DNA of 64,000 nt from NCBI RefSeq assembly GCF_964213995.1, contig NC_135813.1, forward strand, positions 74,772,001-74,836,000, read 5' to 3'. Below the pieces are notes generated by a model. That model saw only the letters and a program-made list of their open reading frames with translations. It was not told where the DNA came from and did not search any database. This document shows positions 1-64,000 of the stretch, one piece after another. The translations under genes and the position numbers were made by a program. Numbering within the stretch: the first letter of the stretch is position 1; the number at the start of each line of letters is the position of its first letter. Origin of the DNA: Mustelus asterias. Its lineage: Eukaryota.

Positions 1-261
1 GTTTGGAACTGGCCCAATTTCTCCAGTTGCACTTGGCCTTATTTGTGAACTTGGACTCCACAATAATGGGTGTCGAGAACCAGTCTGAGATGTGGAACCC
101 CATGGTGGTTCAAATTCAGCCAGTGAACTTTGAAGCTCATTAGAATGGCCAAATAAAGTTTCATCCACATAGGAAGTCTTTGCTCTAACTCTATAATGAC
201 TGCATCCTTTATGACGTACATGACTGGGTTGAAAATCAGTGACTGCTAAATTGCCTGACAT
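1..261 (-). CDS. RITA1: RBPJ-interacting and tubulin-associated protein 1, first coding exon (runs off the window start)
   Basis: Manual minus-strand translation from ATG at 261: MSGNLAVTDFQPSHVRHKGCSHYRVRAKTSYVDETLFGHSNELQSSLAEFEPPWGST..., matching the RITA1 motif YRVKARTSYVDETLFG...DFDPPW. Acceptor ttcatttatctcatctttAG ends at 319. Head-to-head with DDX54 as in human. Confidence 0.9.
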   Translation of the reverse strand, partial: MSGNLAVTDFQPSHVRHKGCSHYRVRAKTSYVDETLFGHSNELQSSLAEFEPPWGSTSQTGSRHPLLWSPSSQIRPSATGEIGPVPN

Positions 262-744
262 TCCTAGTCCTCGAGATGGTTTGGTCGCTTTGGTTTTTTC
301 AAATATAGCGAAGTCAATCTAAAGATGAGATAAATGAAGAAAGTTTTTTTAAAATATTGAATATTTTCAGTAATTCTATGCATCAGCGTGTTATGAGGCT
401 CTGAAAATTGTCAAGACATATAATTATTTCAAATTGTAGCTCCTGTACCAACACCTGGATGAGGTCAGCTAATTCAGCAGAGACCAGCAATCAAACCTAG
501 GAACTTATTGATTCTTGTGGCTAAAAATTTCCAGGCATACCTTAGTAAGCCATTAGTGATCCTTAGCTGTTTTTAATATATCAATCAGTGAAACATTCCA
601 TGTGTAGCAATCTCAGTATCAACAATTCAAAGATACTGCATTGGTAGATTGTACTGTCAGTGAAATTAACTGGTGTGCCATGTAACATAACATGGTAGCT
701 CAAATAATACATTAAAAAATCCACATCCTCCCACCCCCCCCAAC

Positions 745-995
745 AAATAGAATGCCATTTCTGGATTATAGGAAGCAATATTATGGCACTCTGGTCCACT
801 CCTCTATGATCCCAACAACTCATCCCCATCCCTCAACATCATCCCATGCAATTGCAGGAGGTGTAACACCTGCCCTTATAACATATCTCACCCTCCAAGG
901 CACCAAATGTTTTCCAGGTGAAGTAGCAATTTACTTGTACTTCTTTCAATTTAGTATACAATATTCGCTGCTCACAATACAGTCTCCTCTACAGT
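745..995 (+). mobile_element. Degraded Penelope-like element fragment (Cys-rich linker and GIY-YIG N-terminus)
   Basis: Broken frames read CNCRRCNTCPY ... FQVK*QFTCTSFNLVYNIRCSQYSLLY, typical of the PLE linker and the start of the GIY-YIG domain. Confidence 0.7.
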
Positions 996-1812
996 AGACC
1001 GGATGACCAGGTTAGACATAGAATGTCATTTGTGACTGTGATAACAAGCATCACAATACTGTGCCAAGGCAGAAACCTGAGTGGAGGAATTCAAGCATAG
1101 AATTCCAGGAAAGATGAGCACGAATTTGGGGTTTGGGAGACACCTTGGAGGAGAGATTGAGGTTGGAGAAGGAATGTGGACAGAGAAAGGGGTCAATGGC
1201 TCTTTTTCTGAAGAAAACGTGATGACAGAACATTTAAAGAAGGGCAATAGTACCAAAGAGAGAATTGTTAACTGTGCTATTAACTGCTACTGTAAGTGAA
1301 TAGGGAGAGAGTGGACACAGAAGGAAGCAAGGTTAGGAAGGGGAAAGAGGGCTGTGGATGGAGAGTGATAAGAGTAATCAGAAATGACTTCATCTGTGAT
1401 TGACAACATGGAAGTAGCATGGTCATGTAAGGTGGCAAGTGGTTATAAATAAGGGTTTGGGACTTTATTTGGATGGAGAGATTAAGGAAGAATGGGAAGG
1501 AAATGAACTCAAAGGAGAACATGATGAATTGAAATGCAGGCTGAAATCACTGAGGATGAGAAGTTGGTATCTTGGTCAGAAAATTTTTATGATATTTGAG
1601 TGGGCAGTAGAAAAGTGAGGATTTTAAATTTGGTCAAAATTGTGGTCTTTCCCAAGTCTTATATAATTGCAGCAAGACGTCTTTACACTTCCAAACCCCT
1701 TGCGAAAAACAAAGACCAACATATCATTTGCTTTCCCAAATTGCTTGCCGCCAGCAAGGTAGCTTTCTGTGATTTGTACTCTTGGACACCTCGAGTCTCC
1801 GTACAAACCGAC

Positions 1813-2072
1813 GTTACGAAGGGTCATCCAGACTTGAAACGTTGGCCGGAATTTTACCGTCCCATCCGCCAGGGAAATCGGAGCGGATGAGGGGGCGGAC
1901 CATGGAAAGGTCTGTTGACCTTGGGGGGGCGGGATTTTACAGTTTCAGGACAAGCGAGACTGCAAAATCCCGCCCGTTGGCTCTGTTCTCTCGCCACAGA
2001 TGCTGTCAGACCTGCTGAGATTTTCCAGCGTTTTCTGTTTTGGTTCCAGCATCCGCAGGGATTTGCTTATAT
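1813..2072 (+). mobile_element. PLE family B 3' end (hammerhead remnant) interrupted by a MITE at ~1844-1974
   Basis: acgaagggtcatccagacttGAAACGTTgg, then the MITE, then ctctgttctctcgccacagatgctgtcagacctgctgagattttccagc..., same as the copy at 20742. Confidence 0.7.
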
Positions 2073-2328
2073 TTAATTTTGGCGTTGGGGGCGGGGACGC
2101 ATTCTGCTTTCCCATCCTCCTAACAAAGTGAATAACTCCACACTTTAACCCCACAAAATGCCTCTATTAGCTGCCAGCACAAATCTCCCAAGTCTGGGCC
2201 CATCTCGCCAAAACAGGGGAACAAATGAACGACGCGTACACTGATATATTTTGCCCTTTACTCTTCCAGCGAAGTGGATCCCGAGTAATACAGGGACCCA
2301 GTGGACGAGGCAACAGTACGACTCATAC

Positions 2329-2748
2329 CTGTCCAGGTGAGCTCTCGCTGCACAGGTAATGTGCCCGCCTCGCGCCGCCGTTGCGACAGCAGCAATCACC
2401 AGGGCTGTGGAGCGAACCATCACCGGTAGGGAGGGGGAAACCATTGGCACGACAGCCAGACGACAGACATGACAAAACACCCCCTCCCCCCAGCCTTAAA
2501 AACACTTTAGACACTATAATAACCTTAGCACGGGTAAATCAAAGAAAATAAATCTTCATCAGCGTTGTTCCAACAGTGATGATGTGTATTCTTCCATTCT
2601 CCCCCTTGTTGCTAAGAAGAGAATGGGCGCACCCAGTAACCTCTGACCTTTCTGGGAGCTGCGGCGCACGCGCCGTTCGGTTGAGCGAGAGAGAGAGGGG
2701 CACGCGTGCGGACGGCTCGGGCAGTTTGGATTCAGTCGGCGGGGAGCC
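2329..2748. promoter_or_regulatory. CpG-rich bidirectional promoter and 5' UTR region shared by RITA1 and DDX54
   Basis: Local CpG/GC enrichment, NRF1-like gcggcgcacgcgcc and gcacgcgtgcg, DDX54 ATG in a good Kozak context (gagccATGG), and a strong minus-strand donor (CAG|GTATGAGT at 2329/2328) for a probable RITA1 5' exon. Confidence 0.65.
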
Positions 2749-2892
2749 ATGGCGCAGAAGAAGAAAGGGCCCAACAAATGGCGGAAGCCCCGGGCTCACT
2801 CGAAGCCTCGCCACCGGGACGTAGATGTGGAGAGTGACGGCGGGGAGTTCCAGCTGGCCCCGCTAACCGAGGAGGATGACGGCACGGACAAG
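2749..2892 (+). CDS. DDX54: DDX54 exon 1
   Basis: [13 protein letters not shown]...ESDGGEF...DGTDK|gttggt, phase 0. Confidence 0.9.
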
Positions 2893-5800
2893 GTTGGTGG
2901 GCCGGGAGCAGGAGTTATTTTTTTTTGCCGGTGAGGCCGACATGCCTGTCAAACCAAAATAGTGCGGAAATCGGAAAGCCGAAGCCGGTAAGATTCAGCA
3001 GGGCGGCAGCAGCTTTAATACGTCTCATCAATACTTTTCCCCGTATCCCAGTACTTGTGACAATAAATCCATTCAATCCCTACAGAGAGGGATCAGAGCT
3101 AACGTTTCAGTTCACTGGCATCTCTGCCAAACTGGAAAAATAATCGCAGGTTTTAGGCAAACTTGGGAACGCTGGAAAGACGTGAATGGGTAGGAAGGCA
3201 GGAGGCTTTAAATGACAATAATGGTGTAAGTTCATGGTACTTGGTAATTTTACAAAGTTCATTTATTAGCTTCACAAGTAGGCCTACATTTAACACTGCA
3301 ATGAGGTTACTGTGAAAACCTCCTAGTTGCCACACTCTTGGTGCCTGTTCGGGTACACTGAGGGTGAATTTAGCATGGCTGATGTACCTAACCAGCAAGT
3401 CTTTCGGACAGTGGGAGGAAACCCACACAGACACGGGGAGAACGCACAGACTCCACAGAAAGTGACCCAAGCTGGGAATCGAACCTGGGTCCCTGGTGCT
3501 GAGGCAGCAGTGTGAACCATTGTGCCACTATGTCGCCCTATCTGGTGAATGTAAATATTTTAGCTTATTTCTTTAGGATCTTTGTTGAAAAGGGCTGAGT
3601 GGCTCTGATCTTTCTCATCTCTCTTCTGTGACAGCTAACTAACAGCGTAAGATTTTTGTTCAAAAAGTTGCCCTCCATTCAATAAATGTAGTGTATGGCA
3701 CAGAAACAGATGATTCAACCCTATTAGTCTATAGTGATATTCTTGCTTCACATGAGCTTCCACTCACCCGACTTCATCTGAAGCTATCAACATATCCTAT
3801 TTTTCTTTTCATGCCTTTACCTGGCTCCCATTTAAATGCATTGATCCTATATGGAACATTCTTTTAAAAAATCTGTTAACCAAAGCCTTAAGAGTAGCTG
3901 GTTTTGTGTATTGAGTCAATGATTGTTTATCCTTGCTGATGAACTGATGCCTGATATGAATCATTGTGGATTTATATTTATTGCTGAGATTACCTCTGTA
4001 AATCTAGCCATGCAGACTGTGATGCCTTAATTCAAAACTCATCTTACATGGTACCTTTAGATATTTTTCATTATCCTACAGAAAACAAGGAAGCAATAAC
4101 ATTCAGTTGTGAGGATTTGCACTAAAAAGTTTGTTTTTAGTTTGAATGTACACTAGAAATTGATTTTGCTCAGAATCTAATTAATTGTAAATGAAGTTAT
4201 TTCAGAGATAACTTAAATGTAATTATCTGGGTTTAATTACTTTCACAGTGCAGCTTCAGACATTTACCAAGCTTTCCTTCAGCCGATTGTCCATCAGACG
4301 TGGAACCAGACACCCGTGAGATGGTCCGACAACAGAATAAGAAGAAGAAGAAGTCAGGAGGCTTTCAGTCAATGGGTACACCCAACAGCTTCTGATACTT
4401 GAATTACTTTTTTGATCATTTGAGCCACTAAAGTTCTAGCAAGTTAATTTATGTAGTCCTTGACAAACCAGTTATGACCTAAGTAGTTTGTTTTTCCATT
4501 TAGTAGACATAACCCCGATGTTCATTTTCTTAAAACATAATCTAGATACTGTAGTATGCTGTTCTCAATTCATCTAGAGCTGTGCTCTATGGCATTTGTT
4601 AAAAGTGGTGCAGATGTTTCATATTCGGCTTCATCTCAGTGTTCAACAACCTAAATAGACGATCAGCAAGGGCACAAAATAGTATTTCTCCCAACAGAAG
4701 CAGTTTCTTTATTACAAGATGCTGCAACAAAGAACAGCACAGGAACAGGCCCTTTGGCACACCAAGTCTGTGCTGACACAGATGCCTCCCTAATCTAATA
4801 TTTTCTTGCCTCTATGTGGTCCATATGCCTCTATTCCCTGCCTATTCATGTGTCTATCCAGATGCCTGTTGAACTTTGTTATAAAATCTGCTTCCACCAC
4901 TACCTCCGGCAGCGCTTTCCAAGCATTCGCCACTCTCTGTGTGAAAAACTTGCCCTTGCATCTCTTTTAAACTTTCTCCCTCTCACTTTCAACCAACCTG
5001 GTGGCACTGTGGCGCAGTGGTTAGCACTGCTGCCTCACAGCAGCAGGGACCTGGGTTCGATTCCCAGCTTGGGTCACTGTGTGGCATTTGTGCGTTCTTC
5101 CCACATCTGCATGGGTTTCCTCCGGGTGCTCCGGTTTTCTCCCACACTCCAAAGATGTGCGGGTTGGGAGGGTTGGCCATGCTGAATTGCCCCTTAGTGT
5201 CAGAGGACTAACTAAATGCATGGGGTTATGGGGATAGGGCCTGAGTGGGACTGTGGTCATGCAGACTCGATAGGCCGAATGGCTGCCTTCTACACTAATA
5301 TTCTATTCTATGCCCCTGAGTAATTGACTCTTCGACCTAGGGAGAAAAACTCTGACTATCCACTCTATCCAAGCCTGTCATAATATTGTAAACCTCTATC
5401 AGGTCCCCCTCATCCTCCGACACTCCAATAAAAACAGTCCAAGTTTGTTCAACCTTTCTTCATAGTGCATATCCTCCAAACCAGGCAACATCCTGGTAAA
5501 TCTCTTCTGCACTCTTTCCAAAGCATTAATGTCCTACTGGTAGTGTGGCGACTAGAATTGTACACAATACTCCAAATGTGGCCTAACCAAAGTCTTATAC
5601 AACTGCAACAGAATTTTCCAATTCCTATACTCAACGCTCCGACTGATGAATGCCAGCATACCATATGCCTTCTTGACCACCTTGTCCACCTGAATTACCA
5701 CCTTTAGGGAACTGTGGATCTGCACACCTAGATGCCTCTGCATGTTAATATTTCATTTATTATATACTTTCCTTCTGCAGTAGACCTTCCAAATCGCATC

Positions 5801-8800
5801 ACCGCACATTTGTCTGGATTAAATTCCAACTGCCATCTTTTGGCCCAGGTCTCCAGCCGATTTATATCCTCTGACATTCCTCCTCACGATCAGCTTCTCC
5901 CCAAATTTTTGTATCATTGCAAATTTACTAATCAGACACCTACATTTTACTCCAAAGGCGTCCCAACACTGACCCTTGTGGGATCCCATATGATTTATCC
6001 TAATTCTGTTGCATGTTCTATCTTCACGTTTTCGTAAACAGATGCATCATCATCTGGTTTAAAACCAGATGTAACTGACGAAACAGTTTTAAATTAAAAA
6101 CAAAAATTGAACTGTTGGTTGTTGTCCTGTTGCAAGCATTAGTCAAGAGGAAACATTATTTAAATGAAAAACAGGGTGGAGAACATTTTGGTTAAGATGT
6201 GCATATATAATTCAATTTATGTTTCAAAGTCGCACGTCCTGGTCTTAATTTTTTGCAATACTTTATTTCAAGTTGCCATAAGTTTTGCTATTTAACAAAG
6301 TCAGAGAAATTTGGAACATAAGAGTTTCTGCTTCTCAGATGGCTGTGAGTCTCTAGAATTCTCTTCCTCAAAAAGCAGTGGAAGCAGAACCTTTGAATAT
6401 TTTTAAGGCAAAGCTAGGTAGATTCTTGATTAACAAGGGGGTGGAAGGTTATCAGGGTAGGCCAGAATGTGGGTTTGAGGTTACAATCAGATCAGCCATG
6501 ATCTTATTGAATGGCGAAACAGGCTTGAGGGTCTGAGTGGCCTACTCCTCTTAATACGTATGCTTATAAACTGAACACTATAGAAATGTACAGTTGAGGT
6601 GCCACAGACCGATAAATGTGTAGCTACAAAGTAATTTTAATTTGACTGTAAATGTAGATATCTATGCAAATATGTGACAAGTAATATTTTCTGGACAAAA
6701 ACTGCATTACATAGTTAAAAATTTGAATATATAAATGTGACAGGAAGACTTGCTTAATTTTTTATAAATTAATTGCTTTGCATATCTTTCTGTTTGCCTT
6801 TTACTGTATTGGCCGGGGTTCTCCCAAAGATATTCGAAGTGCCAAATTCACATAAAAAAACTGGAATAACTCCCGTTGGTTTTTTCTTCAGTCCCGGACC
6901 TACTAATCAGATTCAAATGAAGATTTAAATATTTTAATCAGCTCCACACCAATTTTCAACGTAGAGCTGACGCCGCCGGCAATCTGGGGCCCAGAGGCCG
7001 TGGCGCCCAGCAGGAATCCTGCTAAATGGCCTCCGCTTATGTCTCCCAGCCTGCTTTAGCTGGGGAAATCGCCCCCATTTACTTTTTCTTGGTGCCTTAG
7101 ATATTCCTGTCTGGTTTGCTGGCTAGCTTCATGCTGTCATATTAATGCAGTCATTGCAGAGATATTCTGGTATCAGAGTGTGTGCATCAAACACCACAAT
7201 TGTGGCAGCCAACACTGCACAGCGATGTTATGCAGAAATTATACATTTTTTAACATTTGTACAAAATGGCTATTACAAAATTGATAACTTTTGTTTTTCC
7301 ACAGGTTTAAGTTTTCCTGTTTTTAAAGGCATAATGAAGAAAGGATACAAAGTACCAACACCAATTCAGAGAAAGGTAACTTGTCGTGGTGCTAATATTA
7401 GAGCAAATCATTGCCACAACGATTTTTGTTATAAATTCGCACATATAGAGGAAACATCATGGGTGAAAATCATTGTTTATTTATATTGTGCTAATGGCAC
7501 CAATTTGTGATAGTTATTCATTCATGATCAAAATAAAAGGCTACCATAAAAATGACCAGATAAAAATTGTACATTTGATGGTTCTTCATCAACAGATAAA
7601 ATATATGATACGCTCTACATGAAAAGGTATTCTCAAATAAAAGGAAATTTTTTAAAAATAAGGAAGGGAGCGTTAGTGTAATAGTAATGTTGCTAGACCT
7701 AGTATTCCAGAGGTATGGACTAATGCTCTGGGGACCTGTGTTTAAATCCTACTACAAATTAATTTGGAATAAAAATGCTGTTCTCATTAACAGTGATCAT
7801 GAAACTACCAGATTGTTGTGAAAACTCATCGGTTTCACTTATGTCCTTCAGCTACAGTCTTATGTAGCTCAGCCTGACCTACATGTGACTCCAGCAATGC
7901 CATTGACTCTTAAACATCCTATGAAATGGCCTAATTAAATTCTATCAAACTGTTACAGAAGAGTCAAACATTGGTCATAACTACACCACATGAACTACAG
8001 TGTTCAAGAAGGCAGTTCACCTCCACATTCTCAATGGCAGTTAGGGATAGGCGATAAAAGCTGACCTTCTCAGCTATGTTCACACCCATAGAATGGATGA
8101 AAAAATTATATGTAGTTAACATTTTCATTCAGTTGTGTTATCATTGTTTTCAAACTTTAAAATCCATGTGAACAGTTTCTGCACTTGCCAGGTTTATATT
8201 TGTAACTGCAACCTCTGTGTCATAGTTGAATCTCAACCATCAATCAGGTTAAAATGATTATAAATTGTTCTTGCTTTGCATGCTGCTTTCTCCTCAGCAG
8301 AGATAGCAAGCAACTCTTCTGCTATCAGACCTCTGCTGATCTTCAGCTGACTATAAATGCATGCGAAAGAGCAGTGTTGACCAACTCCCCAAATAATTTC
8401 AGTACATTTTGAATAAGTTTGGTAGGGAATAAACTTTCCAAACAGCATCTTGACTGTTAGCTCTGTTGTGATTAGCAGCTCAGTTTGTGTACAGGGGAAT
8501 AATGATCAAATTTGAGAAAGGGAAGCAACTTGATTTTGACCAGCGAATTTTCAAGAGGTAGATGATTTCTGTATTTTGGAAAATGAATTACCACAGTTTG
8601 AAAGTTTACCTTGAGGAATTATTTCACTTGCATATTTTTGAGATAAAAATCTGTTCTTGGTTTTAGACTATCCCGCTGATACTGGATGGCAAGGATGTCG
8701 TTGCTATGGCTAGGACAGGTAGTGGTAAGACGGCAGCATTTCTTATTCCATTGTTTGAACAGCTGAAGGTGCACAATGCTCAGTCAGGAGCAAGAGCTTT

Positions 8801-11800
8801 AATCCTGACTCCAACTAGAGAACTGGCATTACAGACCATGAAGTTCACAAAAGAGGTAAAATACTTCCTTCTGGCTTTATGTATTCAATAAATCTGGAAT
8901 TAGATTAGCAAGCATGGAATCTAACAGTTATTTGGTTCCTAAATAGTTTGTTGCATTCATATTGCTACAGTAGAGGCCTTAAAGTGTTTTTTCAGTACCA
9001 TTTTGAAATTCTTACCATTCCAGGAGAATTTAAACTGTTAAAAACAAACTGCATTATTAAGCAATCACACGAAGTGATGGGTAAAATTTGAACAGATTAG
9101 GACAGCTGTAGTATATCTTTATGTCTGACTGAGTGTTCTCTGTCTTGCTTTTCCATGATGTGGAGATGCCGGCGTTGGACTGGGGTAAACACAGTAAGAA
9201 GTCTCACAACACCAGGTTAAAGTCCAACAGGTTTATTTGGTAGCAAATGCCACTAGCTTTCAGACGAAGGAGCAGCACGCTCCGAAAGCTAGTGGCATTT
9301 GCTACCAAATAAACCTGTTGGACTTTAACCTGGTGTTGTTAGACTTCTTACTGAATTGATTTTTCATGTCAGGCAAGCCAACAAGAAGTTAAATATCAGG
9401 AGCAGATAGTCTCAAATAAATCAAAATATTCGTGTCTCAAAATTGTCCGTCACACAAAAAAGAAAATATTTGCATTTATAGAACGCTTTTTATAACCGTC
9501 GGATATCTCAATAATTTTTTCCACTCAATTAAGTATATTTTTACTACAGCCATTTTGCAATGTAGGAAACCTAATTCATCAAGCAAAGAAAAATCTTTGT
9601 ATTTGTGTAACATCTTACCATAACTCTTAAAAACATTCAAAATAGCTTCATAAACAATAAATTACATACTTTAACTTTACATACTTTAACTGCGGATTAA
9701 TCCGGGATAGTCAGCACAGATTTGTGAAGGGCAAGTCGTGCATCACAAATTTGATAGAATTTTTTGAGGAGGTAACAAAGTGTGTTGATGAAGGTAGGGC
9801 AGTTGATGTCATATACATGGATTTTAGTAAGGTATTTGATAAGGTCCCCCATGGTCGGCTTATGATGAAAGTAAGGAGGTGTGGGATAGAGGGAAAGTTG
9901 GCAGATTGGATAGGTAACTGGCTATCTGATCGAAGACAGAGGGTGGTGGTGGATGGAAAATTTTCGGACTGGAGGCAGGTTGCTAGCGGAGTGCCACAGG
10001 GATCAGTGCTTGGTCCTCTGCTATTTGTGATTTTTATTAATGACTTGGAGGAGGGGTTTCAGATAAAGCTCGGCAGGGTGGATCAGTAAGCTTGCTGATG
10101 ACACCAAGATTGGTGGAGTAGTGGATGAGGTGGAGGGCTGTTGTAGACTGCAAAGAGACATAGATAGGATGCAAAGCTGGGCTGAAAAATGGCAGATGGA
10201 GTTTAACCCTGATAAATGTGAGGTGATTCATTTTGGTAGGACAAATTTAAATGTGGATTACAGGGCCAAAGGTAGGGTTCTGAAGACTGGAGGAACAGAG
10301 AGATCTTGGGGTCCATATCCACAGATCTCTGAAGGTTGCCACTCAAGTGGATAGAGCTGTGAAGAAGGCCTATAGTGTGTTAGCTTTTATTAACAAGGGG
10401 TTGGAGTTTAAGAGCCGTGGGGTTATGTTGCAACTGTACAGGACCTTGGTGAGACCACATTTGGAATATTGTGTGCAGTTCTGGTCACCTCGCTATAAGA
10501 AGGATGTGGAAGCGCTGGAAAGAGTGCAAAGGAGATTTACCAGGATGCTGCCTGATTTGGAGGGTAGGTCTTATGAGGAAAGGTTGAGGGAGCTAGGGCT
10601 GTTCTCTCTGGAGCGGAGGAGGTTGAGGGGAGACTTAATTGAGGTTTATAAAATGATGAAGGGGATAGATAGAGTGAACGTTCAAAGACTATTTCCTCGG
10701 GTGGATGGAGCTATTACAAGGGGGCATAACTATAGGGTTCATGGTGGGAGATATAGGAAGGATATGAGAGGTAGGTTCTTTACGCAGAGAGTGGTTGGGG
10801 TGTGGAATGGACTGCCTGCAGTGATAGTGGAGTCAGACACTTTAGGAACATTTAAGCGGTTATTGGATAGGCACATGGAGCACACCAGGATGATAGGGAG
10901 TGGGATAGCTTGATCTTGGTTTCAGATAAAGCTCAGCACAACATCGTGGGCCGAAGGGCCTGTTCTGTGCTGTACAGTTCTATGTTCTAAAATCATAATT
11001 TTGTATATTATAAAATGTAACTGGACAAAACATAGTTAGAGTTACATTACTGATATAAAGTTAAAGTTATTAGTCACAAGTAAGGCTTACATTAACACTG
11101 CAATGAAGTTACTGTGAAATTCCCCTAGTCGCCACAGTCCAGTGCCTGTTCAGGTCAATGCACCTAACCAGCGCATCTTTCAGAATGTGGGAGGAAACTG
11201 GAGCACCCTGGGGAAACCCATGCAGACACGGGGAGAACGTGCAGACCCCACACAGACAGTGACCCGGGTCCCTGGTGCTGTGAAGCAGCAGTGCCACCGT
11301 GCTGCTATGGAATGTGCCTTTGGTGCTTCCTTACTCCAGTACAGTTTTCCTTGATACATAATGTGTGTAGTTACTTCTTTACTGCTGATTGGAACTAATA
11401 AATCCAAAGAATGAGCATAGTTTTTTCATCTGGATGTGTTTGTGTATTAATTCCACTTAATAGGATATTTTATCTTTTAAACTAATATTAAAGAAAAGAT
11501 TATATTATTTGTATAAATAAAGCACGGATATTGTCCAGATTAAGAATTGTGGTCCAGAGTTATCTATTACATATTTCAGATTTTATTTTGGAATATTTAT
11601 TTAATGCTGGTTATAGAGCCTTGACAAATGCTTCATGCTTGTGTTGAATAAATATACCATTCATTATCAAAATATAAACAAAAGCTTTACTGCACACAAT
11701 TTTCTGATCTATCTTTATTTGCAGCTTGGAAAATTTGCTGGCTTCAAAACAGCTTTAATCTTGGGCGGAGACAAGTGAGTATCTTTTTGGATGGTAATCT

Positions 11801-14800
11801 GTACTTTTGATGGTGTAATTTACTTGAACCAAGCAAAACCAAGAATGTAATGGGATGTGTGATACTTTTCTTTTTAGAATGGAGGATCAGTTTGAAGCAC
11901 TTCATGAAAATCCTGATATGTAAGTTAACTTTTTTCTTGAACGTTATTTGATGATGACTAACCACTTGCGATGATCCCTAGAATTAGTTTTATTAATTTC
12001 TTCAAGTGCAGTACCAAATCTATCTTGTGATAGAACAAGGCTTTGGTTTGTGCATTATTAAGATCCGCGACGACCTGAAATTCCTTTTATCAAACAAACT
12101 TTGTGAATTTTATTGTCTTTAAAAATATCCTCTGTAAAGAATTAGAAATATCTCCTGTAAAGAATTGGACAAACAGTTAAACTCAAAGTTTTGTAATGTT
12201 CTTTATTGAAATGAAGTGTTACCTGAAATAATTTTCGTTTTACATTTGTTGATGTGAAGAGAATGCCACGATAGGAATGCTAAATTAGCAATGTTGTCCA
12301 ACGTAGCTGGGGGGGAAAAACGTGGGCATGCTAATGAAATTGGTCTTTTTGTGGTAGTTTGGGGACAGCATAATGTGATTCAATGTTGGAGCATGAGTGC
12401 TCAAGACTTTGCACTAAAGGATGAGCATGAGCCAAATCATGCGTTCAGCTCTTGATTTTTAGTTGACATGTTTTTATTTATACATGGAGGAAATTCATGC
12501 ATGCTGGTCTCTCTTGATGGGTGACTCTAGAGAGCATTAGGTCATATCAGCTTTAGCAATGAAAAGTAAATTGGTCAAGACAGGCTGAAATTTAGGAGTA
12601 ATTTACAAATAAACAAAACTATGAAAAATAAACCTTGAATTGGATAGCTCAAACAATTTCTTTCTGCTCTGTGCTTCAAGGTTTTTAAATAATTTCTCTC
12701 ATTAGGGCTGGTAAATGTGAGTCACAACAACAAGATCCTCCCCCTTCCCACTGCAAGTTGATCTTCAGCTAAGCGCAGGTGTCCTGAACCCTGGCACCAG
12801 GCAGGCAACATAGCCTTCTGGGTTCTCGCTCCTGCTGCTACTACTACTAATAGGCTTTACCACTGCTAGTACCTTATTACTACAGCTAATAAAACCTTAC
12901 TAACAAATTATGAGCATCAGAGATTCTTATTATTTCAATTAGTGTTATACTTAATCCATCTGAATTCCTTAATTTAGGTAAGAGAAAATTGACTCTGTCA
13001 GCTGAGCAGTTCAGTCATTAAGTATTCAGGCAATTACCAGTGAATGCGAGATATGTGACATTGAATTAATGAGTACCTTAAATATTTACACACCAGGAAT
13101 GATTTTATGTAGACTTATAACCTGCACAGTTTGTTCATTTTACAGAATAATTGGCACACCAGGTCGTTTAATGCATGTCGCTGTGGAAATGAACCTAAAG
13201 CTGTACAATGTTGAATACGTGGTCTTTGATGAAGCTGACAGGTAAAATTTATCTCTTTCTATTATTATTGCTGAATGATATTGGTGATTTTAATAATGCA
13301 ACCTAATATCTAAGTTTTAAAGAAACATAGAAACTAGAAGCCGAAGGAGGCCCTTTGAGCCTGCTCTGCCATTCATTTTGATCATGGCTGATCGTCAAAT
13401 TCAATATCCTGATCCCATATCCCTTAATCTGTTTAGCCCCAAGAGCTTTATCTAATTTCTTCTTGAAATCAGACAACATTTTGGCCTCAACTACTTTCTG
13501 TGAGAGTGAATTCCACACATTCACTGCTCTTTGAGTGAAGAAATTTCTCCTCGCCTCCGTTCTAAAAGGTTTATCCTTTATCCTCAAACTACGACCCCTA
13601 GTTCTGGACTCTCCCACCATTGGGAACATCATGGAGCAGTGTCTATATATCGTACTTTTCGTGACTAAAGGACATCTCAAGAACATTATGATCCATGCCG
13701 TTTTATTTAAAATGTAGTCACTATTGTAATTTAGGAACCACAGCAGCCAATTTATGCACTGCAAGGTGTCACAAATAGCAACGAAATAAATGATCAGATC
13801 ATGTCATAGGGTTGGTGAAAGGATAAATGTTGGTAGGACACAACTCTCCTGCTTTACTTTTAATGATGACTTTTAAGGTCATTTTGCACTCACTTGGGAG
13901 GCAGACATGGCTTTGATTTAACATTTCATCACAAAGGCGCAACTGCCGTATTCCCATTTGTAGTTGGGGAACTTTCGATGGTGGCCTAATCTCTTAGAAA
14001 AACTAAGTATTCTTGAAAATTAAATCTCGCAAAAGCAAATTCTCAGCTTAAAGCGTACTAAAATTTATTTAAGCATATAGAACATACAAAAAGACAAAAC
14101 ATTAATCTACTGCCGAAGGGAGGCCTTCAGATTGCCAAGCGGTAGAGTGCCAGAAAGCCTTTCCGAAGATCTAATACTTTGTGCCAAAATTCAATACAAT
14201 TATACCTTTCTCTTCTCTAAGTTTTTCCTGCTAATTAGCTGAATACAATTCTATTTTATTATTGTGTAAATCTTATTATGACAGATTACCTCAGCCAATT
14301 GTGATACGCCACCCGATATCGTGACATTCTATTGGCCTATTCCAATTCCTGATCACCGTCTATTTGGCATAACCCATTTCCTAATCTTTGTGTTAGTAAG
14401 GATGCCATTCCTTGTCTACCTCATCATCGACAAATTGCTAAAGCATAGATAATACCAAGCTTGGGCCCAAAGATTTGATATCGTTTTGTGCTTTGACAAC
14501 ATAGGCATCATTGTTATTAATATGATATGCATAATATACATATATGTATATATTATAATATGTTATATATATATATTATATATAATTTTGTCTCCCGTTC
14601 CGTGCTGTGAATTTGTCTGATCTGAAATTGCCCATGGTTTTCATTCCCCTGTCAATCTAGTTTAAACCCTGCCCAACAGCAGTAGCAAACCTTCTTCCGA
14701 GGCTGTTTGTCCCGGTCCTGTTCAAGTGTAGATTTATACAGATCCTATTCTCCCCAGAACTGGGAGAGAAGGCCATAACTTTTACTTTTTTTTAATCAAA

Positions 14801-17800
14801 TGCGGAGGAACATAGTCATAGGACTGCTAATTAGTTTTTACAACAAGAAAAAAATTATTAAACATGGAAAAAATGGATTACGATGCACTCCACTATTCAC
14901 CCCTGAGCTTAACAATTACACACAGATTTTAAGATGAACACGGGTGACAGTATATTTGAAGCTACATTAGTATTCACACTCAAGTTAATGGCTGTGAATT
15001 TCTCCTCAGAACTCCCTCCAACTGATTGTCACAAGAGTTTCCAAACACTCCCAAAACATGCTTTTTAAAATCGTTTCTTGGAATAATACTTTCATTTAGC
15101 GGTTCGCATTCCAGAATTCCGTCCAGATTTTACAAATGACACTTTTAAACAAAGTTTCTGCACCACTTTTAAGAGCAATTCAATATATAACTGGAAAGCT
15201 AGTATTGGAAGGAAGGCATCAAATTTCTGAGACATTGGGACCAGTTCTGGGGAGAATAGGATCTTTCTAGTTAGAACATCAACTGGGATCGTAACAGTGC
15301 ATTGGCAAAAAGTTCTGTCCTACCTTTATGATTAATTATAGACTATACTGATCATGGAAGCACAATCATGAATCTGGAAAGTTTTGAATATAAAATTACT
15401 GCCACACTAAGATTAATCTGAATAGGGTGACTGTTCTCTCGTACTGCCTGACGTGTAAACATTGGTGAATGACTCTCTTTGTAAATGTGCCAATAGTCAA
15501 TATGTAACATATTTCACAAGGACAAAGTAGAGGATGTAGAGAATAGAAATGTTTGCTAATGGTACAAAACTAAAATCTGCTGTAAACCTTTGTTTTGTGC
15601 CAGGTTGTTCGAGATGGGATTTGCAGAGCACTTGCAAGAGATTATCAGAAGGTTGCCAGACTCCAGACAGACTTTGCTGTTTTCAGCCACATTGCCGAAG
15701 CAACTGGTGGAGTTTGCACGTGCTGGTAAAGGATATTATTGCCTTGCTTTGTTTTTATATAATCTCATTTATTTTAAATGAAAGAGCAAGTTGTTGGCCA
15801 CAATCTAATCTCTGGTTCCAGTGGATGGGCAGTGAGTAACTAAAACATAAAGAACAGGAAAATGCCAGATTCAATTCTAATCTGTGGCATTAACTGACTT
15901 CAGCTGTGGTAATGGTAGGTCGTGCTGTGCTTGTTTATTTTAGGTTAAGGATTGGAGAATCATCCCGGAGTACTATTCTGATTGCTTTCAGTCTCTCCCT
16001 ACTTGAAATACGCCTGTCTGGATGAGCATCTTTTGGATTCAGAGGCAATATTTCTTGTCAGTATCTAGATTGATGAACGGGTGCTGAGTTGATAGAGTGG
16101 CTGGAGCGTATGTAATTGTATCTCAGCAAAGAGCCTTAATTAGAGGAGGAGAGAAAATTGGCATAATAATAGAGGGGCAGAATCTTTTTAGTTTATTTAT
16201 TATTAGTGTCACAAGTAGGCTTCCCCCAGTCACCACACATCTTTTGGACTATGGGAGGCAACCGTAGCACCCAGAGGAAACCCATGCAGACACGGGGAAA
16301 TGTGCAGACTCCGCACAGGCAGTGACCCAAGCCGGGAATCGAACCCAGCTCCCTGGCACTGCGAGGTAGCAGTGCTAACCGCTGTGCCAAAAATGATCGG
16401 TTTTTATTCAATTTCTGGATAAAGAACAGCGTGCAAATGTTAAAATCTAATTGCAGCTATAAATTTTTAGTTTAAAATGTTAGTTAATTTACTGGTACAA
16501 TGTACTTTACACAAGAACGTGCAAGACCGTACAGCCCTATGCGTGAGGTCTTGATTTGATTTGATTTATTATTGTCACATGTATTAATATACAGTGAAAA
16601 ATATTGTTTCTTGTGCGCTATACAGATAAAGCATATCGTACATGGGGAAGGAAAGGAGCGAGTGGAGAGTGTAGTGTTACAGTCATAGCTAGGGTGTAGA
16701 GAAAGATCAACTTAATGCAAGGTAGGTCCATTCAAAAGTCTGATGGCAGCAGGGAAGAAGCTGTTCTTCAGTCGGTTGGTACGTGACCTCAGACATTTGC
16801 ATCTTTTTCCCAGTGGAAGAAGGTGGAAAAGAGTATGTCTGGGTTGTATGCGGCCCTTGATTATGTTGGCTGCTTTTCCGAGGCAGCGGGAAGTGTAGAT
16901 AGTGTCAACGGATGGAAGGCTGGTTTGAGTGATGGACCTTTGTTAACAACTGAAATCTTTATCCATATTTTTGTCTACTCAATAGAACACACACATTTTA
17001 GAATTGTTGTTGAGCAGGCAAACACTGAAATACTGAACTGAAATTATGCCATCATGTGCTTTGTCACTGTTTTTCCCTTGGGTATTTTTATACATTAGCA
17101 CTGCCAAAGTTATGTGTCTCAGAAAATGCCCAAACAATTCAATGGCAAGGTGCATAGTGGTAGTAAGGGTATTTATGTATTTAAACTTCTGCTCAGTCAG
17201 TAGCTCTCAGGTGGAATAAATATATGCTGCATTATATTTCAATGGATTCTGTTTTTTTACATCGAAAATAGTCGTTTACTATCATGTTTAATTTCTGTAT
17301 AATGTAAAAATTTGTATCTGAAATTGAGGAAAAGTAACAGCTAAAGGTTAGTCATGTGTCCCATTGAAAGCCCTAAATGGATCGATTTTAATGAGCCCTC
17401 CCCCCACCCCCTTTTTAATTGTTTTAAGTATTTCTGAGTACGTAAATGGAAGCTTAAATATATGTCAGCAATAAGCTGTTCAAAAATAGTCTATTTGTCA
17501 TTTTCTTGTTAATATGAACTATAATATTTTTATAACTTGTAGTGATCTGTTTTTTGTCTGTAAAGTTTGAAAAGCTACTTAATAAAATAATTTTTAAACA
17601 TGCACCTTTCCAGGTTTGATGGAACCAGTATTAATCCGGTTAGATGTGGACACTAAACTGAATGAGCAGCTACAAGTAAGAAATTTTTTATAATGATATG
17701 CCGTGTAAAATAAAAACAGAGGAAAGAAGTGTGTTTAATCTTTCAAAGTTACACTGTACAGAGTATGGCATTATTAAGTTTAAACTTAGAGCATATCTTT

Positions 17801-20800
17801 GTTGTGGAGAGTTACAGTAAGTACATCTGGTACAGTTATATTGCAACATTCATTTGTCCAAAAGCTAGGCCTGTTACAATTACCTGTTTCTGTAACAGCA
17901 CCAATGATGAAATAGTCATTCTTATCAATTGTAACAATCTGCAATTGAAGAGGATATAAGGAGTTGGTGACAGGATATAGATAGGTTAAGTGAGTGGCCA
18001 AAAACTGGCAGATGGCATATGATATTGGAAAGTGTGAACGTATCCACTTCAACAGAAAAACAGTACAACTAAATGGAGAGTGATCACCAAACTCTGCGGT
18101 ATAGAGGGATGTGGATGCCCAGATACATGAATCGCAAAAGGTTAGTGTGCAGGTACAGGAGGTGATTAGGAAGGCAAATGGCTGTCATGGCAAGGGGAAT
18201 GGAATATAAAAGTAGGAAAGTTTTGCTAGAGTTATACAAGGCTTTGGTGAGATCATTTCAGAAGTACTAAGTCCAAAGGCGATGACCTGGTGGCATTATT
18301 GCTCGACTATTAATCCAGAAACTCATCTAATGTTCTGGGGACCCGGGTTCAAATCTTGCCACAGCAGATGGTGGAATTTGAATTCAATAAAAAAAATCTG
18401 GAATTAAGAATCTACTGATGACCATGAAACCATTGTCGATTGTTGAAAAAATCCATCTGGTTCACTAATGTCCTTCAGGGAAGGAAGAGGATATAATTGC
18501 ATTAGAAGCAATTCAGAAAAGGTTCATTCCACTGATTCCTAGAATGAAGGGATTATCTTGTGAGAGAGGGTTGGGCATGTTAGATCTGTATCCATTGAAG
18601 TTTAGAGGAATGAAAGGTGATCCTAAGGGGTCTTAGCAGGGTGAGAGGATGTTTCCCCTTGTGGGAGAGGCCAGAACAAGGAGACATAATATAAAAATAA
18701 GGGGGGAGATTCTCCCAGCCCGCTGTGCTGCTCTAGTTGGCATCTAGCGATCAAGCTACCCAACGATCGGGAGGCCGGCAGTGCAGGCTAGTGCGCATGC
18801 GCCAATCTTGGTGCTGACAGATCAGCTCATGCACAGTGGCTCGCTCAGCACTATGCGTGAATAGGCCCGGCCCCTGATTTTCACCGTGATTCACACTAGG
18901 GCATTTTGATAGTCCCTCTAAAATAAGCAGTTTTTATGCAAATTTAGCACTTAGAATTTTTGGGGGGTGAATTCCACCCAAGAGGGTCTCCAATTTAAGA
19001 AGGAGGTGAGATTTATTTTCAGAGGGTTGTTAATTCTTTTTAGTAAGAAGTTTAACAACACCAGGTTAAAGTCCAACAGGTTTATTTGGTAGCAAAAGCC
19101 ACACAAGCTTTCGGAGCTGCAAGCCCCTTCTTCAGGTGAGTGGGAATTCTGTTCACAAACAGAGCATATGAAGACACAGACTCAATTTACATGAATAATG
19201 GTTGGAATGCGAATACTTACAACTAATCAAGTCTTTAAGAAACAAAACAATGTGAGTGGAGAGAGCATCAAGACAGGCTAAAAAGATGTGTATTGTCTCC
19301 AGACAAGACAGCCAGTGAAACTCTGCAGGTCCACCCAACTGTGGACCTGCAGAGTTACAAATAGTGTGACATGAACCCAATATCCCGGTTGAGGCCGTCC
19401 TCGTGTGTGCGGAACTTGGCTATCTTCTTTTTAGAGCAGTGAAGGTATGGTCATTGAATATTTTTAAGACTGAGTTAGATTGTTGATTAACAAATAAGTT
19501 AGAGGTTATAGGAAGTAGAGAGGAAAGTAGAGTTAAGTGGATTGGCCATACAAAATTGGCCCTTGGTGTCAGGGGGATTAGCGGGATAAATATGTGGGGT
19601 TACGGAGATAGGGCCTGGTGGGATTGTTGTCAGTGCAGGCTCAATGGGTTGAATGACCTCCCCCTGTACTACAGTGATTCTATGATTCTATTCTAGTTGA
19701 GGCCACAATCAGATCAGCTGTGATCTTATCAAATAGCGGAGCAGGCTTGAGGGTCTGAACAGCCTACTCCTTCACCCAATACATATATTCATAACCTTTT
19801 CAAATGCATTGTGTCTTCTAAATACAAAATGATTTGCAAAATTGTTGTGAATAAATTTATACAAATCTAGATTAAATCTGTTCAGATCTGAATGAAATTT
19901 GAGCTGGTGAGAATTTGATTCGTTATGGGAGGTGATAATTAAAAAGTAACAGTAAATGAGTATAATTTAATTGTTCAGGGAGCTTCAAATTATGTGATTA
20001 AGAATTAGGAAATTTGACTGTCGAGTAGTCTATCTTGTTTTAAGAACTCAGACTTGATCATCTTATTTTAGAATAATAGACAATTAACGTGCATTTCCAT
20101 TAAAACATTATATTTTGTTTTTTACAGTTGGCATTTTTCCACGTGCGGGCCGATGACAAGACAGCTGTTCTGCTTCACTTGTTGAGAAATATCATCAAAC
20201 CTCAAGAACAGACTGTAATTTTTGCTGCTACCAAACATCATGTGGAATACTTAAAGGAGGTTTGTGTCAAATGTGAAGATGTACAAAGTTGTTCAAACTA
20301 AATGGCAACTCTTAGCCAGAAGAACTGCGTTTGTCAAGGATCTCCATTTGGCTTAATTTGACTTTGTTTTAAGCCCCCCCTTTGAATACTAAAACCATGT
20401 TAAATTTCAAAATTGAACAATTATTCTGACAGGTAAAGAATAAAAATTAATTGCACTCCTCTCAATGCACCACCAGAATAGATTGGAGTTAGGAAATTAT
20501 GACATAAATAATGTAAAGAATGCAATTAATGTCCAATACCTTTCTGGTAAGGGTGCAATTACTCATCGTTTGGTCTTTAATACATTGATCCTACTGGCAA
20601 TATATTTTCTTAAATTTGTGTGTTGTCAGAACAAATCTTTTTTTCATATTAACCTACACCCAAAGTAGCCAAAATTGAACCCAGCATCAGAGAATAAATA
20701 ATATTTGGCGTTGGTGCTTGTCATTGTTAACCAATCAATTGCTCTGACGAAGGGTCATCTAGACTCAACGTTGGCTCTATTCTTTCCCCACAGATGCTGT

Positions 20801-23800
20801 CAGGCCTGCTGAGATGTTCCAGCATTTTCTGTTTTTGTTTTAGATTCCAGCATCCGCAGTATTTTGCTTTTATCAATTGTATTGCACGTTTATCTGTCAA
20901 TCTTGAGTTTTAAGCTGCAGTTGTAAAAAAACTAAGTTTTTTTTTAACAGGTCTGAGACAATAGCACCAAAGTATGAAGTCTCAGGCTACAATTCACACC
21001 GTACCCTTTTCCTCATTGCATAAAAAAGGCTCGAAACCAAGCATATAAGTTAACCAGGGCATTATTGGATTGCAAGATTTTTTTTTAAATTATCTTGATG
21101 TTGGATTAGCACAACTCCCAAGTGCTGTTAATGTCACTCATCACTTGGCTTTAGTGTGATTGGATGGCTGATTGGAAGCTGTAGCTTTTTGTGGATGCAA
21201 ACCTGAAGTTAAAATTGATGTAGAAGTGTCACAATATCAGTATCTTCAGCCGCATTAGTATGCTTTTTATAAGTTGGGAAAGGATACTTTCACTCATCAA
21301 TTGCTTCCCTAACAAATCATACATAGAAAATTTTTATTACATGAAGATTATGCGTTATACATCCAGAAATAGACTGACCATACTTTGAAAAATCTGTTTG
21401 TCATTAATAGCTTACTTCCAGCATGTAATAGTTTTGTTTTTGTGGGAAAACATCCTAAGGGTGTACTTGCTTGAACTAATTATTTTTGTTTCTACCAGGT
21501 AATCACCAGTCAAGGTATTGACTGTTCTCACAGCTACAGCGCTCTAGACCAAACAGCAAGAAAAATCAACATTGGGAAATTTGTCCACAGAAAGTGTATG
21601 GTGATGATTGTCACTGACGTCGCAGCTCGTGGTATAGATATTCCCATGTTAGACAATGTCATAAACTACAACTTTCCATCCAAAGCCAAGCTTTTCTTGC
21701 ATAGAGTTGGTAAGCAAGTTATTTAAGATTTCCAAACCTAAGATAATTGACTTGAAATGCTGTTGAGATGGATGGATGGATACACCCTGCAAATTAGGAC
21801 CACCTTGAGGGGTCAGCTGTTCTTTCCTGTTCTTTTTCATAACTATACTGATAAATCTGTGACAAACCCTCCCGATGTGGGTTCACGTTAGTAGGTGGTT
21901 TGCCCTCATAATTATCAATAATCTTGGAGATTTTAAGCAAATGATGTTTTGAATGCAGTTCTTTTCTGATTTAAATCCATTTTATCTTGGATTTTTACCT
22001 TGGACTTTGTGGAATATCAAGTAGTCTTGCATGGGATTTTCTTTGGTTTTAAAACTTTGTGATCTTTTCAGTAGTAATTGTGTTCTGCGAGTTACTTTCA
22101 TAAGCTGTACATCCTCATGAAGTTGTAGTTTGAACTTTTAAGAGGATTCAACTTTGGAAATGTGTTGTTATGTCAATATCTTAAGTACACACGCTTCTAA
22201 ATAGATTTTTGTAGATTTAAATTGTCCAGTAAATTTTATGTTTATTGGAAGCTATTTTAAGATGACATAGTAATGCTGCTCATAAAATAGCAGGGGACAT
22301 ATAAAATTGTTATTTGTGAATCAGGTCGAGTAGCCAGAGCTGGCAGAAGTGGTACCGCTTACTCATTGGTAGCCATGGATGAAATTCCATATGTTTACGA
22401 TTTACATTTGTTTCTTGGACGGCCGCTCAAATTTGCAAGTCAAGATGAGAATTCTGAAGGTAAATATGCATTTTGGGTCATTCGTAAAGTTTGTTTTGCT
22501 TATTTTGAATAAAGCAGAATGCATTTTTTTTTTAAGCGCCAGCAAATCCACCAGATTGTGTGTGGCTTAGACTTCTACATATTATTTATGCCCTCTATTT
22601 CAAACTGCAATTGGGGAAAAAAATCGATTTGTGCTTGTATTATAAAATGTACATCTAGTTTTTCAAGTACTGATTTGGCTAATCCAATGTAAAATATTGA
22701 GCCACGTGTACATCATTGGCACTAAATCATTACCCAACTATAGAATACCATCCAGAACTTGTGACATATAATTAATATTTCTTGCATCCTAACTTTAAGC
22801 TAAACATACCAAATCAAAAATTCCAACTTCATAAAATTTTTGATGTTGATTGACTATTAAATTCTTAGAGTAAAGGTGTACCAAAACATTAAAGTAAAAG
22901 CAAAATACTGTGGATGTTGGAAATCTGAAATTAAAACAGAAAATGCCGGAAAAACTCAGCAGTTCTGGCAGCGTCTGTGGAGAATCATAAAATCCCTACA
23001 GTGCAGTGAGAGGCCATTCGGCCCATTGAGGCTGCACCAACAACAATCCCACCCAGGCCCTAACTCACGTATTTACCCTGCTAATCCCCCTGACACTAAG
23101 GGGTAATTTAGCATGTCCAATTAACCTAACCTGCGCATCTTTGCTGTGTGGGAGGAAACCAGAACTCCTGGAGGAAAGTCACGTGGAGAATGTGCAAACT
23201 CCACACAGACAATGACCCAAGGCTGGAATTGAATCCAGGTCCCTGGCACTGTGAGGCAGCAGTGCTAACCACTGTGCCACCATGCCGGCCATAAAGGAGA
23301 GAAAGATAATTAATATTTTGAATCTGTACGGCACTTCAGCATTCAAGAAGGAGAAATGTGATGGATTTTATGCTATTTAAGAGAGTTGGAGCAAGTGGAG
23401 CTAAAAAAGTCAGGGATAGCTGGGACCTCAGGAGAGATTTGACAATGATGTCATGGACCTCCCCCCACAGGGCCATCTGTCGCTTGTTAAGTTTTACTTT
23501 CACAGAGCGCTGACCCTTAGTTTTGCTATTAACACATTCTGCTATCTTACCTTTATGTCGCTATCAGTCACTTTCGTTTTTAAAACTCCCTTGCCTTTTG
23601 CTCATGACACCTGTGTCAAATCCCTCCTGAGCACCCACCTATCTCTGACCTATTTAACTCCAGCCCCCTCTTAAACAGTACACAATCCATAAAGTTAAAG
23701 TTTATTAATTAGTGTCATAATAGGCTTATATTAACACTACAATTAAGTTACTGTGAAAATCCCCTAGTCGCCACACTCCGGCGCCTGTTCGGGTACACCG

Positions 23801-26800
23801 AGAGAAAATTTAGCATAGCCAATGCGCCTAACCAGCACGTCTTTCGAACTGTGGGAGGAAACCGGAGCACCTGGAGGAAACCCACACAGACACAGGGAGA
23901 ACGTGCGAACTCCACACACACTGACCCAAGCCGGGAATTGAACCTGAGTTCCTGGCGCTGAGAGGCAGCAGTGCTATCACATTTATTCAGAGTTAAAGAG
24001 AGGGAGAAGAGTCATACAGACTCGAAGCAAACTCTGTTCCTGTCTCCACAGATGCTACCAGACCTACTGAGGTTTTCCAGCATTTTCTGTTTTTATTTTA
24101 ATTGAAGAGAAGGAACTGTTATGACCATATCTTTGCAGGAGGTGTCACTGTGAGCTGCTACTAACCACTGTCTCTCTCTGCCACAGACTGAATTTTTAAA
24201 TCTTTCTTTTTGCATATTCAGATACAAATGGAATATACGGCAGGGTACCACAGAATATAATAGATGATGAGGAATCACTGCTTATAGCAGACCATAAAGC
24301 TTCACTGGACCTTCAGAACCTGAAAAGAGTGTCTGAGAATGCTTACACTCAGTACTTGAAGTCAAGGCCAAATCCTTCTCCAGAATCAGTAAAAAGAGTT
24401 AGAGATATGGATTTTTCAACACTGGGCATTCATCCGTCATTTGGTAAGTTAAACATATATTTAAGATTTTAAAATGCTAGCTAGTCACTTTGTGGTGATA
24501 AGAGATACTACAGTCACAAAATACACGTTCTTTGTAAATTTGTAACCTTTTAAAATAAATTGCACGACAAGAAGCTTCAGAATATTGTTACAAAAATTGA
24601 AGCCCTAGAAGATCAAAAATTACAAAACAACTTTTGGAGCTTATATCCCAGGACATTAACTCATCCAAAAGAAAAATGATTGAATATCCCCACTAAACAA
24701 GTTCAATTTGACCTTTGCATCATGTATTCAGTGGTTGGGAACTTACAGCAGAGAGCTTCCTCTTCTATTGTAACTTCTATTTTTCATTTTTAAAACATGT
24801 TGCCAGTAGTGGTGTTTTAGGCAGATATGTCGCAATGATATTTTGAACGAATAAAACTACAAGCTTGATTGTTCTCTTGTTTTTAAGGTATTAACGTAGA
24901 AGATACAGAGCTTCAAAGACTCAAAATTATTAATAGTATCAAAAGCTATAAAGCAAAATCTGTAAGTAAATACTTCTGTTCGTGTTTTTAATCCATTTCA
25001 TGAATGCTTTTAAACCAAGAACTATAGTTTCCTTTTGCAATTTTACAGACCATTTTTGAAGTCAATTCTACAAATAAAACCACTGCAAGTGAGATTATGC
25101 GAGTTCAACGAAGTAAACAGGAACGGGTTATAAGCAAGTTTCAACGATTGAAGGAAGAGAAGCAAGCAGCTGTTTCCAAAAACATGCCAACCCGAATGGA
25201 AGCAGAGCTCCCTGCTGGTCAGGAATCTGATGAAGATAACATTGAGGTTAGTTTTTTTTTAATGTTCATTTCAGGATAGGGAGTTATATACTTATTGAAA
25301 GTAGGGACCATCACAGTCTATCTTGATTTCTGTCCTCCTTTGACATGCTTTAACAGCGGCTATTGGTGGTGATAGTGGTAAGAAAAAATCCACTTTTACT
25401 TTTCGATATTACAGTTAATTATCTTCTGGCTGCCACCCTAGTTGGAGCCGCTAACTCAAGACAGACCAGATTTTGAACCTGGTACCTTCTTGATTTGTTT
25501 GTCTTGGTGCTACAACATGTCACATAACATTTACCCATCTGAGCCTCACTTATTGAGTATAGAAGGACAGGGAGGATTTACCTAATGATTACCTTAGCTA
25601 TGGCTAAGTTTAACTGGAAGGGCTGCAAGTACCTTTTCGCATTTGATGTGAAACGTTTTAAAAACATTGAAGGTCTTGTTTTTTAGAAGCTGTGTCCCCT
25701 AAAGAGCATTTTGAGTACATTTATAAAATTAGCCTGTGATGTCCATTCACATTCTGCTTTTAGAATTGATGCCTAATATGTGCATTTGGACTGTTCTGCA
25801 TATCGTAATCTTAATCTGTCATATGTTTACATATAAAATGTGGCAGTTCAAAATAGATTTTTTAATATTCTTCGGATGTAGTGTTGTGGACAGGACAAGT
25901 ACTTCTTGCCCATCCTTTGATCTTGAGATGGTGGTAGCGAGCTGTCCTCTTTAACCCACAGGCTGGAAGTATCCGATCGTTCACACCCTGCCGCTGCTGC
26001 CAGTGAGAACGGAGAATTTGGCATTCAGCCAAATCTCCATTCACTAGAGCAGAACTGGAGAATCCCAGCTGCAGGTGAATTCGGAGGATCCGACTCAGCC
26101 TCTGTGGTTATGGATACATCCGCAGTTCAAAGCAGTGCCAGCAGTTTTGTCAAAGATGATGTTTGTTACTTAATGTATCTTCTTTCTGTGATTTTGTTCT
26201 ATATTGTTAATTGTTCACGTATTTTATATGACAGACTGTATTCTCTGAAGTTAGAGGGCGAAAGAGGAAAAATCCGCAATCAGCAGATCATTTTTCCAAA
26301 AAGAAGAAAGAAGGTACGAGGGATCAGGAATTTTATATCCCCTACCGACCAAAGGACTTCAATTCTGAAAGAGGGTAACTACCTATCAGCTTCTAACCTA
26401 CAGTTCTGATAACTTTTCTTAACTGGAATGCACCACTGTATCAATTGCCTTTTTACTGTGTTTCTAATTCTGCTATCAAAAACTGATAATAGTCGTTTGG
26501 CATTAGTTAAGCCTTTGGGTGATTAGTGGTGGAACAAGTTGATTGACTATGTTGGAAGATGGAATATGTCAGAAATATAAGCGAAAGCAGATGCGGCGGT
26601 AATTTCCAAAAATAAATTCTTGAAGGGTGAAAAGATTTTCAGGGCAATTTAGAGAGAACCACATAGTGATAATTGGGTAATTCTTCCAACAAGCACATGA
26701 GTTGAATGGCAGCCTTCAGTGCTGTATTATTCTATGATTTTTTAAATGTAATTTTTTGAGATTGTATGGTGCCATAAAGTTCTTAGCATTGATCCACATA

Positions 26801-29800
26801 GTCCCATACCCAGTCTCAACCATATCATTGTCTGTAAGCATTAAGTAGATGGCAGCGTATTTCTGCAGAGGAGAGTGTGTGACCCAGAGAATAGGGAACT
26901 TTTTGTGCTTAAAAACTGTCTTTTGCTAATATAAAATGGTTCATCCTGGTTTTGACTTTGTTTATATCTTCTAAGGTTTTATATTTTTCCATGTTTAGGC
27001 CTTTTAGTTAAATATTTTGTTTGCTCTTTTTTATCTTCCTACAGCATTTTCAGCGCGTTTTTCTAACTGTATTCCTTGTTGATATTCCCTTTCAAGAACT
27101 TTCTCATTATTTAGAAATAGCAGTAAAATAATAAAGCACTTGGACACTGTTACTGACCGAAAAGAAGGATAAATTAAATGCCAATGCCACAACATGCTGG
27201 AAGACCTATGCCAGTTAGTGAATGGGTTTATAGAACCTAGTAACTGGTTATATTTATTTATTCCTTTGTATTAGCTTGATTGAATCATCAGCAATCATGA
27301 CCTGTGTGCACAGTGCTATAAGTCTTGTACAATCTGAAACTTAATTTGATTTGAAGCTGTACATAAACAAACGGTTGCACCTCATGGAGTTGAACCTGCT
27401 CATCTGATTGGACAGGATGGATTCCTTCCCAATCTAATGGAATTAGCAAACCAATAACAAATATCTATAGACATCTCTTATGATTAAAATTATATGAAAG
27501 GAAAAGTTATTTCTACATCTATTTTGCAGAATATTACAGAATGTGTGTGCAATTGGAAAAATAATTTCAATATAGGTATGTGTGACGTGGTGTACTTTCA
27601 TAGCAGCAATGCGGGCCCCATACTCCTCAGATAATAAGAATGGGGTAGAGGAACAAAGAGTCCTGGGGTAAAGATGCACAGATATTGAGAAGGACCACAC
27701 AGGTTAATGAGGCCAATTAAAAAAAAATGTAAACCAAGCACTGGGGTGTATTTCTACAGGCCTAAAACTTAAAAATAGTGATGTGCCTATTTCAGACATT
27801 GGTAAGAACACACAAAAGACTGTGTACAGTTCTGGCCTCCATATTGTAAAAAGGTTATAAAGGAAGCAAAGGAGATTTATGTGCATGATGCTAGATCTGT
27901 GAGAATGTACTTTTTAGGAAACACTGAACAGACGGGCTGTTTTCTCTGGAGAAAAATGATAGAATAGTTGCAGCACAGAATTAAGCCATTATGCCCATTG
28001 TGTCTGCTGGACTCTGGAGGAGCAATTCGGCACGCATTGTCCCTGCCTCCTCCTCGTTGCCCTGTACATTCTTCCTCTTGAAATAGCAATCCAATTCTCT
28101 TTTGGATGCCTCCATCAAATCTGTCTCCACCGCACTGTCAGGCAATGCATTCCAGATGTGAACCACTCTGTGTAAAATAAAATCTTTCCACTTGTGGGGT
28201 GTCCAAAACTAGAGGTTATAAATACAAGATAATCACTTATAGATCCAGCAAGGAATTCAAGAGAAACTTCTTTACCCAAAGAGTGGTAAGATTGTGTATT
28301 ACCTCGGAGTAGTTGAAACAGGCAACATAGATGCATTTAAGGACAAGTGCATGGGGGAAAAAAGAATTGAAGTTCATGCTAACAGGATTAGAAGAAATAG
28401 GGTGAGAGAAGGCTTATGTGGAGTATAAATTATCGCATAGGCCAGTTGGATCAAATTGCTTGTTTTTGTGGCTGTATGCTTTAATATTTCAGATGGTGCA
28501 AAGGTACAGTAGTTTCTGTTATTAAATAGAAGAATAGAATCGTAGAATCCCTACAGTGCTGAAGGTGGTTATTTGGCCATCAAACCTGCACCAATGACAA
28601 TCCCACTCAGGCCCTATCCCCATGTATTTACCCTGCTAATCTCCCTGGCACTAAGGAGCAATTTAGCATGGCCAATCAACCTAACCTGCACGTCTTTGGA
28701 CTGTGGGAGGAAACCACAGCACCCGGAGGAAACCCATGCAGACACTGGGAGAATGTGCAAGCTCCACACAGACACTGACTCAAATTGAACCAAGATCCCT
28801 GGCACTGTGAGGCAGCAGTGGTAACCACTGTGCCGATTCTGTGTGCCAGTTAAACCTGAAATTGTGTGGAATAACTGCTTATCTGTAATGGAATTCAGAG
28901 TAGCAGTGTCCCTTTTCATTACCCTGTTTCTCAAACCAATGTTTTTAGTTGTATTGTTCGCTGAAATTATTTTTAACCCATGCTTTTATTTTAGTTGTAT
29001 TGTTCGCTGAAATTATCCGATTTTTTTTTTTAACCCATGCTTTTATTTTACTTGATCCAGATTAAGTTTAAGTGGGGAAGGTACCACCTTTGAACAGCAG
29101 GCATCCGGAGCTGTGTTAGACTTAATGGGAGATGAAACAGGAAATATGCAAAAACAGAAACAAATGCTGAAGTGGTAAGTATTATTTGTAATGCACTTTC
29201 ACACCATAACTGTTCGTGGGTTCAATTGAAGACTGCTACTCAGGATTTTCAAAGTAGATCTTCAATGGATGGATTTTAATCGCTTGCATATTACGTGAGT
29301 AGATCCTTCTTTTACCCAACTGCCAAAAGTTTCTACAAATGGAATATGCCTTACCATAATCTAAGTGTACAATGCTGAAAATGATTGCAAGTTAATCTGA
29401 GCTATAGGCCAAAATATTCCAAAGCATTGCACAATTGTTGGGGGCTAACACACACACTGCTAGGCTTACCAGATGATCACATGTTTTCATCACAATATTC
29501 TTCCCGTTTTGGTTGGAAAGTCAAGCAAAAGCGCCCATAATTTTCTGGTATGCCGTCTGTTGCATTTTCAATGTTCCATTCATATTTAGGATATATCGTC
29601 TGTAATAATCGCTGACATGCTTCTACCTACTTGCATGTTGAAACCTTTCACAACGACTTGGGCTTGCTTGTATATTACCTGCTTTCCATTGTGTGTGCGT
29701 GCACCCCACCTTCTTGCTTGCTGCTTTACTACCCCATTTACTGTTTCCCTCCTTCACTGTCTTTTCCAACTTGCTGTTTCCCTTCCGCTAGCTCCCTCGC

Positions 29801-32800
29801 TCAACTCTCATGCTTTCCACTTCTCCAGTTTGCAACTTCCCTCCTTGACCATCTCACTCACTGTTTCCGTTCTTGCTGCCTCTCCCAACTCGCTGCTTTC
29901 CTGTCGTCCGCCACCCCTCCAGCTTGCCACTTCCCTCCTGAACCATCCTGTTTACTGTTCCTTCCTGCTCACAGCCATTCCCAATTCGTCACTTCTCTGT
30001 CCCGGACTCTCACTGTAGGCGAGGGCTTGGGAAAGATGTCACGAGAGGGAGAGAAATGAGCTGCAAGTGGGAGGGAGCGAACATGGTAACAGTGAACAAG
30101 AGGGTCAGGGATGGAGAAAATGAGCTGGGAGGTGGTGGGGAGGGAAGAGAAAAATTATTTTTAGTTGTTAACAAACATATAGGTTTCAAAAGACATTCAG
30201 ATGTGCGCGCCAGTAGCGAAAAGCTTGTTTTGGCTGTCTTCTTAATTGCAGTTCACTGCTGACGCAATGAGGTTACTTAGAACTTCCCTGTTTTTCTTAC
30301 CTAGAAAATTCACCAAAATGATACCAGGGCCAAAATAGCGAAAGGGAGAGGAAGTAAGCAGGAAGGGTCAGAGAGTAGGAAGTGGAAAGGTTGGCAAAAT
30401 GCAGAGGTGCGAGCGGGAGGGAAATGGCAAACTGGAGGGTTGAGGAAGGGGGAAAAGCAAGCGGTAATTTGTTTTGTAGAAACCAGCATGCTCGGTAGCT
30501 GGTTATAATAAAAGTAGGGAAATGCTATTGGGGGACACCTCTAATTTACCAACCACACTATTAGAATCCACATTAAATGGGGGATGCCAGGGGGATACCT
30601 GTATCCTACTTTGAGTCCCCTTTTGCAGACAAGATAACTGGCATAGTTTAGATTTTCATAAACTTATTGAACATAGTTCTGATTAATTTCAAATTCATGA
30701 GCTGCAAACTGGTAGGAAATCCCGCATCGTCTTTTTGATTGTACGTTCGTCTTTGGTCACCGTGGTATTTTTATTGCGCTAAGCATTTTCTTTAAAATGT
30801 TGTAAATGGAAAACTTTGTATCCCCAACAGCCTTTGAAACAAAATGAATAATTGTAATGTTCAGGCAGAAGTGTTGCCTAATGACGATTTACACCAGCTC
30901 TTCTTTCCTTTTGCTTGCCCAAATTGAGGCTGTTAATCTCTGGTGAATTTCTAAATAAAAGATTTTTAATGTGCTGTTAATCTCATCTAGATAAGAATTC
31001 AATTCACATTTTTGAAATTTTGTGCAGGGACCGTAAGAAAAAACGATTTGTCAGGGACACTGGCAAAGAAAGTAAGAAAATAAAGACAGAAAGTGGACGA
31101 TACATCAATGCATCATACAAGAAAAACCTGTATCCTTTTTATCATGTTTCATTTCATTCTCTATTACTATTTGCTGGCTCTTGTTTTAACTTAAATCTGA
31201 AATAGATCAATTAATTTTGCTGTGCATTGTATTGAGATCCTCATTTAAGAGAAGTGTAACTGTGTAGTGCTTTGGTCAGGAATTAGTTGCCCAGAGGTTT
31301 GGTCAGACCCCATCTGGAATATCATATTCAGTTCAGCGCACCAAACCTCAGGAAAGCCTTGGAAAATGTATAGTGCAAATTCACCAGAATGGTACCAGAT
31401 GAAAATGGTTAAATTGCAAACAGTTTGCAAGAACTCAACTTGTATTCCCATTAGTTTAAAAGTTGAGGGGTAATTTAATCTAGATATGTAAAATAATTAA
31501 TTAATTAGATACTGAGGAACTACTTCCTCTGGTGAGAAATTCAGAACAAGGGGATATATTAAAATTAGAGCTAGGCCATGCATTTAGGAGTGAAATCAGG
31601 AACCACTTTTTTATTTATTCTTTCATGTGATATGAATGTTGCCTTCTTGAACTGCTTCAGGCCTTTGATCCAGTGACAGTGGACGGATGGTAATATAGTT
31701 CCAAGTCAGGATGGTGTGTGGCTTGGAGGGGAACTTGAAAGTGGTGGTATTCCCATGTATCTGCTGCTCTTATCCTTCAACATAGTACAGGGTGCAGGTA
31801 TGGAAGGTGCAATCAAAGAAGCCCTGGTGAGCAGCAGTAATACACCTTGCAGATGGTACAGTGCTGCCGCTGTGTCAGTTGTGGGTGAAATGAATGTGGA
31901 AGATGGATTGGATGCCAGACAGTGGACTGCTTTGCCCTGGATGTTGTCAGCTTCTTCAGCATTATTGGAGCTGCATTCATCCACGCAAGTGGACAGTATT
32001 CCATTCCATTGTAGATGGTGGACAGGCTTTGGGAAGTGAGATTAGTTACTTGCTGAAAAATTCTCAGCCTCTGACCTGCTATTTATATGGCTGGTCAAGT
32101 TCAGTTTCTGGTAAATGGTAAACCTCCCAGGTGCAAGCGTTACTTGCCTCTTATTGGCCTAAGCCTGAATGTTGTCCACATCTTGCTGCATGCAGGCACA
32201 AACTGCTTCAGGGTTTGAGGAGTTGCGAATGGTGCAACTGAGCATTAATGAGCAAGTTACTGCTGAGTAAGTGTTACTTGATAGCACTGACAATTTTTCA
32301 TTTTTGTGTAGATTGAGAGTAGACCGATGGATGGAAATTGGCCAGGTTGAATTTGTCCTGCATTTTATGAGCAGAACATATATGCGCAATTTCCCACATT
32401 GTTGGGTTGATGTACAGTGTTGTACCTGTACTAGAACAGCTTAGTTAGGGGTGTGACTTACTCTCGACAACAAGTCTTCAGTACTATTGCTGATATATTG
32501 TCAGGTTCCACAGCCTTTTCAGTATTGAGTCCCTTCAGCCATTTCCTGATATATCATGGTGTGAATTGAACGAGCAGAACACTGGCATCTGTGATGCTGG
32601 GTAGCTCAGGAGGGGGACAAGATGGATCATCCAGTCAACACGTCTGGCTGAAGATGCTTTTTTAAATAACTTAATGTGACATGGGCATAGCTGGCTAGGC
32701 CAGCAATTTTACTGCCCATCCATAATTGCCCTTGCAAGTAGTGATGAGCCTTGAATTGTTGCAGTCCATCCAGAATTGGTACTCCCACAGTGCTGTTAGG

Positions 32801-35800
32801 GAGGGAGTTCCAAGATTTGGATCCAGTTGTCTAATGTTCATCACCATTCACGACTGGATGTGGCGGGATTGCTTAGCTTGTACTGTTTCTGCTGTTGGTC
32901 TGCAGGTAATCCTGTGTAGTAGCTTCACCAGCATTTAAGTATTCACATACAGTTCTTTTGAAGGGAAATAAATTATTTGGCTCATGGGGAAAGAATAGGA
33001 GAGTGGGATTAATGGGATATCTGTACCAAAATTTGGACGTGAACTGAATGCCCCTGCTTGCTCTGTATCTTTGATTCAACTGAATATATATTTTGGCCAC
33101 TAACTAAATATATCATTGTGCCCTTTGACAGTCAAATATAACTGTTATTACAATGTAGAGAAACAACCTGGCAACTTTTAAGGTGAGGGAGAAAATGTAG
33201 AAGTTTTACAAGTGCTGGAATTTATGGCATGAGAATTTTTCTACAAACTTGAATCCAATTGAATGTTGTCTCAGCGCTTCAGAAATAATTTGCACATAAA
33301 TGAGCAGCATGACAATGTTACTGCAATCTGTGGTTTATGCTTAAAATTTCACTCATTGTTTTGAGCCAGTATGTATTCAAGATTTGATATTAAAATGGTT
33401 AAGAAAAACAATTCAAAATGTACCAGTTTCCATGACCGGCAATGTTTAGCTATGAGGAGTGGAAGAAGAAGTACAAGATTGATGAAAGAATATCTGATGA
33501 TGAAACTGAAAATGAACAAAGGAATCACAGGAAAAAAGGTCGCCGAGGTAAGGCTACTTTTTTTTATTACTAATTGTTATCTTTATGTGCCAAAGTACTA
33601 AGTTTAAAAACTAAGCACCTTGTACTAATCAAGATCATTACTGAACATATTTTATATACATTTTTTTGAAAACCATGTGGTATTAGCCCAGTAGTTTTGC
33701 TGCTGAATGTGTGTTTGGTGCAAATTTCTGTTATTATCCATGAATAGGAAGGAAAGCACTTAAGCTCATTGTTACTCCATTTCAGCAGTTCGACAATTCT
33801 TTTTGTCAAAACTGTATATTTATCTAATTTTCTTTCCACTCTTTTCGGTGTAACTGATATGCCTTTGAGTCATGTTTAATAATCCTGATTCTCACTTGTG
33901 AATGCATTTTTTGATATACGAATAAAATAGATGTGCTAACTCAAGGTTGAATTTAAGAGTGTCACAAACTCTAGAAATGGGAACAAATTATACGTGTGGT
34001 TGGGTTTGCCAACTGTAATTCGTATGTTATTCTTTCACTGGATGAGAGCACCCAATGTTTATTGTCCATCCCTAATTCCCTTTTAAAAAGTGGAGTTTCT
34101 GGTGTTGGTAGTGGGGGAATTCAGTGATGGTAATGCCATTGAATGTCAAGGAGTAATGGTTGGATTCTCTTTGGTTGACGATGGTCATTGCCAGACACAA
34201 ATGTTACTTGCCTGGAATATTGTCCTGGAGGTAACTGGTAAAGAGAACTATTTGAAGAAAATGACAAAGAAAAGGAACCTGTTCTTCATGTCCCAATGAT
34301 TTTTCTCCAGTGTTGCACACAGCAAAGCCCTGGAGTTTGATTTTCTTTTCTTGGGGGGTTGGCAACCATACATGTGTTGGAAAAGCCAGCCTAAAAACGG
34401 AGTGGAGGCAGTTGGTGTTAAATTTGAGGGACAGTTGGATATTTGATGGAATGGATAATTAGAGAGAGATAAATAGATTACTTAATCTCCTTAATTTACT
34501 TTCTGAAATTCCCATAATTATGGGAATAACTTAAAAAATGCTTGAAAAAGATGAGTGGAAAAACTATATACATCTTAAATATACCTTTAAAGAATAAGTA
34601 GATGGTGCATGTATTTTTTTCAGGAAATTTACATCTTTCAGCAATAACATGCTATATTTTCAGTGAGTCATGCATGATGTACTTTAGTTCAGTAAAAATT
34701 ATTAGGCGCTCACCTCGCATAAAACTTCTCGTGGATAGGTTGGGCTATTGTGATAGTTATCATTTTGTGTTTTGAACTAGAGAGGGGCATGCAGCATGGA
34801 AGGGTTTGGAGCAAAACGCAACAGAAAAGACCAGGCAGAAGAACAAAATGAGGGTTGAAGAGAGAACCTGCTATGTGCAGATTAGAGTGAGGTGGGATGT
34901 GCAGGAGAGTTGGGGATGGTGATGAGTGTAACACTGCATATTTGAGCACCTGAGGAATGCAGTATCACAGATGTTGCAGGAAAGAGAACACAACTTTTTA
35001 ATGCTAAGATAAAAGCAAATCACTGCGAATGCTGGAATTGGAAACAGAAAATGCTGGAAAATCTCAGCAGACCTAACAGCATCTGTGGAGAGAGAAGAGA
35101 GCTTGTTTGCCCTGTTATCTTTCCACAGATGCTGTCAGGCCTAGTGATATTTTCCAGCATTTTCTGTTTTTGTGACAACATTTTCATGTATTATAGGACA
35201 TCCAGAGAAGCAGGGACCATCCTTAAAGTGGTGGTAGTACTTAAAATTGTGATTTGTTCTGGCTTTATTCCCTTGGGTCTAACTTCCACTCAGAAGCTTG
35301 TAATTGGACCAAAATTGGTTTTACCAATTTGAAAATAGGAGTGTCTATAATGTACCAATCTTTTTTGAGTAGGACAATGCAATTGGTGTTGTCAGTATGC
35401 ATTTTCAAAAACTGTTTGATAAACTATCATGTAAGAGGTTACAGCAAAGGAAATAGTACAGTATATTAGGAAGGTGGCTGTGTGAAATTAAGGGATGGTT
35501 GCACGGCAAAATGAAACTAGTTGGACTGGAAAGATTTGTTCTACTTGGATGTGTGTAAAATTCTTGCATACGTACTGTTCGTTCTATATACAGAAATGAA
35601 TTGGATGTAACATTAGGGACCAATACTGAAAATTGCTAATAATGCCAAATTGTAGTGATGACTATTGTGAAATGCTGCAAAAGATCATACCCTGGTAAGA
35701 ATGAGAAGTTTCAGTTATGAAGAGAGGCAAGGTGGGGAGAATTTCTGGGCTCATGGAAGAAGGTGGTGCTCCGTTCTGGTAGTGGGGTCTTCTGGTCCCG

Positions 35801-36313
35801 CCGCTGTCAATGGGAGTTAACACTGATTGCACCCCACACCTCTGGGAAACCCGTGACGAGGGTGCGCCACAATTATCTGCCACAAACTGATGTTGAAGGA
35901 GATTGAATGTATTGTTTGAAGAGAGAGAAATAGCTGCTTGAACGTACTATATTGAAAGGTATAGGTAGTAAGTAGGTGGATCCAGGAGCAAAATACAAGC
36001 GCAAACATGATTGACCAAGTTGCCTGCTGCTGTAATATATTCTGTTTGTACCGTGATAAACAACATGTGTCACATTACAGGTGGAAGGGGAAACTCTAGT
36101 TCCTTCCCAAGAAAACAAGGGCAACAGCATGGAGTGCGATCAGAGCTGAAGACCAAAGCTGAAATCCTCAAAAATAGAAAGAAAAGAGAAAAGATTCAGT
36201 TCCTACAGCGGGGAGGAATGAAGAAGCTCAAGCAAAAGAATCGACAACGTGCAAGAGAAATGAAGAGCATGGCCTTCGGTAGAGGCAAAGGGAAAATGAG
36301 AAAAAGAATGTAA
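2749..36313 (+). CDS. DDX54: ATP-dependent RNA helicase DDX54 (Dbp10 orthologue), complete 20-exon gene, 2562 nt CDS / 853 aa
   Basis: All 20 exons join in phase with GT-AG ends. Motifs: Q-motif [53 protein letters not shown]10-type C-terminal WDRKKKRFV...KTESG, and terminal GKMRKRM as in human DDX54. Confidence 0.97.
3257..3540 (-). mobile_element. tRNA-derived V-SINE (HE1-like), tail type 2
   Basis: A-box tggcacaatgg and B-box ggttcgattccc on the minus strand, conserved V-domain. Confidence 0.85.
4249..4375 (+). CDS. DDX54: DDX54 exon 2
   Basis: cacag|[43 protein letters not shown]|gtacac. Confidence 0.93.
4725..5990 (-). mobile_element. CR1/HER1-like LINE 3' fragment, interrupted by a V-SINE
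   Basis: Minus-strand RT C-terminal peptides [16 protein letters not shown] and [10 protein letters not shown]. Confidence 0.85.
5000..5310 (+). mobile_element. V-SINE (HE1-like), CR1-type tail
   Basis: gtggcgcagtggttagcactgctgcctcacag...ggttcgattccc...ttctattctatg. Confidence 0.88.
7305..7375 (+). CDS. DDX54: DDX54 exon 3
   Basis: [23 protein letters not shown], ag/gt flanks. Confidence 0.95.
8667..8855 (+). CDS. DDX54: DDX54 exon 4
   Basis: [22 protein letters not shown]...[15 protein letters not shown]. Confidence 0.96.
9155..9353. mobile_element. PLE family A short fold-back insertion
   Basis: Tail atgatgtggagatgccggcgttggactggggtaaac plus inverted arms cagtaagaag...agctttc / gaaagct...cttcttactg. 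Confidence 0.85.
9692..10990 (+). mobile_element. CR1/HER1-like LINE, 5'-truncated RT region with 3' tail
   Basis: [12 protein letters not shown]...[13 protein letters not shown]...[14 protein letters not shown], then ...[10 protein letters not shown]...FFTQRVV. ctatgttcta tail. Confidence 0.93.
11060..11305 (-). mobile_element. V-SINE, tail type 2
   Basis: Same family as 3257-3540. Confidence 0.8.
11725..11774 (+). CDS. DDX54: DDX54 exon 5
   Basis: [16 protein letters not shown], gcag| ... |gtgagt. Confidence 0.94.
11878..11919 (+). CDS. DDX54: DDX54 exon 6
   Basis: [13 protein letters not shown], ttag| ... |gtaagt. Confidence 0.94.
13146..13241 (+). CDS. DDX54: DDX54 exon 7 (DEAD motif)
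   Basis: [31 protein letters not shown]. Confidence 0.96.
13315..13630 (-). mobile_element. CR1 3' end fragment
   Basis: [11 protein letters not shown]...[16 protein letters not shown] and the tail. Confidence 0.8.
13640..13950 (-). mobile_element. Deu-domain SINE (SacSINE/AmnSINE-like), degraded
   Basis: Reverse complement resembles the Deu-SINE core (...gcataaattggctgctgtggttcctaaattacaatagtgactaca...). Related remnants near 9465-9570 and 38170-38420. Confidence 0.6.
14517..14585. repeat. Degenerate (TA)n microsatellite
   Basis: AT-only run tatatacatatatgtatatattata.... Confidence 0.85.
15604..15725 (+). CDS. DDX54: DDX54 exon 8
   Basis: [40 protein letters not shown]. Confidence 0.96.
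16190..16390 (-). mobile_element. V-SINE, internally deleted
   Basis: tRNA head and V-domain on the minus strand. Confidence 0.8.
16550..16935 (-). mobile_element. Rex1/Babar-type LINE 3' end
   Basis: (TTTGA)n tail. Reverse complement of the element end at 55450-55825. Confidence 0.8.
17614..17675 (+). CDS. DDX54: DDX54 exon 9
   Basis: [20 protein letters not shown]. Confidence 0.95.
19042..19424 (-). mobile_element. PLE family A single arm with GIY-YIG C-terminus, no tail
   Basis: Minus strand [22 protein letters not shown], 3' UTR, hammerhead, AATAAA. TSD ttctttttag (19034-19043 and 19425-19434). Nested in a CR1 remnant. Confidence 0.85.
19102..19138 (-). ncRNA. Minimal hammerhead motif
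   Basis: Minus strand: cac-CTGAAGA-a-ggggc ttgca gctcc-GAAA-gc-TT-gtg. Confidence 0.65.
20128..20259 (+). CDS. DDX54: DDX54 exon 10
   Basis: [44 protein letters not shown]. Confidence 0.95.
20742..20871 (+). mobile_element. PLE-like family B 3' end, single arm
   Basis: ctCTGACGAagggtcatctagactc(--)AACGTTggctct...cagcatccgcagtattttgctttt. TSD atcaattg. Confidence 0.75.
21499..21709 (+). CDS. DDX54: DDX54 exon 11
   Basis: [28 protein letters not shown]...[33 protein letters not shown]. Confidence 0.96.
22325..22459 (+). CDS. DDX54: DDX54 exon 12
   Basis: [44 protein letters not shown]. Confidence 0.95.
22984..23290 (-). mobile_element. V-SINE, CR1-type tail
   Basis: Full-length copy on the minus strand. 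Confidence 0.85.
23692..23977 (-). mobile_element. V-SINE, tail type 2
   Basis: Near full-length copy on the minus strand. Confidence 0.85.
24222..24443 (+). CDS. DDX54: DDX54 exon 13
   Basis: [18 protein letters not shown]...[30 protein letters not shown]. Confidence 0.95.
24888..24961 (+). CDS. DDX54: DDX54 exon 14
   Basis: [24 protein letters not shown]. Confidence 0.93.
25049..25246 (+). CDS. DDX54: DDX54 exon 15
   Basis: [32 protein letters not shown]...DEDNIE. Confidence 0.93.
26235..26374 (+). CDS. DDX54: DDX54 exon 16
   Basis: [12 protein letters not shown]...[18 protein letters not shown]. Confidence 0.95.
27620..28480 (+). mobile_element. Degraded CR1 3' region with a nested opposite-strand CR1 fragment
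   Basis: gtacagttctggcctccatattg, agaaacttctttacccaaagagtgg. Minus-strand [11 protein letters not shown]. Confidence 0.6.
28530..28836 (-). mobile_element. V-SINE, CR1-type tail
   Basis: Full-length copy on the minus strand. Confidence 0.85.
29061..29174 (+). CDS. DDX54: DDX54 exon 17
   Basis: [37 protein letters not shown]. Confidence 0.95.
31028..31129 (+). CDS. DDX54: DDX54 exon 18
   Basis: [33 protein letters not shown], followed by the U12 donor GTATCCTTT. Confidence 0.95.
31130..33449 (+). other. U12-type (minor spliceosome) GT-AG intron 18 of DDX54
   Basis: 5' splice site GTATCCTTTT. Branch-like TTTCCATGAC at 33427-33436 with its A 14 nt before the AG. No polypyrimidine tract. Confidence 0.88.
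31610..32800 (-). mobile_element. Degraded non-LTR retrotransposon 3' region (CR1/L2 group); its tail resembles that of the SINE at 63420
   Basis: Minus-strand [19 protein letters not shown]. gggcatagctggctaggccagca...tgcccatcc matches the reverse complement of the 63710-63750 tail. Confidence 0.6.
33450..33547 (+). CDS. DDX54: DDX54 exon 19
   Basis: [32 protein letters not shown]|gtaagg. Confidence 0.92.
35008..35172. mobile_element. Family B short fold-back element
   Basis: aaacagaaaatgctggaaaatctcagcag...cagcatctgtgga / tccacagatgctg...ttttccagcattttctgttt plus an unpaired tail. Confidence 0.78.
36081..36313 (+). CDS. DDX54: DDX54 exon 20 (terminal coding part)
   Basis: [30 protein letters not shown]...[10 protein letters not shown]...GKMRKRM*. 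Confidence 0.96.
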
Positions 36314-36631
36314 TTCACAATCCAAAAAGGTCTCCTTATAGAACTGGACTATGTGATCTTAATGCCATACAGTAATGGTGTGCTGCAGGTTAATGTTAGC
36401 TGATGCTCATTTTGCCTCCCTTGTTACCTCTATAGGTTATTGAAGCCAGGTGACAATACCTTAAACCAGTTGAATATATTTACTTTAATGAAATGGTATA
36501 AGCTGAAACATAAAGATGGATTTTATAATGAAACTTGTTTGTAGAATACTATTCTGAAGATCACTGCCATCACTGAAATATTCCAGATAAACACCTTAGT
36601 CTGAAGACTGAAAGAATCATGCACATTTATT

Positions 36632-36637
36632 AATAAA
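36632..36637 (+). terminator. Candidate DDX54 polyadenylation signal
   Basis: First AATAAA after the stop codon, followed by T-rich sequence. Confidence 0.55.
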
Positions 36638-36863
36638 AAGGTGGCCTAGTTCAGCACAATATTTTTATTTAGTATTTTGAGTCCATTTGTAAAGTGTATA
36701 CCGTCTGTCTGTACCATATCAGCCCATTGTAAAAGACGTGAATTTTATTTTTATTTTAAACAATTTTATCACTGTTAAACTAAAATGCTATTATCCAGAT
36801 AATGAGAATTCCAGATGCTGTCATAAGCCGCACCCTGAAAAGAAATATTGCTACTCAAGTAAC

Positions 36864-37199
36864 AGCAAAATAGTGCGGATGCTGCAAGTCTGGAATAAAA
36901 ACAGAAAATGCTGGATAAGCTCAGCAGGTCTGGCAGTATCTGACAAAGGAGCATTGCTCCGAAAGCTTATGGTATTTGCTACCAAATAAACCTGTTGGAC
37001 TTTAACCTGGTGTTGTGAGACTTCTTACTGTGCTTACCCCAGTCCAACGCTGGCATCTCCACATCGTATCTGGTGAGAAACAGGGTTAAAGTTTTGGCTC
37101 TAAATAACCCTAGTAGGGTCATTTAGATCCAAACGTTAACTTCACTTCTCTGCACAAATGCTGCCAGACTTGCCAAGTTTATCCAGCATTTTCTGTTTC
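36864..37199. mobile_element. Family B fold-back element containing a nested family A insertion
   Basis: Inverted arms acagaaaatgctggataa / ttatccagcattttctgt. Confidence 0.75.
36940..37065 (+). mobile_element. PLE family A single-arm 3' end nested in a family B palindrome
   Basis: ctgacaaaggagcattgctccgaaagcttatgg...catctccacatc, flanked by the gtatctg duplication. Confidence 0.8.
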
Positions 37200-37956
37200 T
37201 ATCTTAAATAAATTGTGGATGTATAGTATGCAAATAATTCACAAACATTTTGGAACTGAACAAAACAGTAATTAAGTTGAAATTTCCTGGCGCAGTGAAG
37301 AGGGAGAATCAGAAACAGTATAAAATGAAGAATTTCTGTGGGTGGAATCTTTTGATATGAACTATATCCAATTATATAGTCAACAGAGTGTAATAATACA
37401 TACGGCTGTCTGATTAACTGGTGTGGTATGCGTAAATTAGTTACTGTCCAAAATGTCTAGACATTCATTCTCATACACTTGTGTCTGACCATCAACTCTA
37501 AATGTAAACAAGTGATTTTTTTTCCCTTTTATAGGTTATGTTAATGTTCCAATCATTAGATTACCTAAATAGTGAAATCGACCAATTTGATTTCATCATC
37601 TACCTCCAGTTTTTATGACTTTAAAACATTGGGGTAGTCTGTTGCAATATAAAGATTTTTTAAAAAATTAGTTGGAGTTAATTTTAAATCTCTTGTCCAT
37701 GGTTACCATACATGAACAAACTCCAGGAGGTGCTGGTATGTATTTTGGTATTCAGCAGATTCTCATTGTTACAGATATAGCATACATTTACGTGATCCAT
37801 TAGAACCTGTGGGGATGAAGTAGTTCTGTTTAAAGATATTGTTCTGACAAAAAAAAATCATAAGTTCCCTTTGGGAATTTGTATTGAATCTGTTGTATTT
37901 GTATGACCATTTATTTCACCTTCAGCGCATCGTAAAGCTCAGTTAGTTGCTTTTGA

Positions 37957-38168
37957 ACCATAGAATCCCTACAGTGCAGGAGGAGGCCATTCGGCCCATT
38001 GAGTCTGTGCTGACTCTCCAAAAGAGCTTCTTACCCAAGCCCACCCACTGCTGCTCCCTCAAATCGCCATTCACCTAGCCTACACATCTTTAGACACTAC
38101 GGGGCAAGTTAGTTTGGCCAATCCACCTTACCTATGCATCTTTGGACTGTGGGAGGAAACCCATGCAG
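37957..38168 (-). mobile_element. V-SINE 3' fragment
   Basis: catagaatccctacagtgcagg...ggactgtgggaggaaacc. Confidence 0.75.
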
Positions 38169-40664
38169 AAGCATTGTCACTATTGTGTAGACAAATATAG
38201 CAGACAACTGAAAGTGGTAAATTTGATGATTAGTTAATTTGACGGTTGCTAAGGAAAGAAATGTTGGTTGGCTGACAAATGCTGTAATATCTTTTTCATC
38301 TACCTAACCAGGTAAGCAGGGTCTTTGTTTAACATCTCGACCAAAGGCTACCTATCAGCTTAAATTTTATTGAGTTCTGTATTGGAACTTGAGAATACAA
38401 TCTTAGAGCTAAATTGATACTGACACTTTTACATTTGAATAATGCTACAGTTTGCTTTCAGTTAATTAGGATCCAATTGTCTTTCCCACCTGATCTCCGT
38501 GTCCAGTAATGTGAAAAACAGATATATAACAGACCTGTATTTATGTTGCGCCTTTAATGTAATAAAACATTATTTTACAAAACCAAAATTTGGGTTGCAT
38601 CAGGATATATTGGGAAGGTGTCCAAAAGCCTGATGAAACGTACATTTTGAGGAGTGTCTTGAGAGGAAGGAAAGGTAGAGGGGTTTAGGGAGGAAGTTTT
38701 TTGTGACCTGCCATCTTCAGGTAAAGTTTGTGATACATTTCTTTGTGGCGATTCAAGCTGAGGGATGTGGAAAGAAAGACTTGCATTACCTACTGCCTTA
38801 TTGTGTTTAAAATGTTGCAAACGTCTTCATTGATGTGAATTACTTAGCAGTGATGGCTATATATGCAAATGACTTGAAAACAGCACAGAAATAGATTAAT
38901 GTTAACATTTTCAAAAAATCAAAATCAGTTACAGAAGGTAAAATTACCATAAATGCTAATATAAGGAAATAAAATATCAATTATGGATAAGAAATGATTC
39001 AGTTTATTTCCAAAGAATTAATAACATTCAGCTTGGAATTGGATTACAATACAGAAATGATTTTCTTAAATATATACAATTTTATTTTAATTTTGAGGCA
39101 GTTTGTATGATGCTTTTAGCACGCACATCTATCATTTTTGTGTGACATTAAGTATTATTAATGCCCTCTACTGTATTCACAAATTAATTACCTGGGATTT
39201 TAACAGGTGTATAAATTGAATTAACCTGTAAACATCAAGCTATATTTTAAATTCATGTAGAACAAATGACTTTAAAAATTGTATGTCGTCTACTGGCTTG
39301 GATTTTGCATCAGCGATGAAATGACAGTGCTCACTGCTGACCTTGAGGTAAGCAAGCCATAAAGGTCTAGCAATCTCCTGGCATGGATTTTACCTTCCCT
39401 AATGTTAATTTGAATCTCTCTCCAGCAACAGTGCTGTGAGCAGGATAAATAACCAATCATACTGAAGAATTCTCACAGACTGCAAACCATTGATTATCCT
39501 ATGTGTAAAGTTTGGGACATGTTGGTCGAACTTTAAAATATTATTTTACAAACTTGGAATTTTTATCAGAATAGAAAAAATTGGTATTGCTCAAACATAA
39601 AATTATTTTTCCAGAGTCTGAGGTGTTCTTCAACAGGAGTAGTGGCTTAGTATGCTGTTTAAAAACCTGATTACACCTCACTAACAAGGCATAACTTTTT
39701 TAACAGCAATATTGAAGAAGTTATCATTTGTTCGGTAATTTCTAATTGTAGTCTGCATGAACCTCAACAGCGCACCCTACAAAGAAGCATGGAATCATTG
39801 ACAGCAACTTCTGGCTTTCTAGTTTTAGCTACTCAAATGCAGACTCCTAAAGTTGCTGGCAATTTCTGAGTAGTAATGGCAATAACTTTGCAGTTTGATT
39901 ATCATTCATGCAAAATCCTGGTCATTTAGTCTGAAAACAAATAGAATCGGGCCCAGAAATCTGAGTGTACCTATTTCTGGGCTTGTAGGGACTTCAAGGT
40001 ACAATCTCTGTGCCAATACGGAGAAGCCCTAGTAATAGACTTTGGACCTCATTAACATGAAGCTGGTGCTATGGTGGAGCAAGATTGTGCATTTTAAATA
40101 AGTGAATGCCAGATGGGTGAAGAGTGACATCTAGTCTCAAGGTGACATGTGCCTTCAGTTGGGGAGTGGTGGACACCTAGCAGCAGGCTTTATATTTTTA
40201 ATATGGAGCCAGGGGAAGCTGTTCTTCCCGGGTCCACGTTCAGTTAAAGTTGGAGGTCTTTCTGCCTCTTAGCACCATGTTGCCATGTGAGTTATACACA
40301 TGGCAAGTGAAGCACTCGGGTGTTCAGAAATTGGGAATAAGTCCTGTGAGATGCATAGGGCCCTAATTTAAATAAATACATTTTTAAACCCCGATGTTCT
40401 ACTTGGAAATGAAGAATACTTTTTAATTCACTAATTTCACATTTATACACCTGAATACCAGGAATAAATAAACATCAATGAATTAACTAGGTAACCCAGT
40501 TAATCCCTAATTCTCACTGATTGTTGTTCAAAGCAGTTTTCATACCACATAAATATCACTTTTCAAACAGTAGATTACAATGACTACAAGAAGCATACAA
40601 ATACAATATTTGAAACATTTTCTTTACAATTTTTATATTTTTCCAACTACATCAAGAATTGGTA

Positions 40665-40912
40665 CAAAAGTAAAATACTGCAAGTGCTGGAAATATGAAA
40701 TAAAACCATAAAATGCTGGAAAAATTCAGGTCTGGTAGCATCTGTGCAGAGGAAAAAGAGTTAAGACTTCAGGTCAATGACTTCATTTGAGCTCAAGAAC
40801 TTGTATTATACTTGAATTCTAATGAAGGGTCGTTGACCTGAAACATAAACTCTCTTTTTCTCTCTACAAATGCCAACTGATCTGCTGACTATTCCCAATG
40901 TTTTCAGTTTTT
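40665..40912. mobile_element. Family B fold-back element with degenerate hammerheads
   Basis: Inverted arms. CTAATGAagggtcgttgacctGAAACAT at ~40819-40846. Confidence 0.7.
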
Positions 40913-41149
40913 GTATCACAAATGTGTAATTAGCTTTGAAGAGGACTACACAAAAGCAGGGCAGGTGAACAACTGTTTTGTCATCCTGTACTGTGGGTGT
41001 CAGGTAATTTTTGCAATCACCATTTCCTTGTGCTAAAATGAGCGAATCATTGACTATTTGGAACTACGTGAACCCGTGTCTAACCAATTAATGTTACAGT
41101 ATTTTTATAGATAATTTACTTCTTAGTGAGCAGGTAAGATGAAACAAAG

Positions 41150-41339
41150 ATAAAAGCAAAATACTTTGGGTGTTGGAATCTAAAACAAAAACAGAAAATG
41201 CTGGAAAATCTCAGCAGGTCTGACAGCATCTGTGGAGAGAGAATAGAACCAATGTTTCAAGTCAGTTCTGATGAAGCGTCGGGGGCTCTATTCACTCCAC
41301 AGATGCCATCAGACCTGCTGGGATTTTCCCCCATTTTCT
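41150..41339. mobile_element. Family B fold-back element
   Basis: Tail plus inverted arms. 16-bp TSD gtaagatgaaacaaag (41134-41149 and 41340-41355). Confidence 0.82.
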
Positions 41340-41636
41340 GTAAGATGAAACAAAGCTGCTTTTAGCTGAACTATACTTATGCAACCGTCCCTTCTTTTCA
41401 ACACATATAAGACTCAGTTACATAACTAGGCCCATATTTTCCACTTTGAGGCCTCAGACCCATGGGAAATGATACCTCAAGCGTCTATAATACTGGAGTT
41501 AGCAAATGTGCCATGTTCAATATGGAATTCAAGGCGCCTAGGTCAGATTTCTCATTTCTAGAGGTTTTTCTTACCCAATGTTACATAACACTTAGGAGTA
41601 GCCACTAAGCCCTTTGAATCTGCTCTGCCATTCAAT

Positions 41637-41849
41637 ATGATGTGCAGATGCTGGCATTGGACTGGGGTGGGCACAGTAAGAGGTCTCCCAACACCAGGTT
41701 AAAGTCCAACAGGTTTATTTGGAATCATGAGCTTTCAGAGCACTGCTCCTTCATTAGATGAGTCACCTGATGAAGGAGCAGCACTCCGAAAGCTCGTGAT
41801 TCCAAATAAACCTGTTGGACTTTAATCTGGTGTTGGGAGACCTCTTACT
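41637..41849. mobile_element. PLE family A (variant subfamily) fold-back insertion
   Basis: Tail plus inverted arms. TSD attcaata(t/a)ga. Inserted in a CR1 3' remnant. Confidence 0.85.
41760..41802 (+). ncRNA. Minimal hammerhead motif
   Basis: gagtcac-CTGATGA-a-ggagc agc actcc-GAAA-gc-TC-gtgattc, 7-bp stem I including one G-U. Confidence 0.7.
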
Positions 41850-42169
41850 ATTCAATAAGATTATGGCTGATTAGTATGGTCCCAGCTCCACTTCTTCTTC
41901 TCTCCCCACCCCATGACCCTTGAATCCTTTGTCTATCAAAAATCTAACTCTGCCTTTAATAAATCCATTTTTTTCTGATGAGAACCCAACACATCTACAT
42001 TAATTGAACAAGGTATTCCTCTGATCTGGAAATTGCTCAGGAGGTACCCTTACAATTTTTGAATGATTGGCACAGATAATGGGTCTTCTGTAGATGTGAG
42101 CTTTAGCAAAGTACATTCAACTTGATATTTTGACTTCTCCTACATGTCATATAAATACACATACATACT

Positions 42170-42175
42170 TTTATT
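42170..42175 (-). terminator. Candidate CFAP73 polyadenylation signal
   Basis: AATAAA on the minus strand ~100 nt after the stop codon. Confidence 0.55.
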
Positions 42176-42272
42176 GTCATAATAGAACAAGTGTAAAACT
42201 TCTCATTCATTAATTTTGTCGTATTTATAAACTAAGCAATGACCATGGAAGGTAATTGCACTATTAATATGT

Positions 42273-42356
42273 TTATGGAGTTAAAGGCGTGCTAAACTCG
42301 AAACTTTTCTTCAGTTCTTGTACCATATCACTCAATTCTAGGATGTGCTGCTGAAT
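42273..42356 (-). CDS. CFAP73: CFAP73 terminal coding exon
   Basis: tgcag|[27 protein letters not shown]. Not in the ORF track. Confidence 0.8.
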   Translation of the reverse strand: MQQHILELSDMVQELKKSFEFSTPLTP

Positions 42357-45300
42357 CTGCAAGATAATTCCAAAAATAATCAGTGTCTTAAGTCATTTTA
42401 AAATGATATTTATGGACAATTTAAAATGTGGGTAAAATGACACAACTGGTCAAATCCGCATATTAAACTTGTATAAATTACCTATTCATCTGTAATGTTT
42501 ACACAAAATCAGATCATTAATCTGTTTTTGCATTTCCCTCTGCTCATATAGTGCCCAATAAATTCCTGACAAACATTAATATTCTAGCAGAGTGCACTGG
42601 ATATTGATGTGAGAATCCTGGGCGATGATTAATGTTGTTCAAAATTGATTAATCAGTAAATAGCTCTTGTATCTACGACATTGTTAAAGATAAACTTCAA
42701 CAAGGAAAAATTGGCAGCCAGTGCAACTGAACCAATAGGGGAGAGAAGAGAAATAGTGGAGTGATCCAGGAAAATAAGGTTAAGTGAAGAATCTGTGATT
42801 GTGCAAGAACTAGATGCTTAGGATAGTGGAGTTTATTCAATGATCATAACTTATGGATCCAGCCCCACTGTTCCTGCCCAGAATTTAACCAGAATGTCAA
42901 CTCCCTGTGGTCTCTCATTAAAAGCCTATGGGTGGCACAGTGGTTATCACTGCTGCCTCACAGCGCCAGGGACCTGGGTTCGATTTCCAGCTTGGGTCAC
43001 TGTCTGTGTGGAGTTTGCATGTTCTCCCCGTGTCTGCGTGGGTTTCCTCTGAGTGCTCTAGTTTCCTCCAACAGTCCGAAAGACGTGCTAACCGTGCATT
43101 GGCCATGCTTTAGAACTGTCACATCTATTCTTGAATCACATTCACTCTGTGTTGCTCTGTACTAAATCAACTGTTTCCATTCATGTGGAAGTGACCTTCA
43201 ATTATACTCATGAGCCTGGGCTAGAAATGAAGTGGGAGGGGGGTCAGAGTTCTAATCTTGGTCACTATGCAGTGATCCATGTAAGTAAGTTTGTGAGGGC
43301 AGGGTCTGATGGGGTTAGTGCTACCTGTTGGTTCAATAGCCTGCTGACACACACTGTCTAGGCTAATGCACAAAATAACTTGAGAGCAGTGATGGGCAGC
43401 GCAGGCTAATGAGTGGGCTGCATGAGTGGCCCTCCTTCATCTCAGTGGACCGCAAGGTTACTATCAGGCTTGTTCACTAACCATGACCCTATAAATAAGA
43501 TTAAATATATTTAATACATGCCGAATATTTCATAAAAGTTATAGAAAAGGCTTAATCATTTATATATCAATAGAATTGTCATCAACTTCAAATGGCAAAA
43601 ACAAAAGAAATATTTACACTTTGAATACAGAGAGAGTACTGGTGTGCGCAAAATATCTCACTTCACTTGTCCTTGCTTTAGGTGTATCACTTCAGTCATG
43701 CCGTTAGGAAAAAACCTGCACGGACGGAAATCAGCAGAATGTACGGCAGTGCTGCACATGGGCAACGGTCAGCAAAATGTCTCGTGAGCTACACTTGGCA
43801 CAGTGGTTAGCATTGCCGCCTCACAGTGCTAGGGACCCGGGTTCGATTCCTGCCTTGGGTCACGGTGGATGCGGGGAGTTTGTACTTTCTCCCTGTGTCT
43901 GCGTGGGTTTCCTCCAGATGCTTCAGTTTCCTCCCACAGTCCGAAAAGCGTGCCGGTTAGGTGCATTAGCCATGCTAAATTCTTCCTCAGTGTACCCGAA
44001 CAGGTGCCAGAGTGTGGCGACTAAGGGATTTTCACAGTGACTTCATTGCAGTGTTAACGTAAGCCTACTTGTGACACTAGTGAATAAACTTGAGAACCCA
44101 AGATGGGATGCATGTGGCCCCTGGGCTGCATCTTGCCCATCACTGATCTAGAGGATGCTTGATGTCTTCTAAGCACCAGTGCTGGGAAGCACCTTAAAGG
44201 GAGAAAGGAGTGAAAATGGGGAGAACAAAATCAAACTACTTCAACATTGAAGCACATTGTTCGTTTTTGTGGTAGAGTTATATTATTAATTATTCGTAGC
44301 AAATCTGGCCTAAGGTATATGATGCTAAAAGTGTTAGCAGCAATACTGTCCGTGGCTTGTTAGCCTGATGATTGTGGAGCTAGCCAACAAATAATTATGG
44401 AACTGGCTATTGATTTTGAATATTGAGATAAGTAGATGTACATTCCCTTACTGTTCACTAAATGAAATGCTCTTTCTGGAACGCAACAGGTTTTAGCCTT
44501 ACAAACAATCCATGAAGGATTTTATTTGTAAAACTTACAATTCCAAAACCTCAATTTAAAAAAAAATTTAATCTGTATAGTTGCGGCTATAGGGGTTTAA
44601 TTTCCACAGGGTTTCTCCCGAAAAGAGAGACCACGGAGGCAGCCTGCAGACACAACTAGCAATCCATAGAACATAGAATCCAGAGGGGTTTCTGTTCTCA
44701 TTTCAGGGCCTACAGTCTAAAAATATATATTTTTGCTCATCTGAGAGCACCTCTATGTTGAGGTGCCCTTGAAGTCACCCGCCTGCCTCTGCCATGACCA
44801 GCTTTCCTGATGGAGCTACCAATGAATTAGAACTACCCAGTTGACCCTATGACTGGGCATCAGGAACCCACAAAGTGGGAAACCATCACCAGGAAAATAG
44901 CTCCTCTGGTTTGGCCTCTCCGCTCGGTGCCCACGTTTGGTCCCAATTTTGAGGCCCTCAAAGTTCAGGTGAAAATCCCGCCTGAGGTCTCAATGCCACT
45001 CGCTCACCCTCCTGCCCTCGGGAAGGGGAGGAATGAAATCCTAAGTTGGTTTCGAAGCAATGTTAGTGCAGTTCAGAATGAAAGCTTCCCCTCCAGTTTG
45101 CAAAATGTTCATGGCATTGGGTGATCTCAGAAAGGAGAAAAGAATTAATGGAACAGGTTTCCTCCCAGAGTCCAAAGAGACCGTAAGACCATAAGAGCAG
45201 AATTAGGCCACTCGGCCCATTGAGTCTGCTCCGCCATTCAATCATGGCTGATTTTTTTCTCATCCCCATTCTCCTGCTTTTTTTCCATAACTCCTGATCC

Positions 45301-48300
45301 CCTTATTAATCAAGAACCTATCTATCTCTGTCTTAAGACACTCAATGACCTAAAGAGGTGCAGGTTAGGTTGATTGGCCATGCTAAGTTGCTCCTTAATG
45401 TCAGGGGAACTAGCATGGTAAATACGTGGGGTTACAGATATAGGACCTGGATGGGATTGTTGTCGGTGCAGGCTTGATGGGTCGAATTCCTTCCTGCAAT
45501 GTTGGGATTCTATGATTCTAAGAGTGGGTCAAGAAGCTTCTTGAGTCTATTCTGCATTTCATTTGATCGTGGTTGATCTGTACTTTAATTCTATTTACTC
45601 AGCTTTGCTCCATATCCTTTCAGAACATCATGGAACAATTTTTTTTTCAAGACATTTGTCGAGAGTTTGTCTTGAGATGAACAACCAGTGCAGATCAGTA
45701 TTCTTCCTGCATATGTTGCAGCCAATCCATGTGTATGTCACAATTTTTTGTAATCAGTACAGCCTATATTCCTCTACAGAATAAAAAGCATAATGATTTC
45801 CAGCTCCTTCGATGGATCAGTTGGTAAAATAATTCAGAAATGGAAGTCCTAGGTTTGACTCCCTGTTCTGAACAGTCGGTGTTTCAGAATTGACTTCAGT
45901 GAGACAGAGAGGAAATCATCCAACCTTTCTATTCTTGACCACTGCTGGAAAGTGATTATTTCCAATTCCAATTCTCTTCCTGCACCTAGTGGTGCACTGA
46001 GGCAGACTTTTGTCTGTTCCATGGCTAGTAATTCCTGGTAAGGAGTCTAACAACACCAGGTTAAAGTCCAACAGGTTTATCTGGTAGCAAACGCCACTAG
46101 CTTTCGGAGCGCTGCTCCTTCGTCAGATGGAGTGGAAATCTACCACTCGCAGTGTGGAGTGGATTTCCACTCCATCTGACGAAGGAGCAGTGCTCCGAAA
46201 GCTAGTGGCGTTTGCTACCAAATAAACCTGAAGGACTTTAACCTGGTGTTGTTAGACTCCTTACTGTGTTTACCCCAGTCCAATGCCGGCATTTCCACAT
46301 CAGTAATTCCTGGAACAGGTCGCTAGTCTGTTGCCAGGAGCTTATAGCTTGAGGGGCGCCACTCCAAGCGTGGCTGACCAGTCTTCCCCTGCCTTACTGC
46401 CAGCCATTGATCTGTTTGGAAGGGTGTGCAGATTGACACACCCAACCTGTTTGACTGCTTTATGAATGCATCTTCCTTGGCCATCAAGTCCTGGGATGGG
46501 ACTCGAATCTGGAGCTTCTGGCTCACGAGAGGGGACATTGACAATTGCGCCACAAGACCATTGAATGGTTAGCACTGTTGCCTCACAGGGCCAGGGACCC
46601 GGGTTAAATTCCAGCCTTGGGTGACTGTCTATGTGGAGTTTGCACGTTCTCCCCACGTCTGCGTGGGTTTCCTCCGGATGCTCTGGTTTCTTCCCACTGT
46701 CTGAAGACGTGCAAGTTGGGTGGACTGGCCATGCTAAATTACCCCTTAATGTCCCATGATGTGTAGCTTAGATGGAAAATGTGTAGGGTTGGGGGATAGG
46801 GTGGGGGAGAGAGTCTGAGTAAGACATTCTGTCAGAGGGTCGGTGTAGACCCAATGGGCCGAATGGCCTCCTTCTGCACTGTAGTAGCAGTGTGGTTAGC
46901 ACTGCTGCCTCAAGCGCCAAGGACCCAGATTTAATTCCAGCCTTGGGTGACTTGGGATGGAAAGGAAAAGTAAATAATTATACAGCTTCATTCTATGAAG
47001 TGATTAGTTGGTGATGTTATTATTGGGCTTAACTGCAATGCCTGTGAAGGAAGGTACAGCCCGCTGATACTCACCAGACTCCTACATGAAGAATGTTGAC
47101 TGATTTAAGCAAGATACCAGAGGATTGTCACTAAGGGTGGAACTGTATCAAAGCAGGAGTTAGCACTTCAGAGTGGAGAACATTGGAAAAATAAATGTTT
47201 GAACAATTCCATTCCCACTGCAAAACTGCAGAAAAAGCCTGAAATAGAATGGGAATAAATATGATCCACATATAAACAGCACACTTACTGCATCAAGCTG
47301 CGTGTCTGTATCATCCGATGCAGTGACAGATTTCATATCTGCTTTTCTTACATGCATGTAAATGTTAAAAATTGCCATCTTTGTCATGCCCAAGATAAGG
47401 GTCCTTTTAGCTGCTGTGTTTTGAATATGTGCCCATGTGGATTCCTGTAAAATTAGATAATGGTACAATTTCTTTTGAAATCACTGTGCTAGTTACTTAT
47501 GATCTTCAATAAAAACATGTTCTTAGTCATTTGAAAAGTTTATTCTGGCAAAATATCTTTGAAATAACATTGATCCAGATTATGTAGTGAGCTGCAAATT
47601 AACATCGCTCGCCAGTTCTCACTGTTGAACTTGCTTGCAGATGTTATGTGGTTTTTTAAACATGCTAATTAAAGAGAGTCAAATTAGTGCAGACCCTTCT
47701 CCAGGAGATCCAGAACCTGTGTCTCCTCGCAGTGGCATTGTGGTTAGCACTGCTGCCTCACAGCGCCAGTGACCTGGGTTCAATTCCCAGCTTGGGTCAC
47801 CGTATGTGTGGAGTCTGCACGTTCTCCCTGTGTCTGCGTAGGTTTCCTCCGGGTGCTCCGGTTTCCTCCCACAGTCTGAAAGACGTGCTGGTTAGGTGCA
47901 CTGGTCAAGCTAAATTCTCCCTCAGTGTACCCAAACAGGCTAAGAAGTCTCACAACACCAGGTTAAAGTCCAACAGGTTTATTTAGTAACATAAGCCACT
48001 AGCTTTCGGAGCACTGCCCCTTCATCAGGACTTACCTGATGAAGGGGCAGCGCTCCGAAAGCTAGTGGCTTGTGCTACCAAATAAACCTGTTGGACTTCA
48101 ACCTGGTGTTGTGAGACTTCTTACTGTGTTTACCCCAGTCCAACGCCGGCATCTCCACATCATGGCTACCCCAAACAGGCGCCAGAGTGTGGCGACTAGG
48201 GGATTTTCACAGTAACTTCCTTGTAGTGTTAATGTAAGCCTACTTGTGACATGAATAAATAAACTTGAAACTCCTCAACTAACCAGCTTGAAAAATTCTT

Positions 48301-51300
48301 ACTGAATTCCCCAGATTATAAACAGGTTAAGTCTTAGTTAGACTACTGAAACCTGTGTAAAATGATGAGATCTAAGGATTTTTGGCTTAATTTCTAGAAA
48401 ACACTTACCCCTTTTATAACTTTCGCTTTGGCATCTTCCAATCGAGCTTGTAATGCAGCCAGGCTATTATGGTATGTCATAACATCATTATTTTTTTCTT
48501 TCATGAATTGGTTATGATTGGCTTTAATTGTCTTTATGACTTCTTGATCTTCATTGTACTTTGCAATTAGGAGGTCATATGTATGAAATAAAGTCTCAAA
48601 ACGTGTGTTCACCATCCTGATGTCCTGAAACTTAAAAAAAAAAGCAACAAGAAAATCAGGAGCAGTTTGTTTATATACCAAGAGTTTGAGAAAAAATAAA
48701 TTTACTAACACTTGCATCCAAGTGAGGAACGGTTGAGGATTCTGGGTCTGTACTCGTTGGAGTTTAGAAGGATGAGGGGGGATCTTATTGAAACTTACAG
48801 GATACTGCAAGGCCTGGATAGAGTGGACGTGGAAAGGATGTTTCCATTAGTAGGAAAAACTAGAACCAGACGGCACAACCTCAGGCTAAAGGGACGATCC
48901 TTTAAAACAGAGATGAGGAGGAATTTCTTCATCCAGTGAGTGGTGAATCTATGGAACTCTTTGCCGCGGAAGGCGGTGGAGGTCAGGTCATTGAGTAAGA
49001 CAGAGATAGATAGGTTCTTGATTAATAAGGGGATCAGGGGTTATGGAGAAAAGGCAGGAGAATGGGGATGAGAAAAATATCAGCCATGATTGAATGGCAG
49101 AGCAAACTCAATGGGCCGAGTGGCCTAATTCTGCTTCTATGTCTTTATGGTCTTATGGCGTACAGTCTTGCATCAATCTTAAAGAAAAGGGCCTCTATTA
49201 ACTTATTAACGCCAAGGTTCCTTGTTTCTGTCTGTAATATCACTTATCTTTACCTCCCGCCATTGAAGCTGAATTGCTTGCACATACTTCTGCAACATCC
49301 AGATTTATTTGCTGGTCTTTCAGGTGTCATCCTTCACAGAATGAAACACATCCAAAACCTTGCTGTTTCTCTTTCTTAGGGCAGAATGAACTGGTGTGCA
49401 GGAGGGGCGGGTACAATTGGATGCCATGGCAGAAACCCATTGCCTGCCCACTCTTGCTTACATGTGGCATGGAGCATCAGGCAGCCTACTCACCAGTGGG
49501 CCATTTGTGGCCCTTAGATGGCCAATTAATGCCTACTTTAGACCTCCTCCCACCATCGCTAGGATCTGCCCTACAGCAGAGGGTGGGGGCCAAGTATCCA
49601 GACCACCAGGTGAAAACCAGCAGCCTTGTGGCCGGGCTGGAGTGGGAGTTGTTGGTGCCTCATGTCTCAGGGGTGGTACAGTGGTTAGCACTGCTGCCTC
49701 ACAGCGCCATGGACCTGGGTTTAATTCCCGGCTTGGGTCATTGTCTGTGTGGCGTTTGCAGATTTTCCCCGTGTCTGCATGGGTTTCCTCCGGGTGCTCC
49801 GGTTCCCTCCCACAGTCCAAAAGACGAGCTGGTTAGGTGGATTGGTCAAGCTAAATTGCCCCTTAGTGTCAGGGGGACTAGCTAGGGTAAATGCATGGGG
49901 TTATGGGGATAGGGCCTGGGTGGGATTGTGGTCAGTGCAGACTCGATGGGGGTCGAATGGTCTCCTTCTGCATTGTAGGATTCTATGATTCTATCCTCCT
50001 CATGCCCATTAGAGGCACCCCAAGGTATTTCCCAGCTCCCCACACAAACCTCCTCGACCAGCACTTGCTGGGCCCTGCCAGCCAGGCTCCAGCAAGAACC
50101 TGAACTTACCTAAAGGCTTGCGCCCCATCAGCATTTCCTCCTCGGGCCTGCATACAGCCTCAGCTATGATCAGCGTACCCAGTGGCATTGCTTGGACAAG
50201 AGCGCTGCTGGCCATTGATCGGCAGGCAGCTTTCAAGAGGTGGGATACGTTGCTGAGGACAGAAGAAGGGCTGCCTCAAATCAATGACACTAAATAGCTG
50301 CAGCAAAAGCCGGCCAAGCACAGTTGGGCTCACCTCTGAATTTAGCACAGGGCGGGACAACTGGCCCCAACATAAAATTCAGCCCCAAATCCCATTGCTT
50401 TATTACCCCATTCTTGTTAAACTTCAAAGGTTCCACCTCCACCAACTTCAAAATCCTTGCCATCATCTATTAGTCTCTCTAAGACCTTGTTGCTCTCTAT
50501 CTCCTCAAGACCAACATTCCATCATACGTTCACTGATCTTCCAGCTCGGGCCTCCTTTGCGTCCCTCTCTATTTTGGTTCCATCTTTGGCTGCAAACCAT
50601 TCAGCCAGTTTAGTCCCATAGTTAGGAATACTCTCTCTGTATTATCTCTCTCCATTAATTCAAAGGCCTCCCCAAAACCTATTTAAACAGTATTTAAAAA
50701 CTCTGCAACTAGCCTCAATGAGTATGCCACTACGGTAACTGACTTCGTTAGTAAATGTGTAAAAGATTGTGCCAAAGAAGCAAATCCGCGTGTTTCCCAA
50801 CCGGAAACCATGGATAAACAGGGATAAACACAGTAAGAGTTTTAACAACACCAGGTTAAAGTCCAACAGGGATATCCACTGCTTGCTGAAGTCTAGGTCT
50901 GAGGCGTTCAAGCCAGGCGACACTGACCTATACAAGAAACAGTAAGAAGTTTAACAACATCAGGTTAAAGTCCAACAGGTTTATTCCTGTTGGACTTTAA
51001 CCTGGTGTTGTTAAACTTCTTACTGTGTTTACCCCAGTCCAACGCCGGCATCTCCACATCATGACTATACAAGAAAGCCAGATATGATCCAAGAAGATCC
51101 ATCAAAGATGCCAAAAGACAGTACCGGACCAAGCTAGAGACCCAGGCTAGCCACATGGACCCCTGCCGATTATGGCAAGGTCTGCAAGATATAATAAGCT
51201 ACAAGATGGTGGGTGCATCAAATGAAGCTTTGTGGGTAGAGCTTAGGAATAAAAAAGGGACAGCTACATTGCTAGGTGTTTATTATAGACCCCCAGATAG

Positions 51301-54300
51301 TCAGTGGTAAATTGAAGAGCAAATATGTGCGCAATTCGCAGAGGGGTGTAAAAATAATAAGAGGATAATTATATTAGGTGATTTCAACTTTCCCAACATT
51401 AATTGGGATAGCCATCATGTTAAGGGCTTAGATGGAGTAGAGTTCTTAAATTGTATACAGGAAATCTTCTTAGGTCAATAAGTGGAGGATCCAACAAGGG
51501 AAGGAGCTATGCTGGATCTAATTTTGGCGAATGAAGCCGGACAGGTGGTTATGTGTTGGTGGGGGAGCATTTTGGTGATAGTGACCACAACATGGTTCAA
51601 TTCAAATTTGTTATGGACAAAGAAATTGACAAGTTGCAGAAAAGGGCCTTGGATTGGGGGAGATTAGATTTTAACAAAATTAGGCAGGATCTGGTCAAGG
51701 TAGACTGGAACGAGTTACTCGTGGGAAAATCTACAGAAGAGCCGGGGGGGGTGGGGGGGGGGGCAGTGTTCAAAAATGAAATGGGGAGGGTACAGGCCCA
51801 ACATGTTCCTTCTAGGGTAATAGGAAGGTGTAACAAATCCAAAGAACCATGGATGACCAGAGACATCCAGGATACAAAGAGAAGGAAAAGAGAGACTTTT
51901 AGCAAGTATAAGAGGAGTAAGTCTGTGGAGGCATTAGTGGAGTACAGAAAGTGCAGGATGGAGTTTAAGAAATCAATTAGGAGAGCAAAGATGGGATATG
52001 AGAAAGCTCTGGCTGGTAAAAATAGGGAAAATCCTAAGATATTTTATAAGTATATCAGTGGGAAGAGGATAACCAGGGAAAGAGTAGGGCCCATTAGGGA
52101 CCAAGAGGGAAATCTGTGGGTGGAGGCAGAGGACATTGGTAGGGTGTTAAATGAATATTTCACATCTGTCTTCACCCATGAGAATGAGGAGGTAGTTATG
52201 GAACTTGGGAAGTGAGACTGTGAGGCTCTAGAGAAAATTATCATAGGGAGTGACAAGGTATTGGAGGTAATAGCGGGCTTAAAAGTGGACAAATCTCCAG
52301 GTCCGGGTGAATTGTGTCCCAGGCTGTTGTGGGAGGCAAGGGAGGAAATTGTGAGGGTTCTGACCCAAATTTTTAATTCCTCCCTGGCCTCCGGGGAGGT
52401 GCCAGAGGATTGGAGAACAGCTACTGTGGTCCCACTATTTAAGAAAGGTTGTGGAAACAAGCCAGGGAACTACAGACCAGTGAGTTTCACATCTGTGGTT
52501 GGGAAAGTACTTGAGAAGATTCTGAAGGAGAGAGTCTATCTCCATTTGGAGAGGCAAGGTTTGATCAGGGATGGTTAACCATCAGCATGGTTTTGTCAGA
52601 GGGAGGTCATGCCTAACAAATTTGATTGAATTTTTTGAGCATGTAACCAAGTGTGTGGATGAGGGTTGTGCGGTTGATGTAATTTACATGGATTTCAACA
52701 AAGCCTTTGACAAAGTCCCACATGGGAGACTTATTAAGAAGGCTAATGCACATGGGATACAGAGTGATCTGACAAGGTGGATTCATAATTGGCTTAGCTG
52801 TCGGAGGCAGAGGGTGGTGACAGACGGCTGCTTTAGTGACTGGAGGCCAGTGACCAGTGGCATACCACAGAGATCCATGCTGAGCCCCCTATTGTTCGTC
52901 ATTTATATAAATGTCATAGATGACTATATGGGGGGGTAAAATCAGTAAGTTTGCCGATGACACAAAGATTGGCCGAGTGGTTAACAGTGACGTTTAGTGT
53001 CTTGAGTTACAGGAAGATATAGATTGTAGAAAAAAAATCATAGAAACCCTACAATGCAGAAAGAGGCCATCTGGCCCATCGAGTCTGCACCGATCACAAT
53101 CCCACCCAGGCCCTACCCCCACATCCCTACACATTTACCCGCTAATCCCTCTAACCTACGCATCTCAGGACACTAAGGGGCAATTTTTTTAGCATGGCCA
53201 ATCAACCTAACCCGCGCATCTTTGAACTGTGGGAGGAAACCGGAGCACCCGGAGGAAACCCACGCAGACACGAGGAGAATGTGCAAACTCCACACAGACA
53301 GTGACCCAAGCCGGGAATCGAACCCAGGTCGCTGTAGCTGTGAAGCAGCAGTGCTAACCACTGTGCTACCGTGCCGCCCCGTGATCAAGATGAGATGGTC
53401 AAATGGGCAGATAAATGGCAGGTAGAATTTAACCCTGGAAAGTGTGAGATGATGCACTTTGGAACGAGTAATTTGACACTGGGAAGTTCTGACACTGGGA
53501 AGTTCCGAAGAACAAAGGCACCTTGGCGTGTTTGTCCATAGATCTCTGAAGGCAGAGAGGCAGGTTAATAGGGTGGTGAAAAAGGCATATTGCACACTAG
53601 CCTTTATCAATTGGGCTATAGATTACAAAAGCAGAGGGGTCATGATGGAGTTGTATAGAACTTTGGTGAGGCCTCAGCTGGAGTACTGTGTGCAGTTCTG
53701 GCCGCCACATTATAGGAAGGATGTGAATACACTGGAGGGGGTGCAGAGGAGATTCACCAGAATGCTGCCTGGGATGGAACATTTAAGTTATGAAGAGAGG
53801 TTTGATAGGCTTGGGTTGTTTTTGTTGGAGCAGAGAAGACTGAGGGGTGACCTGATTGAGGTGTTCAAGATTATGAGGGGCATGGCAGGGTGGATAGGGA
53901 GTAGCTGTTCCCCTTGGTTGAAGGGTCAGTCATGAAGGGACACAAGTTAAAAGTGAGGGTGGGAGGTTTAGGGGGGATTTGAGGAAAAACCTTTTTACTC
54001 AGAGGGTGGTGACGTTCTGGGATGCACTGCCTGGGAAGGTGGTGGAGACAGGAAGCCTCACATCCATTAAAAAAGTACCTGGATGAGTACTTGGCATGCC
54101 ATAACATTCAAGGCTATGGGCCAAGTGCTGGCAAATAGGATTAGGTGGGTAGGTCAGAGCATTTCATGCGTCGGTGCAGACTCGATGGGCCGAAGGGCCT
54201 CTTCTGCACTGTAGTATTCTGTGATTCTCTGATGTAAAATCGCCAGCTCCAACGCACCCCTCCCTGATGAGCTCAATGCATTCTATGCCCGTTTTGAGCA

Positions 54301-57300
54301 AGAGGTCAGCGAGAGCACGCCCTCCACCCTGGAAGCCTCAGATGAACCTGATGTATCTGAGATCACCATGACAGATGTCAGAACAGCCTTCTCGAAGGTC
54401 AGCCCACGGAAAGCGACTGGCCCGGATGGGGTACCCGGACGAGCACTCAGATCCTTTGTGGATCAGCTGGCAGGGGTATTTGCAGACATCTTCATCCTCT
54501 CTTTACAACAATCTGAGGTCCCTGTCTGCTTTAAGAAGACAACCATCATCCCGGTACCAAAGAAAAGCCAAGCAGCGTGCTTTAATGACTGTCATCCAGT
54601 CGCTTTGACATCCATCATTATGAAGTGCTTTGAAAGGTTAGTCATGGCACAAATCAATTCCAGCACCTGGATTGCCTGGATCCACTATAGTTCGCCTACC
54701 GCCGCGACAGGTCCACAGTGGATGCCATCTCCCTGGCCCTGCACTCAACCCTGGAACACCTAGATGATAAAGTCACCTATGTCAGACTCTTATTTATTGC
54801 CTACAGCTCAGCCTTCAACACCATCATTCCTGCGAAACTCATCTCCAAACTCCTCAACACCGTGCCCCACTAGACTGTGTCCTCAGCCCTCTATTATACT
54901 CCTTATACACCGATGACTGTGTGGCCAAATTCCCCTCCAATTCGATTTTCAAGTTTGCTGACAACACCACCGTAGTGGGTCGGATCTCAACCAGTGACGA
55001 GACAGAGTACAGGAATGAGATAGAGAATCTGGTGAACTGGTGCGACGACAATAATCTCTCCCTCAATATCAACAAAACAAAGGAGATAGTCATCGACTTC
55101 AGGAAGCACAGTGGAGAACATGCCCCTGTCCACATCAATGGGGACGAAGTAGAAATGGTTGAGTGCTTCAAGATTTTATGTGTCCAGATCACCAACAACC
55201 TGTCCTGGTCCCCCCATGCCGACACTATGGTTAAGAAAGCCCACCAACGCCTCTACTTTCTCAGAAGACTAAGGAAATTTGGCATGTTTGCTGCTTCTCC
55301 AGCTTTTCCACCAACTTTTACAGATACATCATAGAAAACATTCTTTATAGTTGTATCAGAGCTTAGTATAGCTCCTGCTCTTCCCAAGAACGCAAGAAAC
55401 TACAAAAGGTCGTGAATGTAGCCCAATCCATCACGCAAACCAGCCTCCCATCCATTGACTCTGTCTACACTTCCCGCTGCCTTGGAAAAGCAGCCAGCAT
55501 AATTAATGACCCACGCACACGGACATTCTCTCTTCCACCTTCTTCCTTCGGGAAAAAGATACAAAAGTCTGAGGTCACGTACCAACCGACTCAAGAACAC
55601 CTTCTTCCCTGCTGCCATCAGACTTCTGAATGGACCTACCTCGCACTAAGTTGATCTTTCTCTACACCCGAGCTATGTCTGTAACACTACATTCTACACT
55701 CTCTCCTTTCCTTCTCAATGAACGGTATGCTTTGTCTGCATAGTGCAAGAAACAATACTTTTCACTGTATTCCACTAATACATGTGGCAATAATAAATCA
55801 AATAAAATAAATCAAATCAAATCAAAAGCCTATTGCTTTAAGACCATCTTCAATCATTACCTACTTCCAGAACTACTTGTATCTGATTATGTTTGCCTCT
55901 GTGAAGCATTAAGTGTGCTAAAAGAAAAGTGCAAGCTATTCATTCCCCTTCCAAAAAAGTACCATACATACAAAACTTAAGCGACACATTCTTTAAACAG
56001 TTACCTCCTTTGACATTTTGATTACGTTCTCCAAGAATTTTGGATAAATGGAATATGCCTCCACTTTCTTCTTCAGTTTCTCCCTCTTCTTGATGAGATC
56101 TTCCAGCTCTATTTTAAATTGAACAAGATCCTTTTCCTTCTGTTTTATTAGTTCGGTCTCAGTAATTATTTTGCTCTTTGCTCTTTTTTGCTTGGCATCA
56201 TTTTCCTTAGGAGGCGGAAGAGGTAAAGTAACAAGCATCACTGCACAAATTACTGTCACGTTAAAAAAACGGTTTTGAATAGGTCATCTTCCCCTGCAAA
56301 CCCTTTTAAGTTGCATCTCTAATTCAGGCCTAATGATTGCCTAGGATTGTGGGAGGCCCTTGTCTGAATATCTTACCCTGAGTTATTCCCTCACTTAAGA
56401 TGAGCAAATAATATAGCTTCCGCATGCCCTTTGATGACCTAAATTGAATGTTCCCAGTCACTTTTATTGGAGCAATATTACTGCCTCTGAACCCGAAGCT
56501 CTGGGTTCGAGTCCCACCCCAGGACTTGATGGCCAAGGGAGGTGGGTTTATAAAGCCGCCGATAGGTTGACTGTCAACTTGCAAAAATGCTTCCAACACG
56601 TCAATGGCGGGCGGTAAGAGTGGGGGAGACTCCTGGTCAGCCAGGCCTGGTGTGAAGTGACGCCCCTCAAGTTATAAGCCTCCCACAATGAAAGTTGGTA
56701 CGTGCAATTTGAGATCACTGGGACCGCAAATGTACATTCAGACCCCTGGCTCAGAAATGTCTCATCTGCCAATGGCCAAAAGCATGTATTGTGTGGTCTT
56801 CGAAACCAATCAACACAAAACATTTGGCACTGACCTCTGGAGGCCCTGTATGACCTGGTAGGCCTCAACATTAAAATGTAACAAGGCCAAGTACCAGGAG
56901 TCGAAGTCATGTCTTGATAGACACAATTGTCCAAAACTGGCAGTGATACTAGAAACAACAGGGTATGTTACACAGTGAACGTTCTGATCCACTTGGAAAT
57001 AACAAGTAACAGACTCTATACTCCTTAAAGGAGCAAAGTGCCTGCTGCTGGCAGTTTAAAATAAACCATGCTCTTTCCCTTTAACTAAATGAAACTAGAG
57101 ATGGACTTAGAGCAGTCGGAATGCTAAAAACCAAAAGCTGCTTAAAAGCCCACATGAATCATAGAAATCGTAGAATCCTACAGTGCAGAAGGAGGCCATT
57201 CAGCCCATCGAATCTGCACCGACCACAATCTCACCCAGGCCTTATCCATAACCTCATGCATTTACTCTAGCTAGTAGCCCTGACACTAAGGGGCAACTTA

Positions 57301-60300
57301 GCATGGCCAACCGCACAGGAGTAGAGGCCACTACTGAATAGTTATACTTTAGCTCTTCTTTTCTGACTTGTGATACATAGAATTATACAGAATCTATAGC
57401 ACAGAAACAGCCTGACTATGCCAACAAAAGTATATGCCTTTGTTTGTGCTCGAAATCAGCTTCCTCTCACCATGTTTGATCTAACCTTATTAACATAATC
57501 TTTTACTCCTTTCTCCTTCATAGGCTTATTGAGCAATCTCTTAAATGCAACCATGCTACTAACCTCAGCTACTCCGTGTAGTAGCAAGTTCCACATTTCA
57601 ACTACTCTGAGAAATTCACCAAAATTTCTTCTTGTATTCATTAGTGATGATTTTATATTTATGACTGTTAGTTTTGGATTCTCCGACAAGTGGAAATATA
57701 TTCTGTACGTTCCCTCTATCAATCCCCTTCATAATTTTAAAGTCAGCTATTAGGACATCCCTCAACTATCCCTTCTTTAGAGAAAAAAGCTATGGCCTGT
57801 TCAGTCCTTCGTGATGGTCATATCCCTTTGGTTCTGATATGATTCTTGTGATTATCGTTTGCACCCTTCTCCGGTTCTTGTATATCCTTGTTGTGATGTG
57901 TAGACCAAAGCTGTAAGCTGGACAGCTGGTTCATTATGCAGAGCGACGCCAACAGCGCGTGTTCAATTCCTGTCCCGTCTGAGGTTATTTATGAAGGCCC
58001 CACCTTCTTAACCCTGCCCCTTGCCTGAGGCGTGGTGATCCTCGGGTTAAATCACCACCAGTCCTTTTTTACCTTTTCACATTGTTTGTATTTTTTAAGG
58101 CTCTGTTAAACTTGTGTTGCGAGTTTTTGTTTGTCTGTATCCCTGCATCTCTTTACTTCCACGGAATATGTTGATTGGCCAGGTTAAAAATTGCCCCTTT
58201 AGAATCCTGAGATGCGTAGGTTAGAGGGCTTAGCGGGTAAAAATGTGGGGGTAGGGCCTGGGTAGGACTGTGGTCGGTGCAGACTCGATGGGCCGAATGG
58301 CCTCCTTCTGCACTGTAGGGTTTCTATGATTTCTTCCTTTTATCCCTTCCAAAATGCACCACCTCATACTTATCTAGATTGAAATTCATTTTTAATTGCA
58401 CACCCTAAGGTTAACTAACTTATCAATTATCTCTCCTTTCTGTCTTAAATGTTACTATATCTTTTTAAACCTCATTTTCCAATATTATGTTCACCATGTT
58501 AGTCTCCCGGGTAAATATTGAGGCAATGCAATGATTCAATATTTATGCCATTCCTTTGTTATTATCTTTAAGTTTATACTTTTTATTATTAAGTGGCACA
58601 GCCTTCCTGATCTGCTTATTCCTCTGCCAATCAAGATGTGGCTCAGGTACTTATCTAGAGATTACCACTCATGAAATCCTGCTTTGTAATTGTTTCCTAG
58701 CTCCTCCTACTCCCTCATTAGCACCTCCTCCTTGTTCTTTCCTATGTAATGCCTCCTGACATGGACCCACAAGAACTGAATCTACCTCCTCACCCCCCCC
58801 GTGACCCCCCTTCTTTATCAAGCTGTCCCTCTGAGATACCCTTTAACCATTGCATCAAGGAGGCAGCACATCCTCCTGGACTCTCACTCACGACAGCAGA
58901 GAATGCTATCTGTCTTCCTAATTATCAAATCCCCTGTGTTTGCACCCATTCTACTCTGTTCCTCCCTGTCTTTAGACTGCCTCCTGCTCCTTGGTGCCAT
59001 GGTTAGCATTCTAGCCATCTTACTTGCACACTTCATCCTTATCCTTATAGGTAGTTTACATTGAGGCCTTGTGGCACAGCCTCTGAGCCTGAAGCTCTGG
59101 GTTCAAGTCCCACAGTAAGAAGTCTCACAACACCAGGTTAAAATCCAACAGGTTTATTTGGTAGCAAATACCATAAACTTTCGGAGCGCTGCCCCTTCGT
59201 CAGATGGAGTGGATATCTGCTCACAAACAGTGCACAGACACAGAAATCAAGTTACAGAATACTAATTAGAATGCGAATCTCTAAAGCCAGCCAGGTCTTA
59301 AAGGTACAGACAATGTGGGTGGAGGGAGCATTCAACACAGGTTAAAGAGATGTGTATTGTCTCCAGACAGAACAGCTAGTGAGATTCTACAAGCCCAGGA
59401 GGCAAGCTGTGGGGGTTACTGATAATGTGACATAAATCCAACATCCCGGTTTAGGCCGTCCTCATGTGTGCGGAACTTGGCTATCAGTTTCTGCTCAGCG
59501 ACTCTGCGCTGTCGTGTGTCGTGAAGGCCGCCTTGGAGAATGCTTACCTGAAGATCCAAGGCTGAATGCCCGTGACTGCTGAAGTGCTCCCCCACAGGAA
59601 GACCCCTCTTCCTGTGGGGGAGCACTTCAGCAGTCACGGGCATTCAGCCTTGGATCTTCAGGTAAGCGTTCTCCAAGGCAGCCTTCATGACACACGACAG
59701 CGCAGAGTCGCTGAGCAGAAACTGATAGCCAAGTTCCGCACACATGAGGACGGCCTAAACCGGGATGTTGGATTTATGTCACATTATCAGTAACCCCCAC
59801 AGCTTGCCTCCTGGGCTTGTAGAATCTCACTAGCTGTTCTGTCTGGAGACAATACACATCTCTTTAACCTGTGTTGAATGCTCCCTTCACCCACATTGTC
59901 TGTACCTTTAAGACCTGGCTGGCTTTAGAGATTCGCATTCTAATTAGTATTCTGTAACTTGATTTCTCTGTCTGTGCACTGTTTGAGAGCAGATATCCAC
60001 TCCATCTGACGAAGGGGCAGCGCTCCGAAAGCTTATGGTATTTGCTACCAAATAAACCTGTTGGACTTTAACCTGGTGTTGTGAGACTTCTTACTGTGCT
60101 TACCCCAGTCCAACGCCGGCATCTCCACTTCAAGTCCCACCCCAGGACTTGATGGCCAAGGAAGGTGGGTTTATAAAACTGCCGATAGGTTGACTGTCAA
60201 CTTGCAAAAATTCTTCCAACACGTCAATGGCAGACGGTAAGAGTGGGAGAGACTCCTGGTCAGCCGGGCTTGGTGAGGAGTGACACCCCTCAAGTTATAA

Positions 60301-60836
60301 GCCTTTGGCGACAGACACGTGGCCTGTTCCAGGAGTAACTAGCTATGGAAACAGATGAAAGGCTGCTTTGGTGCACCACCAAAAATAGAGTATGTAATAG
60401 CTGTTGGATAGGTCCAGTGTCTGCAGGGCCTCATTCCCCACCTCCCTTTGACTGTACCGCATACAACATGGAAGTGACATATTTCATGTGAATATAGTGA
60501 TGTTACTGCTACTTTTGACACCACTTAATTTCTGATCAATTTACCCAGAAAATGACCTTTGGACTGTGTTATTCTTGGAACGGGCTGGCTCCATGAACAT
60601 CATAGCTCAAGAATTAATTCTGAATAGGTTACTGAGTTACAAAATAAGAGTCATCATTAAACACGGATATTTTCAAAGCCAACAAATATAATCAGAATGG
60701 TCTGGCCAGTCCACACTGCCTCCATGTTTACCTCCAAGAACTTATCAAATTTGATAAACGATTGTTTCAGCTCCTCTTCCTTCTTGTTTAGTTCCTCTCT
60801 TCTCTGCTGTAACAGTTTGAGTTTCACCTGGAATTC
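42273..60836 (-). CDS. CFAP73: Cilia- and flagella-associated protein 73 (CCDC42B), 3' five coding exons; 5' exons not found in the window
   Basis: Phase-0 exons 60732-60836, 56005-56205, 48409-48630, 47289-47444 and 42273-42356 join in frame. DUF4200-type coiled coil (EF...QQRREEL..KE..LK.S..KFDKFL.ENDAK) and [12 protein letters not shown] motif of the CCDC42 family. CFAP73 rather than CCDC42 is inferred from tail-to-tail synteny with DDX54. Confidence 0.85.
42930..43110 (+). mobile_element. V-SINE 5' fragment
   Basis: tRNA head and V-domain. Confidence 0.82.
43795..44092 (+). mobile_element. V-SINE, tail type 2
   Basis: Full-length copy ending gcctacttgtgacactagtgaataaact. Confidence 0.86.
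46038..46301. mobile_element. PLE family A fold-back insertion
   Basis: ~100-bp inverted arms, tail, TSD agtaattcctgg (46027-46038 and 46302-46313). Confidence 0.88.
46172..46208 (+). ncRNA. Minimal hammerhead motif (mirror copy on the minus strand at 46094-46130)
   Basis: ccat-CTGACGA-a-ggagc agt gctcc-GAAA-gc-TA-gtgg. Confidence 0.72.
46565..46952 (+). mobile_element. V-SINE followed by a second 5' head fragment
   Basis: ggttagcactg...ctgcactgtag, then gtggttagcactgctgcctc. Confidence 0.8.
47289..47444 (-). CDS. CFAP73: CFAP73 exon
   Basis: tacag|[29 protein letters not shown]...DTDTQLDA|gtaagt. Confidence 0.9.
47941..48166. mobile_element. PLE family A fold-back insertion inside a V-SINE
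   Basis: Arms meet at catcagg-actta-cctgatg. TSD tacc(c)caaacaggc. Confidence 0.88.
48032..48068 (+). ncRNA. Minimal hammerhead motif
   Basis: ttac-CTGATGA-a-ggggc agc gctcc-GAAA-gc-TA-gtgg. Confidence 0.65.
48409..48630 (-). CDS. CFAP73: CFAP73 exon
   Basis: ttaag|[14 protein letters not shown]...[22 protein letters not shown]|gtaagt. Confidence 0.88.
48720..49160 (+). mobile_element. CR1 3' end fragment
   Basis: [25 protein letters not shown]...RRNFF. A similar minus-strand tail lies at 45180-45350. Confidence 0.85.
49672..49992 (+). mobile_element. V-SINE, CR1-type tail, nested in a GC-rich MITE-like element (49379-50325)
   Basis: Full-length copy. The host resumes across a cctcatg duplication. 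Confidence 0.85.
50940..51064. mobile_element. PLE family A minimal fold-back insertion (~40-bp arms) inside Rex1
   Basis: caacagg-tttatt-cctgttg centre, tail, TSD ctatacaagaaa (50928-50939 and 51065-51076). Confidence 0.85.
51209..54229 (+). mobile_element. CR1/HER1-like LINE (~3 kb, endonuclease remnant plus RT), disrupted, inserted in Rex1
   Basis: [64 protein letters not shown]. 3' tail ctgtagtattctgtgattct. Confidence 0.93.
53037..53380 (-). mobile_element. V-SINE nested in CR1
   Basis: Full-length, well-preserved copy. Confidence 0.88.
56005..56205 (-). CDS. CFAP73: CFAP73 exon
   Basis: ctaag|[12 protein letters not shown]...[17 protein letters not shown]|gtaact. Confidence 0.88.
57375..57915 (-). 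mobile_element. Degraded CR1 3' fragment
   Basis: Minus-strand RRNF...RVVEMWNLL. Confidence 0.6.
59114..60128. mobile_element. Penelope-like element (family A) fold-back insertion: 492-bp inverted arms, GIY-YIG C-terminus, hammerheads, 30-nt tail
   Basis: Arms 59111-59602 and 59607-60098 around a CCCC loop. Both encode [13 protein letters not shown]...[27 protein letters not shown]. 12-bp TSD ttcaagtcccac (59102-59113 and 60129-60140). Confidence 0.92.
60002..60038 (+). ncRNA. Minimal type I hammerhead ribozyme motif (PLE-type)
   Basis: ccat-CTGACGA-a-ggggc agc gctcc-GAAA-gc-TT-atgg: stem I ccat/atgg, palindromic AGCT stem III. Confidence 0.75.
60732..60836 (-). CDS. CFAP73: CFAP73 exon
   Basis: ggtag|[35 protein letters not shown]|gtaaac. 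Confidence 0.88.
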
Positions 60837-61304
60837 CTACCAAAAGGGGAAACATGACTTCATAAAAAACATACACAGAAGTTTCTTACAGATCATCAGT
60901 CCTTACTAAAAAGAGTGACTGGTTAAGTTCAACTGACTTCGTGACCTCATTCAATCATTGGAGGAAGTTACAAATACTTCTTCTTTTCACCGATTATAGT
61001 GGAAAGAAATCTGCTCAGCAATTGACATGAGATATGAAATGTGACGACTCAGCAGTCTCATTTCAATTCCACCAGCAGGCCCACCCCCCCCCCCGCCCCA
61101 AGGGGAAGTGCCTGACTTCTGCTAAGTATTTAGCTATGACCACATGGGTTAATTTGACAATTCGCTGGTGTGATGGATCACAGATAGCTGTCATTTCAGG
61201 GCACTAGGAGTTGATACTACAATTCAGTGCACCTTTGCCTCACCAACACAGAATCAGTAGAATTTGCTGACAAAATTGTAGGGGATGTCTTGTGGCGCAG
61301 TGAG

Positions 61305-61642
61305 CATCATAGAATCCCTACACTGCAGAAGGAGGCCATTTGGCCCATCGAGTCTGCACTGACAACAAGCCCACCCAGGCCCTATCCCTGTAACTCCACT
61401 TATTTGCCCTGATAATTCTTCTAATCTACGCATCCCAAGACACTAAGGGACAATTTACCATGGTCAATCCATCTAACCCACACATCTTTGGATTGAGGGA
61501 GGAAACCGGAGCACCCGGAGGAAACCCACGCAGCCATGGGGAGAACGTGCAAACTTCACACAGACAGTAACCCAAGCCGGGAATCAAATCCAGGTCCCTG
61601 GAGCTGTGAAGCAGCAGTGCTAACCACTGTGCCACCGTGCCA
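61305..61642 (-). mobile_element. V-SINE, CR1-type tail
   Basis: Full-length copy. Partial copies also at 45350-45520 (+), 57157-57312 (-) and 58170-58332 (+). Confidence 0.85.
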
Positions 61643-62992
61643 TCCCTGTCTCTGAGGCCAGAAGCTCCGTGTTTGAGTCCCACCCCAGGGGATCAAGGAA
61701 GGTGCCTTCATTAATGCAGGCAAACAGATTGAGTGTGTCAACCTGCAAATCCTTCCCAAATAGCAATAGCTGAGAGGGTGAGACTCCTGGTCAGCCATGT
61801 TTCTTTGTGTAGTGGTGTCTCTCAAACTGTAAGCCTCTGGAGACAGACTAGCAGGACAAAATGTCTGTCTTAGTGTGCTACTAGCTGCAGGGATAGAATT
61901 GGAATTGGAATAAAATTGATGGTGACAGACAATAAAACAGCACACTGATGTTTGGTTGTCAGATGGAATTCAATATAAAGAAGTGTAACAAAGGCAGTGA
62001 TACAATCCAGTCAGAGACCAGCAACCCTTTGTCTAAAGGAAGCAAAGTCTGAAATCCCAGTTACCAACCAGGAAAATAAATCCATAAGATTCCACAGTTT
62101 TAAAAAACAATGATAAGCTTCACTGTATGAAGTCAGAAAAGTAAAACAACATTCAGAATTAATATGAGGTAAATATGAATAAATAGACAAACTGTGATCA
62201 CACACACCAGACTACACACAAAACGGCAGATGCAATCAAAACAGTTCCCACAGATTTCTAAGCAATACACCCAGATGTCAGTGATTACCGCGAGTCACAA
62301 TATGTTGTTAAACCTCTGTCTTCCTCACGAGGGATTTTAACTCCTCACTTTTGAAGATCTAGCCTCTGAATCATACAGCCTCAAAAACTGCCCGCCTCTC
62401 AATGGTTCAGTCTCTTCTTCTGAGACTGCATTACAGGTAATTCATAAATCTACACTTCCACCTCTAATTACCAGCATATGTTGAACCGTTTCACTGACTG
62501 CAAGTTTCACTAAGCTGGCACTGCCCTGGGTTTCTACAAACTTCTGTCTTCCAGCTGCACCAAGCTCTAAATGACTTTCACGGCATTTCCTGATCCCTAA
62601 CTCTCTCCAGCATGGAACCAGTGCTTTACCGCCATGTTCTTAGCTGTCCAGGACTTTTCCCAAGCTTGAGCTACACAGAGTGGCTTCAAGGACTTTTCTA
62701 TGAGGTGGAAACCCATCCAAAGTCCAAACTGCAACCCTCAGCTGCACTGTACAGCTCTTCTGTATCCCAACTACCTGCTACTAGCAGCAGCTATTTAGTA
62801 TTGAGCCTCTTCCCCTGATGAAAAACACTCCCTCGAGCAGCAAACACACAGATAAATTGAGCTCCATCCATCTCCATGGCAATACAGCCCTTCATGGTTC
62901 ACTGAATACTTTTAATCAATTAATTTAGCTCTAACTCCCAAAACAAACATCTCTCTAGATTTTGCTTTTTTCCCCAAGAAGTGTAGACACCA

Positions 62993-63155
62993 TGGACAAG
63001 ATTTTCTGGCCTCCTGTTTCTCGTGGTGGGAGACGACGCACCACTTGCTGGTGGCAGGATCTTTTTGTCCCTCCGCTGTTAATGAGATTTCCCTTTGAAT
63101 CCGGTCACATCTTTGAGAAGATCCCATTGGCGTGAATGGCCAGAAAGATCCGGCC
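62993..63155. mobile_element. MITE with imperfect ~18-bp TIRs and 3-bp TSD (PIF/Harbinger-like)
   Basis: cat|ggacaagattttctggcc ... ggccagaaagatccggcc|cat. Confidence 0.6.
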
Positions 63156-63419
63156 CATGTCTCCAGTTCTCCAGCTAAGTAAGCCCACCTGCTATTTTAT
63201 GATATTTTCTTCCTAGCTGTAAACCCCTTAAGTCAACGCATCCTGAACGTTTTAAATGTAATAGACTTCAATCCACTTTAGTTACATTTATCGCATTTTC
63301 TACAGTGAAATTTTAATCTTCCCGGAACTAAACATGATCTCTAAAATATTAACATGAACCATGAACTAGATATTCATCACAGTACCAAAAACAGTAAATA
63401 TGATTACAAACTGATGGAA

Positions 63420-63775
63420 GGCGATAGCCTGGTGGTATTATTGCTGGACTATTAATCCAGAAACTCAGCTAATGTTCTGGGGACCCGGGTTCGAATCCCG
63501 CCACGGCAGATGGTGGAATTTGAATTCAATAAAAAAAATCTGGAATTAAGAATCTACTGATACCTATGAAACCATTGTCAATTGTTGGAAAATTCCATCT
63601 GGTTCACGGATGTCCTTTAGGGAAGGAAATCTGCTGTCCTTACCTGGTCTGGCCTACATGAGACTCCAGAGCCACAGCAATGTGGTTGACTCTCAACTGC
63701 CCTTGGACAATTAGGGATGGGCAATAAATGTTGGCCAGCCAGTGACGTCCAGGTCCCATGAATGAATAAAATAAA
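63420..63775 (+). mobile_element. Third tRNA-derived SINE family, full length
   Basis: B-box gggttcgaatccc, tail catgaatgaataaa. Siblings at 18278-18487 and 7668-8105 (degraded). Confidence 0.8.
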
Positions 63776-64000
63776 ACTAATGGAAGAAAATCTTTAAAGA
63801 GTGTTGGACAAAGGTTTGGCAGAATTTAGCAACTAGTCACTGAAATTCTTACAACAAAACTTGCATTCATATTACAAGCTTAAGATTAAAATATTCCAAG
63901 GTACTTCACGGGATCATGATCAGATAAATATTGACACCAAGCCAAAGAAGGAGGTTATTAGGAGGGAAGAAGATTTGATTATATTTATTATTGTCCCATG

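Follow-up and report, generated by a model that had tools for sequence, protein, structure and literature searches.

Six fold-back insertions in a 64,000-nt stretch of Mustelus asterias DNA (NC_135813.1 of assembly GCF_964213995.1, positions 74,772,001-74,836,000 of the forward strand; hereafter the window) are almost certainly 5′-truncated insertions of a Neptune-type Penelope-like retroelement (PLE), with the inverted copy, tail and target site duplication (TSD) that are typical of this class. We would explain them, at a probability of roughly 0.55, by cDNAs primed on both target strands at two PLE start sites and joined head to head. The sample comprises six family-A and five family-B fold-backs from this one window, junction points were read by eye, and reference position 1 of the family-A element is window position 59603. 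The six family-A palindromes lie where an earlier note on this DNA had placed them, with arms of 41-492 nt that are 92-98% complementary, and perfect arms in the window reach 61 nt, while those of all five shuffles peak at 9-11 nt. Their structures are given below, by end, TSD and joint comparisons for E2 to E5, with inverted-repeat and gene comparisons in addition for E1, and by inverted-repeat, arm-alignment and TSD comparisons for E6.

9145-9368 (-), E1, fold-back in a DDX54 intron: tail arm 9156-9264 (-), tail-less arm 9263-9353 (+) that is 16 nt longer, joint sharing 2 nt; inverted repeat with 73-nt arms, 9192-9264/9281-9353; degenerate 13-bp TSD with 2 mismatches, 9145-9157/9356-9368.
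41630-41857 (-), E2, intergenic fold-back of a separate subfamily, each arm carrying a 7-nt deletion: tail arm 41638-41763 (-), 2 nt longer, tail-less arm 41763-41849 (+); inverted repeat with 87-nt arms, 41675-41849; exact 8-bp TSD (14 bp with 2 mismatches).
46027-46313 (+), E3, fold-back: tail-less arm 46038-46141 (-), 20-nt filler 46142-46161, tail arm 46162-46302 (+); inverted repeat with 106-nt arms, 46038-46264; exact 12-bp TSD.
47930-48180 (+), E4, fold-back: tail-less arm 47941-48029 (-), tail arm 48030-48169 (+), 5 nt longer; inverted repeat with 97-nt arms, 47933-48131; exact 11-bp TSD.
50928-51076 (+), E5, fold-back: tail-less arm 50939-50985 (-), its final 6 nt forming the loop, tail arm 50986-51063 (+); inverted repeat with 41-nt arms, 50939-51026; exact 12-bp TSD.
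59102-60140 (+), E6, fold-back: tail-less arm 59111-59602 (-), 4-nt centre 59603-59606, tail arm 59607-60128 (+); inverted repeat with 492-nt arms, 59111-60098, with 8 differences (1.6%), the least diverged; exact 12-bp TSD.

Among random pairs an exact TSD of at least 11 bp occurred in 1/400, one of at least 8 bp in 12/400 and one of 13 bp with 2 mismatches in 0/200, and given this rarity the six elements are considered independent insertions. The earlier note had credited each with its own TSD of 11-13 bp; the TSDs are independent, but E2 has only an exact 8 bp. It was right that these are not copies of one MITE, since the six centres differ, the two ends are unequal and the TSDs range over 8-13 bp. 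Short palindromes with TSDs at high density do resemble a MITE or foldback DNA transposon family, and short PLE fold-backs can be misannotated as MITEs; these centres, ends and TSD lengths, together with an RT/GIY-YIG ORF fragment and a hammerhead motif, leave such an origin a negligible chance.

The PLE identity of the palindrome family was missed in the earlier note. An inverted 5′-truncated copy, a 30-40 bp tail on one end and a variable TSD are found in 6/6 elements, and this combination corresponds to the PLE signature in the passages cited (PMC3846280, PMC8557442, PMC2377424). The longest element also retains coding sequence:

59605-59793 (+), end of the PLE ORF, i.e. the last ~60 codons and stop of the GIY-YIG endonuclease C-terminus (by protein comparison; mirrored on the other E6 arm).

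This fragment, the C-terminus of an RT + GIY-YIG protein, is 97% identical to a Mustelus protein. The window holds only these last ~60 codons, and the full-length features are those of relatives (83-97% identity), which carry DKG, RVT_1 (E 5e-9, P0005) and GIY-YIG (25 bits, above the cut-off, P0003). Two cysteines of the CCHH motif lie between the GIY and YIG halves in all five relatives covering the region, and two later histidines are also present in the window fragment. A CX4CxxC linker between RT and endonuclease, outside the window fragment, was found in 4/4 relatives covering that region; by the literature definition, a CX2-5CxxC zinc-finger-like linker is common to Neptune and Nematis and absent from Penelope/Poseidon. 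The element would accordingly be labelled Neptune-type, from this linker and from Neptune and Poseidon being the vertebrate PLE groups. A Pfam search of the 62-aa window fragment returned 0 families. Partial tandems (pLTR) were absent from the 64-kb window, and in a public run some head-to-tail joints re-enter the element from 60128 and others from 60094 (among the matches listed, 12 of 94). Pattern scans of metagenome, viral and prokaryote collections gave 0 loci, and six of 77 candidates in a metagenome protein scan were weak GIY-YIG matches (37-61% over 23-67 aa) that we did not use as evidence.

The element also contains a predicted ribozyme motif by the definition of PMC4209133:

60002-60038 (+), minimal type I hammerhead motif (predicted): helix I 60002-60005 with 60035-60038, core 60006-60012, helix II 60014-60026, GAAA 60027-60030, predicted cut after 60034 (reference 432).

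Five of the six fold-backs keep the whole or part of it. The structure pairs in 94% of cells, against 32-54% when slid, covariation alone is not beyond shuffles (43/500), and an Rfam search gave 0 matches at the gathering score. At the sequence level the hammerhead motif expected in a PLE pLTR is present with its core and helices, its cleavage being a prediction. The 4-bp helix I, the extra base before helix II, the lack of helix III and the palindromic 15.2-16.2 are shared with metazoan PLE hammerheads as described in the cited part of PMC4209133, where opposite-strand motif pairs are 100-700 bp apart in contrast to 30-60 nt in the short shark elements. Truncation at the predicted cut was considered and rejected, as 0/12 arms end at reference 432.

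The tail is on one arm only in 6/6 fold-backs, as had been stated, and measures ~30-43 nt. The outer ends, previously called identical, are spread over 6-9 nt, the tail-less ends falling at reference 491-496 and the tail ends over ~9 nt. The end zones, and copies that bear on them, are:

60093-60098 (+), proximal zone in which the six tail-less arms all end, a putative proximal RT start site.
60099-60128 (+), tail, on one arm only, pairing with 60057-60067 in a predicted stem-loop (z = -1.74, weak).
36936-37072 (+), S1, solo tail-bearing copy with a 7-bp TSD, inserted in a family-B fold-back.
19034-19434 (-), S2, solo copy lacking the tail, from an older subfamily (78% identity; element body 19042-19424) with an exact 10-bp TSD and without an inverted arm.
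50818-50874 (-), S3, short solo fragment that ends mid-tail and is broken on its 5′ side where the E5 tail arm is.

In other copies the tail continues to an ATG. The tail-less boundary had been interpreted as a fixed point, ~35 nt before the 3′ end, at which copying stops, but it is better read as a second RT start site, because the same boundary recurs in S2, a solo copy that has a 10-bp TSD of its own, and in ~500 contigs with unrelated flanks. In the public run contigs pass out of the element into unrelated AT-rich flanks at 60095 (480 contigs) and 60097 (532), counts that pool solo copies with inverted arms and come from runs that are possibly of another species. Two opposite-strand joints were seen among the matches listed (15 of 47), asymmetric by 80 and 94 nt; as short-read contigs probably cannot show symmetric joints, they were not used as a distribution, and depth along the element in this run was not taken for copy number. 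The joints ending at 60108 have no GT..AG ends and provide no evidence of splicing.

At the inner side, near-symmetric truncation was confirmed: the arms differ by 1-16 nt, and 2/720 permutations are as close. The smooth graded series of arm lengths was not, since four of the six tail-less arms end at reference 389-406, so that their centres cluster in 18 nt directly 5′ of the hammerhead motif. Within this cluster the symmetry is not significant (2/24 permutations). Solo copies S1 (36938, starting at reference 402) and 20744 begin where the fold-back centres cluster. In 6/6 rows the closest sequence to an arm is the other arm of the same element, with 6/720 permutations on 38 shared columns and 1/120 on 68 columns; this closeness and the permutation results point to one source for both arms, and to one template lineage for each fold-back. 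One arm difference in E1 falls at a subfamily-variable site (reference 481); taken alone it would point to two templates, yet by a rough estimate about one coincidence of this kind is expected among all arm differences, and it was left uncounted. Neither the symmetry of truncation nor the identity within elements distinguishes a snap-back from two cDNAs made off one RNA.

Both arms cover the same reference stretch in 6/6 elements, which upholds the distinction from L1 twin priming drawn in the earlier note. In twin priming each of two nicks in the target starts a cDNA, the two cDNAs are joined, a TSD forms, and the inverted part is upstream, non-overlapping sequence. Two nicks, two joined cDNAs and a TSD are thus shared with our preferred model, whereas L1 joins adjacent non-overlapping stretches and the shark fold-backs contain one stretch in two copies that are offset by the tail. 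Palindrome centres are deletion-prone, and it could be argued that the series is one of decay, in which longer inverted-pLTR insertions were later shortened by centre deletion while gene conversion kept the arms alike. The longest element is the least diverged (1.6%), the E1 joint has 2 nt of homology and the family-B fold-back at 41146 has an internal deletion, as such decay would have it. We nonetheless consider it improbable, given that arm length is unrelated to arm divergence (rho -0.09, n = 6), that solo copies start where the centres lie, and that the mirroring of private mutations failed (0/2), both private letters being in E6 and neither on the opposite arm.

Priming on both strands would proceed as follows. 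The RT/GIY-YIG protein would nick both target strands 8-16 nt apart, one nick priming RT at the distal start site (the tail end) and the other at a proximal site 30-43 nt upstream (the tail-less end). The template of both cDNAs would be a single RNA, or RNAs from one source, and both would reach almost the same 5′ point. In short copies this point is probably where the RNA begins, just 5′ of the hammerhead motif, and in E6 it would be a break. The 3′ ends of the two cDNAs would join head to head, blunt, via 1-2 nt of homology or by templated filler, and fill-in would yield palindrome and TSD. In vitro a PLE protein, predicted to be a dimer, cuts and extends both strands, with RT starting at two sites that match the tail ends (PMC11167929); these data are from a Poseidon-clade element, show no strand difference in start site and leave inverted products unaddressed.

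The joints agree better with priming on both strands than with one cDNA folding back on itself. The longer arm at the joint is the tail-less one in E1 (+16) and E5 (+6) and the tail arm in E2 (+2) and E4 (+5), with filler in E3 and E6, and in two family-B fold-backs (35006 and 41146) it is again the tail-less arm. Family B, a second PLE-like family with a hammerhead-like core, has five fold-backs in the window:

41134-41355 (-), family-B fold-back with the tail on one arm and an exact 16-bp TSD.
22885-24100, 35006-35173, 36857-37209 and 40666-40914 (no strand given), further family-B-like fold-backs of similar structure.

That either arm can be longer, and that tail-less ends occur without a hairpin (S2 and the public-run contigs), favours priming on both strands. 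The snap-back proposed in the earlier note, in which a tail-end-primed cDNA folds at its 3′ end and is copied out until cut or stopped ~35 nt short, perhaps by its own endonuclease, fares less well and is in our view rather unlikely. It gains from the near-symmetric inner ends, the arm identity within elements, a tail arm that is equal or longer in E2, E4 and probably E6, the templated E3 filler and the attribution, in the cited part of PMC8557442, of the tail to endonuclease resolution of an intermediate. It predicts a loop from the tail arm, yet the loop stems from the tail-less arm in 2/6 elements, E1 (9155; 16 nt) and E5 (50940; 6 nt), and in two family-B elements; in E2 (41637) and E4 (47941) the loop is consistent with the tail arm, but priming would have no natural pairing to start from. 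The solo tail-less copy with a TSD (S2) and the match of the tail ends to two RT start sites in vitro (PMC11167929) also count against it.

Self-priming on an antisense RNA template, where a fold at the 3′ end of the antisense strand primes the sense copy, permits the antisense-arm loops of E1 (with 2-nt pairing) and E5, and the cited part of PMC3846280 proposed such self-priming in 2013 for the head-to-head junction palindromes of rotifer Penelope elements. The E2 and E4 loops, on the sense tail arm, the lack of natural pairing in E5 and the sense template taken by RT in vitro (PMC11167929) make it a poor prospect here. Priming on both strands meets difficulties of its own: the E6 arms are symmetric within ~2 nt at an arbitrary point of the ORF, for which this model must invoke one broken RNA and a snap-back nothing further, and the E3 filler, with short copies of junction-near sequence in both orientations, indicates that local fold-back copying happens, although under our model such synthesis may act at the joint and would not be the source of the second arm. 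Later centre deletion could also have reversed loop ownership in E1 and E5.

The fold-back pattern is mostly known already, and the six elements are useful as a test set. In the cited parts of the PLE literature, complex insertions share with ours the head-to-head inverted copy, the tail on one arm, TSDs of 8-16 bp, 5′ truncation, a hammerhead motif in the pLTR, junction palindromes and a tail abutting a likely start codon, but the figures there stress full or long copies with an inverted pLTR, whereas the shark insertions consist of two tiny near-equal arms only. Tandem and inverted structures are ascribed in the cited part of PMC8557442 to "still undefined features" of the cycle. Poseidon_Ac (PAc) of the green anole likewise has ends 30-40 nt apart that lie inside a predicted stem-loop, a minimal hammerhead upstream and AT-rich flanks; it differs in belonging to another clade (Penelope/Poseidon) without the linker zinc finger and in having start sites inside the ORF, where the shark tail seems to end at the ATG, and the PAc paper offers no model for inverted products (PMC11167929). 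Our literature search found no shark PLE fold-backs and no two-strand priming model, though the 2005/2006 PLE reviews, outside the search, may have one.

The 11 fold-backs of the two families in 64 kb amount to about one per 6 kb; at that density a single shark assembly would contain thousands of readable junctions, sufficient to tell snap-back from two-strand priming. Two host genes lie in the window:

2749-36310 (+), DDX54, 19 coding segments matched.
42270-60836 (-), CCDC42-like gene, 5 coding segments inside the window.

Five of the six family-A fold-backs are intronic, E1 in DDX54 and those at 46038, 47941, 50940 and 59114 in the CCDC42-like gene, and the one at 41637 lies beyond the first poly(A) signal of the latter, between the convergent 3′ ends of both genes. 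Fold-backs place long double-stranded stems in host pre-mRNAs (492 bp at 98% in E6), which may be substrates for RNA editing or small-RNA pathways. It is conceivable, at somewhat less than even odds, that a fixed rule (each strand with its own RT start site, one RNA, joining at the RNA 5′ end) explains the PLE signature, that shark genomes hold very many short products by which junction statistics could prove it, and that a splice-acceptor-like motif in the tail leads to intronic copies being kept mainly with the tail antisense. The tail is antisense to the host transcript in 7/7 intronic fold-backs of the window.

The six inverted repeats reported by an earlier note as one family of fold-backs (family A, two head-to-head inverted arms with a tail on one arm; E1-E6 at window 9155, 41637, 46038, 47941, 50940 and 59114) were all present, and they lie far beyond chance, since the longest perfect arm in the window is 61 nt against 9-11 nt in five shuffles. 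A BLAST search with window 59603-60135 as family-A reference (position 1 is window 59603) returned 15 segments in the window, namely 12 arms and three solo copies without an inverted arm (S1, 36936-37072; S2, 19034-19434; S3, 50818-50874). The claimed one-sided tail was seen in all six elements, one arm stopping at reference 491-496 and the other running 30-43 nt further, and family A has two end zones. Of the TSDs, put at 11-13 bp, four were exact (12, 12, 12 and 11 bp) and one of 13 bp had two mismatches, but the sixth is an exact 8 bp; the elements are independent insertions. Five of the six lie in introns, one lying outside. The pattern is thus real and its outline correct; its kind was already known, and the shark member is new. 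The window is shark DNA, and its host genes were placed by protein matches:

2749-36310, plus strand: DDX54; closest are Mustelus proteins among the matches listed
60836-42270, minus strand: CCDC42-like gene; closest are Mustelus proteins among the matches listed

A CCDC42-like coding exon at window 47283-47444 is matched by protein P0021 and is missing in the Mustelus model P0018. Decayed LINE fragments, which we take to be CR1-like, occupy window 9661-10913, 51535-53935 and 54233-55334 (RT match at 54771-55331), and E5 sits just upstream of one of them.

The E6 right arm gives a 62-aa translation with 16 matches among 24 candidates, shark proteins at 80-97% included, and the longer relatives of this peptide carry DKG, an RT core, a CX4CxxC linker and GIY-YIG with two inner cysteines, the layout of Penelope-like retroelements (PLEs); family A originates from a PLE. 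A linker of the CX4CxxC type is described in PMC8557442 as a mark of Neptune or Nematis. The PLE endonuclease end is included in the shark gene models P0008, P0012 and P0016 (XRCC5, FAM210B and septin 5a isoforms), through either exonisation or annotation error. Family A is very abundant, given that 85,525 contigs of the public run X1 were placed on the E6 arm (four public runs, three samples at most), a figure that is no copy number.

Both arms of a fold-back derive from one source. In tests that the earlier note proposed, the own arm was closest in 6 of 6 rows (permutation 6/720 on 38 columns; 1/120 on 68 columns with five elements), and left and right inner ends were correlated (2/720 permutations; 2/120 without E6; 2/24 within the cluster). 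For E6 we compared 30 of 40 listed variable sites (169 in all), having dropped nine that are rare in X1 and one outside the paired zone. The arms agree at 26; at the other 4 it is the left arm that carries the letter common in the family. Two sites are truly private to the right arm (different from >99% of depth), and neither is mirrored. The comparison indicates a common source subfamily and then separate mutation of the arms. No sign of gene conversion between the E6 arms appeared at these 30 sites.

Own-arm identity and correlated inner ends fit equally two cDNAs from one RNA and the snap-back route favoured by the earlier note, whereby a tail-primed cDNA folds back and is copied out again. 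The centres bear on both:

E1: tail-less arm 16 nt longer; 2-nt shared joint
E2: tail arm exceeds the other by 2 nt; centre lacks natural pairing
E3: arms equal within 1 nt; 20-nt filler from nearby sequence, both orientations
E4: tail arm exceeds the other by 5 nt; centre likewise lacks natural pairing
E5: tail-less arm 6 nt longer; loop an exact continuation of the tail-less arm
E6: arms equal within about 2 nt; a few extra C

Loops of both kinds, from the tail arm and from the tail-less arm, occur. Snap-back would have to begin at the tail arm, since a tail-less cDNA copied as a hairpin could not supply the tail, and therefore the loop should be tail-arm sequence; in E1 and E5, however, it belongs to the tail-less arm, and the unpaired centres of E2 and E4 also count against snap-back. 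Furthermore, tail-less ends are also found by themselves: S2 bears one without a hairpin, its TSD being an exact 10 bp, and contigs exit the element at 60095 (480) and 60097 (532), with mixed AT-rich flanks among the rows listed (24 of 1456). A second such family, family B, adds to these difficulties:

22885-24100, 35006-35173, 36857-37209, 40666-40914, 41146-41341: family B fold-backs, hammerhead-like core
20744-20874, 1975-2072: family B solos

All five fold-backs are head-to-head with a tail on one arm, and of four readable centres three have a longer tail-less arm (35006, 41146 and, with filler, 40666), the fourth being symmetric. A clear TSD, of 16 bp, was seen at 41146 alone. Since no ORF piece was seen in the family B copies of the window, their PLE identity rests on anatomy. 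Family B is the older, and nested insertions lie in two of its copies. S1 sits within the left arm of a family B fold-back, which puts the activity of family A later.

Snap-back thus fits less well than priming on two strands, which we hold somewhat more probable than its negation (roughly 0.55): two nicks would be made at the target, two RT start sites used, one per end zone, with one RNA as template for both cDNAs, and end-joining would unite them. Against this stand the symmetry of E6 at an arbitrary site and the E3 filler, as well as the low number of elements and the chance that centres were deleted later. The E3 filler (window 46142-46161) is a patchwork of short stretches copied from near the junction, their orientation alternating, and resembles the templated insertions left by end-joining repair. 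Arm 5′ ends cluster at reference 389-406, the solo S1 (402) falls in the cluster, and family B echoes it just before its hammerhead-like core, which suggests a putative RNA 5′ end there. S3, 65 bp from E5 (50939-51063) and of similar subfamily, has a 5′ break in common with E5; the break, at reference 455, falls where a predicted stem pairing with the tail has its base.

In regards to published PLE insertions, PMC3846280 describes a copy next to which lies an inverted pLTR, with an optional 31-bp tail on one of the inverted ends and a TSD of 9 bp, calls the layout typical of flies and fish as well, and proposes self-priming on the basis of junction palindromes; a precedent from 2013 exists for the snap-back idea. 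PMC8557442 presents this anatomy as general for PLEs and its origin as undefined. According to PMC11167929, a PLE protein cuts and extends both strands in vitro, and RT starts at two sites coinciding with the tail ends. Related literature includes PMC2377424, PMC6155905, PMC8969392 and bioRxiv 10.64898/2026.07.22.740005.

Downstream of the PLE stop codon, E6 has the sequence pattern of a minimal hammerhead, a class defined in PMC4209133. Over eight arms 94% of helix cells are paired, a share that drops to 32-54% on sliding; covariation does not exceed shuffles (43/500). At the predicted cut these arms have U, A or C and in no case G. None of the family-A arms ends at this cut, in line with cleavage being described as dispensable in vitro (PMC11167929).

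In the intronic fold-backs of both families (window 9155-35173 and 46038-60128) the tail arm is antisense to the host gene in 7 of 7 (two-sided binomial 0.016, post hoc), or in 7 of 9 (0.18) with two intronic tail-bearing solos, that at 20744 being a counter-example. Both families' tails start in a pyrimidine tract ending AG and appear splice-acceptor-like; S3, sense to its host gene, has a tail without AG. A second acceptor-like pyrimidine tract, ending CAG (window 59975-59993), lies just upstream of hammerhead helix I; it is also found in S2, and both E3 arms end at it. In D. virilis an intron end is mapped to helix I (PMC4209133).

Follow-up and report, generated by a model that had tools for sequence, protein, structure and literature searches.

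Results

The palindrome and its host intron

The window that we analysed, a 64,000-nt stretch of the Mustelus asterias genome, contains an intron (56206-60731, minus strand, GT...AG, ~4.5 kb) of a CFAP73/CCDC42-family gene, whose exons at ~60732-60836 and from 56205 leftwards on the minus strand match DUF4200. The genome holds four DUF4200 matches. The best PDB matches of the host protein are CFAP73 chains, and NCBI labels it 'coiled-coil domain-containing protein 42 homolog' (Mustelus asterias). An earlier note on this DNA had named the host as CFAP73. CFAP73 is plausible as the host, an assignment that does not separate it from its paralog CCDC42.

A long palindrome lies within the intron, with its left arm at 59111-59602 (minus strand) and its right arm at 59607-60098 (plus strand). 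An inverted-repeat check gave two arms of 492 nt each with no indels, exactly 8 mismatches (about 8 had been counted previously) and CCCC between them, and this pair is the longest among 224 inverted pairs in the window. The mismatches comprise 6 transitions and 2 transversions without compensation, and 3/8 fall at CpG. Only the right arm carries a 30-nt tail (60099-60128, plus strand), and the unit is bounded by a 12-nt target-site duplication (TSD), TTCAAGTCCCAC, with plus-strand copies at 59102-59113 and 60129-60140; both features agree with the earlier description. The last three bases of the left TSD copy (CAC) double as paired bases of the left arm, constituting a microhomology between target and element, and the tail end shows no microhomology with the target. 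The two arms had been thought to be cut off at the same internal nucleotide. This has to be amended, as their inner ends lie 1 nt apart: at the junction (59603-59606) CCC is untemplated, and the C at 59606 matches the element on the right arm.

Both arms represent the same 5'-truncated element end, comprising the endonuclease C-terminus, the 3' UTR and the pLTR. The right arm is in sense orientation on the plus strand, and the tail-less left arm is sense in the host pre-mRNA. The last 61 codons and stop of the element ORF occupy 59608-59793 (plus strand), downstream of the GIY-YIG motif, and an AATAAA motif is found at 60051-60056 (plus strand; mirror 59153-59158, minus strand). A hammerhead core, CTGACGA...GAAA, is present at 60006-60030 (plus strand) and at 59179-59203 (minus strand).

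The target was an older repeat. A paralogous copy of this repeat, 92.6% identical, lies at 56506-56681 (plus strand); it lacks the insertion and contains the TSD 12-mer once. Before insertion the target would have read CTGG-N14-CCAG, a symmetric signal whose halves now stand at 59097-59100 and 60142-60145 (plus strand). The repeat occurs twice in the intron region (56480-56681; 59076-59113 / 60129-60304; 92.6% identity), with further copies at 46292-46507 and at loci L085 and L164, and contains GGTTCRAGTCCC, which we take to be a tRNA-like B-box.

The insertion derives from a young Penelope-like element

Searching the genome with the right arm yielded at least 1185 candidate copies, and the other loci among the 40 scored of these 1185 were 98-99% identical to it. 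Longer copies, 97-99% identical to the focal copy, carry RT motifs, a CX4CxxC linker and a GIY-YIG region in one frame, and several have open frames of ~880-910 codons. Pfam detected RVT_1 in one longer copy (36 bits, cut-off 29.6) and GIY-YIG in a different one at 21.1 bits (E 4e-4), just below its cut-off of 22.6. The linker reads CHSNLCKTC in L031 and L037, which fits CX2-5CxxC between RT and EN. The 61-residue coding piece at the locus alone gave no Pfam match, and it could be identified through longer copies with 98-99% identity. These copies uphold the Penelope-like origin proposed in the earlier note. Its claim of a GIY-YIG C-terminus in each arm holds for the ORF end, as seen in the longer copies; the piece itself lies downstream of the GIY-YIG motif.

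Neptune and Nematis EN+ Penelope-like elements (PLEs) are described as having one ORF with an RT, a CX2-5CxxC linker and a GIY-YIG domain at the C-terminus, and their insertions as showing 5' truncation, an inverted truncated copy on the 5' side, a 30-40 nt tail at one end only and a hammerhead in the pLTR (PMC8557442, available text). The shark family has this ORF plan, the truncation, the inverted copy, the one-sided tail and the pLTR hammerhead in common with them. Its insertions display a partial-tandem pLTR, an inverted 5' copy, a one-sided tail and a TSD; in tandem copies the tail continues into the ORF start, and the tandem pLTR-ORF junction is present in L048, L054 and L061. The focal insertion differs from that account in that the inverted copy equals the direct copy in length to within 1 nt (PMC8557442). 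On the evidence of the linker we assign the family to the Neptune/Nematis-type EN+ PLEs, a placement that covers both groups jointly, and the sequence identifies the focal insertion as a 5'-truncated copy of a young PLE of this type.

Two other classes of element were considered and rejected. Non-LTR retrozymes, as far as the available descriptions go, require head-to-tail tandem hammerhead units, and the units here face each other head to head and contain part of the ORF. A palindromic DNA transposon (MITE or foldback) does not fit either, since the centres vary between loci and the focal centre did not recur among the 40 scored of 98 candidates.

Head-to-head insertions are routine in this family

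Surveying 1,073 kb of unselected sequence drawn from five contigs, we found 68 element clusters, 37 of which were head-to-head, or 36 once the focal locus was set aside. A tail was present on exactly one arm in 36/36; C10:44601 has a broken outer end, and the lack of a tail there is uninformative. The arm ends lay at most 5 nt apart in 13/36 loci (permutation mean 2.5) and at most 7 nt apart in 17/36 (permutation mean 3.3), and for either threshold 0/20,000 permutations reached the observed count. Both arms were at most 160 nt long in 25/36 loci, and near-equal ends were seen in 11/25 among these short arms alone (3.6 expected). Three of the 11 long survey loci were symmetric (~220-390 nt). 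The unpaired centre measured at most 10 nt in 15/36 loci, with loops of 1-2 nt in 6/36. In loci whose ends were more than 10 nt apart, the longer arm was the tail-less one in 16/19 (p 0.004) and the tail arm in 3/19.

Loci fetched by element likeness gave a similar picture, with a head-to-head pair in 41/57 (near-duplicates and the focal locus left out). The positions at which equal arm ends occurred were also unrelated to one another (523, 1035 and 1045 nt from the tail end), and palindromes as long or longer exist at L033 (~2.0 kb) and L048 (2072 nt, 99.8%). A second copy of the exact focal palindrome or centre was not seen among 40 scored of 98 candidates. The mirror layout is thus a routine product of this family and only the focal length is uncommon. 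The structure is less exceptional than the earlier note had supposed, and its parts are already known from the available text of three papers: the inverted arm and one-sided tail (PMC8557442), junction palindromes (PMC3846280) and opposed hammerheads (PMC4209133). Our literature search found no shark-specific description of it. Extrapolated from 16 tight hairpins in 1,073 kb, the genome would hold of the order of 50,000, and the hairpins of this family are likely to rank among the major sources of double-stranded intronic RNA in sharks.

Several individual loci deserve mention. The window itself contains five further members of the family that form short head-to-head palindromes with one tail each (9157-9353, 41639-41849, 46038-46301, 47941-48161 and 50939-51060). 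At L050 (G000:C9:58874000-58882300), positions 1334-6996 hold two nearly full-length copies head to head, with 2637-nt arms that are 99.6% identical and a 355-nt centre. The L048 palindrome (1324-6380) has a zero-loop centre; its right arm runs as a partial tandem into a long copy, and the tail is at the left outer end. On C13, at window coordinates 88107-91906 (outside the window, L071/L072), a young two-armed copy is nested in an older two-armed copy of the same family. Eight equal-score matches on the small contigs G000:C3484, C3394, C2790, C2565, C1274, C521 and C393, two of them 17 kb apart on C2790, are probably one insertion within a tandemly repeated unit.

The hammerhead motif and joins at its predicted cut

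The right-arm motif, a minimal type I hammerhead by hand reading against the description in PMC4209133, spans 60002-60038 (plus strand). It combines CUGANGA...GAAA with a palindromic stem III, an NUH site and a short stem I; further minimal-type features are CCAU/AUGG in stem I, an extra A before stem II and the AGCU palindrome, and the cut is predicted after 60034 (60034/60035, GCUU/AUGG). In the left-arm motif (59171-59207, minus strand) the perfect stem III palindrome is lost (AGCU to AGUU). The Rfam scan returned no hammerhead model, only generic hairpin and microRNA models below their cut-offs, and free folding did not isolate the motif significantly. The hammerhead on each strand reported previously is confirmed as a core on both strands, with no Rfam match and with one sense copy in the host pre-mRNA. 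According to the available text of PMC4209133, metazoan PLE minimal hammerheads have a short stem I, an extra base before stem II and a palindromic 15.2-16.2, and occur as motif pairs 100-700 bp apart on opposite strands; the stem features and the opposed pairs are common to the shark element.

We then counted symmetric joins relative to the predicted cut by sequence-pattern searches of the whole genome. In the focal subfamily 152 joins fell at the predicted cut versus 1 in the interval 4-7 nt upstream, and in an older subfamily 356 fell at the cut versus 18 upstream. Over all subfamilies, 913 joins lay 5-8 nt and 198 lay 12-15 nt downstream of the cut, and 118 joins lay 10-13 nt upstream of it. 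Both paired patterns miss a further 408 joins, whose centre is the AGCT palindrome immediately upstream of the cut. Among the first 50 matches listed, 4 of the AGCT-centred joins belonged to the focal subfamily and most belonged to older subfamilies. The step at the cut consequently holds for the young subfamily (152 versus roughly 35 AGCT-centred joins, by extrapolation) and is weak for the older ones, as the 408 AGCT-centred joins are mostly older among the matches listed. Ends in the survey also clustered immediately 5' of the ribozyme, ~123-138 nt from the tail end, and this cluster was at least as large as that at the cut.

The joins at the predicted cut are suggestive, short of proof, of a footprint of hammerhead cleavage in vivo in the young subfamily. 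This footprint does not concern the focal copy, whose arms pass through the motif uncut. The family's joins bear on whether minimal hammerheads cut in vivo: the available text of PMC4209133 presents no evidence of in vivo cleavage, whereas in the shark genome joins pile up at the predicted cut in one subfamily.

Insertion ends and shared variants

Insertion sites of the family carry a recurrent target signal, TG-N16/17-CA centred on the TSD, at 20/22 mappable sites, the focal locus included, versus a background of 5.9%. TSDs are mostly 11-15 nt long. Microhomology between target and element averaged 2.1 nt at the tail-less end versus 0.69 nt in shuffled controls (n=26, after 7 loci without a clear TSD were dropped) and 1.36 nt versus 0.47 nt at the tail end (n=22). 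Such microhomology at both TSD ends is expected if each cut strand primes. Among symmetric joins at the predicted hammerhead cut in the focal subfamily, 15 of the first 50 matches listed had zero loop. In a separate observation, L008, L050 and L052 (TSD ...TCTGATCGAAG) are three independent insertions at the same site of a CR1-like LINE, which fits a sequence-specific target.

Rare variants common to both arms occurred at 0.43 per 100 nt within a locus versus 0.033 between loci (13x), a contrast that is inflated by subfamily structure and that post-insertion conversion between arms could also produce. The focal arms share two minority bases that are found together in 4/54 other arms. At the focal locus the arm-to-arm distance is 8 and the closest other copies lie at a distance of 7, so that the arms are no nearer to each other than to those copies. 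At L036 only one arm has the two minority bases, and these discordant arms suggest two templates at that locus.

Discussion

Probable two-ended priming on one RNA

Taken together, the microhomology at both ends, the shared rare variants, the TG...CA target and the zero-loop joins favour a model in which both target strands prime on one RNA. The single tail in 36/36 loci implies coordination between the two primings, each of which uses a different start site, and the greater length of the tail-less arm is expected if that arm leads on a shared RNA. Centres of 0-2 nt suit the annealing of two cDNA ends and are too tight for a hairpin primer. The focal insert is a dead 5'-truncated Neptune-type PLE insertion, and we consider it probable that its arms arose from one RNA primed at both cut ends.

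We infer every step of the mechanism from genomic end products. A probably dimeric RT-endonuclease would make a staggered cut ~12 nt wide between TG and CA. The RNA offers two start sites that are a tail apart, and each free 3' end would then pair with it at one of these over 1-4 nt. The enzyme at the inner site would lead, and that at the tail end would follow, displacing the first cDNA. With a broken RNA as template, both enzymes would stop at its 5' end, leaving arms that end together, and the cDNA ends would be joined via a few paired or untemplated bases (CCC here) before the strands are completed by repair. A by-product would be the hairpin in the host pre-mRNA, with no sign of function.

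A related process is known from L1. In twin priming both target ends prime on one RNA, and the second primer lands far upstream, giving an inversion without duplication. In the shark family the start sites would be ~30-40 nt apart, which would instead give an inverted duplication.

An anole Penelope protein, PAc (Poseidon), offers a biochemical comparison. In vitro, this protein cleaves both strands and extends them, initiating at two positions separated by the tail, and a dimer is predicted for it (PMC11167929, available text). Two-strand cutting and extension, two RT starts bounding the tail and the predicted dimer are all consistent with the shark model. PAc of Anolis nevertheless belongs to a different clade and has an AT-rich target, and it initiates without homology to the cleaved DNA, which counts against microhomology priming; the shark family has a spaced TG...CA target and 1-4 nt of microhomology. 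The available text of PMC11167929 reports that no RNA ends were found at the hammerhead cut.

Extended to the group, our proposal is that PLEs integrate by coordinated two-ended priming, in which a dimer acts on a spaced palindromic target and one RNA is copied in tandem, so that a single step produces both the inverted arm and the one-sided tail, and that the minimal hammerhead of the youngest subfamily cuts template RNA in the germ line, leaving more than 100 cut-centred perfect palindromes. We hold the chances of this wider proposal to be evenly balanced. Our literature search found neither a twin-priming model nor an in vivo cleavage footprint for PLEs, and older papers and supplements outside its scope may hold one. 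The family is a large natural record of Penelope-like integration that bears on the origin of the inverted arm and one-sided tail, and its ends yield specific predictions for the existing in vitro PLE system.

Other accounts of the two arms

Fold-back self-priming, in which a single cDNA (or an antisense template) folds and is copied into a mirror arm, is the published interpretation of comparable structures (PMC3846280). The Penelope insertions of Adineta vaga show an inverted pLTR, a 31-bp tail, 8-10 bp TSDs and junction palindromes in the available text of that paper, and the head-to-head layout, junction palindrome, tail and TSD resemble those of the shark family, whose TSDs differ in being mostly 11-15 nt long (PMC3846280). 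Near-equal ends, shared variants and a longer first arm would be expected under fold-back as well, and a 2-bp stem closed by a 3-nt loop fits many of the joins near the hammerhead. The tail-less arm is, however, usually the longer (16/19), and copying it could not yield the tail unless priming took place a second time. Loops as small as 0-2 nt occur commonly, and the focal CCCC loop provides no primer pairing. We therefore regard fold-back as unlikely here; the shark data better fit two-ended priming on sense RNA than the self-priming on an antisense template proposed for Adineta vaga (PMC3846280).

Two independent cDNAs from different RNAs could also have been joined by end repair, the near-equal focal ends then reflecting chance or a shared pause site. 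L036 fits this reading, as do loci with a far longer tail arm, a condition often met among loci selected for a long tail arm, and short arms do cluster at few positions. Equal ends are, however, ~5x commoner than random pairing allows, an excess that extends to the short arms and to the unrelated positions far from the tail end given above, and the exact focal junction occurs at no other locus among the matches listed. For the focal insertion we judge separate RNAs to be quite improbable, and return to two-ended priming on one RNA as the preferred reading.

The predicted hairpin in the host transcript

Within the host intron the donor is ~590 nt and the acceptor 2.9 kb away from the insertion, and in the host pre-mRNA the antisense arm comes first. 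Folding predictions for the minus-strand pre-mRNA give a single hairpin that takes in the whole insert (-1058 kcal/mol over 1150 nt) and has a 492-bp duplex, in line with the ~490-bp double-stranded RNA anticipated earlier. The only sense hammerhead of the host transcript is predicted to be fully paired and has AGUU for AGCU; buried in this way, it makes self-cleavage of the host transcript unlikely. A-to-I editing of the hairpin is plausible by analogy with lizard, in which Penelope repeats are heavily edited (PMC5625713, available text).

The predicted duplex and the editing in lizard (PMC5625713) might suggest that the hairpin or hammerhead is retained for a host-gene function such as editing, small RNA production or splicing control. 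Given that the mismatches look neutral, that donor and acceptor are distant, and that the survey implies tens of thousands of similar hairpins, such retention is very improbable. The focal locus alone matters little, being a passive, probably fixed intronic insertion.

Authenticity and age of the insertion

That the palindrome is an assembly fold-back, or a later product of repair or breakage-fusion, is scarcely credible: no contig was found spanning the insertion, but the arms differ at 8 sites, 3 of which represent CpG decay, an exact TSD, target signal and one-sided tail delimit the unit, the paralogous empty site has a single TSD copy, and both flanks exactly match sequencing run X1. The arm differences and the insertion-free target copy in particular argue against a fold-back, and the locus can be accepted as real, as the earlier note had assumed. 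In another sample, a 47-nt contig runs across the left junction, from which it differs at one position, and is too short to count as a bridge.

Each arm carries 4 private changes in 492 nt (0.8%). In the epaulette shark the mutation rate is 7e-10 per site per generation and diversity is 0.002 (PMC10587355, available text). With this borrowed rate, the insertion age would be of the order of 10 million generations, an estimate in which some of the differences may be RT errors. Arm decay is several times the diversity of the epaulette shark, and for this reason the insertion is likely fixed; the suggestion that it might be young enough to be polymorphic is not borne out, given the private changes and their share at CpG. 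Compared with the window, two flank contigs from another sample show differences at 0/338 nt and a flank contig of a second organism at 12/324 nt. From these sequences, the insertion is likely fixed, yet younger than the split from the second organism.
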